From a virus: a stretch of 64,000 nt of DNA. How positions within the stretch are numbered: the stretch's first letter is position 1; each line of letters opens with the position of its first letter. The notes under the pieces are model-generated. The model searched no databases, was not told where the DNA came from, and was given only the letters and a program-made list of their open reading frames with translations. This document shows, one piece after another, positions 1 to 64,000 of this stretch. The stretch covers positions 54,746 through 118,745 of IMG/VR virus record IMGVR_UViG_3300022916_000006; one strand, given 5' to 3'. The position numbers and the translations under genes were made by a program.

Positions 1-29
1 TACCAAATGGTGAGTTAAGCTTAATTGAT

Positions 30-1370
30 TTGGATGGTGTATATGATATTTCAGATTACAGTTTGATGAATTCACATAATGCAGAAATCAAACCAAATAC
101 ATTAAAAAAATATATACAACAAAAATGGAGTGATAAATATATGAAGCCAATTAGTTTTATAATACCAAGCAGAACAAATCTAAAATATTTAAAACAAGCA
201 TATAATTCAATAAGACAAAATCTACATCCAATGCATGAAATTTGTATTGCCGATGATGCTTCAACAGATGATACTTGGAAGTGGTTGACTGAAAAAGTCA
301 AAACAGATGTTAATTTAAAATTATATAAAAATGAAGGTCCAGATAGATTAGGTCACACAATATTATATGATACATTGGTGAATGAAATATCAACAAAGGA
401 TATTATCTGTATATTTCATGCTGATATGTATGCATGTAAAGGATTAGATGATGAGTTTATTAAATATCTAAAGCCAAGTGTAGTTGTGTCAGGTACTCGA
501 ATTGAACCACCATTACATCCAGACGGTCCTGAAAAGATAATAAAAGATTTTGGAATAGAACCAGAAGAATTTAAAGAAAGTGAATTAAACGATTTTGTTG
601 AAAATTTAAAAAATCAACATAGAACCAAATTAACAAATGGTATATTTGCACCCTGGGCTATGTATAAAGATGACTTTCAATCAATTCATGGACACGATCC
701 ATTATATGCCCCACAATCAAAAGAAGATTCGGACATCTTTAATAAGATGCATCTTGCTGGATATGATTTTATTCAGACTTGGAATGGTTTTGTATATCAT
801 ATGACATGTCGTGGAAGTAGATTTGCTGATGGTGCAAAGAGAAATCCAAATGGTGAAGTATTTATGAAAAATCGTGAGACTGATGAATGGTTGACTCAGA
901 ATAAAAAATCACATAGAAACTTCATTCGTAAATGGAGCTCAACGGTATTACATGATGCATATTTGAAACCAATAGTAAAGAATAAATATAATATTGGATT
1001 AGTAATATCAAATGCTAACTATGAATTAATTGAAATACTTGAACCATTCTTTGCAACATTATATGTAGATTGTGATTTTAAAATATATGTTGACAATGAA
1101 CAACCAAACACATTATATTCAATGATGGATAGAGTACAGAATATTGATGTTACACCACATAATGATATTGTTGTAGAATTCGATGCATCAAAATTAACAA
1201 ATGAATTGCTCAATGAATTCTTGATAAAATTATCAGATGTGATTGCAGATTCTGGTGAAATTGGTGAGTTCGAATATGAGATATTTAAAATAAAAATAAA
1301 AAGTGTTTCATCATATCAAAAAGATTTATTATATTATGATAACAATATAATCAATAAAAGAGCGTTTTAA
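30..1370 (+). CDS. Glycosyltransferase family 2 (GT-A fold) with C-terminal extension
   Basis: ISFIIP...EICIADDASTDDT and FHADMY motifs. ATG at 141 has GGAG upstream, but the frame is open back to the window edge, so the real start may be 141 or outside the window. Confidence 0.85.
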   Translation: MDGVYDISDYSLMNSHNAEIKPNTLKKYIQQKWSDKYMKPISFIIPSRTNLKYLKQAYNSIRQNLHPMHEICIADDASTDDTWKWLTEKVKTDVNLKLYKNEGPDRLGHTILYDTLVNEISTKDIICIFHADMYACKGLDDEFIKYLKPSVVVSGTRIEPPLHPDGPEKIIKDFGIEPEEFKESELNDFVENLKNQHRTKLTNGIFAPWAMYKDDFQSIHGHDPLYAPQSKEDSDIFNKMHLAGYDFIQTWNGFVYHMTCRGSRFADGAKRNPNGEVFMKNRETDEWLTQNKKSHRNFIRKWSSTVLHDAYLKPIVKNKYNIGLVISNANYELIEILEPFFATLYVDCDFKIYVDNEQPNTLYSMMDRVQNIDVTPHNDIVVEFDASKLTNELLNEFLIKLSDVIADSGEIGEFEYEIFKIKIKSVSSYQKDLLYYDNNIINKRAF

Positions 1371-3566
1371 TGAAATATCCATGTTATATAGTCAAGATGA
1401 AGTCAACCAACAATATGGCGTTTAGTTGTAGTCCAGCATATTTAACCAAAGCATCAACAGGTGTTGTGACTGGTAAAATATGGATAGATTCTAATATTAA
1501 TGATGCTATTAGATTTGAAAGAAACGTAGATATAAAAAACTTACATAAACATGAAATTCCAATTAATTTATCAATATTAGTGGCTAAATATGGCGAACCA
1601 ATGAAAATAAATTCAGAAGCTGAATGGGTAGCAATGATGTTATGAAATATTATATGATATATGATCCAGGTATGAGTGCCACCGAATTAAAATTTGTTTT
1701 TTATAATAGAGCATTGACTGTTTATAAATATACAACTGACTTTAGCAATAGTGATATTGTAGTATCAGATTCTAGAGATAAATTAAATAGTAATAGTGGT
1801 AAACGTTGGGGAAATGTTAAAGTATTTTCTGAAAATGAAATTATACCATATATATTGTAAAACATATGAAATATTATATTATAAGACCCAAGACAGATAT
1901 AAAAAATCCATATATTGCCCAAATGTCTAAGAATGATTATTATGCTACCCGTAATGTTGAAGACATTGTATCATTTAAAACCAAGTCTGAAGCTCAAAGA
2001 GTGATAGCACATGAAAGTATGAGGTATCCTGAGTTCTGGTGTGATGCTTATGTGATAGATGAAAATGAACTGATACCCCATCTGTTATGAAATATTATAT
2101 TATACGAATAAGTGATAATGAAAACCATTACAAATATGTTATGACAAGTGGATCAGGGTTACATTATGGGGCATCACCAGACTATACAAGGATAACAGCA
2201 TTCAAGTCCAAAACACAAGCACAAAACATAATAACTGCAGGCTGTAAACGTGATATGAATTTTTGGCATGATATGGTGGTAGTAAATGAGAATGAATTGG
2301 TTGCACATATTTTATGAAACGTTATTATATTGTATGGAAATATGTTGATATTGATAAGAGTTCAGTTGGAAATTGGCTCTGGCATTATGCTTACATGCGT
2401 AAGTATGTAATTGATGATGAACATGATGTTTTTTATTGGACATTTAATATAAATGAAGCACGGGTTTTTAATTATAAACTTTATGCTAAATGGTACATGT
2501 GGAGTCGAAAACGAACAGCTCATATGTGTATATTATCAGAACAAGAATTAGTATTGAAATTATTATGAACAAATATTATATTGTATATCGTGTTAGTAGC
2601 TCAAATGAGTACGTATATAGAGGATCGAATGGGTGGTTGAGTACAACAAATGATAGAAAAATTATACCATATGAATCATATGAACATGCTATGGTGGATT
2701 ATGTTGGGTTGCATTGGGATATAGCGGATAACACATCAATAATGGATGAAATTGAATTGCTTGCTAAATTATTATGAACAAAACGCTCAAACCAAGAATA
2801 TATCCATATTATGTATTAAGATTAAAAGATGGTAAAAAAGGATATGCATCTCAAGTACATCATCGTAAAACATCTCACATATTTAGACGACAATTTGGAT
2901 CATTTAAACAAACAGTCAAGCGACCTAAGATAATACATTCAGTGGATATGTTGGAAGCTCATAAATTTAAAACCTTTATTGAAGCATATGCTATGTGCAA
3001 TATTAGTGTGAAATGGACCAATGAAGATAGTTTATATGATATAATTAAAATATCAGATGAAGCATGTGAAATGGTATATTTATTATGAAACATTATATAA
3101 TATATAAAGATGAAAGAGATAGTGGATATGTTCAATATGATATTACGGCAAATTCTTATGAATTAACTAAAAATATTAATAATATTATTGGATTTGATTC
3201 CAAAAGAAAAGCACAATTTATGATTACAGAGAGAATTAATTATTGTATTAAGCGTGGGTATAATTATCACTTCTGGAGTTATGTAACAATAGTGACAGAA
3301 AGTGAATTGGTTGCATATTTATTATGAAATATTATATTATAGCAATAAAGGGTGATACAACATATTACAGATCATATTTCTTAAGGAGACATGAAGATAT
3401 ATATTCATACTGGTCAATAAAATTTAAAAAAGCAATAGAATTTATATCTAGGGATGAAGCAACTAAGTTTACAAAAACTCATAGCTATAAATATACAGTT
3501 GGTGTACCATCTATGAGTGATCTTAAAATTGTATCAGAAACTGAATTAGTTGCATATTTATTATAG
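1370..3566 (+). other. MKYY...ELVAYLL family block 1 (9 CDS: 1370-1645, 1642-1860, 1866-2090, 2087-2317, 2314-2568, 2565-2777, 2774-3088, 3085-3327, 3324-3566)
   Basis: Shared N- and C-terminal motifs and ATGA overlaps; starts 1642 and 2565 corrected from the ORF track. Confidence 0.9.
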
Positions 3567-3601
3567 TGTAAGAGAATAACATATGAATAAGGAAAATTAA
3601 A

Positions 3602-3748
3602 ATGACAAAGGTGGATTACAATGCCTTTGATGATGATAAGAATGACGGCTTTAAAAAAAGCAAGAAGCGCATCAAACGAATAAAAAAACGAAAAAGTGGC
3701 TATGATAAGAAATCATCAGATCACAGAAAAAACAAACCAAAGAGGTAA
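3602..3748 (+). CDS. Small basic protein (48 aa, Lys/Arg-rich)
   Basis: AAGGA RBS; MTKVDYNAFDDDKNDGFKKSKKRIKRIKKRK...; below the ORF-track cutoff. Confidence 0.55.
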   Translation: MTKVDYNAFDDDKNDGFKKSKKRIKRIKKRKSGYDKKSSDHRKNKPKR

Positions 3749-3753
3749 GTTAC

Positions 3754-3978
3754 ATGTTGGATTTTTCAAGAATGATAGCATTTGTTGAAAATGGTGTAAA
3801 GAAGATAAAATTACCAAAATTATGCGTAATTGGAATTCATAAATTTTCAAAGTGGGAAATTGTGGACGAAGGTGATCGTATTAATAATATATCAAAAGCA
3901 CCAATTGGCAGATATATAGAACAAAAAAAAGAATGCCCAAAATGTGGTATAGTAAAACTTAGAATAGAACTTTCTTAA
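3754..3978 (+). CDS. Small Zn-binding protein (C-x3-H...CxxC), paralog of 40650-40949
   Basis: LCVIGIHKFSKWE...CPKCG matches FCKIGVHSWDKWE...CSSCG; GAGG RBS. Confidence 0.7.
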   Translation: MLDFSRMIAFVENGVKKIKLPKLCVIGIHKFSKWEIVDEGDRINNISKAPIGRYIEQKKECPKCGIVKLRIELS

Positions 3979-4006
3979 ATAAAACAAAAAAAGGATATAT
4001 AATTAT

Positions 4007-4219
4007 ATGGAAAATGATGCAGTAGATGTCGGTCAAGTAGACTGGGAAAAAGAGAGATTTGGAATGGTGGATGAATCAACAATATTTTGGTTAAAACCAA
4101 GAGTTGGGCACTTAGAACCATCATTTAGAAAATTAGATGATAATCATGCAATGAATTTAAGGAGTAGAGCTACGATACTATTACAGTATGATTCTACAAT
4201 ATATCTGAAAGAATATTAA
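4007..4219 (+). CDS. Hypothetical protein
   Basis: AAGGA RBS, in operon. Confidence 0.7.
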   Translation: MENDAVDVGQVDWEKERFGMVDESTIFWLKPRVGHLEPSFRKLDDNHAMNLRSRATILLQYDSTIYLKEY

Positions 4220-4222
4220 ACA

Positions 4223-4753
4223 ATGTGTGATAATGGAGAAAAATTAAAACCAACGTTATTACCAATAAAATTACCAAATAAGCATCTACCATTAACCAAA
4301 GAGTTAATATTAGAAGCTCAAAGGCATACAAAATCTGGTGGAGCAGCCGCTAGATTTCTTGGTGTTCATATTGTCACATATACAAAATATGCAAGAATAT
4401 ATGGAATATATGAATCACATAAAAATCAAAGTGGATTTGGAATTAGAAAAGGTAGAGCCGCACCAAAATTTGAAATGAGTAGAATATTCGATGGTGAACG
4501 ACCACATAGATTTAATTGGAGATATTTTAAACGTAGATTGGTTGAAGAAGGATATTTCAAAGAAGAATGTGGTATATGTGGATTCAATGAGATCAATTTA
4601 AATTCAGGTAGAGTGTGTCTTCATGTTGATACTGTGAATGGTGATCGTACTGATTTAGCATATGATAATGTAAGATTATTATGTCTTAATTGCTACGTGT
4701 CAAATAATGGATATTTACCAGCATCACCATTAAAGATATTTTGTGGTTGGTAA
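4223..4753 (+). CDS. HNH-endonuclease-like protein, catalytic His apparently replaced
   Basis: CGICG...LHVDTVNGDRTDLAYDNVRLLCLNCY follows the HNH/Zn scaffold; N-terminal HTH-like segment. Confidence 0.7.
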   Translation: MCDNGEKLKPTLLPIKLPNKHLPLTKELILEAQRHTKSGGAAARFLGVHIVTYTKYARIYGIYESHKNQSGFGIRKGRAAPKFEMSRIFDGERPHRFNWRYFKRRLVEEGYFKEECGICGFNEINLNSGRVCLHVDTVNGDRTDLAYDNVRLLCLNCYVSNNGYLPASPLKIFCGW

Positions 4754-4936
4754 ATGTTTAAAATCAATGATATGGTGCGAATTAAAATTGATGTATATAT
4801 AAATAAGAAAAGAGTTTTAAAGTATGGTGATTTAGTTGTAATATTAGGTATGGGATATCCAGATAAAGATTTATGTGTGGGTACCAGTGACGATAGAATA
4901 TATTATATTGATGATTACCAAGTAGAAGAAGAATGA
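4754..4936 (+). CDS. Hypothetical protein (small beta-rich)
   Basis: Starts directly after the upstream stop; FKINDMVRIK...GDLVVI pattern. Confidence 0.65.
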   Translation: MFKINDMVRIKIDVYINKKRVLKYGDLVVILGMGYPDKDLCVGTSDDRIYYIDDYQVEEE

Positions 4937-4945
4937 GAAAGAAAA

Positions 4946-5320
4946 ATGATAAAGTTACAATTAGAGACTATTAGAAATATAATTCAACATTATGATGTGG
5001 AATGTTCTGTGATCATCACATCCAATGCAGATTTCTATGCTATGTACAATGTGGACACAAACACTATTACGATATCGAGAGATGATAATAACTCAATAGC
5101 CAGATTAGTGAAATCACTATTGCATGAAATTCAACATGCAATCACTGCTAAAGAACTTGGTAAAGAAAAATATAAAATTGATTATGAATTGGAAATGGAA
5201 GTGTTAATGCAAAAAGGATACTCTCATGAAAAAGCATATAAAAATAATAAATATGAGAAGATTGCCAACAAGTTTGCAAAAGATAATTTAAAAAAAATAA
5301 AAAAGTTGTTTTTTTATTGA
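4946..5320 (+). CDS. Zincin-like metallopeptidase-motif protein
   Basis: LLHEIQHA (HExxH) with a downstream Glu (YEKIANKFA). Confidence 0.7.
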   Translation: MIKLQLETIRNIIQHYDVECSVIITSNADFYAMYNVDTNTITISRDDNNSIARLVKSLLHEIQHAITAKELGKEKYKIDYELEMEVLMQKGYSHEKAYKNNKYEKIANKFAKDNLKKIKKLFFY

Positions 5321-5340
5321 GTAAATATGTTATAACTTTC
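5306..5340 (+). promoter_or_regulatory. Class A promoter upstream of AAA+ gene
   Basis: TAACTTTC at 5333-5340 with an upstream GTTGTTT tract. Confidence 0.5.
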
Positions 5341-5398
5341 ATTGCATGAAAAATTGAATAAAGATAAAATAGAGTTTTAAACAAAAAAGGAACCGTAA

Positions 5399-6526
5399 AT
5401 GAGAATAATCAAAACGACTGAATATGCTACCATACTGGAATTGTGCTACACTGCAAAACAGCCACTATTTATACAAGGTGGACCTGGAGTTGGTAAGAGT
5501 GAAATTCCACGACAAGTATTTTCTGAAATCGCTAAACGAGATAAACTTGAATTTGTCGAATGGGACAAATGCTCAAATGAGAAGAAGGCTAATTTATTTG
5601 TTAATCCAGATAAATATTTTGTATTTTGTGATCAGAGATTATCACAAATGGATACGACTGATTTAGGTGGGCTACCAATGCCAAGTGAAGCAAAAGATCG
5701 ACTGTTGAAAATTCCACAAGCGTGGATTGTTTATTTTTGTGATCAAAAATCAAATGGTGTTATTTTCTTTGATGAAATTAACTTAGCACCACCTGTTGTT
5801 ACTGGATCAGCATATCAGATCATTCTTGATAGATCAATGTCTGACATGAAATTATCCGATAATGTTTATGTGATGGCTGCTGGAAATAGATCAGAAGATC
5901 AAGCGTTCACACATCAAATGCCATTGCCACTACGTGACCGATTTAATGAAATTGAAATACGACCTGATAAGAAATCTTGGGTTAGTTGGGCATCTAAAAA
6001 TGGTGTGAATCCTCACTTGATTGCATTCATTAACTGGAAAGAAAGTTATCTATACAAAGTTGATCAAAACGCATCAAATAAAAGTGTAACTCCTCGTGGT
6101 ATTGTTCGGGCATCACATTTGCTTGGTGATTTGAATTTCTTGGGAAGTGTATCGAATACAAAGAAAGCAAGATTGTATCTTGATATTTCTGTTGGTGAAG
6201 GATTCTCACAAGAGTTCATGGCTTACATCAAATATTACAAAAAACTCAAATGGGATACTATTTACAAAAACCCAAAAGAAGCACTTGCTAAACTTGAACG
6301 AAATGAAATCTTTGCTGTTACTGGTGGATTGATTGAACATTACATGGGAACTAAATACAGCACTGATCAAATCATCAATGTCATTAAGTACTTGGGATCA
6401 GAATTCTCAATCATGACACTACGAATGATTAAAGATACTGATGAAGCTAAATTTATGAAAGTTGCATTGAAGAATAAAACTTTCATCTCTGAAATCACTG
6501 ACGATATTAAAAAATACTTACTATAA
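5399..6526 (+). CDS. MoxR-type AAA+ ATPase
   Basis: Walker A GGPGVGKS, Walker B IFFDEIN, AAGN sensor, LRDRF arginine finger. Confidence 0.9.
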   Translation: MRIIKTTEYATILELCYTAKQPLFIQGGPGVGKSEIPRQVFSEIAKRDKLEFVEWDKCSNEKKANLFVNPDKYFVFCDQRLSQMDTTDLGGLPMPSEAKDRLLKIPQAWIVYFCDQKSNGVIFFDEINLAPPVVTGSAYQIILDRSMSDMKLSDNVYVMAAGNRSEDQAFTHQMPLPLRDRFNEIEIRPDKKSWVSWASKNGVNPHLIAFINWKESYLYKVDQNASNKSVTPRGIVRASHLLGDLNFLGSVSNTKKARLYLDISVGEGFSQEFMAYIKYYKKLKWDTIYKNPKEALAKLERNEIFAVTGGLIEHYMGTKYSTDQIINVIKYLGSEFSIMTLRMIKDTDEAKFMKVALKNKTFISEITDDIKKYLL

Positions 6527-6559
6527 ATTTTAATATCAAAAAGCAAAAAGGAGAAGTGA

Positions 6560-7855
6560 GTGAGTAGTAATAATACAAGTCACACGTTAAATGCTGAAGA
6601 CAGATTGCTTCGTGGTAAAATTAAACTACAACGTGAACAGCCATTTTATGCATATCTATTACTGGGGTTGGAATGTGTTAAAAACAATAAAATTCCAACT
6701 GCTGGTGTTGATATGGGAAGACACATGTATTACAATGAGAAGTGGGTTCAAAACTTATCTGATGAACATTTAAAGTTTGTCCTATGTCATGAAATCTTAC
6801 ATGTTGTGTTGTGTCATTTGATTCGTGGTGGAACTAGAAAACATCGTTTATTTAATATTGCGGCTGATATAGTTATAAATGCTATGTTGGTTGAAGATGG
6901 ATTTTCTACACCACCAGACGTAATTCAAATTGTTGATAACAGATGGGAATACAAAGACGCAAAAGGCAAAAAACATTACATTGACAAGTGCTCAGAAAAA
7001 TCATCAGAAGAAGTATATGATGAACTTCAAAAGATTTCTGAAGATATGGATGAACGAGATGCACATTATAAATGTGATGGTAATTGTCAACCTGGTGATG
7101 GTGATGGTCAGTGTAAAGGTGGTGGTGAATGTACTTGTGGTAATGAATTTGGTGATGTTGATCAATTTGATGAACACATGAGAGAATCAGGAATGTCACA
7201 AGATGAAATCGATGAAGCCAAAGAGGAGTTCAGAAGACAAATGGTTGAAGCCGCTACCCATGCAAAAAGTAGAGGCAACATGCCAGGATCAATGAAACGA
7301 ATCTTAGATGATTTGTTAAACCCTCAACTTGATTGGAAAACATTATTATATAATTATATCACAAAAGATATAATATATGATTTCACAATGAAACGCCCAG
7401 GTAGAAGAAGCTTTGCGGCAGGAGTATATCTACCAACCGTATTGAGAGAAAATCTTGATATTGATATTACAATTGATACATCTGGTTCAATTGGTGCAGA
7501 AGAATATAAGTCATTCATGAGTGAAGTGATTGGTATTGCAAATGCATTTGAAAGTATCAAAATGAACATTATCTTTTGGGATACTCAAGTTAGAGAACCA
7601 ATTGAAAAAGTTACAATGGGAAACAAAGAGCATTTGTTAAAAATGACACCAAAAGGTGGTGGTGGAACTACAATGTCATGTCTTGGTAAATACTATGAAG
7701 GTAAACAATTACCAAAATTGATTGTCACCCTAACAGACGGATATGTTGAATGTAATCCTAAATTACCAATGGGTGTACAACATCTGTTTGTGCTATCAAA
7801 AGATAGCTCAGATGAACAGCTTAAAGGTCTTGGAGTCATAACCAAGTTAAAATGA
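6560..7855 (+). CDS. HExxH metallopeptidase-motif plus vWA domain protein (DUF2201-like)
   Basis: HEILHV; MIDAS IDTSGS; GGGGT; LTDGY; GTG start with AAGGAG RBS; adjacent to the AAA+ gene. Confidence 0.85.
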   Translation: MSSNNTSHTLNAEDRLLRGKIKLQREQPFYAYLLLGLECVKNNKIPTAGVDMGRHMYYNEKWVQNLSDEHLKFVLCHEILHVVLCHLIRGGTRKHRLFNIAADIVINAMLVEDGFSTPPDVIQIVDNRWEYKDAKGKKHYIDKCSEKSSEEVYDELQKISEDMDERDAHYKCDGNCQPGDGDGQCKGGGECTCGNEFGDVDQFDEHMRESGMSQDEIDEAKEEFRRQMVEAATHAKSRGNMPGSMKRILDDLLNPQLDWKTLLYNYITKDIIYDFTMKRPGRRSFAAGVYLPTVLRENLDIDITIDTSGSIGAEEYKSFMSEVIGIANAFESIKMNIIFWDTQVREPIEKVTMGNKEHLLKMTPKGGGGTTMSCLGKYYEGKQLPKLIVTLTDGYVECNPKLPMGVQHLFVLSKDSSDEQLKGLGVITKLK

Positions 7856-8208
7856 GCAAGTCAGATAAAAACAAAAATGATAATAAAACAAGATCATCAG
7901 GAACACCACCTGATGATCTTCTTCAACATATATTAAATTCTAAAACTACAGAATTGGATGATATTATCCTGCAATTACTGGGCACTGGAAAAATGAAAGA
8001 TGATGATGAATTCTTTACTGTGTCGGATATTAATGTAGAACAATTTACACTTGATGAAATTTTAGTCATGATAAAAGAGACATTACAAATAACATATGAT
8101 ACATCAAATAATGTAGTCAATATTAGTTTTAAAGGTGTTGATGCAAACAAATTCAACAAACAAATTCAACAAAAATTAACAGCAGGTGCAGTGACTGATA
8201 AATTATAA
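7852..8208 (+). CDS. Hypothetical protein
   Basis: Overlaps the upstream stop. Confidence 0.7.
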   Translation: MSKSDKNKNDNKTRSSGTPPDDLLQHILNSKTTELDDIILQLLGTGKMKDDDEFFTVSDINVEQFTLDEILVMIKETLQITYDTSNNVVNISFKGVDANKFNKQIQQKLTAGAVTDKL

Positions 8209-8219
8209 TATAAAATTAC

Positions 8220-8251
8220 TTGATAGATGTTATGATTTAATCGTAATTTTA
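8220..8251 (+). promoter_or_regulatory. Class A promoter
   Basis: TTG-N21-TAATTTTA followed by AGTAGTTATGA. Confidence 0.65.
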
Positions 8252-8294
8252 AGTAGTTATGACAGATAAGAATTAAACAAAGGATAAAAATAAA

Positions 8295-8498
8295 ATGAAT
8301 GAAATCACAGTACATTATTGGCATGGTACAAAATATGAAGATATCAATTTTAATCATGGAGCAGTGTTTCCGTATACAGTTCGCAAACGAAATCAAATTA
8401 TTAATGCAGTTCAAAATGCTGGAAAATCAATCATGTTAAGACCATCTGGTGATAGCTTACAGATATGGATTGATGATGGTATGTTTAGGCAGAGGTAG
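8295..8498 (+). CDS. Hypothetical protein
   Basis: AAGGA RBS, first gene after the promoter. Confidence 0.7.
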   Translation: MNEITVHYWHGTKYEDINFNHGAVFPYTVRKRNQIINAVQNAGKSIMLRPSGDSLQIWIDDGMFRQR

Positions 8499-8501
8499 AT
8501 T

Positions 8502-8936
8502 ATGAAAAACGATATAAGAAATGCCACAAGAGGAACACCATCAGAGATTAAACTGGTGCTATATACTCAACTTGGTATTATCGGATTATTGATGCTTGTT
8601 ATATTTAAAATATCTGGTATTTTTACTGTTATATTTGGTGCAATAAGTGTGTATATGGCGTTCGATGCATTGGTAATAATCATTAATGCAATATCTCAAA
8701 ATAAAACAACTCCATCACATTCTAAAAATATATTTGATGATAGAGTTAGAGACTGTTATACTACAGGCATATCTAATAATACATTTTGGGTTATGACTTG
8801 GAGTAAAGTATTTATACTTCTATTTGCTGGTTGGTATTTTTATGCTGTTCTATGGTTAATCATTGGATGGGTGCATACTGAAGTTCGAAATACTGCAATT
8901 GAAAAATATGTCACAAAAACAAATAAAGGTAAATGA
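8502..8936 (+). CDS. Membrane protein
   Basis: Three to four hydrophobic segments; GAGG RBS. Confidence 0.7.
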   Translation: MKNDIRNATRGTPSEIKLVLYTQLGIIGLLMLVIFKISGIFTVIFGAISVYMAFDALVIIINAISQNKTTPSHSKNIFDDRVRDCYTTGISNNTFWVMTWSKVFILLFAGWYFYAVLWLIIGWVHTEVRNTAIEKYVTKTNKGK

Positions 8937-8940
8937 TATT

Positions 8941-9363
8941 ATGAAAGCTCGCTTAGTAACAAATCACGCTGTAGATTTTATATTAACTGCATTATTAATA
9001 ACATTAATTGGTGCATTTGTGATATCAATGTTTGCTGGTGATCCAGATGATTCTGTATATGCTAATAGTCCTGAAACCATTTTACAACCAACAACACCAA
9101 CAGATGTAAATGTGGTCACATATGATATGTCAATTGAAGTGACAAGACATAATGGTGATGTTGATACATTATCATATTCACATAGTACTAATAAATTATG
9201 GATTGATGGAAAAGGTGATCGTACATATTTAATGACATCATATCCAGAATCAGAAATTAACATTAAATACAATACTGATGAAAATGGTAAAACTGATACT
9301 TTATATTATGATCGAGTAGTATCATATGATGTTAAATCATATAGGATTCTATCAGCTGAATGA
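8941..9363 (+). CDS. Signal-anchored protein (GDxDT-motif family)
   Basis: N-terminal TM; IEVTRHNGDVDTLSY; start corrected to MKARL. Confidence 0.7.
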   Translation: MKARLVTNHAVDFILTALLITLIGAFVISMFAGDPDDSVYANSPETILQPTTPTDVNVVTYDMSIEVTRHNGDVDTLSYSHSTNKLWIDGKGDRTYLMTSYPESEINIKYNTDENGKTDTLYYDRVVSYDVKSYRILSAE

Positions 9364-11231
9364 TACGTTATTATATTTTAGGAACCCATATTAATGGTAA
9401 TGCTCCTGCTGGTATATATCTTGGTGATAACTTTTCAAGAGATACATATGGTAATGGAATAAGATGGAGTAAATTATCAACATGCCCATCTACTGTAGGT
9501 GATGTATCATTTAGTGCTGGATCATATCATATATTTAAAAATGAACATACAGCACAACAAAAATTAAATATGTTATTAAAACAAAAAAAGTTGAATATAG
9601 ATGCTTATAGTTTTAAAGTTATTTCAGACTCAGAGATGGTAGCATTAATATTATGAAATCTAAAAAATATTATATCGTAGACGTTGATAATGAAGCAAAT
9701 ATGACTGATATGAGTATGTTGTATGAAGTATATTATTATAAGAAATTACCATTCCCTACAAATAAGAACACTCCAATATTATACAGTAGTACATGGAGTA
9801 GTTGGCAATATGGTTATCGTATAAATAAATCAGACATATTTAATAGATCGATGGAATTGGATTCAAAAAAGAAAGCTGAGTTTTTAATAAACGAATTGAA
9901 AAAATTACAAGAGAATTTTGGTAAGAATATTGTTGCAATGTCAAGAGAGGACATTGAACTTAGATTGGTGATAGACGAATTATGAAATCTGAAAAATATT
10001 ATATTGTATCTCAATTTATTGGTGATGCGTCTGCTATGGGATTTAATGGCGAATTTGATCGTATAGCTTGTTACGTTAATACAACAGCAACTTGGACTGG
10101 TAAGCTAAAGGACGCTAAACATTTCAATTCGAAAGATGAGGCTCAAAAATATTATGATGATGTTATAACAATGCCAGATGGATATATTGATCATATATTA
10201 AATACAGATGAAATTGAAGCCCTTAAAATAGCTGTAGAATTATGAAATGGTATGTATTCAATACGGGAGAATATGGTGAAGAAGATACTTATCGTGAAAT
10301 ATTTCTACATACTGGCAATGTTAATCTTAGTAGTGGATGGAGATGTCTACAATCTGTAATTGATGTGGATGGCATTTATCACTGTGAATTTAAAACAAAA
10401 GAAGACGCAATTGAGGCAATGGAAAATGCCACAGACAAACTACCAAGTGATATAGTTATTAATGGGTCAGAGTTAATGGTATATGTATTATGAAATGGTA
10501 TATTTTATGGAAACATGATGCGAGTGATATAACAGTTTTCGTTCGCAAAGTTGAAGACTTCAATAAAAGAAATAATCTATATTCAATAACTATGGAAATT
10601 GAAGACGCTCTAGTATTTGATACTGAGAATGATGCTCTTGATAATTTAGAGATAATGTGCGATGATAAAAATACAATTGGATATGAAGTAGTATCTGAAA
10701 CTAAATTGATTGCTATGATGTTATGAAGTGGTATGTAGTTAATTCTGGGCGTTATTTTACTTACAAGGGGAAGCCAAAGATTGAAATACTTGTACACACT
10801 TTCAATATTAGGAATGGAACTGAAATTGGTTGGCAAGAGATTGAAGATATAGTTGATTTTGATGAGTGTGCTTTTAAAACAAAAGCTGAAGCAACTAATG
10901 CTAAAGCAACCAATACATATAAACAATCAAGTGATCTTGTCGTTAATGAATATGGATTGGTTGCATTTTTATTATGAAATGTTATATCATATATTACTCA
11001 CCTACTACGTTAGATATTGTTTCTTATAATAATAATAGCGAATATAAGAATGTCTTACAATGGGAAGCATATATAGGGTCAGGAGCTAAACATAGTATTA
11101 ATCCAAGGCCATATTTATTTAAAACCAAAGCTGAAGCTAAATTATGGTATAATGATAGAAGTAAAAATGAAAATAAATTAATGAACGATAAAATCATATC
11201 AGAAAAAGAATTAATGTTTTATTTATTATGA
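9360..11231 (+). other. MKYY family block 2 (7 CDS: 9360-9656, 9653-9985, 9982-10245, 10242-10493, 10490-10726, 10723-10977, 10974-11231)
   Basis: Shared motifs, ATGA overlaps. Confidence 0.9.
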
Positions 11232-11244
11232 ATGATAATAAAAA

Positions 11245-11278
11245 TGTTTCATTGTATTATGTTTTATTCTTAAATTTA
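11245..11278 (+). promoter_or_regulatory. Class A promoter
   Basis: TGTTT-N21-TAAATTTA, then an A/C-rich leader ending AGGAAACACACATG. Confidence 0.6.
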
Positions 11279-11314
11279 AGTAGTTAAGAAATGACAAAAA
11301 CAAAGGAAACACAC

Positions 11315-11584
11315 ATGCCAAAATTATATCAGATCGAAACAATAAACGATAATGAAGTTATTGAATCAGGTCTTTCAGAAAATGAAGTAGAGTCATTGTT
11401 GGAAACACTTGATTTTCAAGGGAAGTCTGTTCATGATGAATATGTTGTTGTTGAAATGGAATGTGAATCTTGTCATGGTGAGCGTGTTGTTGAATATATT
11501 ACAAATTGTGGACATACTGGACATGACGAACCAATTTATGATATGGTAGACTGCCCAATGTGTTCAAGCATCATTATTGATTAA
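11315..11584 (+). CDS. Hypothetical protein with CxxC...CxxC
   Basis: CESC...CPMC; start at CACACATG. Confidence 0.7.
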   Translation: MPKLYQIETINDNEVIESGLSENEVESLLETLDFQGKSVHDEYVVVEMECESCHGERVVEYITNCGHTGHDEPIYDMVDCPMCSSIIID

Positions 11585-14500
11585 ATGAAATTTTATATTA
11601 TACATGTTAGTGAGAAGTTTGGAATACGATATGCGACTGCACGAATTACATGGTCGCTAGATTTTAGTAAGTCTTTATCATTTCCCACCCGTAAGAAAGC
11701 ACGAGATTATTACAGTGATAATTTAATTAAAATTGATCCATATTTTAAAAGAAAAATCGTAGCTGATGCAGAATTGACAATAATGAAATTATGAAATCTG
11801 AAAAATATTATGTGATATATCACAATAGACCACATGATTTTGTGTATGTGAGATCAGACGCCGCTAAGATACGAGATGATGATTTAACGATTATGACAAT
11901 TGATCCATTGTGGTCTAATTATTTTGATTGTGCTAAATCATTCAATTCGTATGATGAAGCATTGAAATGTGCAAATAAATTATATCATAAATCTCAGTTC
12001 AGAAGTGGTTATGATTATATGGATGATATTCATATATTGACAGAAGAAGAATTGGTGGCGTATGCAATCTAATTACTAAAAAAATAAATTGGAGAAAGAG
12101 TTATGAAATGTTATATATTTAATGAAAAATTTAAAGCATATCCATATTCTGGATTGGAATATGGATTGTGGTATAATGTGGATGATGTGAAACAAGGAAT
12201 GATGTGTTCTGGTAATCCAAAGTGCAGACCATTTAAAACAGCAAAAGATGCAGAAGATGCTATTCAAGAACGATATGGTGAAGTCTCATGGATGTATGTT
12301 GTACTGGAATCAAAAATAATTGCAGATTTATTGTAGAGATATGGGATATTATGTGATAGCATATTCATTAACTTTAACTAATATGTGGTATAAAACAACA
12401 CCAGAATATAACTATTGGACATTTAATAAATCTCAAGCACTGGTATATAATACATCAACTCAAGCTGAATATGTTAAATCACAGAATACATTAACTAAAG
12501 ACTATGGGATACAAGTTGTGCGTGAGCAAGAACTTGAAACGTTCAAAGTTATGATTGAATTGTGATGAAGCATTATGTAGTATCAATGAGTGGTAATCAT
12601 TTACGATTTTATGTTACTAAAAAGATTGATAATAATAAATTAATTTGGATAGGTGGCTCAAATTTAAAAGACACCTCAATTCATCCATTTAAGACTAGAG
12701 AGGATGCTGTCAAGTGGTATAAATATTGTGATGTTAATACTAAAGAGGATAAATACGATAAAGTTGTATCAGATGCAGAATTGATGGTTATATTGTTATG
12801 AAATATTATATTATATGCACAGACGATGCTAATAGTGATGTTGTTACGTATATTGAAGATACAACACATAGTAGGTATTCGTCTTCATTTTTAACTAACG
12901 ATGTATCAAAAGCTGTGGTATTTAATAATGAGAAATCAGCTATAGATTATATGCAAGCTGGGTTATTTGCCACATCAACATGTGATATTATTATATCAGA
13001 AAAAGAATTGATTGCAAGGTTATTATGAAATATTATGTAGTTGATAAAAGTGACCGTGAAGATTTACCATTCATGAGCAATAGTTTTGAAATGTGTACGG
13101 ATGGTAAAGATCAATTTGATTGGTTTGGAAATGATAACATTGAACTGGTTGTACCATTTAATTCACATGAAGATGCTTTGAGGAATGTAGTTAAAGAGAA
13201 AATAAGACTAGCAAAATATTATGAAATTACTCCTTATGAACTTGATATTGAAATACTAACAGAAAATGAATTTGTGGCATATTTGATATGACGAAAAAGA
13301 AAAAACTCTATTATTATCTATATGATCCAGATGATACTCGATATACATATGGTGGTATTGATGAAGAGTGGGATGATAAATTATCATTGATAACACCATT
13401 TGATTCTTATGAAGATGCTGAAGAAGAACAGGTGAGTTGGTCAGAATGTCCAAATATGACAATAGAGTCAATGACAGAAGCAGAATATATAGCACTTATA
13501 TTATGAAATATATATGAAATATTATATTGTAAATACACGTAAATTTTTAATAACAAATGGAAGTGATAAGCGAGGTTATGCTTGGTCAACAGATATATCA
13601 CTAGCCAAAGTATTTAAAACTAAGAAGAGTGCAGAAGATGCTATGCGCATTCTTAGTACATGGTGGAATTTAACTTTTGATGATCAGGACCACAATTATA
13701 TACAAACTGAAGCAGAAGTGGTGGCAATGATATTATGAAATATTATATATATAATACGACAAATATGAGACATCGATATCAAGGAATATCAGACTGGTGG
13801 TGCGAAATACCTGTAGATGGATACGACTCATTAACTAGGGAAATGATCATTGAGGAAAATACACATATCATACCATTCAATTCAAAAGGGGATGCACAAA
13901 AGAGGTTGGATCAATTAATAAAAAGTAATAGATATGGACGACAATTTACTGAAGATTGCATTGTAGTATCAGAAAATGAATTAGTGGTTTATATGTTATG
14001 AAATATTATCTATTTGATACGGATGAAACGTATCATCAATATTGTGGAAAAAACAATAGCTGGTCTGGTATGTTTTCAGAAGTAATTCCATTTGATTCAT
14101 ATGAAGATGCAAAAAAATGTTATGATGATGAAACGTGGATGGAGTTTGAAGATATAATAATAATATCAGAACACGAATTAGTGGCGAGAATGTTATGACT
14201 AAATATTATTTAATAGCAATAGATAAAACAGATATAGATATGATATATGTATATACATCAGATATCGATGGTTATGTAAAATGGAGAAATTGGGCAATGT
14301 TAGAACATATTGATAAGGTAAATACTGATGTGCCATTACAAACTCTTAAAAAAAGATATAATAAACGAGGCATACATAAATTAAATAGAACTCAGTATAA
14401 TTTTGAAATAATGACAGAGGTTGAATTAGTGGCACTACTATTATGAAGTACTATATAGTGGGAATTGCTGATGTGGTTGAACATACACGATATGCAGTGG

Positions 14501-17500
14501 ATGGTGGTATGGTAACTGGAGAATCAAAGTTTGGTGAATATAGGGGGTATAATGAATCATATGATGTTAAAAAATGTACTTCATTCAATTCATATGATGA
14601 TGCACTTAATGCTATGACCACACCTTGTGATAATCCAGACTTTTGGAATGGTATGAAAATAGTATCAGAAACTGAACTAGTGGCACTACTATTATGAAGT
14701 ACTATGTATTATCAATATCTAAAAAATACCATGATATACTATATTGGTATGATAATAAACCCGTTAGACGATGGTTTACTTCAAAAAGAGAAGCTATTAT
14801 TTATTTAAATTTACTTAATAAAAAAGAACCAATACATGATGATTGGTATCGGGTTATATATGATGAAAATGAACTTAATGTATTATTGGTTGCTAAAGCA
14901 TTATGAAACGTTATTATATATATGATCCAAATGATCCAACTGAATTTATTTTTACTAGAGAAGGGTGGTCTACACGTGTATCGGATGCAAATCCATTTAC
15001 TTCATATAAAGAAGCTAAAGATAAATTAGATGAATTTACATCATCATCATATAGTTTTATAATAGAAGACCTTATTGTTGTAAATGAAAATGAATTAGTG
15101 GTATATTTACTATGATGAAATATTATATATATGATCAACTAGATACTTATAAACCATATAGAGGAGTTAGTGATCAATGGATGACTGATGCTCAACAACT
15201 TAGTCCTGATGATAGAAAACATCTACATATTGTTGAACATAAAGATATAATACCATTCAAATCAAGAGAATCAGCCAGTTTAGAACTTGCTATGTTAAAA
15301 GATCGTAGGTGGCATAAACGTTGCATGGTAGTATCAGAACAAGAACTAATAATAAAAATGTTATGAAATGAAATGAAATGAAATGAAATACTATATATAC
15401 GATCCAATTGATAAAATACAACCATATAGAGGATATAATAAATGGGTTAATAGTACTACAACTTTAGAAGAATTAATTCCATATGAATCATATGATCAAG
15501 CTAAAAACGTTTTATTTGCTATAGAGCCACGTGATTCTACATGGAAAATAGTAACAGAAGAAGAACTAATAGCATTAATGTTATGAGATACATATGAAAT
15601 ATTATATATTAGATAAACACCAAAGATATTTAGATATAAATCAATATAGTTGGACATGGACAACTCGTATAGAATGTGCAAAGATATTTAATACTAGAGA
15701 AGAAGCTGAGCATTATGATATACATCACATTCATGGATATCCTAATACTAAAGTAGTATCAGACGCAGAATTGGTAGCAATGTTAATATGAAGAATACTA
15801 ATATGAATGATATGAATGATGATGGAAATATTATCAGGTATGTTATACTAATGAATAATCCTACGCTTAATTATATACTTGGTACTACACAAAATAAATC
15901 AAGTATAGTTGAATATACGTATGTAAATAAGATGGGTCAAACTAAAATTAATATCACTAATGATTGTATATATACATCAGAGTATGAAGCTCAACAAGTA
16001 ATTGAAGAACATTTACCATATACATATCGAGAAGGTTTATTGGAAATCGTTAACATGAAACATCTTGTGGCTTATCTATTATGAAATATTACGTAGTAGA
16101 AATAATTAACAATAGATTAGAATATTATATACACTATAATGGCAATAATAAAGGTAATATATGGATGGATTTAGAACATGAAGATGAATATCCAATACAT
16201 GCATTTAACTCATATGAAGAAGCTAAAGAATATTATGATAATAGTGAAGATATATATAAAGCAAGCGGAACAGATAAAATTATAAATGAAAATGAATTAA
16301 TAGCATATCTCTTATGAAATATTATATAGTATTTTGTGCATTATATAAACACCTAATAAACGGTGATAATATGGACTGGTATGTGTGGCAAAATGCACAT
16401 CATAATCCAGAAGTATTCAACTCTAAAGAGGACGCACTTATGTACATTAATATGTTTGATTATTTAAAGCAACATTATGCTAGTGGTAAAATGAAGATAG
16501 TAGATGAAAATGTAGTAGTAGCATATATGTTATGAAATATTATATAATAGCATATACAGATTATAAAAAATATATACATTTTAAAGGTAAACCAACTTAT
16601 GGATATTGGACTAGAAATTTAGATCATGCTGAAACATATAAAACAAGACAAATTGGAGAAGATATCATTAAATTTCAACGGAAAAGAATGTTAACAACAT
16701 ATACAATTAAAGTATTATCAGAAAACGAACTAATACCATATCTCTTATGAAATATTATTATATAATTCAATGTACTAATAGAGACGATACTAATTGTAAT
16801 AAATATGCGGCCACTAACGAGTCTGATGATACATATACTACAAATTATAATCATATGTTAATATTTGATTCTCGTAAATTAGCTAAACAAGATATAAAAG
16901 AATATGGTGATGAAACTATTGAAAGAGTTAGTAGAATATCAGAAGCAGAACTAATGACATATCTATTATGAAACATATGAAATATTATCTATATGATTCA
17001 ACAGCTCCCAATTATATATATGGTGGAATAAATAATCATTGGAGTAGTGAGGTATCAAATGTAACCCCATATGATACTTATGGTGAAGCATTATATACTT
17101 ATAATAGATATTGGAATACTGATAAGTATAAACATATAAAAATAGTAACAGAGAATGAACTAGTAGCATATCTATTATGAGATATTACGTATGGCATATT
17201 AAAACAAATGAATTATATCATGTCCTTGAAAATAATATATATCTATCAAGAGAAGAAGCTATGGTAGGTGTTACAAATTATATGGCTGACTGGAGAACAA
17301 TTATATCAGTAGATGATGTAATAATATTAAATGAAAATGAATACATAGCTTATATATTATGAAAGAAAATCACAAATATTATTTAATAGCAACCGATAAA
17401 CAGTCTGAAGTGGTATACGTATATTACATTAACAATACTCGTACTTACAGCAGTACCAATTGGATAAATATAAAAACTATTAATGAAAGTAAAATCATAA

Positions 17501-18306
17501 CTGAAAATGAGATATCATTGAGTGATCTCAAAAAAGAATTAAAATCACAAAAACATAATCTAAACTCATTTAATTTTAAAATAATAACAGAGAATGAACT
17601 AATAGCCTATATATTATGAAATATTATATATTAGATAAAAGAGATGATGAATATGTACATAAAAATCGTGGTACACTAGGAACTCCAGGAAACAGGTGGA
17701 CAACAAATATAATCAATGCTATAACATTTAATAATAAAGTAGATGCAACTGAATATTATCATACAGTATTATTTACAAGTAAATATTATAGAGTAGTATC
17801 AGAAACAGAACTAATAGCACGTTTATTATGAAATATTATATAATATATTCTTACTTACGTGATATGAGTACATATATTCCTTGGATTGAGATATTAGAAG
17901 GTGATCTCACATATACTAGAACTCCAATGATATTTAAAACAAAAAAGAAAGCCATAAAATATATCAATGATGAGACAGTAATATTAAAACAATATTATAA
18001 AAGAGGACAGGTAAAAGTAGTAGATGAAAATGAATACATAGCCTATATATTATGAAACATATGAAATATTATATATATGATAGAGGAGATATAAGTTTTC
18101 CATTTAGAGGTAAAACTGGTTGGTATGATAAAGACTATCAACATTTAAGTGAAATATTACCATATGATTCATACGAAGAAGCAAGACAATATATTCAAGA
18201 TGCTCCATATGTATTAGATATCTCATTTAGTAGAATATTACGTCGAAGTGAAATAAAAAGATTAAGCGTAATATCAGAATCAGAATTAATAATAATAATG
18301 TTATGA
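11585..18306 (+). other. MKYY family block 3 (29 CDS starting 11585, 11791, 12103, 12341, 12562, 12798, 13025, 13288, 13514, 13735, 13998, 14195, 14443, 14694, 14903, 15112, 15383, 15594, 15788, 16081, 16314, 16532, 16747, 16968, 17177, 17359, 17616, 17828, 18052)
   Basis: Uninterrupted head-to-tail run; every ORF ends in the E-x-E-L...L tail or a variant. Confidence 0.92.
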
Positions 18307-18554
18307 GAAGAAGAAGCACATATGAAAAGATTTCAATTTTAAGTATAATTTTAAGTACGATTCATGCAATTCGTATGATTGTTATGATTATGATGATCAT
18401 TATCTTCATACGTGGTCCTTAACCAAAGCACCCTAGAACGAACAGAATGACACCAAATCAGAGACTTTATATGATGGGTGTCATAATATGTGACATTTTC
18501 TTATTCGATAACATATATCATATGAAATATCATGAATATGCACTAAAGTATATG

Positions 18555-18568
18555 CAGTTGTACAACTG
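18555..18568. repeat. Perfect 14-bp palindrome CAGTTGTACAACTG
   Basis: Self-complementary; GTACAACTGA is repeated at 18573-18582. Confidence 0.85.
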
Positions 18569-18670
18569 AACCGTACAACTGATTATACTATATATACATA
18601 CTGGTGTATAGAGATAATGATATGTTGTTTTTGGGGGAGCTGGTGTAATCCACTAACCAAATACATCGAC

Positions 18671-18723
18671 AACCAAAGAATATTTGGTGAAACAGCCCAA
18701 AAACCAAAGAATATTTGGTGAAA
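18671..18723. repeat. 22-bp direct repeat x2 (AACCAAAGAATATTTGGTGAAA)
   Basis: 18671-18692 and 18702-18723; internal dyad ACCAAA/TTTGGT. Confidence 0.85.
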
Positions 18724-18862
18724 TCAACCAAAACAACATAATATTCTGTTTTGAAGATACTTTTGAATAGTTCTTGCATCATATTGACTATTCTTCGTAA
18801 CTTATGGTGTGATCTGAGCCAATTTATTCCATCTCTCTACCCATGAAAATGAATGATTTGGA

Positions 18863-18976
18863 AGAAAACACTTGTTTTATGTAGCAAAATAGTCTTAAAT
18901 TACTGGTAGAAGCCAGTTTTCCCATAAAATAAATAAGAAAACACTTGTTTTATGTAGCAAAATAGTCTTAATTTAT
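18863..18976 (+). promoter_or_regulatory. Tandem duplicated class A promoters (36-bp direct repeat)
   Basis: AGAAAACACTTGTTTTATGTAGCAAAATAGTCTTAA at 18863-18898 and 18936-18971; each has TTG-N21-TAA(A/T)TTA. Confidence 0.7.
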
Positions 18977-19088
18977 GGGGGGCTCCCAGATTTGAACGCC
19001 TGGGTACGGAATATCAACAATATTATGAAGAAACACCGCGCCCACCAGTAGTGAAAATGAATGATTTTGAAGAAAAGTAGGAAAGTTC

Positions 19089-19120
19089 TTGCATTGTACA
19101 TTGGAATAGTTCTAACTTTA
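19089..19120 (+). promoter_or_regulatory. Class A promoter
   Basis: TTG-N21-TAACTTTA then AGCAGTTATGAGA. Confidence 0.7.
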
Positions 19121-19157
19121 AGCAGTTATGAGACACACAAACAAAGGAACTAAGCAC

Positions 19158-19319
19158 ATGAATATCACAAGAATTAACGATCTAATTGACACCAAGACTG
19201 ATTCAATCGTAAATACACTATTAGTTCTATTAGTTATTATGATTGGAGTTGGTGGAGTTAGTCTTTTATTGGGACTTTCATTCATTTCTACACTTTTATT
19301 AAATTCAACATCATCATAA
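19158..19319 (+). CDS. Small membrane protein
   Basis: AAGGA...CACATG start; long hydrophobic stretch. Confidence 0.6.
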   Translation: MNITRINDLIDTKTDSIVNTLLVLLVIMIGVGGVSLLLGLSFISTLLLNSTSS

Positions 19320-19340
19320 ATAAAGAAAATAGGAGCACAC

Positions 19341-19733
19341 ATGTCAATCACTAAAATGAACGGATCAGCACTTAGACTTATTAGAGAACGAATCAATCAA
19401 GCACTTGAATCGTTGGGTGAAGAGTTAAATGTATCGTTTGCAACTGGAAATGCTAGATATACTCCAGATAGTGCAACTTTTAAATTAAATGTATCAATCA
19501 TTGATTCTGGTGGAGTAGCACTTAGACCAGAAGTTACTGACTTTAATATATACGCCAGTAGATATGGACTCAAACCAAGTGATCTTGGTAGAAAATTTAG
19601 AACGTATAGTGGTTTATATGAAATAACTGGTTGCAGACCACGTAGTCCAAAGTATCCTATCTTGGGCAAAGATGTTAATTCTGGTAAAACGTTCAAGTTT
19701 GCACCACATTCAATTAAACACAATTTAATATAA
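19341..19733 (+). CDS. Hypothetical protein
   Basis: GGAGCACACATG start. Confidence 0.8.
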   Translation: MSITKMNGSALRLIRERINQALESLGEELNVSFATGNARYTPDSATFKLNVSIIDSGGVALRPEVTDFNIYASRYGLKPSDLGRKFRTYSGLYEITGCRPRSPKYPILGKDVNSGKTFKFAPHSIKHNLI

Positions 19734-19748
19734 ATTAAGGATCACCAC

Positions 19749-20183
19749 ATGTCAAACAACAAACCAGAATTTGATCGAATGTGTGAGGGCACTCTTATAG
19801 CTGTTAACACTCATCCTCAACTAGTCGAAGCTATGACAAATGCTATGACTCAAGTTATGACAGGCACAGTGTGTGATACAGACACAGTGCCCGAAGTGCG
19901 TAGAGGTGATAATGGTGAATTGTTGATATCAAATTTCTTATATAAAGTTTCATTTCATACAGATGAAATTGAACAAGCAATCAAAGATTGGTGTGGGGCA
20001 ATAAATGACGAATCTACCAAATTGGAAATGGCTACATTTATAGTAGAATCAAGCCCAAAGGTGGAAATGCGTAATGCTCAAACTGATGAAGAAAAGATTG
20101 CAGTATTGATAAAAACACAATCAGAGTCAGAGTTAAGATCACTCTGTGGAACTATCCAAAAGATATGGAGTACTAATAAATGA
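19749..20183 (+). CDS. Hypothetical protein
   Basis: AAGGA RBS. Confidence 0.75.
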   Translation: MSNNKPEFDRMCEGTLIAVNTHPQLVEAMTNAMTQVMTGTVCDTDTVPEVRRGDNGELLISNFLYKVSFHTDEIEQAIKDWCGAINDESTKLEMATFIVESSPKVEMRNAQTDEEKIAVLIKTQSESELRSLCGTIQKIWSTNK

Positions 20184-20554
20184 ATGTTAAAGACCTAACA
20201 ACACTAGAACTAGCTACCACAATTGCTGGTGCAATGAACAGAGTATTTCAACGCATCAATGAAGGTATGGGAAGCCCACCTGATGTAGATGTACCAGAAA
20301 TAATGGTAGATGAACTTCTTGATGTCAAGTCACGAGATGAACTGGAAGCTATGTATAAAGAAGCTGTGAAGGTTGAAGAGACAATGGAAAGATTCCGTGG
20401 TAGTAAAGGTATATCATTGAGTGAACCATTTAAGAATATACCATTACCACCAAGTACTGATCTGATCGACGAGAATGATGATCCTACGAAGGTTTATTCA
20501 GTGCGTGACATAAGAGCCCACTATCCATCTTTCTCAACAGATGAGATGAATTGA
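20180..20554 (+). CDS. Hypothetical protein
   Basis: Overlaps the upstream stop. Confidence 0.7.
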   Translation: MNVKDLTTLELATTIAGAMNRVFQRINEGMGSPPDVDVPEIMVDELLDVKSRDELEAMYKEAVKVEETMERFRGSKGISLSEPFKNIPLPPSTDLIDENDDPTKVYSVRDIRAHYPSFSTDEMN

Positions 20555-20555
20555 T

Positions 20556-20795
20556 ATGGATATATTATTTATTGATAGATATAATAATATGCGTATAATA
20601 TATAATACTAATATTTTACCTAGACATGGTGATAGAATAGATATGTTTGATTACATACCATGTCCTGTGGTAAATGAAGTATTATTATATCCTACACTTG
20701 ATACGCTGAAAGGTGTACATGCAGAAGATTTGAAGAAAAATCCTAATTATCCTATAACAATGGTAGATGCAATTATATATGTGAGGCATGCTTAA
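20556..20795 (+). CDS. Hypothetical protein
   Basis: In operon. Confidence 0.65.
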   Translation: MDILFIDRYNNMRIIYNTNILPRHGDRIDMFDYIPCPVVNEVLLYPTLDTLKGVHAEDLKKNPNYPITMVDAIIYVRHA

Positions 20796-21090
20796 TATGA
20801 AATCAAATTGGGATAAATTTAAACTATTACTTAGCACAGTTGAATCTGCTAAGATTGCATTATTTGTGATTAGTCTAATACTATATATAATCATACTTAG
20901 TGTACTTTCAGTTATTCTGGATTCGGTGTTGGTTTTTGTTATGGGTATTATATTGTTCTTTGTATATTACATCGCTGGAATATACTTTTGGATGCTGTCA
21001 GAACATGAAAAAAGTAAGATGTTTCTAAAAACACGCAAGCAATATAAAGAATTTAAATCTAAATTAAATGATAAGGAAAACACATTATGA
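20788..21090 (+). CDS. Membrane protein
   Basis: Two TM segments. Confidence 0.65.
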   Translation: MLNMKSNWDKFKLLLSTVESAKIALFVISLILYIIILSVLSVILDSVLVFVMGIILFFVYYIAGIYFWMLSEHEKSKMFLKTRKQYKEFKSKLNDKENTL

Positions 21091-21320
21091 ACGCATATCA
21101 AAAAGTAGAAGTACGCAATGGCATCATACAAGGAATCATGTTATTATTATATGGTATGTTGTTAGCATATTTAAACATTGGGTTCTGGTCATTCACAATC
21201 ATATACGTTGCAACAATGGTAATATCCACACATGGATATGTCACAGGTGTGAAAGAACAAAGAGCCAATGCAGAGTGTGACAACAAAGATTTATTAAAAC
21301 TATGGGGTAAGAACTCATAA
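21087..21320 (+). CDS. Membrane protein
   Basis: Two TM segments, ATGA overlap. Confidence 0.65.
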   Translation: MNAYQKVEVRNGIIQGIMLLLYGMLLAYLNIGFWSFTIIYVATMVISTHGYVTGVKEQRANAECDNKDLLKLWGKNS

Positions 21321-21444
21321 AGAACAAACAATTTTGTGGCAATGATCATGTGTGTGAAAGCAAGTGGTTCGATGAGTTTTTCCAAAATGTTAATTAATTG
21401 GCTCATCAATGAACTACTTGCTTTTTTCAATATAAGATGATGGT

Positions 21445-22476
21445 GTGAAGTACTACATATTATCATCTGATAAGAGTTTAATATTGCATCAGCATAAAAG
21501 TGAAGTCGATAATAAATGGTGGGAATCTATAGATTGGACTCATGGTGGATATTATGCTACTACAAGGGGTGGTCATACCTATAAGAGTTATGAACTAATG
21601 GCATTTGAATCACGAGAAGAAGCTGAAAAAATTATAAACAATCGTAAGTATGGTACAGATCGAGATGATGAAGTTTTATCAGAAGCAGAAGTAGTGGCAA
21701 TGATGTTATGAAATGTTATCTATTAGCAATCCCAAAGACAAGCTTTAAAAAAGGTAAAGATTCAATGTGGTATTGTGGAGCTGTACAATATATAGGTCCT
21801 CTAACATATAACTTACATGGATGGATTGAAGACGTTGACGATGCTAAAATGATACCATCAAAGACTATGGCTAGAAAGATAATAAAAGATAGTAAAACTC
21901 ATGGAGACAATGAAAGTGGATATAATTATAGAATAGTACCAGTCTCTGAAGTAGTAGCTAGGCTTCTATAATGGTAGCATAGAGGGCTTATAATCATCAT
22001 GAAGTGGTACATAGTCAACACAAAATTTTTAACACAGAAGAATGGTAAAGAATATAAAACATTCGAAATATATATACATACAAGACCATCAGGCACTGAA
22101 TGGAGAGGAGCATATAAAGAACTCAATATAGACTATGAGAAGGACTGTTCATTCAAGACAGAAGTAGAGGCAACATTTGCAATGAATAATAGTGATAAAC
22201 AACTAACTACTGATAGAGTAATATCAGAAGATGAACTAGTAATATTGATATTATGAAGTACATATGAAACGTTATTATATATACGATTGTGATGATAATA
22301 TATTTCCATATTTTGGTATTAATGGATGGTGTATAATAGCACAAGAAAAGATTAAACCATTTGAGTCATATAAAAAAGCACATAATGCATTGGAAATGAT
22401 ATTACATGGAGTAGGTAGAAATCGCAAACATTATAAGATAGTATCAGAAGATGAGCTGATAATATTACTATTATAA
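21445..22476 (+). other. MKYY family block 4 (4 CDS: 21445-21711, 21708-21971, 21999-22256, 22264-22476)
   Basis: Shared motifs. Confidence 0.9.
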
Positions 22477-22493
22477 GAAAGAAAACAAAACAC

Positions 22494-22685
22494 TTGTTCC
22501 ATATAAGGAAAGAGTCGTAATTTATAGGCTAAACCCAGATGCACATATGCTAATATAAGCAAAGATAAGTGTTGCATCGTATACGGAACTATTCGTAATT
22601 TACGTGCTAGGGTGGTTTGCATATTTGGGCCACAAAGATAACACTTGCATCACATAACAAAAGAGTCGTGCAACGCATAATTTAT
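22494..22685 (+). promoter_or_regulatory. Three tandem class A promoter copies (third interrupted by 9 nt)
   Basis: TTG-N21-TAATTTA at 22494-22525 and 22572-22603; at 22645-22685 TGCAACGCA separates GAGTCG from TAATTTAT. Confidence 0.6.
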
Positions 22686-22757
22686 GGGCTATGCCCATCT
22701 TCATTTGGTTGTTCGAGCTTTTTTATTGTGTTTTTGGGTGCGTCGAGTCTCCACACG

Positions 22758-22896
22758 AATTTTTCACCAAAAATCATATGTCAACTTTTTTTTATGATGA
22801 AGACTACCACACTCCATAATTTTTCACCAAAAATCATATGATCGAAGATTCAACTTTTTTTCTGATATGATGAAGACTACCACACTCCATAATTTT
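22758..22896. repeat. Tandem duplication (about 60-70-bp unit)
   Basis: AATTTTTCACCAAAAATCATATG at 22758 and 22818; ATGATGAAGACTACCACACTCCATAATTTT occurs twice. Confidence 0.85.
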
Positions 22897-22969
22897 CCAA
22901 CAAAAAACAGATATGAGGATATTCCCCATATGCCCCATATGCTCAAAAAATTTCCATAAGAAAAAACAG

Positions 22970-23001
22970 TTGCATCATATCATATTTTGATTTTAAATTT
23001 C
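22970..23001 (+). promoter_or_regulatory. Class A promoter
   Basis: TTG-N21-TAAATTTC. Confidence 0.65.
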
Positions 23002-23037
23002 AATGTGTTAAGAATGAACAAAAGAAAAGGAAAACGG

Positions 23038-23397
23038 ATGAACAAATATTTGGTAACAATCGAGTTTAGATTCTCAGTTACACCAAAGCATGATGATGAT
23101 TTTACCAGCAAAACAAAGAAAATAACAATTGGTGTTTATGACGATCTGAAGAGTGCTTGTGATAATGGCAATAAAAACTTAAAGGTGCTTGAGTCTAAAT
23201 TTGAACTAAATCCCAACTACAATAATAAAGAACAAAGATTCAGTGCTAATGGTGGTTGTTTTAATATTCCAATAACTTTGGTTACACATCTAGGATATCT
23301 ACTAACACCTTTTGAGTTTTATGCCAAAATAACAACATTGAATTTTGAGTCAACTGAGAATGCCATAAACGAAGTTGTGGATGCAATAAACGATTGA
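23038..23397 (+). CDS. Hypothetical protein
   Basis: AAGGA RBS; start corrected to MNKYL. Confidence 0.75.
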   Translation: MNKYLVTIEFRFSVTPKHDDDFTSKTKKITIGVYDDLKSACDNGNKNLKVLESKFELNPNYNNKEQRFSANGGCFNIPITLVTHLGYLLTPFEFYAKITTLNFESTENAINEVVDAIND

Positions 23398-26300
23398 AAT
23401 ATCACATTGTATATTTAATTACAGCAAAACACTTTGGAAAGCCACATGGTAGGCTATCATTCTATTTGAAAAACAATACGTGGAGTACGGTGCTAAGTCG
23501 TACTTATCGAGAGTTGGGGTTTCAAGCAGTTGCATCCTTCGACACACGAGATGAGGCTACCACTAAAATGAAAACGTTATATTCCACACATAGGGTTAAA
23601 AATGGTAGAGCTCAAACATTGGTGGTGCGAACTGATGAGATTGAGTCAATGCAGGATGCGTTGTCTGTGATGATCCAATTGTGATGTGAAAAAAAGTCTT
23701 TGTTTATATTATATTATGGTTTTAAATTTCAATCATGAGACAAGAGAAAGAAAACAAAAAAGGAACACACACATGTGTTTGCATCACATGAAGTTAGAGA
23801 AATATCAGAATCTGAATTGATTGCACTATTGATATGAAATATTACATAATACGAAACATGAATATAAAAAAAAGAAGTAAACGTAATCGCACTACTTACG
23901 TGTACGATACTGGCAAAGTAGATAATGGTGCTCGTAATATTCATGGTTTAGTAAATGAATTCAGAGCATATGATAATATTAATTATGCCACCACATATGA
24001 TAATAGACAAGAACCACAAAATATTATTAAACTAGGAAAACTATATAGTGGTAGTGACACTTGGTGGAATGATGCTGAAGTATTATCAGAAGCACAACTT
24101 AAAGCATATATGGTTATATTAGAATTGTGAAACGATATTTGATAATTGATCCACTTGATAATACATATATACTTAAAGATACGAGTGCTATATGGGGAAG
24201 ATCAGTGGATGATGCCGCCTCATTTGATACTAAAGAAGAAGCTAAAATATATTTAAAAAAAATAATATATAAATATGTAGTGCGAAATCAATGTGAACCT
24301 GTTATGAAAAGACATATCATTTTAACAGAACCAGAATTAATTGTGAGGATGTTATGAAATTTTATTACGTAGTTGTTTTAAAGTTATCAGCGACACCATA
24401 TCACAATGCATATTTAGATCGTTATGGGATGTGGCATAGGACCTTGGATGATGATTGTAGATTTTCAAAAAAATATGATGCCATAAGTGTTTGTAAAGAA
24501 CGTTGGTCCATCGCCTGGCATGAGGGTAGAATTGACATCATAACAGAACCAGAATTAATTGCGAGGATGTTATGAATAATAATAATAATAATAATATGAA
24601 GTTTCATATAGTACAAGCAGTTTCAATGATATGGGAACACGCCCCATGTGGAATAGTGTTATATTATTTAGCAGAAGATGCATGGATGGTCGAATATTCA
24701 TTGTTGAAGGACAGTGGATGTTTGATTGCATCGTTTGATTCGCACAATGAAGCTACCGATAAAATGGAATCATTGAAAAATCATGGACATATTTTTAAGA
24801 CAAATGATTCCACGTCACAAATGATGGTGGTGCAAACTGATGAACTTGCTACAATGAAAGATTCATTGGATGTGATGGTTAAATTGTGATATGAAATATG
24901 TTGCATTAAGATTGAAAGATTATATTAGTGATCCTTCTAGATATTCATATATATGTACCAATGGTATGTGGCAATATGATTATGATCCAAAGTTCTGCTT
25001 ATTTGAATCAAAAGAACAAGCAATGAAAATAATAGACTTTCACTGGCCTCATGTCTATAAATCAAAATGTATAAAGTTATTAACTGAGAGTGAATTAATA
25101 GCTTACTTATTATAAAACATATATGAAAAAAAAACATTACATTTTTATAAAGCTTAGAGGAGAAGATCAATATGTTACAACTGAATCAATGTATTTTGAT
25201 GCAGGTGCATATACATCAGATATAAGATATGCTAGAATATATGAATCAAAAAAAATTGCAGAATTGGATATGGTTGGTTTTGGTGAAATTCCAAGAAAAC
25301 ATGAAAGAATTTTAATAATGTCTGAATCAGAATATATGGCTAGATTATTGTGAAACAATATTTAATAGCAACATATATAATTGATGATACCTCATATTTA
25401 TATACTCCAACACGCCCAAGTGGTATGGGTACATGGACAGCTATATCAGAATTAACTATGGATATATTCAACGATATAAATACAAGTCAATCAGAGATGG
25501 ATGATAAAGTGAAGTCATTAAGACACGTTCCAACTTATACTTTTAAGATCATATCAGAAATAGAATTAATGGTGATGGTATTATGAAATATATGAAATAC
25601 TATATAATATATATGTGGGCAAGTGAACCGTCAAACTGGCGTATATGGACTCATCTTGGTACTGATAAACCTCAATCGTTTAAAACTAGAAATAAAGCAA
25701 TGAAGTATATTAATCATAGTATACCATTGAGTAGACATTATAAAAAGGGATATATAAAAATAGTAAATGAAAATGAAGTGGTAGCTTATATATTGTGAAA
25801 CATATGAAATACTACATAATACGATTGAGTAAAGATAACTTTTTTAATGAATATGGATTTATACAACAACATTACGATGAGTTGAGAGTGCTACATTATA
25901 GAACAGTGAGAATATCAAAAGCGACAATATTTAAATCAAGAACAGACGCTCAAAATATAATTGATGCTAAACCACATTATGATGCATTTTGGACAAATAC
26001 TAAAGTGTTAAATGAAAATGAAGTAGTTGCATATCTATTGTGAAACATATGAAATACTACCTACTAGGAATTGATAAAGAACATATAGATAGTGTATATG
26101 TATATACTACCAATAGTACACAACATAAGCGTGTAGATTATGCTAATTGGACACATATAAGATATATCAATGAAGTGGATACAGAGATACCATTACAGAC
26201 GCTTAAAGATGTGATTGATAATATAGATAAATTGAATACAACTGTATACAAATTTAAAATAGTAAGTGAGCCAGAACTAGTGGTAATGATGATATGACCT

Positions 26301-29300
26301 CTAAAAGATATTATGTATATGATCCAATTGATGATTCTATGCCATTTGCCAGTAAGGATGGTCCGTGGAAAGTGTGTATAGAGGAGGTGATACCATTCGA
26401 CTCAAAAGAAGAAACTCAAATGGAATGTGATCGATATAACACATGTTCAAGAAATTATCCACAATCAATAAAAGTTCTAGTATTAACTGAAAATAAAATG
26501 GTAGCATATTTGTTATGAAATATGTAGCATTAATAAAAAGCGGTGCTGGAAACAAACAGTCATATAGTTATATAAGCAATCACGCTAATGCTTACTTTTC
26601 ATTCACTGACGATTGTAAATTCGATTCATATGCAGAAGCAATGGATATAGTTAAGTTAAAATGGCCCCATTCATATGCAGAAGGTTGGATAACAATAATA
26701 CCAGAATCTGATTTAGTGGCATATATATTATGAGTGGTTACTATATATTTGATCCCAATGATAAACTCAGACCATATCGTGGTTCAAACATATGGGTTGG
26801 TGGCATGGGTTATGAAGAAGATAAAAAAAATGAACCAAGAGTTACCACGTTTAAAGATGTTATACCATTTGAATCATATGCAGATGCAGAACGTATTGTA
26901 ATTGAAACGTGTAGTATAAATACTAATGTACGTATTGTAAACGAAAAAGAATTAATAGCTTTGATGTTATGAAATATTATTTAATATCAACTCAAAATTA
27001 TGATGCTGATAATATACAGGTGTTGGTTACAAGTTCAACATTGAATGTAAATTATTGGTGTAGATTGGATCGTATGATGAAGGCTGATTTAGATAATACT
27101 GATATACCAATACGTAGATTGGATTATTTAAAAATAATGTATAGCTCAGGATTTACAAGAAAGATTATATCAGAAGCTGAATTGATGATAATGATATTAT
27201 GAAATATATTGCATTGCTAAAGGATTATGATTCTCCCGTTGACAAGTCACCTAGATATATTTCTAAACATGATGCCGCCGCCTATCCTAATCTAACTGAT
27301 GATTGTAAGTTTGATTCTGATCGTGAAGCAAGAAGTTATGTAGAAACTTATTGGCCCGCTAATTATAAAATAGGGTTTATTGTTATCGTAAAAGAATCAG
27401 AATTGGTGGCATATTTATTATGAAGTTTTATATTGTAAATATTGAACATAATGAAATATTAAGTAATGAGATGCACAATCCAGCAGATGCGTCTCCACGT
27501 TATTTTTGGTATGGGCTTGATGATATTGATGATATTATACCATTTGATTCATATGAGGATGCTCAAGTTGCGGTAAAAAATGAAAAAAAAGCTTGGAAAC
27601 CATTTAGGTATGACACTACTCTATTTAAGATTATAGATGAAAATGAATTAATTGCGAGGATATTATGAAAAAAACAAAAGAAATAAACAAAGCCCTTAGG
27701 AAACTTAATAATTTATTGGATTATGTCAAACTTGAAAAACAAGAATCTCTTTCAGATGATATCATAAAATCTATTGATGTACTTTATGATAAGTATAATA
27801 AAGAAAAAACTCTTGATATGAAATATTACATATATGATCCAAAAGCAAAAAGTGGAAATGCATTTTGTGGTAAATATGGTGTATGGGCAAATGTTAATGA
27901 ATTATGGAGACGCAAGACTTCAGATTACAAAACCATCATTCCATTCCCATGCAAGCGATTGGCATACGATGCCCTAGCTAGATATAGGAGTGCTTGTTAT
28001 TGGGATGGTGGTCATACTTGGGCAAGAGATGCAAAAGTGGTATCAGGAGATGAGTTATTGATGATAGTGTTATGAAGTGGTATATTGTATATAAATCGAT
28101 ATTTCGTGAAGATGGTAATGAGATGATACCGTGGAGAAATGGTTTACACGATGACCACCCTCACCCATTTGCAACAAAAGCTAAAGCTATAGAATATATT
28201 AATACTATGATATTATTAAAATCACAACTTAAATCTGGACATGCAAAAATAATAACAGAAAATGAGTTGGTGGCTTATTTATTATGAACGATCAATCACC
28301 ATATATCATTGTTGTGTATTGTCGAGAATTTAATACACACACACCACAACCAATTGGTATTTATGTTGGATCAAGTGCATCACCAGCAAGGCGATTTAAA
28401 CGAATTGATTCATGTCCAGATGATTTTCCAGATAGCTTATTTGCAGATGCAACCACAAATATTCATTTGTTTAAATTGAAGAGAACTGCAAAAATGGTAT
28501 TGACTAAATTAATCAACAATGGTAAGTTACACATTGAAGATTATAGTTTTAAAGTACAACCAGAATCTGAATTGGTTGCTATGATGTTATGAAATATTAT
28601 ATATACGATCCACATGATAAAAACTATCCATATCGAGGACACTTTAGATGGGTTCATATAAACAATGTACATACTGTAAGACCATATAGTTCATATGAAA
28701 TTGCCCACGCAGATTTATCTGCTTGTAGTGAAGACTGTATGGTTGTTAATGAAAATGAGTTGGTAGCACTACTGATATGAAATGGTATATATACGATCCA
28801 AATGATAAAGACCTACCATATATGGGAAGGAATACAAAATGGTTGGGTGAATTCGATGGAACTCTTACTACACACGAAGACATCATACCATTCAAAACAA
28901 AAAAAGATGCATTACATTATTTACACGATACTAGTGGTTTATATCTAGATGATGATTATTTTATTGTTGTGAATGAATTAAAATTGATTGCATTGATGTT
29001 ATGAAATATTATTTATATGCATATGAATTGACAGGTGATAATGCACCATACTATATTGGTATGTATGGAGTGTGGGCACTTCCTAGAGTTAAAAGTTGGG
29101 CTAGTAAAGAAATATATATGCCAAAAGTGACACCATTTAATTCGAGAGAAAAAGCACAACGTGCATTGTATCGTTATATAAGACTTTATAATGAAAATAA
29201 ACCATTTACTTCATATCGTTGGGCAACTAAAAGTAGGGTGATAACTGAAACTGAACTTGTTGCGTTAATGTTATGAAAAAATATGTTATATATAATACGT

Positions 29301-29500
29301 CCGATAAACACTATCTAAGACATTTTAATGTAGATATTGATGATGTGTGTGAGTGGACACCCAATTATGATGAAGCATTGAATATTGATGATCGGGCTAT
29401 GGGTCAGGGTATGGTAAAAGAGTTGCTATGCCCATGTAAATGTGATGAAATGAGAATTTTATTAATGTCAGATCAAGATTTAGTTGCACACTTATTATAG
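23394..29500 (+). other. MKYY family block 5 (24 CDS starting 23394, 23834, 24127, 24354, 24572, 24891, 25123, 25350, 25583, 25795, 26040, 26294, 26515, 26730, 26969, 27199, 27420, 27665, 28072, 28284, 28589, 28777, 29001, 29273)
   Basis: Head-to-tail run with shared motifs; one internal promoter at 23700-23730. Confidence 0.92.
23700..23730 (+). promoter_or_regulatory. Class A promoter inside block 5
   Basis: TTG-N20-TAAATTTC then a leader ending AAGGAACACACACATG. Confidence 0.65.
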
Positions 29501-29507
29501 AAAACAG

Positions 29508-29539
29508 TTTGATTGTGTCATGTTTTATTCTTAACTTTA
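29508..29539 (+). promoter_or_regulatory. Class A promoter
   Basis: TTTG-N20-TAACTTTA. Confidence 0.7.
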
Positions 29540-29582
29540 ATTAGTTATGAAAGACCAAAACAACAACATTAGGAAATCACAC

Positions 29583-30329
29583 ATGTCAAACACATCAACA
29601 CCAACAATGGGATTCACCAATAAATATTTCACACTGTGGATGGTAAGTGAGCCATATGAACAGTATATCGATAAACACTTATATGTTATGAGAATTGATT
29701 ATACATATAGACAGAATCTTAGTTTTAATGAAAAGTCTGCAACTGCAAAGATGGTTGATAGATTTGGTGATGATTATAACGTAGACTTGGAATTACGATC
29801 TACACAATCATTCTACAGAGACAGTTCAATTAAGAATAACTATCCAGAAGATGTGTTTTCATTTGGTATGTTCTCTGGAGTAAAGTTCAGCGAATGTGAT
29901 GATGTATGGCAGTTGAATCGAGCCAGATCAAGTGAAGAATCTGATGTCAGAAAACAACATGCATTGAATCGATTAATTGAATTGAATGAAGTTGTGAAAT
30001 GTGGTAATGAATATCTAACACAAAAAGAATATGAAAAAGTTATAATTAAAGATAAGATTAAATCACTAAATAGTGGACACTTATATGTTGATGGTAAACG
30101 AATTGAATTGTTAGTGAAAGAAATTGAGTCATTCTCATTTGAGGGTGCTTATGGATCATGTAACGTTATCACATATGAAACTGATGATGGTAATCTTGTT
30201 AAATATGTTGGTGGTGGTTATCCAGATACACTTGGTACTGAGTTTACTAAAATTAAAGCGACCATCAAACATAGTGATTACAATGGTACATCAGAAACTA
30301 AACTACAACGAATTTTTAATGTTAAATAA
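29583..30329 (+). CDS. Hypothetical phage protein, possible C-terminal OB-like beta-barrel
   Basis: AGGAAATCACACATG start; C-terminal KATIKHSDYNGTSETKLQR pattern (fold is inference). Confidence 0.7.
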   Translation: MSNTSTPTMGFTNKYFTLWMVSEPYEQYIDKHLYVMRIDYTYRQNLSFNEKSATAKMVDRFGDDYNVDLELRSTQSFYRDSSIKNNYPEDVFSFGMFSGVKFSECDDVWQLNRARSSEESDVRKQHALNRLIELNEVVKCGNEYLTQKEYEKVIIKDKIKSLNSGHLYVDGKRIELLVKEIESFSFEGAYGSCNVITYETDDGNLVKYVGGGYPDTLGTEFTKIKATIKHSDYNGTSETKLQRIFNVK

Positions 30330-30341
30330 AAGGAATCACAT

Positions 30342-30680
30342 ATGAAGTCCATGAATGCAAAAGAGTTTTTTGAAAACAATTATTATTCACTTGCTGAATA
30401 TGATGAAGGTGGATTTATTGGTATCGATGAAGTAAAAGTTGTCGATCTATTGAATGATTATGCTAATCAACTACCAAAAGAAACACTACGAGATAAATTA
30501 GCAATGTCTGCAATGCATACTAATGTGACCGTTTGGAATTCTCAGTTAAGGGATGATCAACGAAAATTTTGGGAAGATGCACTAACGAATGAATTTGGTA
30601 ATATTCCAATTGAGGAAGCTTTAGCCAAAGATAGTTATAAGATGGCAGATATAATGTTAAAAGCTCGTACTAACAATTAA
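30342..30680 (+). CDS. Hypothetical protein
   Basis: AAGGA RBS; contains an LRDKLAMSAM...SYKMADIMLKAR motif. Confidence 0.75.
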   Translation: MKSMNAKEFFENNYYSLAEYDEGGFIGIDEVKVVDLLNDYANQLPKETLRDKLAMSAMHTNVTVWNSQLRDDQRKFWEDALTNEFGNIPIEEALAKDSYKMADIMLKARTNN

Positions 30681-30776
30681 AATTACCTTAATAACAACAC
30701 AAGGAGATAGTGAGTAGGCAAGAAATACCTACATTGAATTTAGTGGTCATTGTAGGTGCTTACTCACGTTATTATT

Positions 30777-32607
30777 ATGACACGTAAAAATTATTATATA
30801 TATTATCAATGGAATGCACCAGGAGCATATCCACAACATCGATATTGTGGAATGCATGGTAAATGGTTAGTTGGTTGTTATTCTGATAATCTAATTGAAC
30901 CGTTTTCAAAAAAGAAACATGCACAAAAAGCACTTAATCGATATAAAAGAAATGTAATAAATGGTGGTCCACAGGCTGAATATAAATATGGTTGGTCAGC
31001 AAACGCCAGAGTAATATCAGAAGCAGAAATAATTGCAATACTCTTATGAAACACTATTTAGTAGCAATACCAAAAAATTATAACAACAACGTATTATGTG
31101 TTTTTATTCAATCCGATGGTTGTAAAAAAATTAAACTACCACAAGGTTGGGTGGTTGCACGAGATGTAACTACTATAATGTTGGATAATACAAATATGAC
31201 AGACGGTGAGTTACATCAGGTGAGTAAACAATATTCATCCGTACCAGTACATGAAATAAAGATTGTAACTGAAGCAGAGTTGATGGCATTGTTGTTATGA
31301 AGTGGATTATAAGATCAAAAGAACGTGTTAATAATAGAGTACTTTATTATGGTCATATTGGATCACACAGTCGTTGGATTAGTATCGCAATTGGCCTCTA
31401 TAGAGACCCATCATTGAAAATTGCAACACTATTATGAAATTTTATATATACGATAAACAAGATAAAGATTTTGCTGGTATATATGATGAAAATATATTAT
31501 CTAAATATATATCTCATGATTCAGAAATGGTATCTTGGTGTCATATAAAACATGTTGATAAATTAACACCATTCAATTCATATAAAGATGCAAATGAGTT
31601 TGTGAAGTGGTATTCGGACATATATCTAGGAAATGATGATGATGCGGCTCGGCACCAATTTAAAATTATAACAGAAACAGAATTGTTGGTGATGGTATTA
31701 TGAAAGAAAAATATTATATAATATATGCATTTGATGAATGTTGGGAAAGATTGCCAATGTATGATTGGAAGAACGAGAATGAGAATAATTACAAATGTAA
31801 TGAAGATGATTCATTCACAACTCACGCTGAAGCGTTTCATGTTGTGCAATCAAAATGGAAATCATTATTTAGAAGTAAGAGAATAAAAATTGTAACTGAA
31901 TCAGAATATATTGCAACGATATTGTGATGAACATATGAAATACTATATATATTATAAAGCTGATAGTTTTGGTGATCAATGGATTTTAGATAAACATAGG
32001 TGGTCATTGATTGAGACGATTGGTAGAAGAGGATTAACACCATTTGATACTCATAATGAAGCAGAGATACGACTTCGTGAAGCAGTAGAGTTATATGGTG
32101 AATCATACGTTATAACTGAATCAGAATTAGTGGTGATGCTGTTATGACACGTTATTATTTATATGACCCAGTAGATAAACACATAACTGGTAAAGATGGT
32201 GGTTGGCGAAGTGATTATAATTTAGTAAAACCATATAACACTAAACTAGGGGCTGATCTACATGTAGAGAGATTGCATATTGTTTTTCCAAACGTTGAAT
32301 GGATAAATCGTGTTGAAATTATAACAGAAGAACAATTAATGGCAATTAAAGTCATAGAGGAACTATGAATCCTTATTATATAATAATTGATGAGGAGTAT
32401 GAACAATACGCATTTGTATCTGGATATGACGTTAGACCAGGGCAGAGCTATTTAACTTATACTGACATTATAGAAGATGCGTATGAATTCGTATCGAAGC
32501 ACTCAGCTGAAGAAGTATTACGTAAATTGCGTAAAGAATATGCTTATTATAATATGGTAGATCATACCATTGTATCGGAAGCTGAGTTAGTAGCACTGGC
32601 ATTATAA
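30777..32607 (+). other. MKYY family block 6 (8 CDS: 30777-31049, 31046-31300, 31297-31437, 31434-31703, 31700-31927, 31935-32147, 32144-32368, 32365-32607)
   Basis: Shared motifs; 31297-31437 is a shortened 46-aa member absent from the ORF track. Confidence 0.88.
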
Positions 32608-32623
32608 ATACTAAATATAATGG

Positions 32624-32655
32624 TTGCATCGTATTATATTTAATATCTAATTTTC
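32624..32655 (+). promoter_or_regulatory. Class A promoter
   Basis: TTG-N21-TAATTTTC then AATAGTTATGAGA. Confidence 0.65.
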
Positions 32656-32697
32656 AATAGTTATGAGACACACAAATCACACAATTGGAGAAAACTT

Positions 32698-32889
32698 ATG
32701 ATAATGAATACAATGATGGCAGTTAAACTGCATAAAACAATCAACTCAATGCATGTACCAAGAGTACGAAAAAATGTTGATTCACCTTCCACTCTCATAT
32801 GGTTGAGAGACAATTTAAAACTTAAAAACAAATCACACCCAAAATTAAACGAAGCACTAAACATCGTTAAATTATTATTATCAGCATAA
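32698..32889 (+). CDS. Hypothetical protein
   Basis: GGAG RBS after the promoter. Confidence 0.7.
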   Translation: MIMNTMMAVKLHKTINSMHVPRVRKNVDSPSTLIWLRDNLKLKNKSHPKLNEALNIVKLLLSA

Positions 32890-32906
32890 ATAAAGAATAA
32901 ACACAC

Positions 32907-34038
32907 ATGGAAAATAATGAAAACAATGAAAATAATTATTATATCTACATTGAAGAATGGAATGATATACTGGATGCCGATGGACAGTTTTTTAATCTAG
33001 ATAGGGATAAAGACACCTTAGATGAAATCGTACCATTTACATCATATAGTAGCGTTTGTGCAGTACGCAAAGAAGCATACGCTGTGCAGGAATCCACAAT
33101 ACTTACTGAGGCCGAATTTGTTGCATTAGTGTTATGAAAAACAAAATACAAATAAAAGATATGTGTTTCAATTGTAATAAAATCATTGATGTATGTATTT
33201 GTGATCAACCAATTACTGACATACAAGAATATTATAATCATATTCAAAGTAAAACAAAAGTTGATACAGAAGAATATAGACTATATTTAAAATTGAAAAA
33301 TAAATTCAGTGAGTAATAATCTAAATTATTATATCGAATATTTGGATATAAATACGCTTAGTTATACACAACCAATGTATATACGTAGTACTGCTGTAAT
33401 GTCTGATCGTATAACCGATGCTCGTATGTTTGATACTGAATTACAAGCTATTGCATATCGACTTGTATTATATCGAAATGATATGGTTGAAAGATGTAGA
33501 TGTACAATTAAATCAATATCAGATGTTGAATTGGTTGCATTGCATTTATGAAATATTATATCACAAATATTAATACCGTTCATGGTGAACCAGCTACACT
33601 TTATTTAGTATATGTAAATGGTGAACATTTTTGGTCAACATTTATGACAAATGCACTACATTTTAAATCAGCACATGATGCAAATTTATTTATTTTATTT
33701 TATAATCATAATCGCTCTAGTAAACATAAAAAAGTTAATTATAGTGAATATATAATACAATCAGAAGCTGAATTGATAGCTCGTATATTATGAGTCCAGA
33801 ATATATATTCTATCTATATTATGATTCAGGTACGCTACACAGACATAAATATATATCCGATATAAATCGTGAAAATAATGATATAACTATAAGCATGCGT
33901 TTTAATGATTCTATGATATTTGATACGTGGGTGGATGCTTGGAATACTCGATCATATATTTTAAGTGTTGGTAGATTACGTGATAATATATCAGTTAAAA
34001 AAATGTTATTAGCAGAGTATTTAATAAAAATATTATAA
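32907..34038 (+). other. MKYY family block 7 (4 CDS: 32907-33137, 33309-33551, 33548-33793, 33790-34038), interrupted by unrelated ORF 33134-33316
   Basis: Shared C-terminal tail. Confidence 0.85.
33134..33316 (+). CDS. Hypothetical protein with CxxC...CxC
   Basis: ATGA overlap; ends YLKLKNKFSE, with no family tail. Confidence 0.65.
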   Translation: MKNKIQIKDMCFNCNKIIDVCICDQPITDIQEYYNHIQSKTKVDTEEYRLYLKLKNKFSE

Positions 34039-34052
34039 ATTTAAAATAATTG

Positions 34053-34084
34053 TTGTTTCACGTTATATTTTTTTCTTAACTTTA
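34053..34084 (+). promoter_or_regulatory. Class A promoter
   Basis: TTG-N21-TAACTTTA then AGCAGTTATGAGA. Confidence 0.7.
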
Positions 34085-34109
34085 AGCAGTTATGAGAGGA
34101 CACAAACAC

Positions 34110-36488
34110 ATGAGAAGAACAAATTTTATTTCGAACTTAATCCCACAATTCGACAATACATTAGGTACAGATTCAAAACTACAAGATATCATGTACAAAG
34201 CTAATGCATTGAAACTAATCAAAAATTTTGTAAATGTTATATCAGATAAAACTGCCATTGTAAAGTTCAATACTACTGATGGAGCTGGTGGTGGTCGTGC
34301 ATCAATAACAGATAATGGTGAATATCAAGTATATATAAGTGGTAAACTAACAAAATCTACTTTTGATCATCATGTTGGTCTTGCACTACATGAAGCATCA
34401 CATCTAAGATACTCAGATATGGATTATCTTAAAAAAGTAATGGCACATGCACGATATAAGGAACTTGATCCACAATACATAACATCAGAAATGTACACTG
34501 ATGCACTTATCAAACTAGGTGTTCGTAGATCACAATTAACTGGTGCATATAAATCAATTGTTAATATAATTGAAGATCGTAGAATCGACACGTTAACATT
34601 TGAAGATGCTCCAGGATATCGAATGTACTATGAAGCATTATATAAAAAGTTTTATAGAAGTGCAATAGTGAACACTATGTTAAAATCATCAAAATATCGA
34701 GATGAAACACTTCAAAGTTATGTCGGTAGATTTTGTTATTTGATTAATAAAAATACTGATCTAAGTGCATTGAAAGAATTAAGTACAATAAATGATATGC
34801 TTGATATATCAAACATCACTAGACTTGATACTCCAGAAAAATTATTTAAACTTGGTACTGATATTTTAAATCATATATTAACTTCATTATTCACAACTAA
34901 AGAAGAGGAAGAAAAAAAAGAAGCAGAGTTGAATAACGAATCAGATGAAAATGAATCAGATGAAAACGAATCAGATGAAAATGAATCAGATGAAAATGAA
35001 TCAGATGAAAATGAATCAGATGAAAACGAATCAGATGAAAACGAATCAGATGAAAATGAATCAGATGAAAATGATGATGATGATGAAAATGAATCAGATG
35101 AAAATGAATCAGATGAAAACGAATCAGATGAAAATGAATCAGATGAAAACGAATCAGATGAAAATGATGATGATGAAAATGATGATGATGAAAATGATGA
35201 TGATGAAAATGATGATGATGATGAAAATGATGATGATGAAAATGATGATGATGAAAATGATGATGATGATGAAAATGATGATGATGATGATGATGAAAAT
35301 GATGATGATGATGATGATGATGGAACTGAATCAGATGAAAATGAATCAGATGAAAATGAATCAGATGATGATGGTGATGATGAACTTGAAGATTTAACTC
35401 CAAAAGAGGAAAAGAGTTTATACAGATCAATGAAAAAAATGGCTGGGTTTGTACATGATACACTTCAAAAACCAACAATGTCAGAAGGAAATGCAACAGC
35501 AATAACAGCATTTTCAAAAACAAAATCTACTGAGTTAATATCTTCATTTTCAGATATTCAGATACTTGAGATTGATGATATAAAAGCTACATCAGAAATG
35601 TCAAAAGTATTTCCATTTCTATCTCAACATAAACCATCAAGATATGTTGATGCAGTTGCACAGGGATTTATATCTGGAAAACAACTATCAAAAAAATTAT
35701 CAATAATCAATGATGATAAAACTACTATTAGAATGAGAACAAAACACGGAAATATCAGTCGAAGATTATTATCAAGTGCATCATTCAACTCTAATATATT
35801 TGATCAGAAAGTTACACAAGTATATGGTAATAGTTATATTCACATATCACTTGATGGTAGTGGTTCAATGTCTGGTTCAAGATGGGTCAGTGCTTTGACT
35901 ACAGCAACAGCAATTGCAGTTGCATGTGATATAGTTGGTAAATCTCATGTTGAAATCGCAATACGAACGCAAATGGATAATTCACCAGTAAGTGCTATCG
36001 TATATAATTCAAACGTAGATAAGATTTCAAAACTTAAAAATATACTTCCAATGATTACTCTTGATAGTTATACTCCAGAAGGATTATGTTTCGAATCATC
36101 AATGAATAGAATGATGTTAAATTCTAAAAAATCTCACAATTCATATTTTATTAATGTATCTGATGGTGAACCTTATGGTTGTTATCGTACAAATACACTA
36201 TCTCTAATGAAACGAACTGCAACTAGCAGATCAAATATGGATTCTACAACTTCAGTATTTAATGGAAGAAATGCTTTAGATTTTACAAAAAAACAAGTTG
36301 ACACAATTAAAAGTCATGGATTTAAAGTACTGAGTTATTTTGTGACTAGTGGGAAATCGGATGGTGGTGTTGATGATATGAAAGATATGTTCACTCATAT
36401 GTATGGTAAAGATGCATTTTTTGGTGATGTCAAATCTACCATTATTCTTGCTAAAAGTCTTAACAACATGATCATTGGTAATAAATAA
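34110..36488 (+). CDS. CobT-like protein: HExxH N-domain, acidic repeat linker, vWA domain
   Basis: LHEASH and NIIEDRRI motifs; MIDAS LDGSGSM; SDGEP; start at CACATG. Confidence 0.85.
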   Translation: MRRTNFISNLIPQFDNTLGTDSKLQDIMYKANALKLIKNFVNVISDKTAIVKFNTTDGAGGGRASITDNGEYQVYISGKLTKSTFDHHVGLALHEASHLRYSDMDYLKKVMAHARYKELDPQYITSEMYTDALIKLGVRRSQLTGAYKSIVNIIEDRRIDTLTFEDAPGYRMYYEALYKKFYRSAIVNTMLKSSKYRDETLQSYVGRFCYLINKNTDLSALKELSTINDMLDISNITRLDTPEKLFKLGTDILNHILTSLFTTKEEEEKKEAELNNESDENESDENESDENESDENESDENESDENESDENESDENESDENDDDDENESDENESDENESDENESDENESDENDDDENDDDENDDDENDDDDENDDDENDDDENDDDDENDDDDDDENDDDDDDDGTESDENESDENESDDDGDDELEDLTPKEEKSLYRSMKKMAGFVHDTLQKPTMSEGNATAITAFSKTKSTELISSFSDIQILEIDDIKATSEMSKVFPFLSQHKPSRYVDAVAQGFISGKQLSKKLSIINDDKTTIRMRTKHGNISRRLLSSASFNSNIFDQKVTQVYGNSYIHISLDGSGSMSGSRWVSALTTATAIAVACDIVGKSHVEIAIRTQMDNSPVSAIVYNSNVDKISKLKNILPMITLDSYTPEGLCFESSMNRMMLNSKKSHNSYFINVSDGEPYGCYRTNTLSLMKRTATSRSNMDSTTSVFNGRNALDFTKKQVDTIKSHGFKVLSYFVTSGKSDGGVDDMKDMFTHMYGKDAFFGDVKSTIILAKSLNNMIIGNK
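34938..35385 (+). repeat. Coding tandem repeat, 15-bp GAATCAGATGAAAA(T/C) (ESDEN x16) mixed with (GAT)n-GAAAAT (DnEN)
   Basis: 9 units at 34938-35072, 5 units at 35091-35165, 2 more near 35330. Confidence 0.95.
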
Positions 36489-36692
36489 GTAATTATCTCA
36501 TAACGATGAACACAACACTATTCATTTCACCGATAAACACAATGTTGATAGTATGAACTCACATTGTAATTTACCTCGTGATTTGGTAGTGTTTTGTTCG
36601 AAATTTGACTATTCTGTGATTATAGATGAATCAATAAATGGTAATGTGAATACCAAAAATTATAAGAAAATAAAAAAGAGATTAAAAAGTTC

Positions 36693-36724
36693 TTGTTTCG
36701 CAATATATTTATTTCTTAACTTTC
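36693..36724 (+). promoter_or_regulatory. Class A promoter
   Basis: TTG-N21-TAACTTTC; leader ends AGGAGAACACACATG. Confidence 0.7.
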
Positions 36725-36766
36725 AGTAGATGAGAAACGAAACAATTAACAACTAGGAGAACACAC

Positions 36767-37894
36767 ATGATTTTACGACCAGAATTAAGAGGAACCAACA
36801 CAACAGTATTAGTTGATGTAGATACTAACGAAATTGTAAAGAAAACTGCACTGTTTACTTACCAAAAAAGACGTGCATATAAAAGTAATATGTTGATTGA
36901 TTGGAATGGTAAATTCAATAAAGAAAAACGATTTGCATACATTCCAAATGCAGACGCCCCATCATTTGTGACTCCAACATCGAACGAACCTACAAAACTT
37001 TCACCAGTAAAAAAAGTATTATCTACTGTTAATTTTAACAATGTACCAAAACCAAAACATTATATAATCAATGATTTGAAATGGAAATTTTTAGCACGTA
37101 CTGTTCTCACTGGTAGAAATGCTATGTTGCGTGGTGATCGTGGTTGTGGTAAAACAATGGGTGCTGAAGCAATTGCAATCGCAACCAACAGACCATTTTT
37201 TAATATCAATCTTGGTTCTACTCAAGACCCAAAATCAACATTGATTGGTAACACTCATTATGATACTGACTCAGGTACATATTTCAAACCAAGTTATTTT
37301 GTTCAAGCTATTCAAACACCAAATGCTGTGATTCTATTAGATGAATTATCGAGAGCTAATCCAGAAGCATGGAATATCTTGATGTCAGTTTTAGATTTGA
37401 AACAAAGATATTTAAGACTTGATGATGCTGTTGATTGTGATACAGTTAAAGTTGCAGATGGTGTTTCATTCATCGCAACTGCAAATGTTGGAACTAAATA
37501 TACATCAACAAATATTATGGATGATGCATTGATTGATAGGTTCGGAATTCTCGAACTTGATTTACTTGATGTTAGTGGTGAAATGAAATTAATGAATATG
37601 TTATTTGGTAACAGTGATGGATTACATGATGATTATAAAAAGATTGCAAAGTTTGCGGCACTGAGTAGAACACAAGCATTGTTAGATTCAGTTATCATTG
37701 ATGTTGGAATTTCAACTAGAACATCAGTTGAAATGGGTCACTTGATTGCCGATGGATTTTCATTCATGGATGCGGCAGAAATCATGATCTACCCTCAGTA
37801 TGATAATGATGGTGGTGTTGAGAGTGAACGTAACTTCGTCAAAGTCATGTTGCAGAAGTTCAATAGTGACGGGTCAGATGCTACGTTATTTTAA
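36767..37894 (+). CDS. MoxR/CbbQ/CobS-type AAA+ ATPase
   Basis: Walker A GDRGCGKT, Walker B LLDELSRA, IATAN, LIDRF. Confidence 0.9.
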   Translation: MILRPELRGTNTTVLVDVDTNEIVKKTALFTYQKRRAYKSNMLIDWNGKFNKEKRFAYIPNADAPSFVTPTSNEPTKLSPVKKVLSTVNFNNVPKPKHYIINDLKWKFLARTVLTGRNAMLRGDRGCGKTMGAEAIAIATNRPFFNINLGSTQDPKSTLIGNTHYDTDSGTYFKPSYFVQAIQTPNAVILLDELSRANPEAWNILMSVLDLKQRYLRLDDAVDCDTVKVADGVSFIATANVGTKYTSTNIMDDALIDRFGILELDLLDVSGEMKLMNMLFGNSDGLHDDYKKIAKFAALSRTQALLDSVIIDVGISTRTSVEMGHLIADGFSFMDAAEIMIYPQYDNDGGVESERNFVKVMLQKFNSDGSDATLF

Positions 37895-37920
37895 GAATTG
37901 ATGAAAGTCATGTGTGTGTG

Positions 37921-37956
37921 GACTGGGTGTGGTTTGGTCACCCACCCAGTCTTTTT
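37921..37956 (+). terminator. Intrinsic terminator
   Basis: GACTGGGTG/CACCCAGTC stem then TTTTT. Confidence 0.8.
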
Positions 37957-37982
37957 AAAAAATTTAAATTGGGAGAAATGAA

Positions 37983-38393
37983 ATGGAATTTACAGAAAAA
38001 ATGTTAAAAGAATTATGTGATAAGGCAAAATGTATAGGTATAATTGAATTTGGTGGCTCTGATAGTACAGTCACTGAATCTAATTTTGATGGAATTACCA
38101 TATATTATGATGGTGAAATAGGCGCAAAATTTATCAAAAATAATGAGTGTGGATGTTGTTCAGAAAGAATAGTATCAATATCATTAGCTGATTTGAATAA
38201 ATCGATGGATCAATTACAAGCTGAACAAGTAGAAGTAATAAAAAAAGAAGAAGAAGCTAAAATTGAAAAACACCGATTAGATAAAATAGCTAGAGATAAA
38301 AAAGCTAAAGAAGAACAAATTAGAAAAGATAAAAGAGAACATGAACTTTATTTAAAGTTACATGAAAGATACAAAAACACACAGGAGAAATGA
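37983..38393 (+). CDS. Hypothetical protein with C-terminal coiled coil
   Basis: GGAG RBS; E/K-rich C-terminus. Confidence 0.75.
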   Translation: MEFTEKMLKELCDKAKCIGIIEFGGSDSTVTESNFDGITIYYDGEIGAKFIKNNECGCCSERIVSISLADLNKSMDQLQAEQVEVIKKEEEAKIEKHRLDKIARDKKAKEEQIRKDKREHELYLKLHERYKNTQEK

Positions 38394-38396
38394 AAA

Positions 38397-38828
38397 ATGA
38401 AACTAACAAAAAAAGATAAAGTATTAGGAATTGGTGCATTTGCAATTATTGGTTTTGTTGTAATATATGGTCTTGTAATGGACATGTTATCATTCGACCG
38501 TACTGAACCAACATTTACTACAGTTGACGGTTATGACGGAAAGATGTTGCGTACTATGGTTGACATAGAATGTTTAAATTTCGATACACATAGCTATGAA
38601 GTTCAGTCACATATATATATAGTAGATGAAAGAGGTCGATATATACGGGGTGCTAATTCTATTCCATATAATACCGTTTTTAATATCACAACATCTAATA
38701 TAGATAGTGTATATTATGCTGAAGTAAATAGATTGGAGCAGATGATTGCCGATGGACTTACATATAATGTGAATACAACGGTGTATGAAAATGAACGACT
38801 AGATAAATTAAGACATGATAGTTATTAA
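38397..38828 (+). CDS. Signal-anchored protein
   Basis: N-terminal TM; GGAG RBS. Confidence 0.7.
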   Translation: MKLTKKDKVLGIGAFAIIGFVVIYGLVMDMLSFDRTEPTFTTVDGYDGKMLRTMVDIECLNFDTHSYEVQSHIYIVDERGRYIRGANSIPYNTVFNITTSNIDSVYYAEVNRLEQMIADGLTYNVNTTVYENERLDKLRHDSY

Positions 38829-38844
38829 TAAGGGATAAATTAAT

Positions 38845-39333
38845 ATGAAAACAGATATACCAAAATATATGAAAATATTGATGATAGCTGGTGGAATAAT
38901 GATAGGTCTTTTAATATTTTTTAAGGGTGTTATGGGAACATTATTATTTTTTGATGTTATTGAAATCTCTATGGTTGATGAAACACCACCACCAACATCC
39001 ACAATAATTGAAATTCTCCCAGATGGATCAGTGCTTAGAATAGAGTTGGATAATGATATCGTTCTTACAGATAGTTTAATATCAGTTTTTATTGAAGAAG
39101 CTCAGCGACGAACTTCATTTATTATGCAACAAAAAATGAAGGTTGATTCTATTAGAATTGCTGATCGTGCCGTTGCTTATAGAGCGTATCAGAAAGCATT
39201 ATTAAATAATATATCTAATTTCTCTGTACCAGAAATGCCAGAAATAATAGTATCAGATAATAATGCTCGGGAGAAATATATTAAAAAATGTATTGAAGAT
39301 ATTGAAGAATACATTAACATACAGGGAAATTAA
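38845..39333 (+). CDS. Signal-anchored protein
   Basis: N-terminal TM. Confidence 0.7.
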   Translation: MKTDIPKYMKILMIAGGIMIGLLIFFKGVMGTLLFFDVIEISMVDETPPPTSTIIEILPDGSVLRIELDNDIVLTDSLISVFIEEAQRRTSFIMQQKMKVDSIRIADRAVAYRAYQKALLNNISNFSVPEMPEIIVSDNNAREKYIKKCIEDIEEYINIQGN

Positions 39334-39485
39334 ATGAATAACGAAGTAATGACAAAAAGTGGAATCAAAGTTATTCCAGTTAGACAATCTGAAATGGCAG
39401 TTACTCCAATGTTTATCAATCAAGCAGTTTGGAATTTTATCAAACCAATCGAATCTAAAAAAATTAAAAAAGGTAAGAAGAAAAA

Positions 39486-39824
39486 ATGAATAAGATAAAA
39501 AAGTTTTATGATAATTTTAGAATTCGTATCTGTACACCAAATACTACATACGCTACACTTGGTAAAACCACAATTGATAAAAAGGAAATATTTGAATGGG
39601 TTGAGATATTGGTAAGTGGAACTTTTATGATAATCCTTTTATTTTTAACATTTAAAGCATTAGAAATGCAATCAATAAATGCTCACAACGGTAAAGTTGC
39701 ATATTTTGAGAATAGACTTGACAGTTTATCGGTTGAGGCAGAAAAGCTTGAAAGTTCAATAGTACGTGAAATGGATAGTCTAAGAATAATTATAAAAAAT
39801 AATCAAACATTAATAACTATATAA
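39486..39824 (+). CDS. Membrane protein
   Basis: Central TM segment. Confidence 0.65.
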   Translation: MNKIKKFYDNFRIRICTPNTTYATLGKTTIDKKEIFEWVEILVSGTFMIILLFLTFKALEMQSINAHNGKVAYFENRLDSLSVEAEKLESSIVREMDSLRIIIKNNQTLITI

Positions 39825-39839
39825 TCGTTAACAAAATAA

Positions 39840-40634
39840 GTGAAATATTATATAAAATTTATGGAAAATAATTTACTATCTGGTTTTGTAATGCCAGGAA
39901 AGTTAGAGGATATTCCCATTCATAGGGGCATATCAGATGATCCTAAATTTGCTGAAGCATTCACATTAAAATGGAAAGCACAACATCTATCAGATGAAAT
40001 AAATGCAGACAACCTAGAACATGGTATAACTCGTAAGACTAAATGTATTGTAATAACAGAAACAGAATTGATTGCACTTATATTGTGACGATCATATGAA
40101 ATATTATTGTATTATACGATTGGGACCAAAACGATTATCATATTTAGATATGCATTGGAGATTTAGGCAGGTTACTACCGATGGAACGGTTGATTATGCC
40201 ATAAGAACGTTTTATACAGCTGAATATGCTGAAGAGCGAAAATCCAGAATTATACGACGATCTGTATTTAGACAAAAGAAAAGAAATCGAAATCGAGATA
40301 AAACGCATCGTTGTGTTAAAATTCCAAACTTAAAAGTGATATGTATGGATGAACTATCAGCATATAAAGTTGCATATATATTATGAAATATTATGTAGTA
40401 ACTCCACCTGGTTGTAGACTATGGTATGTGCGTGGTATTATTAATCACAGATTCGTTTGGGTTGACGATATTAAAGATGCTATATCATTTAAAACTGCTC
40501 GTGATGGATGGAAGTTTACAGAACAAGCGGATAGAGGTGAGGGTAATCATAAATGGAATCGACAAATTCATAATCACTATTTTACTAAACGGGTTGTTAT
40601 GTCTGGTGCAGAATTAATAATTAGAGAATTGTAA
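39840..40634 (+). other. MKYY family block 8 (3 CDS: 39840-40088, 40096-40386, 40383-40634)
   Basis: Shared motifs. Confidence 0.85.
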
Positions 40635-40649
40635 AAAAAGGAAAATGAA

Positions 40650-40949
40650 ATGTCAGAACAAAATGAAAAATTATATTTTAACATTGATCTTAAAGCGATC
40701 ATTGCAAAAATTAAAAAAATTAAATCAAGTTTGAAATTTAGAATATCATTCTGCAAAATTGGTGTTCATTCTTGGGACAAGTGGGAAGATGTTAAAGATG
40801 GTAAAGTTTATCAGCGAGAACATCATTCACAACCTAGTAAGGATTGGCCTACTGTTGGGGTTTGGTATCGGCAAAAACGATATTGTAGCTCGTGTGGTAA
40901 GATTGAGCTTAGAACAATCAATGAATACACAATCAAGAATAATAATTAA
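40650..40949 (+). CDS. Small Zn-binding protein, paralog of 3754-3978
   Basis: C-x3-H...CSSCG; AAGGA RBS. Confidence 0.7.
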   Translation: MSEQNEKLYFNIDLKAIIAKIKKIKSSLKFRISFCKIGVHSWDKWEDVKDGKVYQREHHSQPSKDWPTVGVWYRQKRYCSSCGKIELRTINEYTIKNNN

Positions 40950-40961
40950 AGGAATAATAAA

Positions 40962-41330
40962 ATGAAATTCAATAAAATAAAAATAGAATGGGTAGTTGCA
41001 TTAGTATTAATTGTGATGGCATTGTTTATATTCACGGATTGTTCAAGTGATAATTATAATGATGCTCCAAAAAAATCAAAGAGTAGACCGAAAATTGAAT
41101 ATGAAAAGGTATTAACAATTGTGGTTCATTATGAAACTTGTGAATCTGATACAATAACATTTAGGACTCAAAGCAGTAAAGATGTTATTTGTGGATTGCG
41201 TCGTAATACAAGTACTCAACCATGTTATCTATTTGGATATGATAAAAATAATAAACGTCAAGCTATTGCAAATAACGTTCTTTCGTTTGACATTATAAAA
41301 GTTGTCAAAGCTGAACGAATCACATTATAA
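40962..41330 (+). CDS. Signal-anchored or lipoprotein-like protein
   Basis: Hydrophobic N-terminus ending FTDC; IVVHY...SDTITF. Confidence 0.65.
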   Translation: MKFNKIKIEWVVALVLIVMALFIFTDCSSDNYNDAPKKSKSRPKIEYEKVLTIVVHYETCESDTITFRTQSSKDVICGLRRNTSTQPCYLFGYDKNNKRQAIANNVLSFDIIKVVKAERITL

Positions 41331-41352
41331 AATAAGATAAAGGATACATGAA

Positions 41353-41847
41353 ATGAGATCAGGAACAGGTTGGATAATAATAGTATTAGTTTCAGTGTTT
41401 TTTATTGGTAGTTGTTGGATTGATAATCATGCACCAACTGATAATTACTACGATGATGATGTGGATACTATTGTCACATCACGTCATTCTACGTCCGAGG
41501 ATGTATCAAATGGAACACCAATTGAAGAACCTACTATAACTATTGAAGATGATAATTCCGATGGTCTTATCGATGATGATAGTGATGATGGTTATATTCA
41601 TCCAGATGACCGAACAACTATAGACAAATACACTATTGAAGTTCAATATACATCTGGTGATATAGATACAATAGTATATAAAAGTAATTGGAAATATAAA
41701 GATAGATCATCATCTTTATTTTTAAAAAATAGTGATGGTATCATGTGTTTAATTGGAACTAAAGCAGAAAATATAAGAGATATCAAATTAGCATGTTATG
41801 TGCGAAATTTCACAGTTATAAGTAAAGAAATAGTCAATAAAAAATAA
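41353..41847 (+). CDS. Signal-anchored or lipoprotein-like protein (GDxDT-motif family)
   Basis: Hydrophobic N-terminus ending IGSC; IEVQYTSGDIDTIVY. Confidence 0.7.
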   Translation: MRSGTGWIIIVLVSVFFIGSCWIDNHAPTDNYYDDDVDTIVTSRHSTSEDVSNGTPIEEPTITIEDDNSDGLIDDDSDDGYIHPDDRTTIDKYTIEVQYTSGDIDTIVYKSNWKYKDRSSSLFLKNSDGIMCLIGTKAENIRDIKLACYVRNFTVISKEIVNKK

Positions 41848-41850
41848 AAA

Positions 41851-41885
41851 TTGTTTCATTGTATCATATTTTGTTTGTAACTTTC
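41851..41885 (+). promoter_or_regulatory. Class A promoter
   Basis: TTGTTT-N21-TAACTTTC then AGTAGTTATGAGA. Confidence 0.6.
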
Positions 41886-41921
41886 AGTAGTTATGAGAAG
41901 ACAAAAATAAAGGAAACATAC

Positions 41922-42254
41922 ATGTTAAAACATAAAGAAGTAGAAATTAAACAAACAGTTAACTTTGATATAATTCATTGTGATTTCTGTGATGCCGTTT
42001 CTGTACAGCAACCACATACAATTGGTTCATTTAACAAAAATGATGTACATGTCAACACCGTTCCATTTGATTGGATAGCTCGATGTAATTTATGTGGTAA
42101 AGATGTTTGTAGCAATCACGGTTATTGTGATGGGTGTGAAGATGCATTTTTATGTCATGAATGTTCCGAAACACATTATATTGATAATAGTGAGGGTGTT
42201 GGTATTATTAATAAAAATACTGGTAAAAGTGTTAAGTGGGATTGTTCTTATTAA
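41922..42254 (+). CDS. Cys-rich Zn-finger protein
   Basis: CDFC, CNLC, CSNH, CDGC, CHEC; start corrected to MLKHK. Confidence 0.75.
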   Translation: MLKHKEVEIKQTVNFDIIHCDFCDAVSVQQPHTIGSFNKNDVHVNTVPFDWIARCNLCGKDVCSNHGYCDGCEDAFLCHECSETHYIDNSEGVGIINKNTGKSVKWDCSY

Positions 42255-42489
42255 GTTAATACTAATAATAATCATAGGTCTTTTGAACACTAGTTTTGTT
42301 CCAGTTGAATTAAAAACTATCACCGTTCAAAAGGTATTTCTACCAAATACAGTTAATGGTAATACTTCATTTGAATATGTTGTAGACAATGATGGTGATG
42401 TTGGTGGTTATGTTTCAGATACAGAATATGACACTGGTGATACTATCTCTGAATATTATGATGTGTCATTATAAGAATAAAGATCAATT

Positions 42490-42678
42490 ATGAAAATTAA
42501 AAAAACACTTAAATCAGTAGGCACGTTTATCTTCAATTCATTCATCAAGGTATTAGAAAATATGTTTACTGAAAAATGTTTAAAATGTGGTGGATTTGGT
42601 ATTAGATTGCGTAGAAACTTAACACATGAGTCATACAAATGTGAATTATGTGGTAGCACTTGGGTAAAGAGATTATAA
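42490..42678 (+). CDS. Small Zn-ribbon protein
   Basis: CLKCG...CELCG. Confidence 0.7.
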   Translation: MKIKKTLKSVGTFIFNSFIKVLENMFTEKCLKCGGFGIRLRRNLTHESYKCELCGSTWVKRL

Positions 42679-42682
42679 CAAT

Positions 42683-42952
42683 ATGACAACTTATCATTAT
42701 TATATAGAGCTTGCAGATATATTATCAAGTGATTGGAATGTTTTATTTTATTCAAAATATAGAACTAAAATCAATGGTGATAAAATCAAAGCATATTATT
42801 GGAAAGCTCAATTAAACGATGCTAATTTAAAAAGTATATCATGTGGATTTACCACATCAAAAGATTGTATCAAAAATTTAATAAACACACTAAATACTGG
42901 AGATAATAATACAAATGAGAAAAACATTAGTAACACGTATGCTTCATGTTGA
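42683..42952 (+). CDS. Hypothetical protein with MKYY-family-like N-terminus but no tail
   Basis: HYYIEL...YYW...FTTSKDC. Confidence 0.55.
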   Translation: MTTYHYYIELADILSSDWNVLFYSKYRTKINGDKIKAYYWKAQLNDANLKSISCGFTTSKDCIKNLINTLNTGDNNTNEKNISNTYASC

Positions 42953-43106
42953 TCTGGAATGGGAAATTGATAAGATTGCAACCAAGCATCATGTTAAAGC
43001 TGAAATCAAAATGGTGAAATATCACACAGCCCAAACTGCATATGTGACATTGCATGGAAATAAAAAAGAAATAGTTGATGTCTTAATGGAAATTCATCGA
43101 ATTTAA
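42915..43106 (+). CDS. Hypothetical protein
   Basis: GGAG upstream. Confidence 0.6.
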   Translation: MRKTLVTRMLHVDLEWEIDKIATKHHVKAEIKMVKYHTAQTAYVTLHGNKKEIVDVLMEIHRI

Positions 43107-43141
43107 ATATTAATAAAAAAAGAAAGAAAGTGAAATAATAA

Positions 43142-43354
43142 ATGCGACATTTTATGGAAAATCCGAACTGTGACAAATGTGGAAGTAAAAGAATCAATAT
43201 ACAGTATAAAAGTCATACTCTTGAACCTCATCATAAAGATGAAATTGAATATATTCTTTGTACTTGTAGGACATGTAAGCACGATTGGGAAATGAAAGTC
43301 AAAGATGCTACTGTGGATGAAGGTGTTGATAATCGTGAACTCTTGTGTGACTGA
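43142..43354 (+). CDS. Small Zn-ribbon protein
   Basis: CDKCG...CRTCKHDW. Confidence 0.7.
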   Translation: MRHFMENPNCDKCGSKRINIQYKSHTLEPHHKDEIEYILCTCRTCKHDWEMKVKDATVDEGVDNRELLCD

Positions 43355-43362
43355 ATAAATAG

Positions 43363-43818
43363 ATGTCAACAAATACCTACACATCTTTGGTTGATGATTT
43401 CATTGAGACAATTGAGAATGAAATTACAATTTCAAAAAAATTAGGTAGAGGTGTCATATTATCATCACTTGAATACGTAGAACATATTGCACTTCAAAAT
43501 AAATCAGAAGCACAAGAAATGTTAATGTCTGCAATTATAAAGTTAATAGCCTCAAATAATATAGATCATATTTTAGTGATAATAGATATATTGTTAAAAA
43601 CTAATGTTAAATTAATTGGTAATGTTGGATTATTCTTGATGCCGACTATATATACTATCGATGATCAAGTTGTTAAATTTCTTTCAATACAATTATTAGA
43701 ACGAGCAATATCAAGCCAACCAAAGATTGTTAAATCAATTGTGACATCTTTACGTGCACCATCGAGTAAAATTGCACGCCAAAAATTTGATGCACTATTA
43801 GTTTTGTGTGAATTATAA
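43363..43818 (+). CDS. Hypothetical helical protein
   Basis: In operon. Confidence 0.7.
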   Translation: MSTNTYTSLVDDFIETIENEITISKKLGRGVILSSLEYVEHIALQNKSEAQEMLMSAIIKLIASNNIDHILVIIDILLKTNVKLIGNVGLFLMPTIYTIDDQVVKFLSIQLLERAISSQPKIVKSIVTSLRAPSSKIARQKFDALLVLCEL

Positions 43819-43863
43819 AATAAAAAGGAAATAATAAACAATGAAGATTATTGGAATTGAACA

Positions 43864-44085
43864 ATGACTAACGTAATACCAATTAACGCAATCATTCAAA
43901 TAACAAATACTGAGCATCATTTATATAGATGTTTCTTATGTGTAACTACTCAAAGTGAAGATACTGGTAATGTAGTTGCATATATTGATTATCCTGTATT
44001 AGATAAAAATGAAGATAAATATTACATTAAACGACATGAACATTTCATCCAATATGAAGATTTCAATCAAGTTGGATTAATATAA
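43864..44085 (+). CDS. Hypothetical protein
   Basis: In operon. Confidence 0.6.
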   Translation: MTNVIPINAIIQITNTEHHLYRCFLCVTTQSEDTGNVVAYIDYPVLDKNEDKYYIKRHEHFIQYEDFNQVGLI

Positions 44086-44095
44086 AAGGAATAAT

Positions 44096-44626
44096 ATGAG
44101 CAATCCACACACATCAACAAATAAACAATTAGCAATATTACGTAAGTTTTTTAGATATGCATCTTTCATATCAATCGGTATAACTTTAGCATTGGTCGCA
44201 ATTGGAATACCTTTAAAAATGTATTTCAATAGTATTGATCCAGATGTTCAATCTATATATGAATCTGGATATATGTTAGTCACGTCTCTTTATTTAAGTT
44301 ACACATTATTAACAATTGGTGCATTAGCACAGAAAGTTAAAATGACACGCATATTCATATCAAAATCACTGTCAAATGCTGATTTGATGCGAATGTTCGT
44401 ATTAACAATGATCAGCATTATTGGTGTAGCTTATTTATGTATCACGTATAAATCAATAACATATGGAGTGTTTGGAATTATAATTGCTATCACTCAATTG
44501 GATCGAATCACAATAGTTGGAATGAAATATACACAGAAATTTAGAGATGATTCAATATCAGCATATAAACAAACTCCAAAAGAATATGTAGCAATATTAG
44601 CTTCATATCTAAAACATATTAAATAA
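44096..44626 (+). CDS. Membrane protein (about 4 TM)
   Basis: Hydrophobic segments; AAGGA RBS. Confidence 0.75.
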   Translation: MSNPHTSTNKQLAILRKFFRYASFISIGITLALVAIGIPLKMYFNSIDPDVQSIYESGYMLVTSLYLSYTLLTIGALAQKVKMTRIFISKSLSNADLMRMFVLTMISIIGVAYLCITYKSITYGVFGIIIAITQLDRITIVGMKYTQKFRDDSISAYKQTPKEYVAILASYLKHIK

Positions 44627-44633
44627 TAATCAA

Positions 44634-44870
44634 ATGGATAGAAAAATAAAAACTCAAGAATTACTCGATAATGGATTCAGAGAAGTTATTAGTAGTTATA
44701 ATAACAAACCCGTTTTCGTTGGCTCACATGCATTATATTATTATGAGGCTGATTTCCTCTTTCTCAAGAGATTAACGGGTAGAAATATAATGATCGACAA
44801 TGTTGAATATAATATAGAATTACATTTCAAATTAGAAGGTGTTCCAGCTGGAATTTATGGAAAAGAATAA
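44634..44870 (+). CDS. Hypothetical protein
   Basis: In operon. Confidence 0.65.
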   Translation: MDRKIKTQELLDNGFREVISSYNNKPVFVGSHALYYYEADFLFLKRLTGRNIMIDNVEYNIELHFKLEGVPAGIYGKE

Positions 44871-45043
44871 ATGGAGAATTAAATGATAAAGTATCAAGTA
44901 ACATATCAATCGGGTAAAGTAATTGAAGTGGAAGTGCATCACCCAGGAGAAATATTAATGTATACTGCAAAAAATTCAGTTAAAAATGTCAAAAAGCTAT
45001 CAGAAAAGAAAACATAAAAGAAAAAAATGATTAATTAGTTAAG

Positions 45044-45083
45044 TACTATATATAAATATAGGATAGAATCACCAAGTCAACAA
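45044..45083 (-). promoter_or_regulatory. Class B promoter on the minus strand (antisense)
   Basis: Reverse complement TTGTTGACTTGGTGATTCTATCCTATATTTATATATAGTA is 36/40 identical to 57047-57086. Confidence 0.7.
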
Positions 45084-45147
45084 GTTTTTTGAAAAAAGAT
45101 GAAAATAAATGAAAAAAATAAAATAAATGAAAATAAATGAAGAAAAG

Positions 45148-45180
45148 TTGTTGACTTGCGACTTTTACCCTATATTTATT
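45148..45180 (+). promoter_or_regulatory. Class B promoter
   Basis: TTGTTGACTT...CCCTATATTTAT with an upstream TGAAAATAAA-repeat A-tract. Confidence 0.7.
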
Positions 45181-45222
45181 ATAAAAAAGATAATAATAAC
45201 TAAACAAAAGATTTTAATTCTA

Positions 45223-45270
45223 TATGTAGATTAAAATAAAGAAAGATATGTAGATTAAAATAAAGAAAGA
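45223..45270. repeat. 24-bp tandem duplication TATGTAGATTAAAATAAAGAAAGA
   Basis: 45223-45246 and 45247-45270. Confidence 0.85.
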
Positions 45271-45283
45271 TATATAATTTAAA

Positions 45284-45625
45284 ATGAATATTAATAATAT
45301 AAAACATTTTAATAGTGTTAATAATATCAGTATGGTTGATGGTTATAATTATTCATGGGAATATTCATATGATGATCGATCAGATGAAAAATCACTTAGT
45401 ATGTCAATATATGATAAAGAACATAGAACAGTTCATTTTTCATTTGATGTTAAAACTGATATATTATCGATTGTCCCAAATGCATTTTGTTACGAATCCT
45501 CAGATATGATTGAATTTAAATGCACACTTAAAGATGCAGAAATGTTAGTAAAGGCTTCATTGGAAGCAAATGGTACTGAACTGCCACCACTATTCGAAAA
45601 AAGAGAAAGTAATAATTTAAAATGA
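45284..45625 (+). CDS. Hypothetical protein
   Basis: First ORF after the class B promoter. Confidence 0.7.
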   Translation: MNINNIKHFNSVNNISMVDGYNYSWEYSYDDRSDEKSLSMSIYDKEHRTVHFSFDVKTDILSIVPNAFCYESSDMIEFKCTLKDAEMLVKASLEANGTELPPLFEKRESNNLK

Positions 45626-45939
45626 AAAAAGATAACAATGAAAAATATTATATCGTATCCGTTAATTGCAAATTTGATGGATATGTTATATTAGATGTGA
45701 ATGATAATTGGATACGTGCAAAAGAAATTATTAACAGTCACATATTCGAATCTCGCAAATCTGCCAATGATCATTATCTTGGAAGTGTTGATGAAATTAA
45801 TTTAGTCACTAGTGATTTCGAATCAACATTTATTGAAGATGTTAGTACAATACATGATTCGAAAATTAAAACAGATTGGTTTGATGTAGTGGTATCAGAA
45901 AAAGAATTAGATTCACTTACAATAGCAACATTATTATAA
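45622..45939 (+). CDS. MKYY family member (isolated)
   Basis: KYYIVS...W...FESRKSA...VSEKELDSLTIATLL. Confidence 0.8.
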   Translation: MKKDNNEKYYIVSVNCKFDGYVILDVNDNWIRAKEIINSHIFESRKSANDHYLGSVDEINLVTSDFESTFIEDVSTIHDSKIKTDWFDVVVSEKELDSLTIATLL

Positions 45940-45963
45940 CAAAATTATAAGGAAAAGGAAAAG

Positions 45964-46461
45964 ATGAAACATACAAAAATTAGAACATCTGTATTTGAAA
46001 CAAACAGCTCAAGTACTCACAGTATGTGCATTGCAAAAAATGCAACATTGACTGTACCAGATAAATTACATTTTGCATTTGGTGAATTTGGTTGGGAGTA
46101 TGAAACTTTAACTTCCGTTGGTGAGAAAGCTAGTTATATGTTCACTGGTTTATATAATTTAAATCGGATTGAAGAAATTAAAAAAGTAATTGGTATATTG
46201 GAAGCTGATGGTATTGAAATCACGTATGAAAGTAGAGATCAAAAAAACAAATCTGCTGATTGGTGGGATTATGATTCTGGTTATGTTGATCATATGCATG
46301 ACATGGGTAACTTTTTAACTGCTCTTGTTACTGATAAAGATAAATTAAAATCATATTTATTTTCACCACTCAGTTTCGTAATAACTGGAAATGATAATGA
46401 CGAAAGTGATACGGGCATTCATGTTGATTATGATCATGATGAATATTACAAACACAATTAA
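45964..46461 (+). CDS. Conserved hypothetical protein with FETNSSSTHS motif
   Basis: IRTSVFETNSSSTHS, GEFGWE, GYVDH; directly upstream of the radical SAM gene. Confidence 0.75.
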   Translation: MKHTKIRTSVFETNSSSTHSMCIAKNATLTVPDKLHFAFGEFGWEYETLTSVGEKASYMFTGLYNLNRIEEIKKVIGILEADGIEITYESRDQKNKSADWWDYDSGYVDHMHDMGNFLTALVTDKDKLKSYLFSPLSFVITGNDNDESDTGIHVDYDHDEYYKHN

Positions 46462-46483
46462 ATAAATAAAAAAAAAGGTTGAT

Positions 46484-47362
46484 GTGAATCAATTAGTAAA
46501 ATATATTAATGGTAATACTACTGTTACAATAATGGAAGATGGCACAAAAATACGTGAGTATGAAGGTGATCCTATTGTAGAACATCCAGAAAGCATTGAT
46601 GTTAAGATCACAGATTATTGTGATATGGGATGTGAATATTGTCACGAAGGATCGTCGGTAACAGGAGCACATGCTGATTTGACTACATTGTATGAAACGT
46701 TAAAGATACTCCCGTCTGGGGTTGAATTAGCTCTTGGTGGTGGCAATCCATTATCACATCCGAATCTATTTGAGTTTCTTGTTAAATTAAAAGATCATGG
46801 TTTCATTGCTAATATTACAATCAACCAAAATCATATCACCAGCAATTTTGAATTGATATCAGATTTGATTAATCATAAATTGGTACATGGAATTGGTATA
46901 TCAGTGGTTAATAATAATTTCATCAATAGCATACATCGATTGTTGCAGTTAACAAATAATATTGTATATCATGTGATTGCTGGTATTAATGAGATCACTA
47001 TCATCGATGATTTAAATCGGATGGATGATAATTGTAAAATATTAATATTAGGATATAAAAGATTTGGTCGTGGTGATCAATATTGGAATGTTAAAACACA
47101 TTGTAATCTACATGCATGGAAACATAATATGCGTAAATATATTACAAGTGGTGTGATATCATTTGACAATTTAGCACTTGAGCAATTGGAGATCAAAAAG
47201 TTATTAACGGTTGAAGCTTGGGATCAATTTTACATGGGTGATGATTTTACATTTTCAATGTACGTTGATGGTGTGAAAAGAGAATATGCACCAACGAGCA
47301 CAAGTGAAGAAAGACGAATGCTTTTTTCAGATATGTCTATATTAAAATATTTTAATGAGTAA
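46484..47362 (+). CDS. Radical SAM protein
   Basis: CDMGCEYC (CxxxCxxC), GGGNPL. Confidence 0.9.
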   Translation: MNQLVKYINGNTTVTIMEDGTKIREYEGDPIVEHPESIDVKITDYCDMGCEYCHEGSSVTGAHADLTTLYETLKILPSGVELALGGGNPLSHPNLFEFLVKLKDHGFIANITINQNHITSNFELISDLINHKLVHGIGISVVNNNFINSIHRLLQLTNNIVYHVIAGINEITIIDDLNRMDDNCKILILGYKRFGRGDQYWNVKTHCNLHAWKHNMRKYITSGVISFDNLALEQLEIKKLLTVEAWDQFYMGDDFTFSMYVDGVKREYAPTSTSEERRMLFSDMSILKYFNE

Positions 47363-47851
47363 ATATCATTTAATATTATATCCAATTGGGAGATTTGCAG
47401 AGTCAATAACAGAAGATTTTATGTCTGTTGTTTCATATCGAGCTAGAGACGATTGGTGTGGTGATGGGTGGTGGTGTGAAGATAAAACTTATGCTAAAAT
47501 ATTTAAATCAAAAGAGCAAGCATTACATGATCCAGCACAGAAAGAAGAAACTGTTGGACTTTTAGGAATGTCTATTGTTCCAGTTGATACTGCTGAAGCA
47601 TTTATTGTAGCAATGATGTTATGAAATATTACATATATGATCCACATGGATATTATGGAAAATTTGTTTATAGTAAAAATGGATGGACGGTGGATACAGT
47701 AGGTGCAAAACCATATAATTCATATGAAGAAGCTAAAGAGTATTTTGACGGGGCAGATTGGGGTGAGATGGAGACAGAAAATGGGATGCAGGAAATGAAA
47801 TATCATTACATAATATTAGATGAAAATGAAATTATACCATATCTATTATGA
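47355..47851 (+). other. MKYY family pair (47355-47624, 47621-47851)
   Basis: Shared motifs; appended to the radical SAM gene end. Confidence 0.8.
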
Positions 47852-48043
47852 AAAATTACGGTGTATTTTTTTAGATTTGGATCAGGACATGATAGATATA
47901 CTGGAGATGTTGACGCAGAAACAGCTAAAGAGGTGTTCGAATTAGCAATTGAAAAATATTTTGATGATATTGTGAAAAAAATAAAAAAAGTAGTTTAATA
48001 TATATAATATGTTTTAAATTACACTGTAAATGAGAAATAAAAA

Positions 48044-49219
48044 ATGAAACAAAAAAAAAGGAAAAATATGGAAGTAAAACTTCAAGAACTAAATGCTAAA
48101 TTAATGGCATTGAGTAATAAGATTGACGATGTTATATATAGCGAGAAACTGCAACATATGATATTGGAGATGCAGGAGGATGTGCTAAGTATGCAAATGA
48201 TTTCTGTTAAAATGAAAAAGTCTAAATTGAGTATTGAGCAACAATGTGATATTGTAAAATCAGATGATGTACTTGAACCAACGGATACTTCAAAGTCCAA
48301 TGGTGGTAATGGTAATGCAAAAATTGAATTGATTACACGGGAGTCATTTAAAGCTATGAGAAATGCTAAAAATCTCACTGCTAAATATGTGGAAGCTAAT
48401 ACAGGAGTTCCAATGCATGCGGTCTATACGTCTGAAAATCTCAATCTTAACGTTAAGGATGAATATATTAGTATATTACAAACTTACTATGCATCTGATG
48501 ATTATAATAAAATTGCAACTCGTGATAAATCAAATGATTCAATTGATAACATTAAAGTTTGTAGAGCCAATTTCAAAAAACTTAGACTTAGAAAAAATAT
48601 ATCTGGATATAAAGTCGCTGAAATTGTGGGTGTTAGTGATTGTTCGATATATTCTGCTGAAAATGTTAAAAAATATGCAGTATCTAAGGATATGATTAAT
48701 CGAATATCTAAATTTTATATGTCTGATTATTATAAAAATATCAATATTCAATCTAACAATAAAACTATTAATATGTTTCCAAAATTGAATATGATTGAAG
48801 TATGTAGAGATAATTTTAAATTACTCAGAAATTTAAAAAACTTATCTGCTGTTAAAATGGGTATGCTTATAGGAATTTCTCAAAAGACGATATATAAAGC
48901 TGAGAATGTTGATAACGATACCGTGTCAAATATAATGATTAAACGCATAACGTATTTTTTTAATTCTACTGTTTATAAGAAAATGAGTGAAGAAATTAAA
49001 CCGTCTAAAGTTAAATCAAACCAGACTATACTTAACAACGCATCAGATGATTTATCAGGAATACAATTGAGATTGATGAGACTGAAACGTAAACTTACAC
49101 AATTGGAAGTATGTAATGCAATTCAAATATCAGCTCCAACATTAAGTAGACTTGAATGTGATGGTGGTTCTAGGTTAGAAACTAGATTACGAGTATTTAA
49201 TTATTATAACTCATTATAA
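48044..49219 (+). CDS. DNA-binding protein with four tandem XRE/Cro-type HTH units
   Basis: Repeated (F/L)-x-x-(L/M)R-x-x-K-x-(L/I)(S/T)...(G/Q)(V/I)S...E units; N-terminal coiled coil. Confidence 0.8.
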   Translation: MKQKKRKNMEVKLQELNAKLMALSNKIDDVIYSEKLQHMILEMQEDVLSMQMISVKMKKSKLSIEQQCDIVKSDDVLEPTDTSKSNGGNGNAKIELITRESFKAMRNAKNLTAKYVEANTGVPMHAVYTSENLNLNVKDEYISILQTYYASDDYNKIATRDKSNDSIDNIKVCRANFKKLRLRKNISGYKVAEIVGVSDCSIYSAENVKKYAVSKDMINRISKFYMSDYYKNINIQSNNKTINMFPKLNMIEVCRDNFKLLRNLKNLSAVKMGMLIGISQKTIYKAENVDNDTVSNIMIKRITYFFNSTVYKKMSEEIKPSKVKSNQTILNNASDDLSGIQLRLMRLKRKLTQLEVCNAIQISAPTLSRLECDGGSRLETRLRVFNYYNSL

Positions 49220-49358
49220 TATAATAATATAACGTATGATGAATAATTATAATGAATGTAGAGTCCACATATCAGACAATGATGATATGGTTTGCAATAG
49301 TATCATGTTACTTAATGCTACATTCATTATAATTTCTAATTAACAGTTAAAGGACAAC

Positions 49359-49796
49359 ATGAATTTAAACAAATTTAAATCAATACTACGTAAGATAAGT
49401 ATCTATGTTAATAATATTAAAGCACTCCGATTTATAATATTATGGACAACGATCTTGATATTATTTCGATATTTGATAGTAAACATATTTTTGTGGGGTG
49501 CCAGTAAAAATTGTATGGGGTCTGGTGAGATATTTATGTCAATGGTTGGATTTTTCTCCATTATATTTACATGTTTTGGTATGATTATGGTGATTGCTAT
49601 TGGTATAGAATGGGCAAAAGATTCAAAATCGTTTTATCATGAAGTACGAGTTGATTTATTGAAAATGTGGTTCATATTAAAATGTAAAGTTTATGATAAT
49701 CTCAATAAAGTGAAAACTTCAATAGATAATGCTAATCGAGAAGTTAAAGATTCACCACATAAAACAAATCAGGAAATTGAGGATTTAGACGAATGA
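49359..49796 (+). CDS. Membrane protein (2 TM)
   Basis: Hydrophobic segments; resembles 49793-50155. Confidence 0.7.
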   Translation: MNLNKFKSILRKISIYVNNIKALRFIILWTTILILFRYLIVNIFLWGASKNCMGSGEIFMSMVGFFSIIFTCFGMIMVIAIGIEWAKDSKSFYHEVRVDLLKMWFILKCKVYDNLNKVKTSIDNANREVKDSPHKTNQEIEDLDE

Positions 49797-50155
49797 TTTC
49801 ATTAAAATCGTTATACGATTCTATTTATGTGCGCAACAGTATTATATATATTAATAATATGCCAATATTAAGACTGTTAATATCAGCTATATTAATCATA
49901 TTACATTTTATTGTTGGTATATATTTCTTATTCATGTTTCCAGATTACAGTGTAATAATGCCAGCACTTTTTATTGGGATTAGTTTGTTTATGATAGTTA
50001 GTGAGATATGGGTTGCTATTTGTTGGATAGAAGACCCAGTTCAATTATATAATGATATATTAGTTATAATAGATAAGACTTATGGTAATGTTAAAGACTC
50101 GTATGAAAACGCTAATAAACAAATTGAGGAGTTAGATAATGAAACCGATAAATAA
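49793..50155 (+). CDS. Membrane protein (2 TM)
   Basis: ATGA overlap; C-terminal ANKQIEELD resembles the neighbour. Confidence 0.7.
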   Translation: MISLKSLYDSIYVRNSIIYINNMPILRLLISAILIILHFIVGIYFLFMFPDYSVIMPALFIGISLFMIVSEIWVAICWIEDPVQLYNDILVIIDKTYGNVKDSYENANKQIEELDNETDK

Positions 50156-50552
50156 CAGATTAGAAATATTGGATATAATATGCACGGTGATAGTTGGATT
50201 TACACTATTGACAGGTTTTGTTATAGCAATGGCATTAAATAAGACTGATGATACTTTAAAATTGGTAAATGCTATATTATTAGGAATTGGCCCATTATTT
50301 GTATTAACTACAATGTTATTGAGATATATGTATAAAGTCAGTGGAGATTTAAATAAGTTTCTACATATATTGATTGGTAAAATCTTTATGATAAAATTAA
50401 TTGTTGTATTGTTATTAGTTGTATTTGGTGTGGTATTTCAATTACCAATAAAATTATATATATTCATATTACTTGGTGCGTTTATTGTGACACATCATAT
50501 TGAAGCATATTTTGCTTACACTTTATTCTTAGAGGGGAACATAAAAAAATGA
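50139..50552 (+). CDS. Membrane protein (4 TM)
   Basis: Four hydrophobic segments; GAGG RBS. Confidence 0.75.
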   Translation: MKPINNRLEILDIICTVIVGFTLLTGFVIAMALNKTDDTLKLVNAILLGIGPLFVLTTMLLRYMYKVSGDLNKFLHILIGKIFMIKLIVVLLLVVFGVVFQLPIKLYIFILLGAFIVTHHIEAYFAYTLFLEGNIKK

Positions 50553-50896
50553 AATCATCAGCAGACAAACAAAAAGTAGAAATAACAGTAGCTGAATTTA
50601 TGGAATTTAATGAACTTAAAGAACATGAAAAGATGGTTAAAATTATTAATAAAACTGAATATATGGGGCATGATAATAGAAAATGGGTTTCATCAGATAT
50701 ATCCTGGAAATCAGATGGTAAGTGTTGGATGCATCTTGCGGCTAAGTTAAGTAGCCAAAGTGATAAATTAAGAGATTTAGTTAAAGAAAATAAAAAACTA
50801 AAACGAACCAAGGATGATAAAAAATCAAGTTTGGAATTTTTATTCAATTCAATAAAAAATACAATGAAACCTATGTGGAGATGGTATACAAGATGA
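50549..50896 (+). CDS. Hypothetical protein, coiled coil
   Basis: ATGA overlap. Confidence 0.7.
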   Translation: MKSSADKQKVEITVAEFMEFNELKEHEKMVKIINKTEYMGHDNRKWVSSDISWKSDGKCWMHLAAKLSSQSDKLRDLVKENKKLKRTKDDKKSSLEFLFNSIKNTMKPMWRWYTR

Positions 50897-51780
50897 GTAC
50901 AGCTATATTAAATCTAACAGATGGATTTGAACCATATTTTGAAACATCTCTACCAGAGTTTAATTATGATTCATTCATATTTAATGGGGGAGAAGTTCAT
51001 TTTAAACTTGATCTTCATAATATGGGCTATCCAGCATATGATAAAGTCATAATCACATCTAGAGCATCATGTAGTGATGATATCATGAGAATATTAATTG
51101 CTAAAGATGCATTAGAACGTACTGGTGTTAAATCATTTGAATTGATAATGCCATATATCCCATATGCTCGTCAAGATAGAGTATGCGATGAAGGTGAATC
51201 GTTTTCATTGAAAGTATTTGCTAATATAATTAATTCAGCTGAATTTGATAAAGTGATAACATTAGATGCACATTCATTAGTGGCTCCTGCATTATTAAAC
51301 AATTGTGTTGATGGTAGTAATGAATCATACATATTAAATTCGGGACATGCTACTTGGAGAATTTTACAAGATGAAACAAAAGAATTATTATTAATATCAC
51401 CAGATATGGGAGCTAATAAGAAGTCTGAAAAATTAATGAGAGATTCTGATTTCAAAGAAATGATTCAATGTGATAAGACTCGTGATCCAAAGACTGGAAA
51501 ATTAACAGGATTCAAAGTACTTGCTGATGATCTTGGTGGATTACCGTGTTTGATTGCTGATGATGTTTGTGATGGTGGTGGAACTTTTATGGGATTAGCA
51601 GTAGAATTGAAAAAGAAAAATGCTGGTAATTTATATTTGTTTGTTACACATGGGATTTTCTCAAATGGATTTGATGAATTAAAGAAACATTTTAAATTGA
51701 TTTTTTGTACTGATTCATTCAGTGATTTGAGTGACAATGATAATGTTATACAATATAAGGTTGAAATATATAATATATGA
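50893..51780 (+). CDS. prs: Ribose-phosphate pyrophosphokinase-like protein (possible ADPR-PP synthetase)
   Basis: PYIPYARQDR, TLDAHS, SPDMGA, IADDVCDGGGTF, VTHGIFS; start corrected to MSTAIL. Confidence 0.9.
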   Translation: MSTAILNLTDGFEPYFETSLPEFNYDSFIFNGGEVHFKLDLHNMGYPAYDKVIITSRASCSDDIMRILIAKDALERTGVKSFELIMPYIPYARQDRVCDEGESFSLKVFANIINSAEFDKVITLDAHSLVAPALLNNCVDGSNESYILNSGHATWRILQDETKELLLISPDMGANKKSEKLMRDSDFKEMIQCDKTRDPKTGKLTGFKVLADDLGGLPCLIADDVCDGGGTFMGLAVELKKKNAGNLYLFVTHGIFSNGFDELKKHFKLIFCTDSFSDLSDNDNVIQYKVEIYNI

Positions 51781-52745
51781 GTAGTATTGTTTTTACACCT
51801 AAAGATAAGCATCAAGCAATGATATTGATGGGTTTACCATTATCTGGTAAGAGTACGTGGATAGAAGATAATGTAACATTTGATGATAATATAAAATTAG
51901 TATCAGCAGATGATATAAAAGAAGCTCATCCTGATTATGATCCAAATCGTGCATGTGATTTACATCAGTATAGTGTAAAAGAAGCTAGAAAATTGATGGA
52001 TGAATATTCAGATAAGAAGCTTGATATTGTAATGGATGGTGGTGGTATAAATAATAATTATACTATTGAAATAATAAAAATGTTACGAAAGAAACGATAT
52101 ACTATAGGACTGGTACATATAAAAACACCATATACTGTGTGTATTGAACGAAATAAAAATAGAACGAGAAAAGTTCCAGATGAAGATATAATATATAAAG
52201 CAATACGAGAAAATGCACAGCGACATAAATTATCGATGTATGTTGATAAAATACATGTTGTTGATTATTTTTCAAACAAACATATCTTTGTTGATATGGA
52301 TGGAGTGATTGCCGCATTATCTACACTACCAATAATAAATGGTGAGATTGATTTTGTAAATGCTGAAGTTCATAAATACTTAAAACCAGTACATCAAGTA
52401 ATTAGTAAATTAAGAGAATTACAATTTAAAGGTCATGAGTTATATATATTATCAGCCATACCAAATTCATTTGCATATACAGAAAAGAATGAGTGGTTAG
52501 ATCGACATTTCAATATTCCAATTGATCGACGATTTTTTGTAAATCAAGGTAGACATAAAGTTGAGATGTTATGTAACCTAGCTGATAAATTAAAATTAGA
52601 TAGAAAAGACGTTACGATGTTAGATGATATACATGATACGTTATATAAAGTGAAAAGCCGTGGAATGAATAGTATGCATGTATCAGAATTTCTAGCAAAA
52701 GTTTTTGTACCAATTAATAATGATAAAAATAAAAAGGATAAATAA
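51777..52745 (+). CDS. P-loop kinase plus HAD phosphatase fusion (PNKP/5'-nucleotidase-like architecture)
   Basis: GLPLSGKST; IFVDMDGVIA; LYILSA; MLDD. Confidence 0.85.
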   Translation: MSSIVFTPKDKHQAMILMGLPLSGKSTWIEDNVTFDDNIKLVSADDIKEAHPDYDPNRACDLHQYSVKEARKLMDEYSDKKLDIVMDGGGINNNYTIEIIKMLRKKRYTIGLVHIKTPYTVCIERNKNRTRKVPDEDIIYKAIRENAQRHKLSMYVDKIHVVDYFSNKHIFVDMDGVIAALSTLPIINGEIDFVNAEVHKYLKPVHQVISKLRELQFKGHELYILSAIPNSFAYTEKNEWLDRHFNIPIDRRFFVNQGRHKVEMLCNLADKLKLDRKDVTMLDDIHDTLYKVKSRGMNSMHVSEFLAKVFVPINNDKNKKDK

Positions 52746-52747
52746 AA

Positions 52748-54208
52748 ATGAATATTAACAGTTTACTAATCAGTGATGCATATAAACAATCACACAGAAT
52801 TCAATATCCAGAAGGAACAACATTGGTATATTCAAACTGGACACCAAGAAGTGATCGACATTCAGTAACGAAAGGTGGAGTTGTCGTATTTGGAATACAA
52901 GCATTTTTGAAAAAAATAACAAAAGAGTTTAATGATAATTTCTTTTCAATGCCTCATGATATTGTGGTTGATTCGTATAAACAAGGATATCTTGAATATT
53001 TTGGAACTGAAACTGATGCTCAACATGTTAAAGATTTACATGACTTAGGGTATTTACCAATTTGTGTGAAAGCATTACCAGAAGGTTCTATTTGTCCAAT
53101 TGGTGTTCCAATGTTGACGATATGGAATTCAATACCAAAGTTCTTCTGGATTACCAATTTTTTAGAAACGATCATGTCAACTGAATTATGGTTACCAATG
53201 ACATCAGCAACAATTGCAAAAGAATATAATAACATATTGATGGGCTGGGCGACTTGGACTTGTGATAATTATGATCACATTCCATTTCAAGCTCATGACT
53301 TTTCGATGAGAGGTATGAGTGGATTAGAATCAGCATCAGCAAGTGGAGCTGGACATTTGTTATCTTCATCTGGAAGTGATACAATTCCTGCTGTTTATTA
53401 CTTAAAAGAGTATTATCATGCAGACGCATCAAAAGAATTAATTGGTGTAAGTATTCCAGCTACGGAACATTCTGTAATGAGTATGGGCACGCAAACTGAC
53501 GAGTTGGGCACGTTTCGAAGACTTATCACAGAAACATACCCAAACGGTCTTCTATCGATAGTTTCAGACACCTGGGACCTGTGGAAAGTGTTAACAGAAT
53601 ATGTACCAGCATTAAAAAACGAAATCATGGCACGAGATGGTAAAATTGTAATCAGACCAGATAGTGGAAATCCAGTTGATATTATTTGTGGTGATTCTCA
53701 TGCTGAATATGGCACTCCACAAAGTAAAGGTGTAATTGAATTACTTTGGGATATTTTTGGTGGAACTGTGAATGATAAAACATATCGTGTATTGGATGAA
53801 CACATTGGTGCTATATATGGTGATGCAATCACATTAGCACGAGCTGATGAAATACTCAGACGATTAGAAATTAAAGGGTTTGCAAGCTCAAATATCGTAT
53901 TTGGTGTTGGTAGTTATACATATCAGTATAATACACGAGATACATATGGATTCGCTATGAAAGCGACATATGGTGAAGTTAATCATAATGGTAGAGCAAT
54001 CTACAAGAATCCAGTGACAGATTTAGGTGGTGCAAAAAAATCATTAAAAGGTTTGATTCGTGTTGAACTTGAAAATGGAAAATATGTTGCCCATGATGAA
54101 TGTAGTTGGGTGACTGAAAATACAGGTGAATTAATTGAAGTATATGCTAATGGTAAATTCGAAAAAGAATATACGTTAAGCGAAATAAGAGAACGATTAA
54201 ACGGATAA
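52748..54208 (+). CDS. nadV: Nicotinamide phosphoribosyltransferase-like protein
   Basis: SDAYKQSH, HDFSMRG, IPATEHSVM, SIVSDTWD, VIRPDSG, GAIYGDAIT, FGVGSYTYQ. Confidence 0.95.
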   Translation: MNINSLLISDAYKQSHRIQYPEGTTLVYSNWTPRSDRHSVTKGGVVVFGIQAFLKKITKEFNDNFFSMPHDIVVDSYKQGYLEYFGTETDAQHVKDLHDLGYLPICVKALPEGSICPIGVPMLTIWNSIPKFFWITNFLETIMSTELWLPMTSATIAKEYNNILMGWATWTCDNYDHIPFQAHDFSMRGMSGLESASASGAGHLLSSSGSDTIPAVYYLKEYYHADASKELIGVSIPATEHSVMSMGTQTDELGTFRRLITETYPNGLLSIVSDTWDLWKVLTEYVPALKNEIMARDGKIVIRPDSGNPVDIICGDSHAEYGTPQSKGVIELLWDIFGGTVNDKTYRVLDEHIGAIYGDAITLARADEILRRLEIKGFASSNIVFGVGSYTYQYNTRDTYGFAMKATYGEVNHNGRAIYKNPVTDLGGAKKSLKGLIRVELENGKYVAHDECSWVTENTGELIEVYANGKFEKEYTLSEIRERLNG

Positions 54209-54217
54209 TATAATCTA

Positions 54218-54496
54218 ATGATGAACAAACGATTAAAAATGGTATTGTACAAAGAACCAAATAAACACTTATGTATATTTGGTAACTCTGAACATCTAAT
54301 TGGTCGGCATGTTGATATTCGTGATGAAAAGTATATTTCATTGAAAACTGATATTGAACATTCATCTGGTGTATTAATTGGATTAGAATCTGAGTTGATT
54401 GCGCCAGTTAAAGTCATTGTAGATAAATATGAATTAAATAAGGAATATGTACAGTATGTTATGTTATATAGTGTTACGGATATTTACGTAAAATGA
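54218..54496 (+). CDS. Hypothetical protein
   Basis: In operon. Confidence 0.6.
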   Translation: MMNKRLKMVLYKEPNKHLCIFGNSEHLIGRHVDIRDEKYISLKTDIEHSSGVLIGLESELIAPVKVIVDKYELNKEYVQYVMLYSVTDIYVK

Positions 54497-54822
54497 GATT
54501 CTTATTATATATCATATTCTTTAATATTGCAATGGCATACGGACCATTTGTTCAACTTGATATTGTAGATTCTAATGGTGAAGTATATGTATCAGCACCG
54601 TCATATACATTCTTTGATATTGATGATAGTGATCGACGAATCATAATTGATGATAAATGGGATGGTGATGTTGATACTTTGTATTATGATTATGTGGATG
54701 TTGATGCTGAGAATAATGAATTCTATTATGTAGATGGTGAACCACGATTAATCATAGATAGAGTACATGAGATAATTTTAATTTTAGACATGTCATTTTC
54801 ATTGGTGTATCTTAAAAACTGA
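54493..54822 (+). CDS. Signal-peptide-bearing protein (GDxDT motif)
   Basis: Hydrophobic N-terminus; WDGDVDTLYY. Confidence 0.65.
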   Translation: MRFLLYIIFFNIAMAYGPFVQLDIVDSNGEVYVSAPSYTFFDIDDSDRRIIIDDKWDGDVDTLYYDYVDVDAENNEFYYVDGEPRLIIDRVHEIILILDMSFSLVYLKN

Positions 54823-54841
54823 GAGAAAAGGTAAATAAAAT

Positions 54842-55144
54842 ATGATAAAAATATTTAAGATATTAAAATTAATGGTTGATGAACTTAGATGGACTCGTCC
54901 GATTGTTGTACTGTTTGTTATATTTTTGATAATAAGTTTATTTTCAGTTAAATGTGCCCTGACGACAGTATTTGCAATTTTAGTATTGGTTGGTATGTTA
55001 TTGAGTGTTTTATTATTTGTTGGTCTATGTGCGTGGATATTTGAAGATAAAAAAGAAGATACTATTGGTGATATTATTAAGGGTATTAAAAAGCTCATCA
55101 ACAATATCAAATCTACAATTGAAAAAATTAAAGAATTAGATTAA
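54842..55144 (+). CDS. Membrane protein (2 TM)
   Basis: Hydrophobic segments. Confidence 0.7.
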   Translation: MIKIFKILKLMVDELRWTRPIVVLFVIFLIISLFSVKCALTTVFAILVLVGMLLSVLLFVGLCAWIFEDKKEDTIGDIIKGIKKLINNIKSTIEKIKELD

Positions 55145-55172
55145 ATAAAAAAAAAGAAAAGGATGATAAAAT

Positions 55173-55397
55173 ATGTTACAATTTATATTTCCAGGAATAC
55201 TAATATGTATATTTGCACTTCTAGTGTATAAAGCATTTAGACCTGCAATAGCTAAAGCTGAGATATTAGATGCTAAAGCTGATCTTCAAAACGAAATTGA
55301 TGCAAGTGATAGCGTTCCAACGAAAGGTATCAATAAAGAAGAAATGAAGAATGCTAGGAAAAAGTTAAAAGATTTTGACAATCTGAAAAACAAGTAA
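55173..55397 (+). CDS. Small membrane-anchored protein
   Basis: N-terminal TM; precedes the SPFH gene. Confidence 0.7.
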   Translation: MLQFIFPGILICIFALLVYKAFRPAIAKAEILDAKADLQNEIDASDSVPTKGINKEEMKNARKKLKDFDNLKNK

Positions 55398-55466
55398 GAA
55401 AAGAAAAAACGTAAAAAACGTAATAATAAACAATGAACAAAAAATAACAAAATAAAGGAGTTATAA

Positions 55467-56735
55467 ATGAGTTCAACACAAAGACAGGGACTTCCTGTAT
55501 TCAAAACGATCACAATGATCTTAGGTGCACTATGCTTGCTATTAGCTATATTCTTAGGTAAGAATCTAGTAGAAGAAAATCAAGCTGGTTACTATCAAAT
55601 CAAACAATCATTTCCTAAAGGTATTATGTCAGAACGTAATGCTCCAGGATATTATGGTCAATGGCTTGATAAGTTGACAACATATAAAATATCAGAAGAA
55701 ATTGCCTTATCATCTGACGATTTGGATGGTGGAGATGGTGCTGAAGCTCAAGCTGTACGAGTTCAATTTCCAGATGGATATGCCGATATTGATATTGTAG
55801 TTCAATATATATTGTCAACTGAAAGTACAAATCAGCAAGAGTTGCATAGATTATATGGATCAAATGTTGCGGTAAAAAGTATGATCAGACAGCAAATAAT
55901 TGAAGCCTTTCAAAATACAGGCTCATTATTTAATTCTGGTGATGCATACGCTGATAGACGATCTGATTTCATATCAACTGCAAAAGATCAAGTAGTTGAT
56001 GGGCTGTATATGCCTATGGTAACAGTTGAAACTATCACAAATAAAGATAATACAACCAGAACGAAAAAGCATTATACGGTTAAGTTAGATAATAACGGTT
56101 TCCCAATAATCAAAAAAGAATCAACAATTGCTAGCTTTGGCATTACGTTTACTCAATTTAATGTTAAAGATATGAAATTTGATCCAAAATTGATGGCATT
56201 AATTGATGCAAAGAAAGATGCTCAGAAAGCCGAACAAGATGCTATTACAGCTAAAGCGGCTGGTGATGCTAAGATTGCAACAGAACGTGCTACTCAAGAA
56301 ATTGAGAAAATCAAACAAGTTACAATCGCTCAAAAAAATAAAGAAGTTGCTGTTTTAGATGCCAATAGGAAATATGAAGTTGAAGTTAGACTTGCTGAAA
56401 AAGCATTTGAAACTGAAAGACTTGCGGCTTTGAAAGCTCTTGAAACTGCAAAGAAAATCGAAGCTGAAGGTATGGCGAAAGCTAATGCAAATAGAGCTCT
56501 GGTTGCGGCTGGTTTAACTCCACTTGAACGTGCTAACATTGATAAAGATACTGCAATTGGTGTTGCACGAGAGATTGCAAAAGTGAATCTACCTGGTATG
56601 ATGATAATTGGTGGTGATGGTCAAGGTGGAACTCCAGTTGATCCATTTACGGCCGTTGGTGTTAAAGCTATTTGGGACTTGTCAAAAGAGATGAGTGACA
56701 GTGGCACATCTAGTGCTAGAGTAAATAACAAATAG
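55467..56735 (+). CDS. SPFH/band-7 (flotillin-like) membrane protein
   Basis: N-terminal TM, SPFH-like core (FGITFTQFNVKDMKFD), long Ala/Glu/Lys coiled coil; AAGGAG RBS. Confidence 0.8.
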   Translation: MSSTQRQGLPVFKTITMILGALCLLLAIFLGKNLVEENQAGYYQIKQSFPKGIMSERNAPGYYGQWLDKLTTYKISEEIALSSDDLDGGDGAEAQAVRVQFPDGYADIDIVVQYILSTESTNQQELHRLYGSNVAVKSMIRQQIIEAFQNTGSLFNSGDAYADRRSDFISTAKDQVVDGLYMPMVTVETITNKDNTTRTKKHYTVKLDNNGFPIIKKESTIASFGITFTQFNVKDMKFDPKLMALIDAKKDAQKAEQDAITAKAAGDAKIATERATQEIEKIKQVTIAQKNKEVAVLDANRKYEVEVRLAEKAFETERLAALKALETAKKIEAEGMAKANANRALVAAGLTPLERANIDKDTAIGVAREIAKVNLPGMMIIGGDGQGGTPVDPFTAVGVKAIWDLSKEMSDSGTSSARVNNK

Positions 56736-56763
56736 ATAGATAAGTAGTTTATTTATTACATTG

Positions 56764-56800
56764 AAAATGGACTGCAACATAAGAACCAGTCCATTTTTTT
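56764..56800 (+). terminator. Intrinsic terminator (bidirectional-looking)
   Basis: AAAATGGACTG/CAGTCCATTTT 11-bp stem plus T run. Confidence 0.8.
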
Positions 56801-56823
56801 AATACTAAGAGAATGATAATATT

Positions 56824-57030
56824 ATGATCAAACAAGAACGAGAAGCTATTGATTTAGCAATTGAACTTTGTGAAAAAGCACAATATGGACAGCGACACAT
56901 AAAACATTTAGAAAATATAAGACTGATATTAGAAGGTGTGGATACTCCTAAAGTATTGTTAATGTTAGAGCAGGCTAGAATAGCTAGTATCAAACATTGC
57001 AAAAAATGTGGTCAAGAAATAAAAAAATAA
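56824..57030 (+). CDS. Hypothetical protein
   Basis: Short ORF ending HCKKCG. Confidence 0.55.
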   Translation: MIKQEREAIDLAIELCEKAQYGQRHIKHLENIRLILEGVDTPKVLLMLEQARIASIKHCKKCGQEIKK

Positions 57031-57046
57031 AAAAAAATGAAAAAAG

Positions 57047-57086
57047 TTGTTGACTTACTGATTTTACCCTATATTTATATATAGTA
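57047..57086 (+). promoter_or_regulatory. Class B promoter heading the tRNA cluster
   Basis: TTGTTGACTTACTGATTTTACCCTATATTTATATATAGTA. Confidence 0.75.
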
Positions 57087-57463
57087 AGTGATGTAACTTA
57101 CATAAACGTTTTAACAGATAATAACTGTTGAATTAAGGAGAACAATAACTTATATTGTAAAATTATGAGAATGTTAGTAGTAAATAGTAAAATTAATTTG
57201 AATGAATCGAATATTAGATTTATTGGGACTTGGGATATAAGTCTTGGTGTGATTGGTACGGATTGTCGTGACCATTATATGGAACATCAAGCGAGACTAC
57301 CAAGAACTGAAAATTTAATGAAACCGATTATATCATCAAACTAATAATAAACTAATAAACTATAAAATACTAAACATAAAATATAACTCATAATCCTTAA
57401 ACTTTAAACAGTGTAGTTTTAAAGACACTTAAAAAACTTTAAATTTGACATAAGAAAAATATT

Positions 57464-57539
57464 GCAGTAGTAGTTCCAATTGGCTAGAACGTGAGATTTC
57501 CAATCTTGATGCTTATGGGTTCGAGTCCCATCTACTGCA
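57464..57539 (+). tRNA. trnG: tRNA-Gly(TCC)
   Basis: GCAGTAG/CTACTGC acceptor; TGAGA-TTTCCAA-TCTTG; ATGGG-TTCGAGT-CCCAT. Confidence 0.9.
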
Positions 57540-57543
57540 CACT

Positions 57544-57614
57544 GCGAATATAGTTCAGTGGAAGAACACAACGTTGCCAACGTTGGTATGAGAGTTCGAT
57601 TCTCTCTATTCGCT
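57544..57614 (+). tRNA. trnG: tRNA-Gly(GCC)
   Basis: GCGAATA/TATTCGC; CAACG-TTGCCAA-CGTTG; GAGAG-TTCGATT-CTCTC. Confidence 0.92.
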
Positions 57615-57725
57615 CAAATGAAAAAATAATTTAAAATAATTGTTTTTTTATATAGATTATATGTTATAGATTACATAACATAATTGAGATGCTATTTGAC
57701 ATTGTTGGTAACTGTTTTAATAATT

Positions 57726-57784
57726 GCTATGTTCATGAAACACGGTACAGTAGTTCGCTACACATCAAAAGTAGTGAACATAGC
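57726..57784 (+). ncRNA. Unassigned small structured RNA
   Basis: GCTATGTTCA/TGAACATAGC 10-bp closing stem. Confidence 0.45.
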
Positions 57785-57792
57785 ATAAGTTT

Positions 57793-57862
57793 GGCGATAT
57801 GTGATGGTTCACGTGAATGCTTCATACGTATTCATTGATCAGTTCGAAACTGGTTGTCGCTA
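57793..57862 (+). tRNA. Non-canonical tRNA with CAT anticodon (Met/Ile2-like)
   Basis: GGCGATA/TGTCGCT; 4-bp D stem with TGGT loop; 7-bp anticodon stem; ATCAG-TTCGAAA-CTGGT. Confidence 0.75.
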
Positions 57863-57864
57863 CT

Positions 57865-57950
57865 GTGTAGGTGGTTAGATTGGTAATACACTCGACTGTG
57901 AATCGAGTTGGAAGATGTTCCTCATGCGGGTTCAAATCCCGTCCTACACC
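57865..57950 (+). tRNA. trnH: tRNA-His(GTG) with long variable arm
   Basis: GTGTAGG/CCTACAC, C73; CTCGA-CTGTGAA-TCGAG; 18-nt variable region with a GGAA/TTCC stem. Confidence 0.85.
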
Positions 57951-57951
57951 C

Positions 57952-58039
57952 TATAGGATGGCGTGGTAGCCTGAGTGGAAAGATGTTTTGAGATAGGGAC
58001 CTCAAACTCATAGAAACTTGTAAGCCAATTACTCCTATA
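57952..58039 (+). ncRNA. Unassigned structured RNA between tRNA-His and tRNA-Tyr
   Basis: TATAGGA/TCCTATA closing stem; TTTGAG/CTCAAA and TGAG/CTCA inner stems. Confidence 0.45.
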
Positions 58040-58043
58040 TTTT

Positions 58044-58123
58044 GGATGTTTAGCCCGACTGGTAAGGGGGGAATCTGTAAAATTTCTTAACCATCAAGAT
58101 GAGTTCGAATCTCTCAACATCCA
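58044..58123 (+). tRNA. trnY: tRNA-Tyr(GTA)
   Basis: GGATGTT/AACATCC; GGAAT-CTGTAAA-ATTTC; long variable arm; bulged T stem. Confidence 0.8.
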
Positions 58124-58125
58124 CA

Positions 58126-58256
58126 AAGTGAAGTCTGATTAATAAATTGATTCTTTAATGCTTATTTGTAATATACTGAGAGTGTATTTATTTTATTGAA
58201 TTTTTATAATTACGCTGTATATTTAATTAAATAATGTATTTAACTAGACTTCACTT
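58126..58256. repeat. 131-bp element bounded by inverted repeats
   Basis: AAGTGAAGTCT (58126-58136) and AGACTTCACTT (58246-58256), extending to 15/17. Confidence 0.7.
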
Positions 58257-58261
58257 AATTT

Positions 58262-58332
58262 GGTTTGGTAGCTCAATGGTAGAGCGTGGGGCTGTTAACC
58301 TCGTGACTAAGGTTCGATTCCTTATCAAACCG
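58262..58332 (+). tRNA. trnN: tRNA-Asn(GTT)
   Basis: GGTTTGG/TCAAACC, G73; CTGTTAA loop; TAAGG-TTCGATT-CCTTA. Confidence 0.92.
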
Positions 58333-58336
58333 CAAT

Positions 58337-58408
58337 AGGAGTATGGTGTAACGGTAGCACACTGGACTTTGAATCCGGGAATGTCGAGTTCGATTCTCAC
58401 TACTTCTG
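58337..58408 (+). tRNA. trnQ: tRNA-Gln(TTG)
   Basis: AGGAGTA/TACTTCT; CTGGA-CTTTGAA-TCCGG; bulged T stem. Confidence 0.88.
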
Positions 58409-58439
58409 CAAAAATAAATAAAAATGATTTAAAAATTAT

Positions 58440-58514
58440 GGGCGGTTAGTATAAATGGACTAGTACACAAAACTTTCAATTTTGGGAATGCGAGTTCGAA
58501 TCTCGTACCGTCTA
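58440..58514 (+). tRNA. trnE: tRNA-Glu(TTC)
   Basis: GGGCGGT/ACCGTCT; CAAAA-CTTTCAA-TTTTG; GCGAG-TTCGAAT-CTCGT. Confidence 0.9.
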
Positions 58515-58526
58515 CAGACTTGGGAC

Positions 58527-58551
58527 AGGAGTTCGATTCTCCTATCGCCTA
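58527..58551 (+). pseudogene. Orphan tRNA 3' fragment (T arm plus acceptor strand)
   Basis: AGGAG-TTCGATT-CTCCT-ATCGCCT-A. Confidence 0.7.
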
Positions 58552-58571
58552 CAAAAAAAGGATATTACATT

Positions 58572-58847
58572 ATGAACATAGCACAAAAATTTATGGCTTA
58601 TGTCTTTAAATGGCAATATGTAAGATTGATACATGATTATCGTATGAATCAACCAGATTTAATTAGACGTGCGTATTCTATCGATGATAATTGGTTTGCT
58701 AATCCATATTTACCAAGTACAAGAGTACATTTAACATCTACTGGTACAGTATATAAAGGTAGATATATTATTGATTCTGTGAATTATGCTAGTTATATTG
58801 ATAGTTGGGAGCCAATTACAAAAGGTATGATTGCGTTGTATTTATGA
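58572..58847 (+). CDS. Hypothetical protein
   Basis: AAGGA RBS; start corrected (the ORF-track N-terminus overlaps the tRNA). Confidence 0.7.
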   Translation: MNIAQKFMAYVFKWQYVRLIHDYRMNQPDLIRRAYSIDDNWFANPYLPSTRVHLTSTGTVYKGRYIIDSVNYASYIDSWEPITKGMIALYL

Positions 58848-59773
58848 AATATTGTATTTACGATATAGTCAATGAGAAATATCATACCAAATATGGTAAA
58901 ATGTTTAATTATAAACATTGGCATGATGAATTGACGAGTGATGTACAATTGTTTGATTCATATGAAGATGCATTTGATCATTTAAATCATTGTGATATGG
59001 ATGATATAGTAACAATGATAAAAGAAGTAACAGATGCAGAAGCGGTGATAATGTTATTATGAAATATTATATATATGATAACAAAGTAAAATTATATTTT
59101 AAAGAAATTGGATATTATGAAGAAGGTGAATGGTCGTATGATTTATCAATACGTGTTAGATTCTTTAATTCTAACATTGAGGCTCGAAATTACATGTTTA
59201 CGTGGTTGGAATATAAATGGTACAAACATCTAGAAGTGAAATCAATATCAGATGCAGAATATATTGTAAGAATATTATGAAATATTATATGAAATATTAT
59301 ATATATGATCGAGATGATCCTGAGGAAGTATATTATAATAAGTGTGATATCGATGATCGTAATTCAATGTTCCCCTCAAGGTGGTCCAATAAAATTACAA
59401 GTGAACTTAGATTATTTGATTCATATGAAGATGCTTTTAACTACTCACAACAATGGTCTGATAATATATGGTATCGTGATTTAGAAATAAGATCAATATC
59501 AGAATCAGCGTTTGTGGCAACCATATTATGAAATATTATATAGTGGATAAGTATGAGGATGTAACTTCAATATATTATATAGGAAACCATCGTTGGTATT
59601 CTACATTAAGTAATAATATAAAATTATTTACAACTAGATATTATGCAAAAAAATATATTACATTGAATCTTAATGTTGTGCATCATATCTTTTATAATGG
59701 GATCATACATGGGAATGGTTGCTATGTGATAAAATCAATATCAGATGAAGAAGCTGTAATAACAAAATTATAA
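58844..59773 (+). other. MKYY family block inside the tRNA cluster (4 CDS: 58844-59062, 59059-59280, 59277-59531, 59528-59773)
   Basis: Shared motifs; tails read K(E/S)(V/I)(T/S)D(A/E)E. Confidence 0.9.
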
Positions 59774-59780
59774 AATAAAT

Positions 59781-59862
59781 GGTTCTGTGGTGGAACGTAT
59801 ACACGCTGTACTCAAAATGCAGTGATCGAAAGGTCGTGAGAGTTCAAATCTCTCCAGAACTA
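59781..59862 (+). tRNA. trnL: tRNA-Leu(CAA)
   Basis: GGTTCTG/CAGAACT; CTGTA-CTCAAAA-TGCAG; long variable arm. Confidence 0.88.
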
Positions 59863-59874
59863 CAATAAAGAATT

Positions 59875-59958
59875 GGTCCTGTGGTGGAATGGTAGACACA
59901 TCAGATTTAAAATCTGTGGCTCTTTATGGGCGTGAGAGTTCAAGTCTCTCCAGGACTA
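59875..59958 (+). tRNA. trnL: tRNA-Leu(TAA)
   Basis: GGTCCTG/CAGGACT; TTTAAAA loop; long variable arm. Confidence 0.9.
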
Positions 59959-60047
59959 CAAAAATAAAAAAAATAAATGTTTTTTTATATTAATAAAATG
60001 TAATATATTTACATAGTTAATTGATAACAAAAGTAAGGAAATCACAC

Positions 60048-60260
60048 ATGAGTAATTTATTTGATAGAATGTTTCCACCAGAGAATTATCCAAAATATAT
60101 GTTTAGATTGTTGAAAGATTTTGGTGATCATAAAGCTGATACTGAGTTTGATTGCTGTGGTGGAAATGTACGAGGTATATCAACTAAGAGTGGAGCAACG
60201 ATTAATTTTGATGATAGTGACTATTTTGAATACGTTGGAGAGGTTGAAAACAATGTCTAA
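60048..60260 (+). CDS. Hypothetical protein
   Basis: AAGGAAATCACACATG start. Confidence 0.7.
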   Translation: MSNLFDRMFPPENYPKYMFRLLKDFGDHKADTEFDCCGGNVRGISTKSGATINFDDSDYFEYVGEVENNV

Positions 60261-60486
60261 ACAAAATATCAAAAGATTTTTAGGAACAAGATTTCATGTT
60301 TCTAAACATGGTGAACGAGAACTACGTAAACATCAGTTGAATCCAATAAAAGCTATGCAACGTCTTACAGTTGAGTTAGCAAAAAATGATGATAGAGGTG
60401 GTGTTTATGTTGAATCAAATGGTAAGTTGTGGAGAAAGAATAAACACGTTTCTCCAGAAGAATTGTTTAATCAATTAGAAAAATAA
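60253..60486 (+). CDS. Hypothetical protein
   Basis: GAGG RBS; start corrected to MSKQNI. Confidence 0.7.
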   Translation: MSKQNIKRFLGTRFHVSKHGERELRKHQLNPIKAMQRLTVELAKNDDRGGVYVESNGKLWRKNKHVSPEELFNQLEK

Positions 60487-60498
60487 AGGATTAATGAT

Positions 60499-60699
60499 AT
60501 GAAAGTAACCATGCCACTAACAGTTGGTAGATTATTATGTGGTACAGTAAGAGACTTTTTAAATAAATGTAAGTTTCAAGGAATGGATATTACATTTATA
60601 GAATCTTCTGGATGGATTGAACGAGACTTTATTGTCAAAGGTTCTAGAAAAGATATTGAAACTATTAGAATTTCAATACAAAATTATATAAATGCTTAA
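60499..60699 (+). CDS. Hypothetical protein
   Basis: AAGGA RBS. Confidence 0.7.
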   Translation: MKVTMPLTVGRLLCGTVRDFLNKCKFQGMDITFIESSGWIERDFIVKGSRKDIETIRISIQNYINA

Positions 60700-60708
60700 A
60701 AAAACAAT

Positions 60709-60737
60709 GGGTGCGTAGCTCAGCTTGGTAGAGCATT
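60709..60737 (+). pseudogene. 5' half of split tRNA-Lys(TTT)
   Basis: GGGTGCG-TA-GCTC-AGCTTGGTA-GAGC-ATT; the acceptor strand pairs with 61771-61777. Confidence 0.85.
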
Positions 60738-60766
60738 ATTGTTTTTAGTTTTTTGAAATATTAAAA

Positions 60767-60838
60767 TGGTCCATAGGTTAACTGGTAAACCAAATGACTT
60801 TTAATCATTAATTCTCAGTTCGAGTCTGAGTGGGCCAA
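60767..60838 (+). tRNA. trnK: tRNA-Lys(TTT), intact, inside the insertion
   Basis: TGGTCCA/TGGGCCA; AATGA-CTTTTAA-TCATT; CTCAG-TTCGAGT-CTGAG. Confidence 0.9.
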
Positions 60839-60904
60839 CTTAAATAAATTTTTAATCAAAAAACATAGGTTCGACTATATTTATTAGTATAGGAGAATTT
60901 ATAA

Positions 60905-61732
60905 ATGAAGAAATGTAAAAAATGTGGTGATGAATTTGAACCACGAAAAGGATTGATAAGTTATTGTTCTTTGTCATGTAGAAACACAAGAGTACATTCA
61001 GAAGAAACTAAAAAGAAAATATCAGATACGAATTCTGGTAAATATTTTGGAACATATGCATTACCAAAAAAATGTAAATATTGTGAAAAAGTATTAGTAG
61101 ATTATTTACGCAAAGCAAATACTTGTAATGGTTGTAAACCGTATGTTCTTAATATAAAATTATTTGAAAAATTAAATATACATGAAACTGATTTAGGTAA
61201 AGCTAACATATTAGCATGTGATAAATTAATTGATTTATATTATTCTAACAATAAATCATTAAGTGAGATATATGAAGAATATAATATACGTGGTAATACC
61301 ATATATTATTTTTTAAAGAAAAACGGAATACCACTACGGACAGTACGTGATGGAGTTAGATTAGCTATTGCATCTGGAAAGATAATAACACCAGTAAATA
61401 AACAATATAAGTCAGGTATACATACGACATGGTTTAATAAAGATATCTTTATGCGTAGTTCATATGAATTTAGATTTGCAACACATTTAGATAAACAGAA
61501 AGTTTTTTACCAATATGAGAAACAATTTGAATATTACTTTGATGATTTATATAGAACATATAGAGCTGATTTTTTTATTCCAGATTGGAATCTTGTGGTT
61601 GAAACAAAAAGTAGATACTATTATGAAAAAGATAAAAAAAAGATTGGAATACAAAGGCAAGCAGTGTTAGATTCAGGGTATGAATTTGTATTGTTATTAG
61701 ATGAAGATGAAATTGATAATTTTAATAAATAA
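60905..61732 (+). CDS. Putative homing endonuclease: Zn fingers plus C-terminal PD-(D/E)XK domain
   Basis: CKKC...CSLSC, CKYC...CNGC; RSSYE...YRADF...VVETK; TATATTTAT motif and AGGAG RBS upstream. Confidence 0.8.
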   Translation: MKKCKKCGDEFEPRKGLISYCSLSCRNTRVHSEETKKKISDTNSGKYFGTYALPKKCKYCEKVLVDYLRKANTCNGCKPYVLNIKLFEKLNIHETDLGKANILACDKLIDLYYSNNKSLSEIYEEYNIRGNTIYYFLKKNGIPLRTVRDGVRLAIASGKIITPVNKQYKSGIHTTWFNKDIFMRSSYEFRFATHLDKQKVFYQYEKQFEYYFDDLYRTYRADFFIPDWNLVVETKSRYYYEKDKKKIGIQRQAVLDSGYEFVLLLDEDEIDNFNK

Positions 61733-61778
61733 GGTCTTTTAAACCATTGGTCGTCGGGTTCAAATCCCACCGCACCTA
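61733..61778 (+). pseudogene. 3' half of split tRNA-Lys(TTT)
   Basis: GGT-CTTTTAA-ACCAT-TGGTC-GTCGGG-TTCAAAT-CCCAC-CGCACCT-A begins immediately after the nuclease stop. Confidence 0.85.
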
Positions 61779-61783
61779 CAAAT

Positions 61784-62160
61784 ATGAAGTACTATATAAT
61801 ATCACATAGAGAAGATGATAAAGGTGATCCTCTAATATCTGATGCAATTGATTTAAATGAAGCAAAAGATTTATTAGCTGAAATTATGGATGCTTTTACT
61901 GGGAGTATAATTTTTCCAGATGCTACATCAGATGATTTTGAAATCGTTGATGAAAATGAAGCAGTGGCATATTTGTTATGAAATATGTTTTAAAATATAC
62001 TATAGATGGTGAATATGTAAGTAAAGATTGTGATACTTATGTATCTAAAATGAGAGATGCTATAGTATTTGATTTAAAAGAAGATGCTGAATCTGAAGCT
62101 GGTGTGACGGAGCGTATAATCGAAATGACAGATGCAGAATATATAGTTAAAATATTATGA
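61784..62160 (+). other. MKYY family pair (61784-61981, 61978-62160)
   Basis: Shared motifs. Confidence 0.85.
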
Positions 62161-62429
62161 AGAAGAAAACTGATATCAAGAAAATTCATATTAAATCCAA
62201 TGGTAGTTTTTTTATGAAATCGAAAGATATTTTCGATGATAAAGAGAAATCATTAAAACTTATTAAAAAATTACAAAAGAGTGTTGATCATTATATAGGA
62301 AAAACTAATAAATATAAATGTAAACATTGTAAAAAAATAGTAGAACGTGATAGTGATAAACAATGGATTAAAAGTTATTGTGATGTGACTGGAAAGAATG
62401 TACATTTGATATTGATAAAGAAAAAATAA
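62157..62429 (+). CDS. Hypothetical basic protein with CxxC...C
   Basis: ATGA overlap; CKHC...YCDVTG. Confidence 0.65.
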   Translation: MKKKTDIKKIHIKSNGSFFMKSKDIFDDKEKSLKLIKKLQKSVDHYIGKTNKYKCKHCKKIVERDSDKQWIKSYCDVTGKNVHLILIKKK

Positions 62430-62433
62430 AAAT

Positions 62434-62517
62434 GGCTGATTGGTGGAATTGGTATACACGCTGGCCTTAGGTCCCAGTATCCGAAAGGGTGTAAGAGTTC
62501 GAGTCTCTTATCAGCTA
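62434..62517 (+). tRNA. trnL: tRNA-Leu(TAG)
   Basis: GGCTGAT/ATCAGCT; CTTAGGT loop; long variable arm. Confidence 0.88.
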
Positions 62518-62530
62518 CATGAAAACATAT

Positions 62531-62606
62531 GCCTCAGTATCGCCTCGGATTTCTAACCCGTAGAAAGCGTAACGGACACATAAAGGTTCGAATCCTTTCT
62601 GGGGTA
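62531..62606 (+). tRNA. D-armless tRNA-like RNA with TCT (Arg) anticodon
   Basis: GCCTCAG/CTGGGGT; CGGA-TTTCTAA-CCCG; AAAGG-TTCGAAT-CCTTT; only about 7 nt where the D arm should be. Confidence 0.65.
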
Positions 62607-62628
62607 CAAGTAATTGCGAATTACGTAT

Positions 62629-62708
62629 ATAATAATATATTGTCTAGTAGTCAATTCCAATGACTTTAATATTTCCTATGGATGGAAAGCTAGATGATGT
62701 GTTATTAT
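62629..62708 (+). ncRNA. Unassigned three-way-junction RNA
   Basis: 19-bp closing helix with G-U pairs; AGTCA-ATTCCAA-TGACT and TTTCC-TATGGAT-GGAAA hairpins. Confidence 0.5.
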
Positions 62709-62729
62709 CTGAATAAAATAAAAAATTAT

Positions 62730-62763
62730 GCTGACATTACCTAAGCGGTCGACAGCAGGATTT
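62730..62763 (+). pseudogene. 5' half of a split tRNA (tentatively Thr TGT)
   Basis: GCTGACA acceptor strand perfectly complementary to 63921-63927; AAGCGGTCG D-loop-like segment; ends CAGGATTT. Confidence 0.75.
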
Positions 62764-62770
62764 ATATAAT

Positions 62771-62844
62771 GCTTCTATATGCTTAACTGGAAAAGCAACT
62801 GCCTTGTAAGCAGAAGTTCGGGGTTCGGTTCCTCGTAGAAGCCC
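62771..62844 (+). tRNA. trnT: tRNA-Thr(TGT), intact, inside the insertion
   Basis: GCTTCTA/TAGAAGC; CTGC-CTTGTAA-GCAG; CGGGG-TTCGGTT-CCTCG. Confidence 0.85.
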
Positions 62845-62926
62845 AACAAAAAAAAATTGAAAAAAGTAGTTCGATTTTCATTGTTGGCTTATATTTATAT
62901 ATATATATAAGAACGGAGAATTGAAT

Positions 62927-63877
62927 ATGTATAAATGTAAATATTGTAATAAAGAATGTAAAACGTATCAGTCGTTAGGTGGTCATACAGTCAAATGTAA
63001 TGATAATCCGAAAAAAGATGAGTATATAAAAAAAGCTAATAAAGCAAAAACACACGAACGAAATGAATATGAATTTGAGTGTAAAAAATGTAATAAAATA
63101 TATAGCGTAGAATTAACTGAAAATCAATTAAAGAAAAATCAATTTAAAAAGCACTGTAGCAGAGCGTGTGCGAATAGTAGAACCTGGTCAGATGAAGATA
63201 AAGTTAAAAAAAGTATAAGTAGTAAAACATCTAATTTTGTACGAGAATCACGAGAAAATAGATGGAAAGACTATAAAAAGAAAGTAAAAAAGGTAAGGGC
63301 TAGTTCATATATTAAGGTTAAAAATCCTAAAAAGCCTGGACCTATGCGAGCCGTGAGACGTATTGTATATTGTAAACATTGTAATGTTAAATTTGAAGTA
63401 TATAATAAATCAATTCAAAAGTTTTGTTCACAGCCATGTTCGAATGATTTTAGACGTGCAAATAAATCGTATAAAAAAATGATGAGTGAACAAATGAAAT
63501 TACAATATAAAAATGGTCGTAAAATATATGGTGGGCACGACAATGTTAAGTGGTATGAATATAATGGAATTAAAGTGCACGGTACGTGGGAATTGCGAAC
63601 TTGTAAAATTTTAGATAAGTGGAAACGAATTGGTAAAATTATAAATTGGGAATATGAATCAACACTACATAGATTTCAATATGTAAATGATACTGGACAA
63701 CATACATATATACCAGATTTTGCGATTTATAATGTTGATGGTACAGTTAGTATTCTTGAAATAAAGGGATTGAAGCGTGATGATGTTGATTTAAAAACAA
63801 AATCAACATTAAAAGCTGGATATCAAATTGAAATTTGGGATGATATTAAAACAATAAAAAGATATGAGTTGGAGTAA
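62927..63877 (+). CDS. Putative homing endonuclease: multiple Zn fingers plus C-terminal PD-(D/E)XK domain
   Basis: CKYC...H...C, CKKC...CSRAC, CKHC...CSQPC; GTWE...YIPDF...LEIKG; GGAG RBS (start corrected from TTG 62921). Confidence 0.8.
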   Translation: MYKCKYCNKECKTYQSLGGHTVKCNDNPKKDEYIKKANKAKTHERNEYEFECKKCNKIYSVELTENQLKKNQFKKHCSRACANSRTWSDEDKVKKSISSKTSNFVRESRENRWKDYKKKVKKVRASSYIKVKNPKKPGPMRAVRRIVYCKHCNVKFEVYNKSIQKFCSQPCSNDFRRANKSYKKMMSEQMKLQYKNGRKIYGGHDNVKWYEYNGIKVHGTWELRTCKILDKWKRIGKIINWEYESTLHRFQYVNDTGQHTYIPDFAIYNVDGTVSILEIKGLKRDDVDLKTKSTLKAGYQIEIWDDIKTIKRYELE

Positions 63878-63928
63878 TCAGGTGGATAGATAAGTTCTCC
63901 CACGTAGGTTCGAATCCTACTGTCAGCT
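63874..63928 (+). pseudogene. 3' half of a split tRNA (tentatively Thr TGT)
   Basis: GTAA-TCAGG-long variable arm-GTAGG-TTCGAAT-CCTAC-TGTCAGC-T. Confidence 0.8.
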
Positions 63929-64000
63929 CAAATAAAAAGGAAAAAAATGACTGATCTAAAAGAAAAACTAATAGCACTTGCTGTTGTAGTATTTTGTGTT

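Follow-up and report, generated by a model that had tools for sequence, protein, structure and literature searches.

A 64-kb stretch of phage DNA, herein referred to as the window, carries a long head-to-tail series of small genes with similar ends and very different middles. This raises the question of whether the series is a library of cassettes gained, lost, and reordered at the gene junctions, as proposed in a sequence-only reading of the locus, or a family of another kind. The window is the final part of a 118.7-kb IMG/VR phage record (G000), which is rated 62% complete; the source is a large uncultured phage of roughly 190 kb. Genes for DnaB, UvsX, and ribonucleotide reductase were found in the record, and the structural module lies largely outside the window.

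The family was counted by an iterated profile HMM search of the window's ORFs in all six frames, at a cut-off of E<=1e-3. In total, 93 members were found, all on the + strand, with zero matches on the - strand. Together with three to four borderline ORFs (Table 1), one of them a 46-aa stub that has kept both ends and lost the middle, the total comes to about 97 genes in 11 blocks, as described from the sequence. The array is thus confirmed as real and unusually large. The longest blocks, previously given as 29 and 24 genes, hold 28 (29 with one borderline ORF) and 24. Members are 60-110 aa long (median 78), occupy 22.5 kb (35%) of the window, and account for about 55% of its roughly 169 + strand genes. 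The fixed ends and central motifs noted earlier were recovered in the profile consensus, MKYYI ... Y ... W ... F-x-S/T-x-x-E-A ... I-V-S-E-x-E-L-V-A-Y-L-L. An alternative, longer tail ending in ...EL was found in two members of block 2 (9653-9985 and 9982-10245).

Table 1. Blocks of the gene family and a repeat run in the window (positions in nt).
Feature	Position	Strand	Content
Block 1	1370-3566	+	8 HMM-supported members, plus borderline ORF 2774-3088
Block 2	9360-11231	+	7 members
Block 3	11585-18306	+	28 HMM-supported members; 29 counting borderline ORF 12320-12565
(ATGAA)n run at a junction in block 3	15367-15386	+	
Block 4	21445-22476	+	4 members
Block 5	23394-29500	+	24 members; contains the closest pair of the window
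Block 6	30777-34038	+	10 members, plus 46-aa stub 31297-31437 and borderline ORF 33790-34038
Block 7	39840-40634	+	3 members
Block 8	45622-45939	+	Lone member, 105 aa
Block 9	47355-47851	+	2 members
Block 10	58844-59773	+	4 members, within a tRNA gene cluster
Block 11	61784-62160	+	2 members; the family goes on past the window in record G001

No members were found by profile search in the remaining 54 kb of the record. The abutting record, G001, contains 12 more, which brings the family to at least 105 genes in this phage. These include an array at 51.8-52.9 kb of G001, in which three genes belong to one subfamily and a fourth is closest to another gene of the window. The family had not been recognized as a named one, and indeed no Pfam model matches it and no PHROG model does so consistently; a tblastn search with one member against 50,697 phage records gave no match. 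The profile search suggested in the sequence-only reading was extended to 1.84 billion representative proteins and showed the family to be almost confined to this phage lineage, with only about 20 further small members, several of them in G001. Additionally, the profile matches long proteins elsewhere, in which 3-10 copies of the central W...F-x-S/T-x-x-E-A unit are fused.

Two divergent members were modelled with AlphaFold, one from block 3 (16968-17180, pLDDT 94.5) and one from block 2 (9982-10245, pLDDT 87.1). Both are predicted to form one small α/β fold with an identical order of elements: strand 1, a hairpin with the conserved Trp, a strand with the conserved Phe, helix 1, strand 5, and helix 2. 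When the model of 16968-17180 is compared with its sequence, the helices begin directly after the conserved S/T of the S/T-x-x-E motifs. According to the models, the fixed ends are core elements of the fold. MKYYI is the predicted first strand and (I/V)(V/I) near the C-terminus the predicted last one; (S/T/N/D)-E-x-E is modelled as the N-capping box of the C-terminal amphipathic helix, and L-V-A-x-L-L as its hydrophobic face. Free variation is seen in the loops, on the surface of helix 1, and in insert length, and the pI of the members ranges from 4.05 to 10.15.

No convincing match to this fold was found among solved structures. For both models, the top VIA-align match was PDB 8g9s chain A (Z 3.5, rmsd 4.0 Å, 54 residues aligned; Z 4.2, rmsd 3.5 Å, 58 residues aligned), possibly an anti-CRISPR-like small protein, and both Z-scores are within the range that the tool calls common for unrelated chains. 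The central W ... F-x-T/S-x-x-E-A motif seemed to us to resemble the unit of three strands plus helix in AP2 and Arm-type DNA-binding domains (PF00847, PF14657). The PF00847 profile matched no member at E<=10, and PF14657 gave a single weak match in one member (E 0.029, 11.7 bits).

Stop/start overlaps end 81 of the 93 members (ATGA in 73 and GTGA in 8), and 81 members use TGA as the stop codon. Just before the stop, TTA is found in 74 members, TTG in 11, and CTA in 3. Thus, the fusion of stop and next start as TTATGA or TTGTGA, described in the sequence-only reading, is the rule in this family. In block 3, which has nearly zero intergenic DNA, the longest run of ATGA overlaps was found, and the stop of a glycosyltransferase gene at 3-1370 is overlapped by the start of the first member of block 1. 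A Shine-Dalgarno motif precedes only 5 of the 93 members, vs. 34 of the 69 long genes in the same phage, and is present in 6.8% of random windows. The two members with real spacers (12103 and 21999) do carry GGAG or GAGG; in the latter, which belongs to block 4, GAGG lies inside a 27-nt spacer.

Since the members lack Shine-Dalgarno sites, their translation probably relies on coupling. Because the chains are also co-oriented, and the last codon plus TGA supplies the ATG or GTG of the next gene, termination-reinitiation most likely carries translation from gene to gene. Whole chains would then be co-expressed, possibly with a falling gradient along the chain. A chain of 28 genes without Shine-Dalgarno sites would suffer a steep loss of expression unless reinitiation is very efficient or initiation takes place directly on the AT-rich mRNA.

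The junctions had also been described as a degenerate, recurring DNA segment of ~45 bp. Here a correction is needed, as the DNA shows no conservation beyond that demanded by the stop/start overlap, the protein motif, and an AT-rich codon usage. Multiple synonymous codons are used at every position of the tail; the sole restriction concerns the last codon, whose third base is A or G. Synonymous sites at the junctions vary about as much as elsewhere in the genome, and exact repeats shared between junctions are no longer than 28 bp, a 16-mer (TTATGAAATATTATAT) being found 14 times. As synonymous sites vary and exact repeats are this short, the junction repeat is mostly a by-product of coding. Relay mini-ORFs of 2-4 codons (MKYI-stop and similar) were found at eight junctions, an in-frame 9-nt duplication of the start (MKH-MKYY) in five members, and an (ATGAA)n run at one junction, where three consecutive relay mini-ORFs ("MK-stop") precede the true start at 15383. 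These scars show that slippage or deletion occasionally takes place at the level of the junction. Four terminator-like hairpins were found between 11 and 31 kb, all between blocks and in a number equal to chance.

In pairwise comparisons, the median amino-acid identity of the members is 25% and the highest value 51%, the latter for a pair in block 5 (26515-26733 and 27199-27423), in agreement with the earlier remark that no recent near-identical copies are present. Neighbouring members are no more alike than distant ones, and no segmental offset was found. The nearest paralog is weakly closer than expected by chance (p about 0.012). Tandem duplication as the source of the family is suggested by this bias, by the few adjacent related pairs in the window, and by the three same-subfamily genes of the G001 array. 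Each paralog is represented by only 1-3 sequence variants on 23-33 public contigs, in part perhaps because a single phage population was sampled repeatedly. In gene 21445, all 7 polymorphic sites lie outside the conserved core. The family thus appears to be ancient, and its repertoire now stable and conserved rather than shuffling.

In our view, the array is probably an ancient, stable, lineage-specific multigene family, expressed in coupled chains and consisting of diversified binders for host takeover or anti-defence. Each gene would encode one small α/β domain, and the family would have grown long ago by tandem duplication and then diverged to about 25% identity. The most likely role would be that of a battery of binders deployed during infection, which differ in surface and charge on one scaffold and may be aimed at different targets in the host or in competitors. 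Since no convincing structural match was found, the binder idea takes the conservation pattern as its sole basis.

In the cassette proposal, the repeated junction would offer the homology for gaining, losing, and reordering whole genes, and would thereby keep the effector set of the phage population in constant change. This would fit the short exact repeats, the junction scars, the stub without a middle, and the UvsX-type general recombinase of the phage. A comparable unit of evolution, which runs from the end of a gene into the start of the following one, has been described for the lpl cluster of Staphylococcus aureus (PMC2568036). Nevertheless, we consider the proposal unlikely, given the ordinary synonymous variation at the junctions, the absence of near-identical copies and of any neighbour effect, the near invariance of each paralog across contigs, and the scarcity of further small members in public proteins. 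Moreover, no reverse transcriptase, tyrosine recombinase, or serine recombinase was found in 176 kb of these incomplete records, which extends the earlier observation that neither a recombinase nor a reverse transcriptase is present in the window. Integron-type cassettes were rejected, as no IntI-type tyrosine recombinase (PF00589) was matched in G000 or G001, with matches in 14 of 14 control genomes, and the junction has no conservation beyond its coding content. There is no sign of a diversity-generating retroelement either: reverse transcriptase PF00078 is absent from G000, although one may be encoded elsewhere in the genome, given the incomplete records, and no near-identical repeat pairs were found among the members. 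Thus, of the cassette-like coupled library proposed earlier, the coupled head-to-tail arrangement, the single scaffold, and the very different middles stand, but the junction as a device for gain, loss, and reordering does not; no sign of programmed shuffling was found, and it is not supported.

Other explanations concern what the proteins do. One invariant terminal motif on very different bodies might be a capsid-loading address, at the N-terminus or in the C-terminal tail, for internal proteins co-injected with the DNA. An established precedent is T4, whose internal proteins have a targeting sequence in common, and the V/I-x-E and E-x-E of the tail resemble, in our reading, Glu-specific prohead-protease sites. 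This is improbable because the two ends are confidently predicted to be integral parts of the fold, and the tail looks like a packed helix (capping box, hydrophobic stripe) rather than a free tag. A cargo of more than 100 different species would also be unprecedented, and the genes sit amid replication, modification, and metabolic genes outside the structural module, with the exception of four antisense members in G001. To a similarly small degree we credit a collective function, in which the members would not each have a target of their own but would jointly act as the non-covalent counterpart of a multi-repeat protein, for instance to coat or bind a polymer such as nucleic acid or the cell envelope. 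Translational coupling favours a fixed stoichiometry, and fused units do exist in long proteins; however, these proteins are distantly related (per-domain E-values mostly 1e-3 to 1e-8) and have no C-terminal helix, and the pI range of 4 to 10 fits different partners better than one polymer. It is hardly credible that the array is a non-functional or selfish repeat expansion, or that the ORFs are not real genes, in view of strictly strand-specific matches, amino-acid conservation while synonymous sites vary, a confidently predicted common fold, and 93 intact frames, each paralog being conserved across many contigs.

Tandem arrays of small paralogs have been described in other genomes. In the jumbo phages G and 121Q, tandem arrays exceed 30 genes (Hua et al., 2017, PMC5646251). 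As in the present phage, these are long co-oriented head-to-tail arrays in large tailed phages, and they were attributed to tandem duplication (PMC5646251). However, their copies are "very similar," whereas the present ones are strongly diverged with no neighbour effect. About three times as many members were found here, over 11 blocks plus a second record, and they probably belong to another protein family, to judge from the lack of a consistent PHROG match and from the tblastn search with one member. In the tandem paralogs of the S. aureus lpl cluster, a segment that joins the 3' part of a gene to the 5' part of the following one can evolve as a unit; recombination takes place in a central stretch of conserved DNA, and strains were shown to differ by rearrangements (Tsuru and Kobayashi, 2008, PMC2568036). 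Both systems combine conserved and variable segments, but the conserved parts of the phage genes are their ends, their DNA is not specially conserved, and the array is known from the gene order of one genome.

In the hyperplastic regions of T4-type phages, PeSL promoter/stem-loop cassettes were proposed to mediate modular gain and loss (PMC2839356; PMC4122927). These regions are likewise clusters of small early genes in large virulent phages with a repeat at the gene boundaries. In contrast, the present chains have no intergenic DNA and no promoter or stem-loop between genes, mostly only 4-nt overlaps; the boundary repeat is coding sequence, and all genes are of one family. PeSL-type shuffling was therefore rejected: promoter plus stem-loop cassettes were not found at gene flanks, and in the 11-31 kb region the terminator-like hairpins lie only between blocks. 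Amplification of T4 tifA exemplifies gene "accordions" in viral counter-defence (bioRxiv 10.1101/2022.04.14.488369). It too is tandem amplification of a small phage gene, there a route past host defence, but the tifA copies are recent and identical, whereas the present copies are ancient and diverged.

Small unrelated or diverged bodies with one short terminal motif in common are also a feature of the internal proteins of T-even phages, one of which is an anti-restriction factor. In those proteins the capsid targeting sequence is N-terminal, cleaved, and outside the fold, whereas both ends of the present proteins are predicted fold elements.

Tandem arrays of small paralogs are recurrent in large phages, and this one is an extreme case, with over 100 copies that account for more than half of the genes of the window. 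Its scaffold and variable surface are cleanly separated by the conservation pattern, its confidently predicted fold is unmatched, and its translation appears to depend almost entirely on coupling. This makes the family well suited to asking what role such arrays have, how efficient serial termination-reinitiation over dozens of genes can be, and whether phages keep fixed "binder libraries" against host defences. Tentatively, the array may be such a fixed library: more than 100 binders on one scaffold of roughly 70 residues, each neutralizing or redirecting a different host component, for instance a defence system or a target of takeover, with the chain of overlaps lacking Shine-Dalgarno sites giving graded, all-or-none co-expression from few promoters. 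If so, no larger family of paralogs would be known from a phage. The scaffold, which is small, tolerant of inserts, and compatible with pI values from 4 to 10, could also interest protein engineers if it is stable.

In total, 93 members of the small-protein family were found in the window, all of them on the + strand. The family HMM was seeded with the ORFs carrying the described tail and iterated three times over all six-frame ORFs at a cut-off of E ≤ 1e-3; no member was found on the - strand of the window or in the remaining 54 kb of the phage record. Beyond the 93 members there are 3-4 borderline ORFs, including a 46-aa stub that retains just both ends. The members form 11 blocks (8, 7, 28, 4, 24, 10, 3, 1, 2, 4, and 2 genes), span 22.5 kb, and constitute about 55% of the approximately 169 + strand genes in the window. 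The gene counts, coordinates, and motifs of the sequence-only reading, which had described about 97 genes in 11 blocks, are thus accurate.

The source record (G000) is a linear IMG/VR virus of 118,745 bp, estimated as 62% complete by CheckV; the window is its final 64 kb (54746-118745) and has a GC content of about 30% throughout. The 54 kb that precede the window carry genes for a DnaB helicase, a UvsX-like recombinase, a ribonucleotide reductase, a polymerase fragment, a DNA methyltransferase, and glycosyltransferases. Genes beside the array encode two CobS-like AAA+ ATPases, a DUF2201/VWA protein, NAMPT together with a PRPP-synthetase-like protein, an HNH endonuclease, and tRNAs (see the table). 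Pairing of a CobS/MoxR-like ATPase with a DUF2201/VWA protein is frequent among large phages, and NAD-salvage-type gene sets are known from phages, where they counter NAD-depleting defences. By DnaB comparison, the nearest cultured phages are Microcystis phage Mel-JY01 and Flavobacterium phage immuto (40-43% identity); the family is absent from both and from the uncultured phage LR756508, also among the nearest by DnaB. A zinc-ribbon-like motif at the C-terminus, W-x-x-V ... C-x-x-C-G-x-x-x-L-R, is common to two small proteins, apparently a second, small family of paralogs scattered among the arrays.

Features of the window and of the abutting record G001
Feature	Position	Strand	Remark
CobS/MoxR-like AAA+ ATPases (two)	window 5399-7855 and 36767-37894		one followed by DUF2201 metallopeptidase/VWA protein
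PRPP-synthetase-like protein	window 50875-51780		part of NAD-salvage-type gene set (50875-54208)
P-loop kinase/NT5C-like protein	window 51777-52745		part of NAD-salvage-type gene set
NAMPT	window 52748-54208		part of NAD-salvage-type gene set
tRNA genes (12)	window 57464-62844		Gly x2, His, Tyr, Asn, Gln, Glu, Leu x3, Lys, Thr
Segment of 1118 bp	window 62756-63873		compare G001:57409-57418; tRNA-Thr (62771-62844) and 318-aa ORF (62921-63877)
798-aa protein	window 34092-36488		internal acidic repeats; 35-bp repeat at 34935 and 35118 encodes N-E-S-D-E-type runs; PHROG matches of unknown function only (phrog_1576)
Small zinc-ribbon-like proteins (two)	window 3754-3978 and 40650-40949
Family members (four), opposite strand	G001:9166-10448	+	flanked by a 2137-aa and a 1074-aa ORF

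Outside the window the family is rare. When 1.84 billion representative proteins were searched with the family profile, 83 matches were obtained at E ≤ 0.001. The window's own proteins account for 48 of them, and about 20 further matches are small proteins sharing these ends; the remaining matches are long proteins in which the central W...F-x-S/T-x-x-E-A unit occurs in 2-10 fused copies and the C-terminal helix is missing. Searches of viral contigs with single members or neighbouring genes yielded no useful related locus, a metagenome scan gave one chance match and no family member, and a scan of bacterial and archaeal genomes with the junction pattern gave 65 single matches, none of them a family member. 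The same pattern identified one other array-bearing record in IMG/VR, G001 (57.5 kb, rated 26% complete), in which the HMM detects 12 members. Eight of these are co-oriented with most G001 genes, and four lie on the opposite strand among giant ORFs that are probably structural.

G001 abuts the window's record: two 127-bp segments match exactly between the ends of the two records, and the 1118 bp in between are missing from G001. At this site, ARAGORN detects one uninterrupted tRNA-Thr(TGT) of 92 nt in G001, which is proposed to be the 'empty site' for a putative nuclease cassette inserted in a tRNA gene. The tRNA cluster carries on in G001 with Ala, Asp, and Cys. Tyr makes up 8.5% of residues in the family proteins, 1.7 times its share in the long genes; the tRNA cluster includes a tRNA-Tyr. 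An assembly-graph bubble would be expected to produce such equal overlaps of 127 bp where contigs end, so G001 most likely continues the same genome or one nearly identical to it; in that case the family would reach at least 105 members over about 176 kb.

Stop and start codons overlap at most junctions. Of the 93 members, 81 end in xTGA, in which x, the final codon's last base, and TG make up the next start (ATGA in 73 members, GTGA in 8). The final codon is TTA in 74 members, TTG in 11, and CTA in 3; CTT, CTC, and CTG never occur, versus about 11 expected. The remaining tail positions draw on several synonymous codons each, in roughly the manner of the phage's long genes, and the longest exact repeats between different junctions measure 24-28 bp. 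The recurrent junction of about 45 bp is therefore explained by conservation of the peptide, AT-rich codon usage, and the overlap with the next start, and is not a specially conserved DNA site. The interpretation in the sequence-only reading is partly supported: its array, motifs, and stop/start overlaps hold, and an exchange of cassettes at the junctions is not supported.

Shine-Dalgarno sites are nearly absent from the family. A Shine-Dalgarno motif (GGAG, GAGG, or AGGA located 4-20 nt upstream of the start) was found in 34 of 69 long genes of the phage versus 5 of 93 family genes, the latter equal to the random-window background of 6.8%; the idea of a Shine-Dalgarno site embedded in the member tail was dropped on the same count. 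Members following a true spacer of 27-30 nt (12103 and 21999) bear GGAG or GAGG. From these sequence features we infer that most members would be translated by termination-reinitiation from the preceding gene.

A generic scan for promoters and terminators gave no more sites than in shuffled sequence. The gene-poor stretches between blocks (18306-19128 and 22476-22987) contain direct repeats, one of them 35 bp long with copies at 18862 and 18935. Both stretches also carry a promoter-like motif, TTGCAT-N17-19-T(C/A)A(A/T/C)(T/C)TT, which recurs at sites including 19089, 22970, and 32624, with five matches in total versus 0.45 in shuffles; it is followed by TAGTTATGAGACACACAAA at 19089 and 32624, not at 22970. 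Another motif, TTTTATTCTTAA-N-TTTAA, has two sites (11262 and 29523), each directly upstream of the first gene past a family block, and may be a second promoter or leader type.

The members are highly diverged (pairwise identity: median 25%, 95th percentile 33%, maximum 51%). Mean identity is independent of rank distance, and segmental duplication between the two long blocks was rejected, since no offset stands out. Nearest paralogs are weakly closer than chance (median rank distance 19 vs 27.8 in permutations, p about 0.012). In G001, the array located at 51.8-52.9 kb contains three genes of one subfamily, 36-62% identical to window gene 27420-27668, and a fourth gene closest to another window gene; the trio makes tandem duplication a plausible source of the family. 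In a collection of 15 billion proteins, single window paralogs are represented by 1-3 sequence variants on 23-33 contigs. The apparent variants of gene 21445 are mostly differing start calls; its seven real polymorphic sites all lie outside the conserved core, in recombinant combinations. The middles, earlier called hypervariable, are therefore so between paralogs but not between strains.

The AlphaFold2 model of member 16968-17180 (70 residues, alignment of 40 paralogs) has a pLDDT of 94.5 and a pTM of 0.81, and comprises a strand (6-9), short strands (17-18, 24-25, and 34), a helix (38-48), a strand (58-61), and a second helix (62-69). The divergent long-tail member 9982-10245, modelled with all 93 members, shows the same order of elements (pLDDT 87.1). 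Mapped on the predicted fold, MKYYI corresponds to strand 1, the conserved W and F to inner strands, and L-V-A-x-L-L to the hydrophobic stripe of helix 2; in the 16968-17180 model, T37-x-x-E40-A41 opens helix 1, I59-V60 forms the last strand, and T61-E-N-E64 opens helix 2. The pattern S/T/N/D-x-x-E at the start of a helix is a classical capping box. Column information content is high solely at these mapped positions.

No convincing solved relative of the predicted fold was found. Foldseek against PDB gave no match at E ≤ 0.001 for either model, and the best VIA-align scores (Z = 3.5 and 4.2) were both to 8g9s_A, a 70-residue chain in a type I-C CRISPR-Cas3 entry, within the tool's stated noise range. 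BFVD returned uncharacterised small phage proteins only (best E 0.02, TM 0.64), and ESM Atlas unnamed clusters only, below 0.9. Pfam and PHROG scans of 40 members gave scattered sub-threshold matches (e.g., DUF1033, DUF7336, and NDUS4), and the sole match in a profile search of PDB sequences was a WGR domain (E 0.42).

The kind of feature, a tandem small-paralog array in a large phage, is already known (Hua et al., PMC5646251); the protein family of this array is probably new. The array has about three times as many members as those of Hua et al. and is much more diverged. Its genes are nearly devoid of independent ribosome-binding sites. Among other known systems, a PeSL-type hyperplastic region was rejected on the promoter and terminator counts. 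As noted in the sequence-only reading, the window has neither recombinase nor reverse transcriptase: profile searches detected no reverse transcriptase in G000 and no tyrosine or serine recombinase in G000 or G001, which, within these incomplete records, argues against a diversity-generating retroelement and an integron, respectively.

Shuffling of cassettes nevertheless keeps some weight, owing to small scars of junction slippage or deletion. At 8 junctions the overlap start opens a mini-ORF of 2-4 codons whose stop overlaps the real start (MKYI-stop, MRYI-stop, MMNI-stop, MTII-stop, MI-stop, and three MK-stop units derived from an (ATGAA)n run at 15367-15386), and 5 members have an in-frame extra start module (MKH-MKYY or MKY-MKYY). 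A rival explanation holds that the members are packaged, with the fixed ends serving as address tags; since these ends are parts of the predicted fold, the idea of free tags is weakened. According to another, the members would collectively represent a 'split repeat protein'. Taken together, the data are consistent with a single small domain that expanded long ago in this lineage, is maintained by purifying selection, and is expressed in coupled chains. As a best guess, the members would act as binders in host takeover or anti-defence, as suggested by a scaffold that is conserved while the surface varies, the wide charge range (pI from 4.05 to 10.15), and the position among non-structural genes.

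Follow-up and report, generated by a model that had tools for sequence, protein, structure and literature searches.

The tRNA array of the viral record studied here contains, with a probability put at about 0.72, two non-splicing homing-endonuclease cassettes, each lodged in a resident tRNA gene of the same anticodon as the tRNA gene that it carries, and a mechanism is proposed for them below. In the nucleotide sequence of the window (the whole analysed stretch of 64,000 nt), each cassette unit comprises a short spacer followed by a whole tRNA gene, then the conserved upstream element and, last, the gene of the nuclease, and the insertion point lies on the 5' side of the anticodon arm. The Lys and Thr cassettes are considered as recent insertions and not as introns, because a near-identical phage keeps its Thr tRNA unbroken. 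The coincidence of the cargo and target anticodons at both loci would be expected by chance at a frequency of ~(1/25)^2, according to our own estimate from the array sizes.

The first cassette, locus A, had been outlined in the initial annotation of this DNA, whose coordinates all held on re-checking, and consists of the following features:

60709..60737, plus strand: 5' remnant of the split tRNA-Lys(UUU), starting with GGGTGCG and comprising the acceptor 5' strand, the D arm and the first two anticodon-stem bases
60738..60766, plus strand: left spacer of 29 nt, beginning with ATT, a repeat of the last three bases of the 5' remnant
60767..60839, plus strand: cargo, an intact tRNA-Lys(UUU) (Rfam 65.2 bits; ARAGORN 118.6)
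60840..60904, plus strand: conserved upstream element and ribosome-binding site of the nuclease gene
60905..61732, plus strand: nuclease A, 275 aa, with an N-terminal zinc ribbon, NUMOD3, a helix-turn-helix-like middle and a C-terminal T7-endonuclease-I-like PD-(D/E)XK domain
61733..61778, plus strand: 3' remnant of the split tRNA-Lys(UUU), comprising the remaining anticodon arm with the whole loop, the variable loop, the T arm and the acceptor 3' strand, and ending with CGCACCT and the discriminator A

The two remnants, which had been read as the halves of one tRNA-Lys(UUU), do give such a tRNA of 76 nt when joined, with an ARAGORN score of 110.8 as compared with 105-119 for the 12 genuine tRNAs of the array. 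The rejoined sequence is regarded as homologous and not fortuitous, since it is 89% identical to the intact tRNA-Lys(UUU) of the unrelated viral contigs L008 and L009 and 82% identical to that of L010, and the 3' half alone reaches 95% identity to these intact genes over 40 nt. The junction 60737|61733 falls into the 5' strand of the anticodon stem (28|29), outside the loop, and the join is clean, with 0-2 nt lost, a perfect acceptor stem of 7 bp and the complete anticodon loop kept. The rejoined tRNA has two blemishes: the bases T27 and T43 form a mismatch, and the 5' strand of the T stem is longer by one C than in L008-L010; this extra C was considered as a sign of slow decay and was dropped as strong evidence, and it may be a peculiarity of the lineage. 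Because the rejoined tRNA is nearly perfect, its sequence alone is no proof that the resident tRNA of locus A is dead.

Between the halves, an intact tRNA of the same anticodon and of a different sequence had been recognized, which is confirmed by the only 60% identity of the cargo to the split tRNA-Lys. The motif TATATTTAT, labelled earlier as a promoter, is indeed present at 60876, but its promoter role is unverified, because the motif is not enriched in the window (14 sites versus 10.2 expected) and a simple sigma-70 scan gave no promoter at this site; the combined motif was without enrichment as well, and the scan yielded no sigma-70-like site or terminator of note. The real feature around TATATTTAT appears to be the conserved upstream element, which is common to related nuclease genes in other phages (L001, L002, L015 and L019) and is found also at the second locus of the window.

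The assignment of the reading frame to a Zn-finger/PD-(D/E)XK nuclease whose stop codon abuts the 3' half stands, as the TAA of the frame 60905-61732 directly adjoins position 61733 and the four catalytic residues are intact, E188, D222, E233 and K235 being invariant in 13 homologues, including the nuclease of the second cassette. The profile of the 13 homologues matches T7 endonuclease I (1m0d/2pfj) at E = 4.9e-13, with the catalytic residues in register; the single sequence of nuclease A stays below the Pfam cut-off for PF05367 Phage_endo_I (19.9 versus 29.1 bits) and scores 25.9 bits against DUF7487, with a cut-off of 27. Nuclease A is accordingly classified, by its predicted sequence relationships, as a distant relative of T7 endonuclease I that is recognized at the profile level only. 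In the AF2 model, the pLDDT exceeds 90 over the nuclease core (residues 170-270), and the top Foldseek matches of the model are the homing endonuclease I-Bth0305I (E 0.011, probability 1.0), followed by TnsA and Vsr, none of them at E <= 0.001. Modular DNA-binding motifs of the kinds typical of phage homing enzymes (NUMOD, zinc finger) are found in nuclease A: the NUMOD3 scores 20.7 bits against a cut-off of 20.4, and the cysteines of the zinc ribbon do not vary; HNH nucleases carry this N-terminal module too. No GIY-YIG family appears among the Pfam and PHROG matches of nuclease A. The family of nuclease A numbers 26,967 representatives at E <= 0.001, and its members need not all be homing enzymes; T7 endonuclease I is a junction resolvase. 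Identical nuclease A is carried by 19 contigs, the family was not found in genome contigs, and no further homologues occur in the viral contig L029 or in the rest of the record.

Relatives of nuclease A and of its zinc ribbon are repeatedly met beside tRNA genes. In L019, a homologue of 38% identity begins 72 nt past a tRNA-Lys(UUU) sharing 75% identity with the split tRNA-Lys, and in L015 an HNH nuclease with the same zinc ribbon and upstream element follows a Lys(UUU)-like tRNA; other homologues, in L018 and L020, end at or inside tRNA genes. The HNH nucleases of L001-L004, also with the same zinc ribbon and upstream element, lie inside a tRNA-Lys(UUU), the zinc ribbon of nuclease A being 63-77% identical to those of the HNH nucleases of L015 and L001-L004. 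The cassette of L001-L004 thus resembles locus A in the N-terminal zinc ribbon (63% identity), the upstream element and the tRNA-Lys(UUU) target, but differs in the HNH domain, in the insertion at the D loop and in having no whole spare tRNA; there, a 23-nt copy of the 5' end of the tRNA makes the gene whole again, and the intact tRNA thus begins in the last codons of the nuclease gene. Among GenBank phages no near match was found, the matches being distant protein matches to Lak phages and matches at the tRNA level only.

The second cassette, locus B, is of the same layout and occupies 62730-63928, where a resident tRNA-Thr(UGU) is interrupted and a second, different one is carried as the cargo:

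62730..62755, plus strand: 5' remnant of the split tRNA-Thr(UGU), the same as the intact allele of L029 through 62755
62756..63873, plus strand: cassette of 1118 nt, which replaces 10 nt of the empty allele
62771..62844, plus strand: cargo, an intact tRNA-Thr(UGU) of class I (Rfam 50.5 bits), the split one being long-armed
62927..63877, plus strand: nuclease B, ~316 aa from the ATG at 62927, the TTG at 62921 being also open
63874..63928, plus strand: 3' remnant of the interrupted tRNA-Thr(UGU), running from anticodon base 35 to the discriminator, spanning the long variable arm, the T arm and the acceptor 3' strand

Nuclease B combines a C2H2-type zinc finger with a PD-(D/E)XK domain homologous to that of nuclease A, and its last base together with the TAA stop codon makes up anticodon-loop bases of the split tRNA-Thr. 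A pattern search in viral contigs gave no relatives of nuclease B. An uninterrupted relative, as called for in the initial annotation, was found for the Thr locus in the viral contig L029, but none for the Lys locus. The empty allele of L029 is an intact tRNA-Thr(UGU) of 92 nt (Rfam 49.1 bits), with flanks of 127 and 127 nt that are 100% identical to those in the window; it and both cargo tRNAs score above the gathering threshold of Rfam RF00005, which is 29. Since 1118 nt of the window take the place of 10 nt in L029 between identical flanks, the tRNA and the nuclease gene arrived as one unit, and since these 10 nt are absent from the window, the intact allele is not derivable from it by deletion. 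The comparison of the two sequences shows the intact tRNA-Thr as the ancestral state and the whole unit as a presence/absence polymorphism between near-identical phages. The presence or absence of a gene at one site in near-identical genomes, a trait of free-standing homing endonucleases, is found at locus B.

The remnants of locus B are unable to rebuild the tRNA, because 10 nt of it are missing, and the damage came with the insertion, because the flanks are 100% identical to those of the empty allele; the poor D stem of the join, once taken as a sign of slow decay, was withdrawn from the argument in view of this identity. A split tRNA-Ser(GGA) at locus B, a join that ARAGORN scores at 98.1 against 89.8 for the Thr join, is refuted by the L029 allele being Thr(UGU). 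At the join 10 nt were removed, without flanking co-conversion over 127 nt, an outcome equally compatible with a new illegitimate insertion and with classical homing. For locus A, the 27-nt 5' half had no exact match in viral contigs or genome contigs, and a 19-mer of the 3' half matched only unrelated phages with intact Lys tRNAs; the search by neighbour genes gave L038 and L039, neither of which is syntenic, L011 and L012 are too distant, and the contig of L029 ends 100 nt before locus B.

In the record of 118.7 kb, each cargo is the sole tRNA with its anticodon, although other Lys or Thr tRNAs may exist, because the record is only ~62% complete. The array contains also debris without a nuclease, namely an orphan 3' tRNA fragment at 58516-58553 and degenerate tRNA-like stretches.

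The claim that a homing element had split its target tRNA is upheld in part, as regards an insertion without intron features, an intact PD-(D/E)XK site, a cargo of the same anticodon and, now, a second locus; the cleavage specificity, the resistance of the cargo and the functional compensation are what we infer. According to the proposed mechanism, the nuclease produced in the course of infection would cut, in a relative infecting the same cell, the uninterrupted tRNA gene close to the 5' strand of its anticodon stem, and the break would be repaired from the cassette-bearing genome, with the tRNA remnants and the sequences beyond serving as homology arms, so that the tRNA and nuclease genes would be copied in together. 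The cargo tRNA would remain uncut because of being different throughout the anticodon and D arms, and would take over decoding, both tRNA remnants being presumably dead DNA. The founding insertion probably arose when a fragment of a phage whose nuclease gene lay free just behind that tRNA, the arrangement seen in L019 and L015, was joined in by an illegitimate or very-short-homology event.

The same insertion history may be read, with a lower though real likelihood, in such a way that the cargo is a passenger: a free-standing homing endonuclease would reside beside an allele of its target gene that resists it, and this neighbour would have been dragged along through co-conversion or the capture of a fragment, in the way that T4 SegB drags neighbouring tRNA genes; no replacement would be needed, since phage tRNAs are dispensable. 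This agrees with the nuclease genes of L019 and L015, which stand alone directly behind a Lys(UUU) tRNA and are not enclosed by a split tRNA, with the spread of the surrounding tRNA genes by SegB and its formation of tRNA-plus-segB repeat units (PMC2330249; PMC13096335), and with the nuclease-free tRNA debris elsewhere in the array. However, the cassette ends are very tight, with 29 or 15 nt ahead of the tRNA and a stop codon that abuts the target or lies within it; both cassettes landed in an isoacceptor; and after the insertion the cargo is the only known tRNA of its anticodon, as selection for retained decoding would leave it.

It appears rather improbable that the cassettes are anti-defence modules, which would spread tRNA variants escaping host anticodon nucleases, such as PARIS AriB, with the endonuclease as the drive. 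AriB has two prime targets, Lys(UUU) and Thr(UGU), which are exactly the anticodons of the cargos, and a change of position 39 abolishes the AriB cleavage of E. coli tRNA-Lys (PMC12409363). In the Thr swap, positions 36-41 pass from UAAUCA in the old allele of L029, of the cleavable type, to UAAGCA in the cargo, with position 39 altered, and a precedent is given by SegB, which drives a tRNA-Tyr against Septu. The Lys swap, however, goes the wrong way, from UAAACC in the split tRNA (the resistant phage-T5 type) to UAAUCA in the cargo (the cleavable E. coli type); moreover, two anticodons make a small sample.

Hardly any credence can be given to the intervening 995 nt being an unusual intron, or to the halves being a split tRNA rejoined as RNA into a second functional tRNA-Lys (for example, through host processing at the embedded tRNA and subsequent ligation), for which the clean join, the perfect acceptor stem and the full anticodon loop of locus A would speak: as annotated, group I/II intron features are lacking, with no Rfam intron family at E <= 10; the part of the insert that is neither coding nor tRNA (29 + 65 nt, i.e. 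94 nt) is too little for a ribozyme core; the last base of the insert is A, whereas group I introns end in G; its ends are ATTGT...ATAA and not the GUGYG...AY of group II, with a nuclease and not a reverse transcriptase in the reading frame; the junction lies in the anticodon stem and not in the loop; co-folding gives the acceptor stem only, with no extended pairing or bulge-helix-bulge; RtcB/RNA-ligase families are absent from the ~62% complete record, the PF09511 control being uninformative; and in the sister locus B splicing would be unable to restore the 10 nt of the tRNA that are gone.

For the homing cassettes preferred here, the closest known system is SegB of phages T4/T6, a free-standing GIY-YIG homing endonuclease in a tRNA gene cluster, and the earlier statement of a different strategy was overstated in so far as T4 SegB already cuts tRNA genes and spreads the neighbouring ones (PMC2330249, PMC13096335). 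As in the cassettes, the segB gene is located in a phage tRNA array, and the tRNA and the nuclease form one recombination unit; SegB cuts inside tRNA genes and provides its preferential inheritance together with the neighbouring tRNA genes. It differs in being a GIY-YIG enzyme that recognizes a shared T-arm motif and sits between tRNA genes without splitting one, whereas the cassettes encode PD-(D/E)XK nucleases and lie inside a tRNA gene of the same anticodon, near the anticodon arm. Nuclease A would, by this analogy, work like SegB without belonging to the SegB/GIY-YIG family.

Integrative elements are known to target tRNA genes and to restore them by duplicating their 3' part. Like the cassettes, they are mobile elements that enter a tRNA gene with its function kept, but they rely on an integrase and on an attP site that copies part of the same tRNA; the cassettes have no integrase, leave the remnants uncompleted and import a different full-length isoacceptor. 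I-Ssp6803I is a PD-(D/E)XK homing endonuclease of a group I intron in a cyanobacterial tRNA-fMet, and, like the predicted PD-(D/E)XK nucleases of the cassettes, belongs to an element that interrupts a tRNA gene in the anticodon region; its self-splicing intron repairs the tRNA as RNA, whereas in the cassettes, which have no ribozyme, a second whole tRNA gene would keep the function. Genes in pieces are represented by nrdA-a/mobE/nrdA-b of Aeh1, where, as in the 'fractured genes', a host gene is divided by the gene of a free-standing endonuclease, with no intron involved; there the rescue proceeds at the protein level (split inteins, subunit assembly), whereas in the cassettes the broken gene would be abandoned and a spare supplied. 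Bacterial tRNA introns have been reviewed (PMC3984707), and the 'fractured genes' and I-Bth0305I were described by Dassa et al. 2009 (PMC2677866). The catalytic domain of I-Bth0305I is the top structural match of nuclease A.

To our knowledge, homing endonucleases have been thought to enter functional genes only under the cover of an intron or intein, and otherwise to stay between genes. The cassettes would add a third route for RNA genes, in which the resident gene is broken and a working copy is brought along that the nuclease presumably cannot cut. A general class of such 'bring-your-own-tRNA' cassettes, in which nucleases of unrelated folds, with no ribozyme, would invade tRNA genes thanks to a cut-resistant isoacceptor and, through the exchange of anticodon-arm alleles, would also drive the turnover of the very tRNAs (Lys UUU, Thr UGU) read by AriB and other host anticodon nucleases, is a speculative and unlikely extension. 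The empty allele of L029 and the cargo tRNA-Thr represent a natural substrate pair for cleavage and homing tests. A large T7-endonuclease-I-like family, with thousands of metagenomic members, is added to the candidate homing enzymes, and the zinc-ribbon module, found on PD-(D/E)XK and HNH nucleases beside tRNA-Lys(UUU), becomes a candidate portable DNA-recognition domain. Finally, such cassettes may help to explain the mosaic phage tRNA arrays that are littered with tRNA fragments.

In the last 64 kb of the record of an uncultured virus (118,745 bp; G+C 30%; about 62% complete by CheckV), two tRNA genes are each split by a cassette carrying a nuclease gene and an intact tRNA (the cargo) with the anticodon of the broken gene. 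ARAGORN predicts 12 tRNA genes, all 12 on the plus strand, spanning 57464-62844. The first split gene, a tRNA-Lys(UUU), is organized as follows (locus A):

60709-60737, plus strand: 5' half, with the acceptor 5' strand, a perfect D arm and two anticodon-stem bases
29 nt: left spacer
60767-60839: intact cargo tRNA-Lys(UUU), Rfam 65.2 bits
65 nt: upstream region of the nuclease ORF
60905-61732: nuclease A ORF (828 nt)
61733-61778, plus strand: 3' half, with the remaining anticodon arm and its whole loop, the variable loop, the T arm, the complementary acceptor strand and the discriminator A

The halves lie exactly where the initial annotation had placed them and, rejoined (60737/61733), they give the claimed tRNA-Lys(UUU), 76 nt long, with an ARAGORN score of 110.8 against 105-119 for the genuine tRNAs of the array. 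The rejoined sequence is 89% identical to the intact tRNA-Lys(UUU) of the unrelated viral contigs L008 and L009 and 82% identical to that of L010, the 3' half alone being 95% identical to these genes over 40 nt; from this homology, the two pieces derive from a single genuine tRNA gene. The intact genes differ from it at two points: position 27 is G in them and T here, and the T stem here has an additional C on its 5' side. The break falls within the anticodon stem, on the 5' side (28/29), and outside the loop. No empty allele, i.e., an uninterrupted gene, was found for locus A in the viral and genome contigs searched.

The insert of 995 nt is composed of the spacer, the intact tRNA, the upstream region and the ORF, with 94 nt outside the tRNA and the ORF. 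The cargo is intact, as previously described, and only 60% identical to the split tRNA; the TAA stop of the nuclease directly abuts the 3' half, also as described. The motif TATATTTAT, proposed as a promoter, is present but not enriched within the window, so its promoter role is only putative. The conserved unit is the entire upstream element, which can be aligned to the regions 5' of nuclease B and of the related genes of four further contigs.

The second split gene, a tRNA-Thr(UGU) at 62730-63928, has the same layout (locus B):

62730: GCTGACA, acceptor 5' strand
62771-62844: intact cargo tRNA-Thr(UGU)
316/318 aa: nuclease B ORF, with a C2H2-type zinc finger and a nuclease domain
63921: TGTCAGC, acceptor 3' strand, directly after a perfect T arm

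The acceptor stem is perfect despite the 1.2 kb between its strands, and the domain of nuclease B is homologous to that of nuclease A (23% identity, same catalytic residues). A relative with an uninterrupted gene, of the kind that the initial annotation had proposed to look for at the Lys locus, was recovered for locus B by a 24-nt search with the T arm and acceptor: contig L029 carries a 92-nt tRNA-Thr(UGU) (Rfam 49.1 bits) and is 100% identical to the window over 127 nt on each side, the whole extent of the overlap. An assignment of the split gene to Ser(GGA) from ARAGORN scores was ruled out by this tRNA. In the window, 1118 nt (62756-63873) replace 10 nt of L029, GTCCTGACTT, which cover the last part of the D stem, the 5' side of the anticodon stem and the anticodon loop as far as base 34; the last base of the nuclease B gene and its TAA stop form bases 35-38 of the former anticodon loop. 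Since the window allele cannot regenerate the 10 nt, the intact gene is ancestral, and since the cargo and the nuclease gene are present or absent together, they constitute a single unit. The alignment also makes the insertion a recent event and rules out splicing of the locus B remnants into a working tRNA. The contig of the window ends 72 nt past locus B (63929-64000) and that of L029 ends 101 nt before it (L029:13629-13729); both assemblies thus break beside the polymorphic cassette, as would be expected with the two alleles present together in the populations sampled.

At the left junctions (60735-60740 and 62753-62758), each insert opens with the same three bases that close the 5' remnant (ATT ATT in locus A, CAG CAG in locus B), with no comparable three-base repeat at the right junctions of the two loci; these repeats could be chance or the footprint of a joining reaction. 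Elsewhere in the array, an orphan 3' tRNA fragment with a good T arm and acceptor 3' strand (58516-58553) lies directly 3' of tRNA-Glu, with neither a nuclease gene nor, in the vicinity, a complementary 5' acceptor strand, and is probably debris from an older rearrangement. Degenerate tRNA-like stretches occur at 62531-62606 (27.3 bits, slightly below the Rfam tRNA threshold) and at about 57791-57862 (acceptor and T-arm-like pairing judged by eye only). In this phage lineage, long variable arms of 17-23 nt occur in several class I tRNAs, namely His and Thr as well as Asn and Gln in contig L011 (window 57865-57951; L029:13537-13628; L011), which is unusual in these isotypes. Two members of the MKYY small-protein family (about 100 copies in the phage) occupy 61784-62160, starting 5 bp past the Lys 3' remnant.

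Nuclease A (275 aa) was described as a zinc-finger PD-(D/E)XK enzyme; the zinc ribbon and the catalytic residues support this. A single-sequence Pfam search gives only sub-threshold matches to Phage_endo_I and DUF7487 and a marginal one to NUMOD3. A four-cysteine zinc ribbon at the N-terminus is followed by NUMOD3 and, in the middle, by a helix-turn-helix-like segment. Among 13 aligned homologues, drawn from the window, from metagenomic loci and, in two cases, from database proteins, E188, D222, E233 and K235 are invariant, and the resulting profile matches T7 endonuclease I structures with E = 4.9e-13, the catalytic Glu, Asp and Glu-x-Lys aligning exactly. The AlphaFold model (mean pLDDT 81.5; nuclease core >90) most resembles, in Foldseek, the homing endonuclease I-Bth0305I in its catalytic domain, followed by TnsA and Vsr, all with E >0.001. 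The family counts 26,967 representatives at E <= 0.001.

It is already known that homing endonucleases cut tRNA genes and spread adjacent tRNAs: T4 SegB cuts within tRNA genes, is inherited at nearly 100% along with the neighbouring ones (PMC2330249) and forms tRNA-plus-segB recombination units (PMC13096335). Literature searches turned up no account of a cassette that combines a nuclease with an isoacceptor and splits a tRNA gene. The data establish the layout of the cassettes, an intact active site and the polymorphism of the unit; the mechanism is proposed by analogy with SegB. The nuclease would cut the intact resident gene close to the 5' strand of the anticodon stem, break repair would copy the cassette in from a carrier genome, and the cargo, because it differs throughout the D and anticodon arms, would escape cutting and decode instead of the broken gene. 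The anticodons of cargo and target agree at both loci (Lys UUU/UUU, Thr UGU/UGU), which by our own estimate, with about 25 anticodons per such array, would happen by chance about once in 600, and within the known 118.7 kb of the 62%-complete record each cargo is the sole tRNA with its anticodon. That the cargo is simply the usual neighbour of the nuclease, with no selection for replacement, is rather improbable, and the sequence alone cannot separate it from compensation. A link with defence is speculative: PARIS AriB has Lys(UUU) and Thr(UGU) as its two prime targets and positions 36-41 as its determinant (PMC12409363), and the Thr exchange fits (former allele UAAUCA, of the cleavable type, to cargo UAAGCA), but the Lys exchange runs in the opposite direction (former gene UAAACC, T5-type resistant, to cargo UAAUCA). 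Rejoining of the halves at the RNA level, as an intron or split tRNA, is unlikely, as a ribozyme is absent and would not fit (the Rfam scan of locus A gives neither intron class, as first noted, and beyond tRNA no family with a meaningful score even at E = 10), the terminal base of the insert, A, is wrong for a group I intron, the ends show no pairing on co-folding, no RNA ligase was found in the record (about 62% complete), and locus B is unrepairable.

At the founding event, a fragment made of a tRNA and a nuclease gene downstream of it was probably captured into a break, with little homology or none; the losses of 10 nt at locus B and 0-2 nt at locus A fit this. The proposed source arrangement, a tRNA followed by a free-standing nuclease gene, is found in two contigs. 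In L019, a full-length homologue of nuclease A (38% identity) begins 72 nt past a tRNA-Lys(UUU) sharing 75% identity with the split gene; several in-frame TGA codons in this homologue (L019:2998-3840), including one where the family has a conserved Trp, indicate that TGA is probably read as Trp in this contig (code 4-like). In L015, the nuclease that stands behind a Lys(UUU)-like tRNA is of the HNH type and shares 77% identity with nuclease A over its first 30 residues. Contigs L001-L004 carry an HNH nuclease inside the D loop of tRNA-Lys(UUU) (L001:3915-4678, likewise in the others), with the zinc ribbon (63% identity) and upstream element of nuclease A; a 23-nt duplicate of the tRNA 5' end lies upstream, and the intact tRNA begins within the last codons of the nuclease. 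Thus, the tRNA is restored there by partial duplication, whereas in the window a whole spare tRNA is brought in. Further homologues terminate inside tRNA-Leu (L018) or abutting tRNA-Tyr (L020). Taken across these contigs, the nuclease family is modular and resident in phage tRNA arrays, with one branch accompanying tRNA-Lys(UUU), an association that would be expected if the zinc-ribbon module recognises that gene.

Follow-up and report, generated by a model that had tools for sequence, protein, structure and literature searches.

A cassette of a tRNA-Thr(UGU) gene and a Zn-finger/PD-(D/E)XK nuclease gene, probably selfish DNA, inserted into the tRNA-Thr(UGU) gene of an uncultured phage

Analysis of a 64,000-nucleotide stretch of phage DNA (hereafter the window) revealed a cassette, consisting of a canonical tRNA-Thr(UGU) gene and a gene encoding a Zn-finger/PD-(D/E)XK nuclease, which is inserted into the phage's own tRNA-Thr(UGU) gene (Table 1), and this insertion is polymorphic in the phage population. 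The 1.1-kb insert in this uncultured phage is probably selfish DNA, and the preferred reading, to which a probability of about 0.6 is assigned, is that of a free-standing homing-endonuclease-like cassette accompanied by a compensating isoacceptor tRNA. In this reading the nuclease would cut the intact tRNA gene, its putative target being placed by where sequence is missing from the interrupted form.

Table 1. Coordinates of the cassette, its components and the remnants of the resident gene in the window
Feature	Position	Strand	Basis and remarks
5' remnant of the resident tRNA-Thr(UGU) gene	62730..62755	+	26/26 identical to the intact gene of L001
Inserted cassette, 1118 bp	62756..63873	+	Window aligned to the empty allele L001; replaces 10 bp (GTCCTGACTT)
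Left spacer of the insert, 15 nt (CAGGATTTATATAAT)	62756..62770	+	Absent from the empty allele
Cargo tRNA-Thr(UGU), 74 nt, canonical class I	62771..62844	+	ARAGORN; Rfam RF00005; cloverleaf fold
Shine-Dalgarno-like GGAG	62915..62918	+	Sequence reading; 8 nt before the nuclease ATG
Nuclease gene, 316 aa	62927..63877	+	ORF; Pfam/PHROG matches; profile; AlphaFold model
3' remnant of the resident tRNA-Thr(UGU) gene	63874..63928	+	55/55 identical to L001

The interrupted tRNA-Thr(UGU) gene

An uninterrupted tRNA-Thr(UGU) gene of 92 nt with a long extra arm was detected on the minus strand (13628-13537) of a related viral contig, L001, whose flanks match the window on either side (127/127 nt 5' of the gene, 127/127 nt 3' of it). 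Comparison with this empty allele showed that the acceptor strands GCTGACA (62730-62736) and TGTCAGC (63921-63927), which a sequence-only reading of the window had paired with each other, belong to the same single gene, and that the two halves are collinear parts of this gene and not pieces of different genes. The empty allele has the same anticodon as the tRNA carried in the insert, and the tentative call of that reading, Thr(UGU) for the split gene, is thereby confirmed. The long variable arm, which had been noted as a reason for caution, is real and is also present in the intact allele. Together the remnants in the window hold 26 and 55 nt of 91, with 81/81 nt identical to the intact allele. 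The 5' remnant extends from the acceptor 5' strand over U8-U9, the D-stem 5' strand and the D-loop into the D-stem 3' strand, of which the first 2 nt are kept, and the 3' remnant comprises G35, the anticodon stem 3' strand, a 21-nt extra arm, the T-arm, the acceptor 3' strand and the discriminator.

The insertion point lies between the D-stem and the anticodon, and the 10 nt absent from the filled allele correspond to the end of the D-stem, the anticodon stem 5' strand (CCTGA) and C32, U33 and U34, while the intact allele has a perfect CCTGA/UCAGG anticodon stem. At the right junction the stop codon TAA of the nuclease gene (63875-63877) coincides with U36-A37-A38 in the anticodon loop of the interrupted gene, G35 being the final base of the last sense codon, in agreement with the earlier identification of the GTAA at the nuclease end with tRNA loop bases. 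The left side of the join proposed with it, at 62763, did not stand and was 8 nt off, homology to the intact gene stopping at 62755. The stretch CAGGATTT, taken as tRNA in that join, is insert sequence, and the two G-A mismatches ascribed to the anticodon stem are an artefact of the wrong join point, the true CCTGA strand having been deleted. The carried tRNA gene begins 15 nt inside the insertion, and not 7 nt as first counted. A CAG at the left junction is a possible 3-nt microhomology. Joining 62763 to 63874, together with a 22 x 35 grid of joins, was also tried and led ARAGORN to call many anticodons, so that a join alone cannot give the identity of the tRNA, which was settled by the empty allele.

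Judged by the bases that it retains, the original long-armed tRNA-Thr gene is destroyed in the window and two dead halves are left. The comparison also marks the filled form as the derived state, since the filled allele is without 10 nt of the intact stem and the empty form cannot come from it by deletion. That the interrupted tRNA is still functional, either with the insert as an intron or with halves that are joined in trans like the split tRNAs of archaea, is extremely improbable. The halves lie on one strand in collinear order and show no decay, the break is near the anticodon loop, which is the usual site of tRNA introns, and one clade-mate of the nuclease lies 80 nt from a neighbouring tRNA-Asp gene whose anticodon loop contains a group I intron, but with 10 nt of the anticodon stem 5' strand and the start of the loop gone no splice can rebuild the tRNA. 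No match to a group I or other intron model was obtained between 57000 and 64000 at E up to 1 (Rfam; RF00028 included), in a search for which the L013 intron served as positive control (93.5 bits), and ARAGORN in intron mode gave no call. With no ribozyme core and 10 exon nt missing, the insert does not belong to the mobile group I introns of tRNA anticodon loops; the halves of archaeal split tRNAs hold every mature nucleotide, whereas here the anticodon stem 5' strand is absent, which places the remnants outside that class too.

The cargo tRNA

The intact tRNA-Thr(UGU) gene seen earlier within the insert was recovered by both ARAGORN, which called Thr UGU, and Rfam, where it scored 50.5 bits for RF00005 against a gathering score of 29 and thus belongs to the tRNAs; its minimum-energy fold is the cloverleaf. 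In this cargo tRNA the pairs G1-C72 and C2-G71 are present and the anticodon loop reads CUUGUAA; it shares only 54% identity with the resident gene. A 22-mer from its anticodon arm was found at 14 viral loci, which share only the common bacterial-type Thr anticodon arm, 41-47/74 nt of the cargo being matched in the 13 full-length copies among them, and no source ('home') of the cargo tRNA was found among these 14 loci.

Filled and empty haplotypes

Three haplotypes were distinguished, namely the window (filled, flank A), L001 (empty, flank A) and the metagenome contig L101 (filled, flank B). The presence or absence of an element at one site between otherwise homologous genomes, as in homing genes, was therefore found here, the window and L101 being filled and L001 being empty. 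L101 contains the same insert and shows 0 differences from the window over the whole of it and over positions 62629-62755, while 48 substitutions and a 6-nt indel are found in a 234-nt stretch that begins 9 nt to the right of the insert; within the 3' remnant L101 has 2 substitutions, at 63883 and 63892. Among the only three haplotypes compared, this patch is ~20% diverged and identity to sequence A resumes beyond it, a form that is compatible with a co-conversion tract; alternatively, the patch could be an independently hypervariable small gene.

Regarding the ends of the contigs, both L001 and L101 start exactly 127 nt ahead of their first difference, L101 ends exactly 127 nt past its last difference, and the record of the window ends exactly 127 nt past the right junction. 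Read as k=127 assembly bubbles, these exact ends point to samples in which the filled and the empty allele probably occur side by side. L001 and L101 were obtained from one and the same metagenome. The end of the window's record only 72 nt past the tRNA, and the breaks of all three contigs near the site, might be taken as signs of a chimeric contig assembled from unrelated pieces. Such an artefact is very hard to credit, as both junctions recur base for base in L101, which is an independent metagenome contig, the exact nuclease protein is found on 12 contigs from three sources, and the contig breaks fit k=127 bubbles arising from real polymorphism. The protein is identical on all 12 contigs, which could mean that one phage population was resampled and not that the gene has spread between lineages.

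The nuclease

The N-terminal part of the nuclease contains a C2H2-like finger (C4, C7, H20, C24) and two Zn modules of the type CxxC...CSxxC (C52/C55/C77/C81 and C149/C152/C167/C171), and the PD-(D/E)XK domain is C-terminal (residues 202-316; E222, P263-D264, E278-x-K280). An intact catalytic motif (E222, D264, E278, K280) can be aligned with PDF...ExK in T7 endonuclease I, with D264 and K280 invariant across 40 homologues, and the profile of the nuclease family matched the T7 endonuclease I structures (PDB 1m0d, 1fzr, 3cae, 2pfj) with an E-value of 1.4e-5. Comparison of the AlphaFold model (pLDDT 87) by VIA-align gave the TnsA catalytic domain as the best match (Z 9.5, rmsd 2.5 over 105 residues), the remaining matches all having the restriction-endonuclease fold (VRR-NUC, Bax1, Vsr, I-Bth0305I, Hjc), and Foldseek with the whole model returned no match at E up to 0.001. 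On the core fold of the model and the catalytic motif, the protein is assigned to the PD-(D/E)XK superfamily.

Regarding Pfam families, the nuclease scored 23.6 bits for DUF1064 (PF06356; cut-off 24.7) and the nuclease of the second, Lys cassette described below scored 19.9 bits for Phage_endo_I (PF05367; cut-off 29.1), both below the gathering threshold; yet the profile reaches T7 endonuclease I, and the protein is therefore considered a distant relative and not a member of Phage_endo_I or DUF1064. No GIY-YIG family was present among its Pfam and PHROG matches, and the nuclease is thus not of the Seg type. A promoter/terminator scan gave no information, and the DNA here is AT-rich; the TATATTTAT 'promoter' motif common to both cassettes was found 14 times compared with 10 expected, which is no enrichment.

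The Lys cassette

The same architecture is present twice in this genome, as had been stated before, the Lys cassette (60709-61779) having its parts in the same order as the Thr cassette and its anticodons matched too (Lys/Lys). The two nucleases differ in their finger arrays, also in accordance with the earlier reading; aligned, they have 24% identity in the nuclease core and share a CSxxCxN(S/T)R module, and the Lys nuclease scores just over the NUMOD3 threshold. The exact Lys nuclease protein was found on 19 contigs. A 27-mer of the Lys 5' half had no match in viral contigs, and an empty Lys allele was thus not found among them.

Distribution of the nuclease family

The nuclease belongs to a previously undescribed family that is found almost only in phage tRNA arrays. 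The family contains 708 representative clusters at E up to 0.001, and in a survey of 65 distinct relatives at 77 viral loci, 57 of the 65 were located in phage tRNA arrays, on the tRNA strand. In most relatives the nuclease gene is flanked by intact tRNA genes with no fractured target, a second fractured tRNA with isoacceptor cargo was not found among the 77 related loci, and same-anticodon twins were no more frequent beside nucleases (16/74) than elsewhere in the arrays (98/442; 22% vs 22%). Within the nuclease family such cargo is therefore no general rule, and the earlier suggestion that the two cassettes stand for a general class is not supported for this family. The tRNAs flanking the nuclease share an identity at chance level only (2-3 of about 45), and nuclease clades retain a particular neighbouring tRNA identity more than under shuffled labels.

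Candidates from several scans around the relatives were rejected, the ARAGORN intron-mode calls being mostly chimeras of adjacent tRNAs, the orphan T-arm scan yielding intact tRNAs missed by ARAGORN and one minihelix, and the deletion-grid scan yielding artefacts only. A distant blastn search of GenBank phages found no relative of the locus, the matches being tRNA-sized only, and single-protein locus searches returned N-terminal finger matches only.

Proposed mechanism

In the preferred reading the nuclease would be a free-standing homing endonuclease with the D-stem/anticodon-stem region of the intact resident gene as its target, and a double-strand break in an empty genome would be repaired from a filled co-infecting genome, so that the cassette and a variable length of flank would be copied. 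The filled allele would be immune because its target is destroyed, the cargo tRNA would be immune because neither strand of its anticodon stem is the same as in the resident, and, as the cargo would restore the lost decoding function, the insertion would cost little. A drive of this kind would work like a natural cut-and-rescue. Illegitimate repair is the probable route of the first insertion, with CAG as the left and GTAA as the right microhomology. The agreement between the anticodons of cargo and target would be explained most simply if the enzyme had evolved beside a tRNA-Thr gene and recognises isoacceptor genes, in which case the enzyme here would have entered an isoacceptor gene too diverged for homologous replacement.

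A passive origin of the mosaic, in which the block of tRNA-Thr and nuclease was brought in when co-infecting phages recombined their tRNA arrays, illegitimately or through short homologies, and the nuclease does not have this target, is considered unlikely. The nuclease may then cut something else, may serve in resolution or repair, or may exclude competing phages, and the anticodon match would be due to selection only, since the loss of a needed tRNA is tolerated only where the insertion supplies a substitute. The closest solved relative is a junction resolvase and the PHROG neighbours of the nuclease are annotated as Holliday junction resolvases, which would agree with passive exchange, as would the position of most relatives between intact tRNA genes and the highly mosaic nature of tRNA arrays, in which 22% of all tRNAs have a same-anticodon twin. 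Passive exchange accounts less well for an anticodon match in two independent cassettes of one genome (by chance about 1 in 20-30 each), for the identical cassette in two flank backgrounds with a breakpoint within 9 nt of the insert, for a long multi-finger DNA-binding array, which is typical of sequence-specific enzymes and not of resolvases, and for the confinement of the nuclease family to tRNA arrays (57/65).

As a tentative and somewhat doubtful generalisation of the homing-endonuclease-like reading, nuclease-plus-spare-tRNA cassettes may constitute a natural 'cut-and-rescue' drive, in which the resident isoacceptor is cut, the cassette lands there and a resistant tRNA substitutes for it. 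If so, the strategy would be convergent with unrelated nuclease folds, represented here by a Zn-finger/endonuclease-I-like PD-(D/E)XK enzyme, and in this phage lineage canonical tRNAs would be overwriting, gene by gene, a set of unusual tRNAs with long arms (Thr, 92 nt; also His, Cys, Asp and others). Phage tRNA repertoires would then be reshaped, and perhaps also their exposure to host tRNA-targeting defences.

Relation to known systems

A literature search led to SegB, the nucleases of T5, 'fractured genes' and the role of phage tRNAs in counter-defence, and to no account of a split tRNA gene occupied by a nuclease cassette that brings a replacement tRNA. SegB of phages T4 and T6 is a free-standing GIY-YIG homing endonuclease in a tRNA gene cluster (PMC2330249; PMC13096335) that cleaves tRNA genes, with co-conversion of the T4 tRNA region (PMC2330249), and the tRNA-Tyr and segB unit amplifies as one block (PMC13096335). 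As with SegB, the nuclease gene described here is free-standing in a phage tRNA array and is present or absent between close relatives; the target of SegB lies within the tRNA genes of relatives without segB and neighbouring tRNAs are co-inherited, to which the cassette, with its putative target, may be likened. In contrast to the PD-(D/E)XK nuclease of the cassette, SegB is a GIY-YIG enzyme that reads a conserved T-arm motif, it sits between genes and breaks no tRNA gene, and no isoacceptor spare that takes the place of a destroyed resident gene is described for it. The F-TflI/II/IV ORFs of T5, as cited in PMC2330249, are site-specific nucleases in the T5 tRNA region and resemble the present gene in being embedded in a phage tRNA cluster, but they are of the HNH family and, in that citation, a fractured tRNA is not reported.

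The term 'fractured genes' has been used for conserved genes, mainly of phage, that are split by a free-standing endonuclease gene, with control elements coming along (Dassa et al. 2009, PMC2677866). Here, too, a gene is broken in two by an endonuclease gene, but while the pieces of those fractured genes are functional via split inteins (PMC2677866), an RNA gene is affected in this phage, 10 nt are lost and the halves are dead. The cassette brings no rejoining device, and rescue is by a second complete gene within the insert, which sets it outside the fractured genes.

Homing endonucleases usually spare their host via self-splicing introns or inteins, or by sitting between genes. An element in the middle of an RNA gene, without an intron and with the damage apparently paid for by a complete substitute gene, would represent a third route to neutrality. 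I-Ssp6803I is a PD-(D/E)XK homing endonuclease of a group I intron in a cyanobacterial tRNA-fMet gene and resembles the present case in that an enzyme of this fold belongs to an element in a tRNA gene at the anticodon loop, homing being putative for the cassette. The neutrality of I-Ssp6803I derives from a self-splicing intron and it has no Zn-finger array, whereas the cassette has no intron and would attain neutrality via the replacement gene; I-Ssp6803I was absent from the structure-profile matches of the nuclease family and no sequence similarity to it was seen. Among solved structures T7 endonuclease I is nearest to the nuclease core in sequence, with HTYxPDF and ExKG aligning, but it is a small structure-specific Holliday-junction resolvase, without a DNA-reading N-terminal domain and not site-specific, to which the protein of the window adds about 200 residues of Zn-finger modules. 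With this modular Zn-finger array as its N-terminus the nuclease is similar to modular homing endonucleases.

In synthetic Cleave-and-Rescue (ClvR) elements, a needed gene is destroyed at its resident locus by a nuclease while the element itself bears a cleavage-resistant, recoded copy, a logic that the cassette would share. ClvR is engineered, uses Cas9 against protein-coding targets in diploid animals and is placed at another locus, whereas the cassette is natural, is found in a phage and lies inside the target gene. If the enzyme cuts the resident gene, the cassette would be a natural counterpart of engineered cleave-and-rescue drives, a mechanism for the exchange of phage tRNA sets between lineages and a source of nucleases that recognise specific sequences in tRNA genes. 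The empty allele, the two filled haplotypes and the undecayed halves make the resident gene and the nuclease an unusually clean, directly testable substrate-enzyme pair.

Structure of the interrupted tRNA-Thr gene

The window, the last 64 kb of the 118,745-bp IMG/VR virus record, terminates in an array of 12 tRNAs at 57464-62844 (ARAGORN). An empty site was sought with exact 20-24-mers of each half of the split tRNA against viral contigs, and both searches match a single related contig, L001, in which the halves are just 92 nt apart. This stretch of L001 is an unbroken tRNA-Thr(UGU) (ARAGORN); its anticodon arm, CCTGA / CUUGUAA / UCAGG, pairs perfectly, and it shares the long extra arm of the split gene. 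The window and L001 are identical over 127 nt ending at 62755 and again from 63874 over 127 nt to the end of the window; between these flanks the window has 1118 bp and L001 has 10 bp (GTCCTGACTT).

The sequence-only reading had proposed that both halves derive from one gene and that this gene shares its anticodon with the cargo tRNA, which is borne out by L001, where both halves are collinear in an unbroken gene that reads UGU like the cargo. The anatomy proposed there, a split tRNA-Thr(UGU) with a replacement tRNA and a nuclease, also stands; the join at 62763 does not, since tRNA sequence ends at 62755, and the two G-A mismatches ascribed to the rejoined anticodon stem have to be dropped, since the mismatching bases belong to the insert and the true 5' strand is among the 10 lost bases. 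That a tRNA-Thr gene carries an insertion here is close to certain. Because an intact anticodon stem cannot arise by deletion of the insert, the empty form is ancestral and the filled one derived. Restoration of the interrupted tRNA by splicing is ruled out, as 10 bases of the gene are missing and intron models give no match at the split gene, and the gene is thus dead.

The cargo tRNA is complete and canonical and, as read from the sequence, carries the pairs G1-C72 and C2-G71 together with G35-U36, which are the identity elements of bacterial tRNA-Thr. It is 54% identical to the resident tRNA-Thr, with which it has the anticodon loop CUUGUAA in common, the anticodon stem differing on both strands.

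Coordinates of the two cassettes, long-armed tRNAs and the diverged right flank (window positions unless a contig is named)
Feature	Location	Description	Support
5' tRNA piece, 26 nt	62730-62755	acceptor strand GCTGACA, U8-U9, D-stem, D-loop	read from sequence
3' tRNA piece, 55 nt	63874-63928	anticodon stem 3' strand, 21-nt extra arm, T-arm GTAGG-TTCGAAT-CCTAC, acceptor strand TGTCAGC	read from sequence
Cargo tRNA-Thr(UGU), 74 nt	62771-62844	intact	ARAGORN; Rfam 50.5 bits
Nuclease ORF	62927-63877	316 codons	
Diverged patch	63883 to ~117 nt past window end; L101 1255-1488	L101 vs L001	
Lys cassette	60709-61779	tRNA-Lys(UUU) interrupted by an intact, unrelated tRNA-Lys(UUU) and a nuclease gene	
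Intact tRNA-Lys(UUU) of Lys cassette	60767-60839		
Lys nuclease, 275 aa	60905-61732	Zn-finger/PD-(D/E)XK	
Long-armed tRNA-His, 87 nt	57865-57951		
Long-armed tRNA-Thr, 92 nt	L001 13537-13628		
Long-armed tRNA-Cys, 86 nt	L001 10680-10765		

The cassette-encoded nuclease

Regarding the nuclease, the N-terminal region combines a C2H2-like finger with two CxxC...CSxxCxNS modules, and across 40 homologues every cysteine there is invariant or almost so; C-terminal residues 202-316 carry E222, P263-D264-F265 and E278-I-K280. The family profile finds T7 endonuclease I structures at E 1.4e-5, and the motifs HTYxPDF and ExKG line up; single-sequence Pfam matches, to DUF1064 and, in the Lys enzyme, to Phage_endo_I, are slightly under the curated thresholds, and the PHROG neighbours are annotated endonucleases and junction resolvases. 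AlphaFold modelling with 40 homologues gave a mean pLDDT of 87; the best structural match of the C-terminal domain is the catalytic domain of TnsA (Z 9.5, rmsd 2.5 Å, 105 residues), and every other match has the restriction-endonuclease fold, among them the homing enzyme I-Bth0305I through its catalytic domain. The catalytic motif, the profile match and the model fold thus identify a PD-(D/E)XK nuclease with an intact active-site motif and a modular DNA-reading region. The nuclease of the Lys cassette is a distant relative (core 24% identity) with a CSxxCxN(S/T)R module in common; as the sequence-only reading had noted, the finger arrays of the two enzymes differ, and the Lys enzyme has an extra NUMOD3 match at threshold.

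Haplotypes and spread of the cassette

The filled form is also present in a metagenome contig, L101, with 0 differences from the window over 62629-63882, a stretch that takes in the 5' half and both cargo tRNA and ORF in full. Its right flank has two base changes in the extra arm, at 63883 and 63892, which are included in the 48 substitutions of a diverged patch that also contains a 6-nt indel within 234 nt (~20% diverged) and spans the start of a gene encoding a small, 66-aa membrane protein. On both sides of the patch the haplotypes are identical, and L101 rejoins L001 after it. There are therefore three haplotypes, filled with right flank A (H1, the window), empty with right flank A (H2, L001), and filled with right flank B, the diverged patch (H3, L101). 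This pattern is exactly what homing predicts, with one insert on two backgrounds, presence and absence within one of these, and a tract starting no more than 9 nt from the insert. With only three haplotypes, the right flank could also be an independently variable gene instead of a homing-linked tract; a passive mosaic, with the nuclease serving another job, is a less likely explanation than homing.

The starts of L001 and L101 each precede their first difference by exactly 127 nt, L101 terminates exactly 127 nt past its last difference, and the record of the window terminates exactly 127 nt beyond the right junction. This contig geometry suggests branches or bubbles of a de Bruijn graph with k=127, in which case the alternative alleles would coexist in the samples. 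Records of the exact nuclease protein exist for 12 contigs in the case of the Thr cassette and for 19 in that of the Lys cassette. Mobility of the cassette is supported by this population evidence.

Proposed mechanism and relation to known systems

We give the homing reading as a whole a probability of about 0.6. The nuclease would cut the intact resident gene, its putative target, near the D-stem/anticodon-stem region, and repair templated by a filled genome would copy the cassette into an empty one; the filled allele and the cargo, with its different stem strands around the same loop, would escape cutting, and the cargo tRNA would restore decoding. Short matches at the two junctions, CAG (left) and GTAA (right), suggest that the founding insertion arose through illegitimate repair. 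The match between cargo and target anticodons, seen twice in one genome, possibly results from selection for rescue; alternatively, the enzyme may have evolved beside a tRNA-Thr gene, so as to recognise isoacceptor genes, and would then have entered a resident too diverged, at 54% identity, for homologous replacement. Both sources of the match are possible, in no order of preference.

Group I introns of tRNAs that carry homing enzymes achieve neutrality via splicing, but none is present at the split tRNA of the window. In 'fractured genes', the breaks made by free-standing endonuclease genes are mended by split inteins (PMC2677866), whereas the tRNA halves of the window are not mended. The nearest published system is SegB of T4/T6, a free-standing nuclease encoded in the tRNA cluster; it cleaves tRNA genes in relatives at the T-arm motif, and adjacent tRNA genes travel with it (PMC2330249). 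The tRNA-Tyr+segB block is amplified as a single unit, and tRNA neighbourhoods are enriched in SegB homologues (PMC13096335). SegB, however, is a GIY-YIG enzyme located between genes and breaks no tRNA gene, whereas the cassette of the window splits one. Literature searches gave no account of a tRNA gene split by a nuclease cassette that itself brings the isoacceptor. With its presumed cleavage activity, the cassette is placed as a variant among the free-standing homing endonucleases of phage tRNA clusters, of which it is a clean and testable example.

The nuclease family in tRNA arrays

The nuclease family has 708 representative clusters (E ≤ 0.001), and a profile search of viral contigs gave 77 loci with 65 distinct ORFs (loci L003-L086), 57 of which are within tRNA arrays, on the tRNA strand. 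For 35 of the 65 the upstream tRNA ends at most 150 nt away, and for 25 the stop codon is inside the next intact tRNA gene, at offset -9 in eight cases (the U8-A9-G10/TAA position of that tRNA) and in several at -30 to -44, corresponding to its anticodon or variable loop. With the stop codon inside the tRNA, RNase P processing of the latter would strip it from the nuclease mRNA, and this loss could be a brake on expression.

Clades of the nuclease tree hold one neighbouring tRNA identity while the opposite side varies, as for tRNA-Ala(UGC) downstream, tRNA-Glu(UUC) downstream and tRNA-Ala(UGC) upstream. Upstream tRNA labels show 28 changes on the tree vs a shuffled mean of 32.1 (1/500 shuffles as low) and downstream labels 22 vs 27.9 (0/500), a conservation that may come partly from whole arrays descending together.

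A second fractured tRNA with isoacceptor cargo was not found among the related loci by three methods, flanking tRNAs of the nucleases share identity at about chance level, and same-anticodon twins show no excess beside nucleases compared with elsewhere (22% vs 22%). The suggestion of a general class of such elements is thus not supported for this nuclease family, in which the fractured-target design is an exception with two instances, both in the genome of the window.

The clade of the window's own nuclease has five members, one of which, in locus L013, is 80 nt downstream of a tRNA-Asp(GUC) (2104-2407; likewise in L014) whose anticodon loop is interrupted by a 227-nt group I intron (93.5 bits for RF00028). 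The arrays of L013 and L014 also have a second, long-armed tRNA-Asp. In locus L012 (~5341-5392), the stop codon of a second nuclease gene lies within an acceptor-stem and T-arm 'minihelix', GATGATA ... TAAGG-TTCAAAT-CCTTA-TATCATC, which has neither D arm nor anticodon arm.

The Lys cassette and other unusual tRNAs

The split tRNA-Lys gene was called by the intron mode of ARAGORN and has a T-stem with two mismatches; an empty Lys allele was not found in viral contigs. Class-II-like extra arms in normally class I tRNAs are numerous in this phage and in nuclease-bearing phages, the long-armed identities being Thr, His, Cys, Asp (87-91 nt), Asn (86-90 nt), Met (90 nt), Glu and Ile, and the Thr cassette has a canonical tRNA in place of a long-armed one.

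A further tRNA-like element at 62531-62606, which has 77% DNA matches in Streptomyces phages, scores 27.3 bits in Rfam vs a threshold of 29 and is missed by ARAGORN. Its acceptor stem and T-arm are good, and directly after position 9 comes a hairpin with the loop UU-UCU-AA; a paralogue with the hairpin loop GU-UCG-AU is directly 3' of tRNA-Ser(GCU) in L001. The element may be an oddly built tRNA-Arg.
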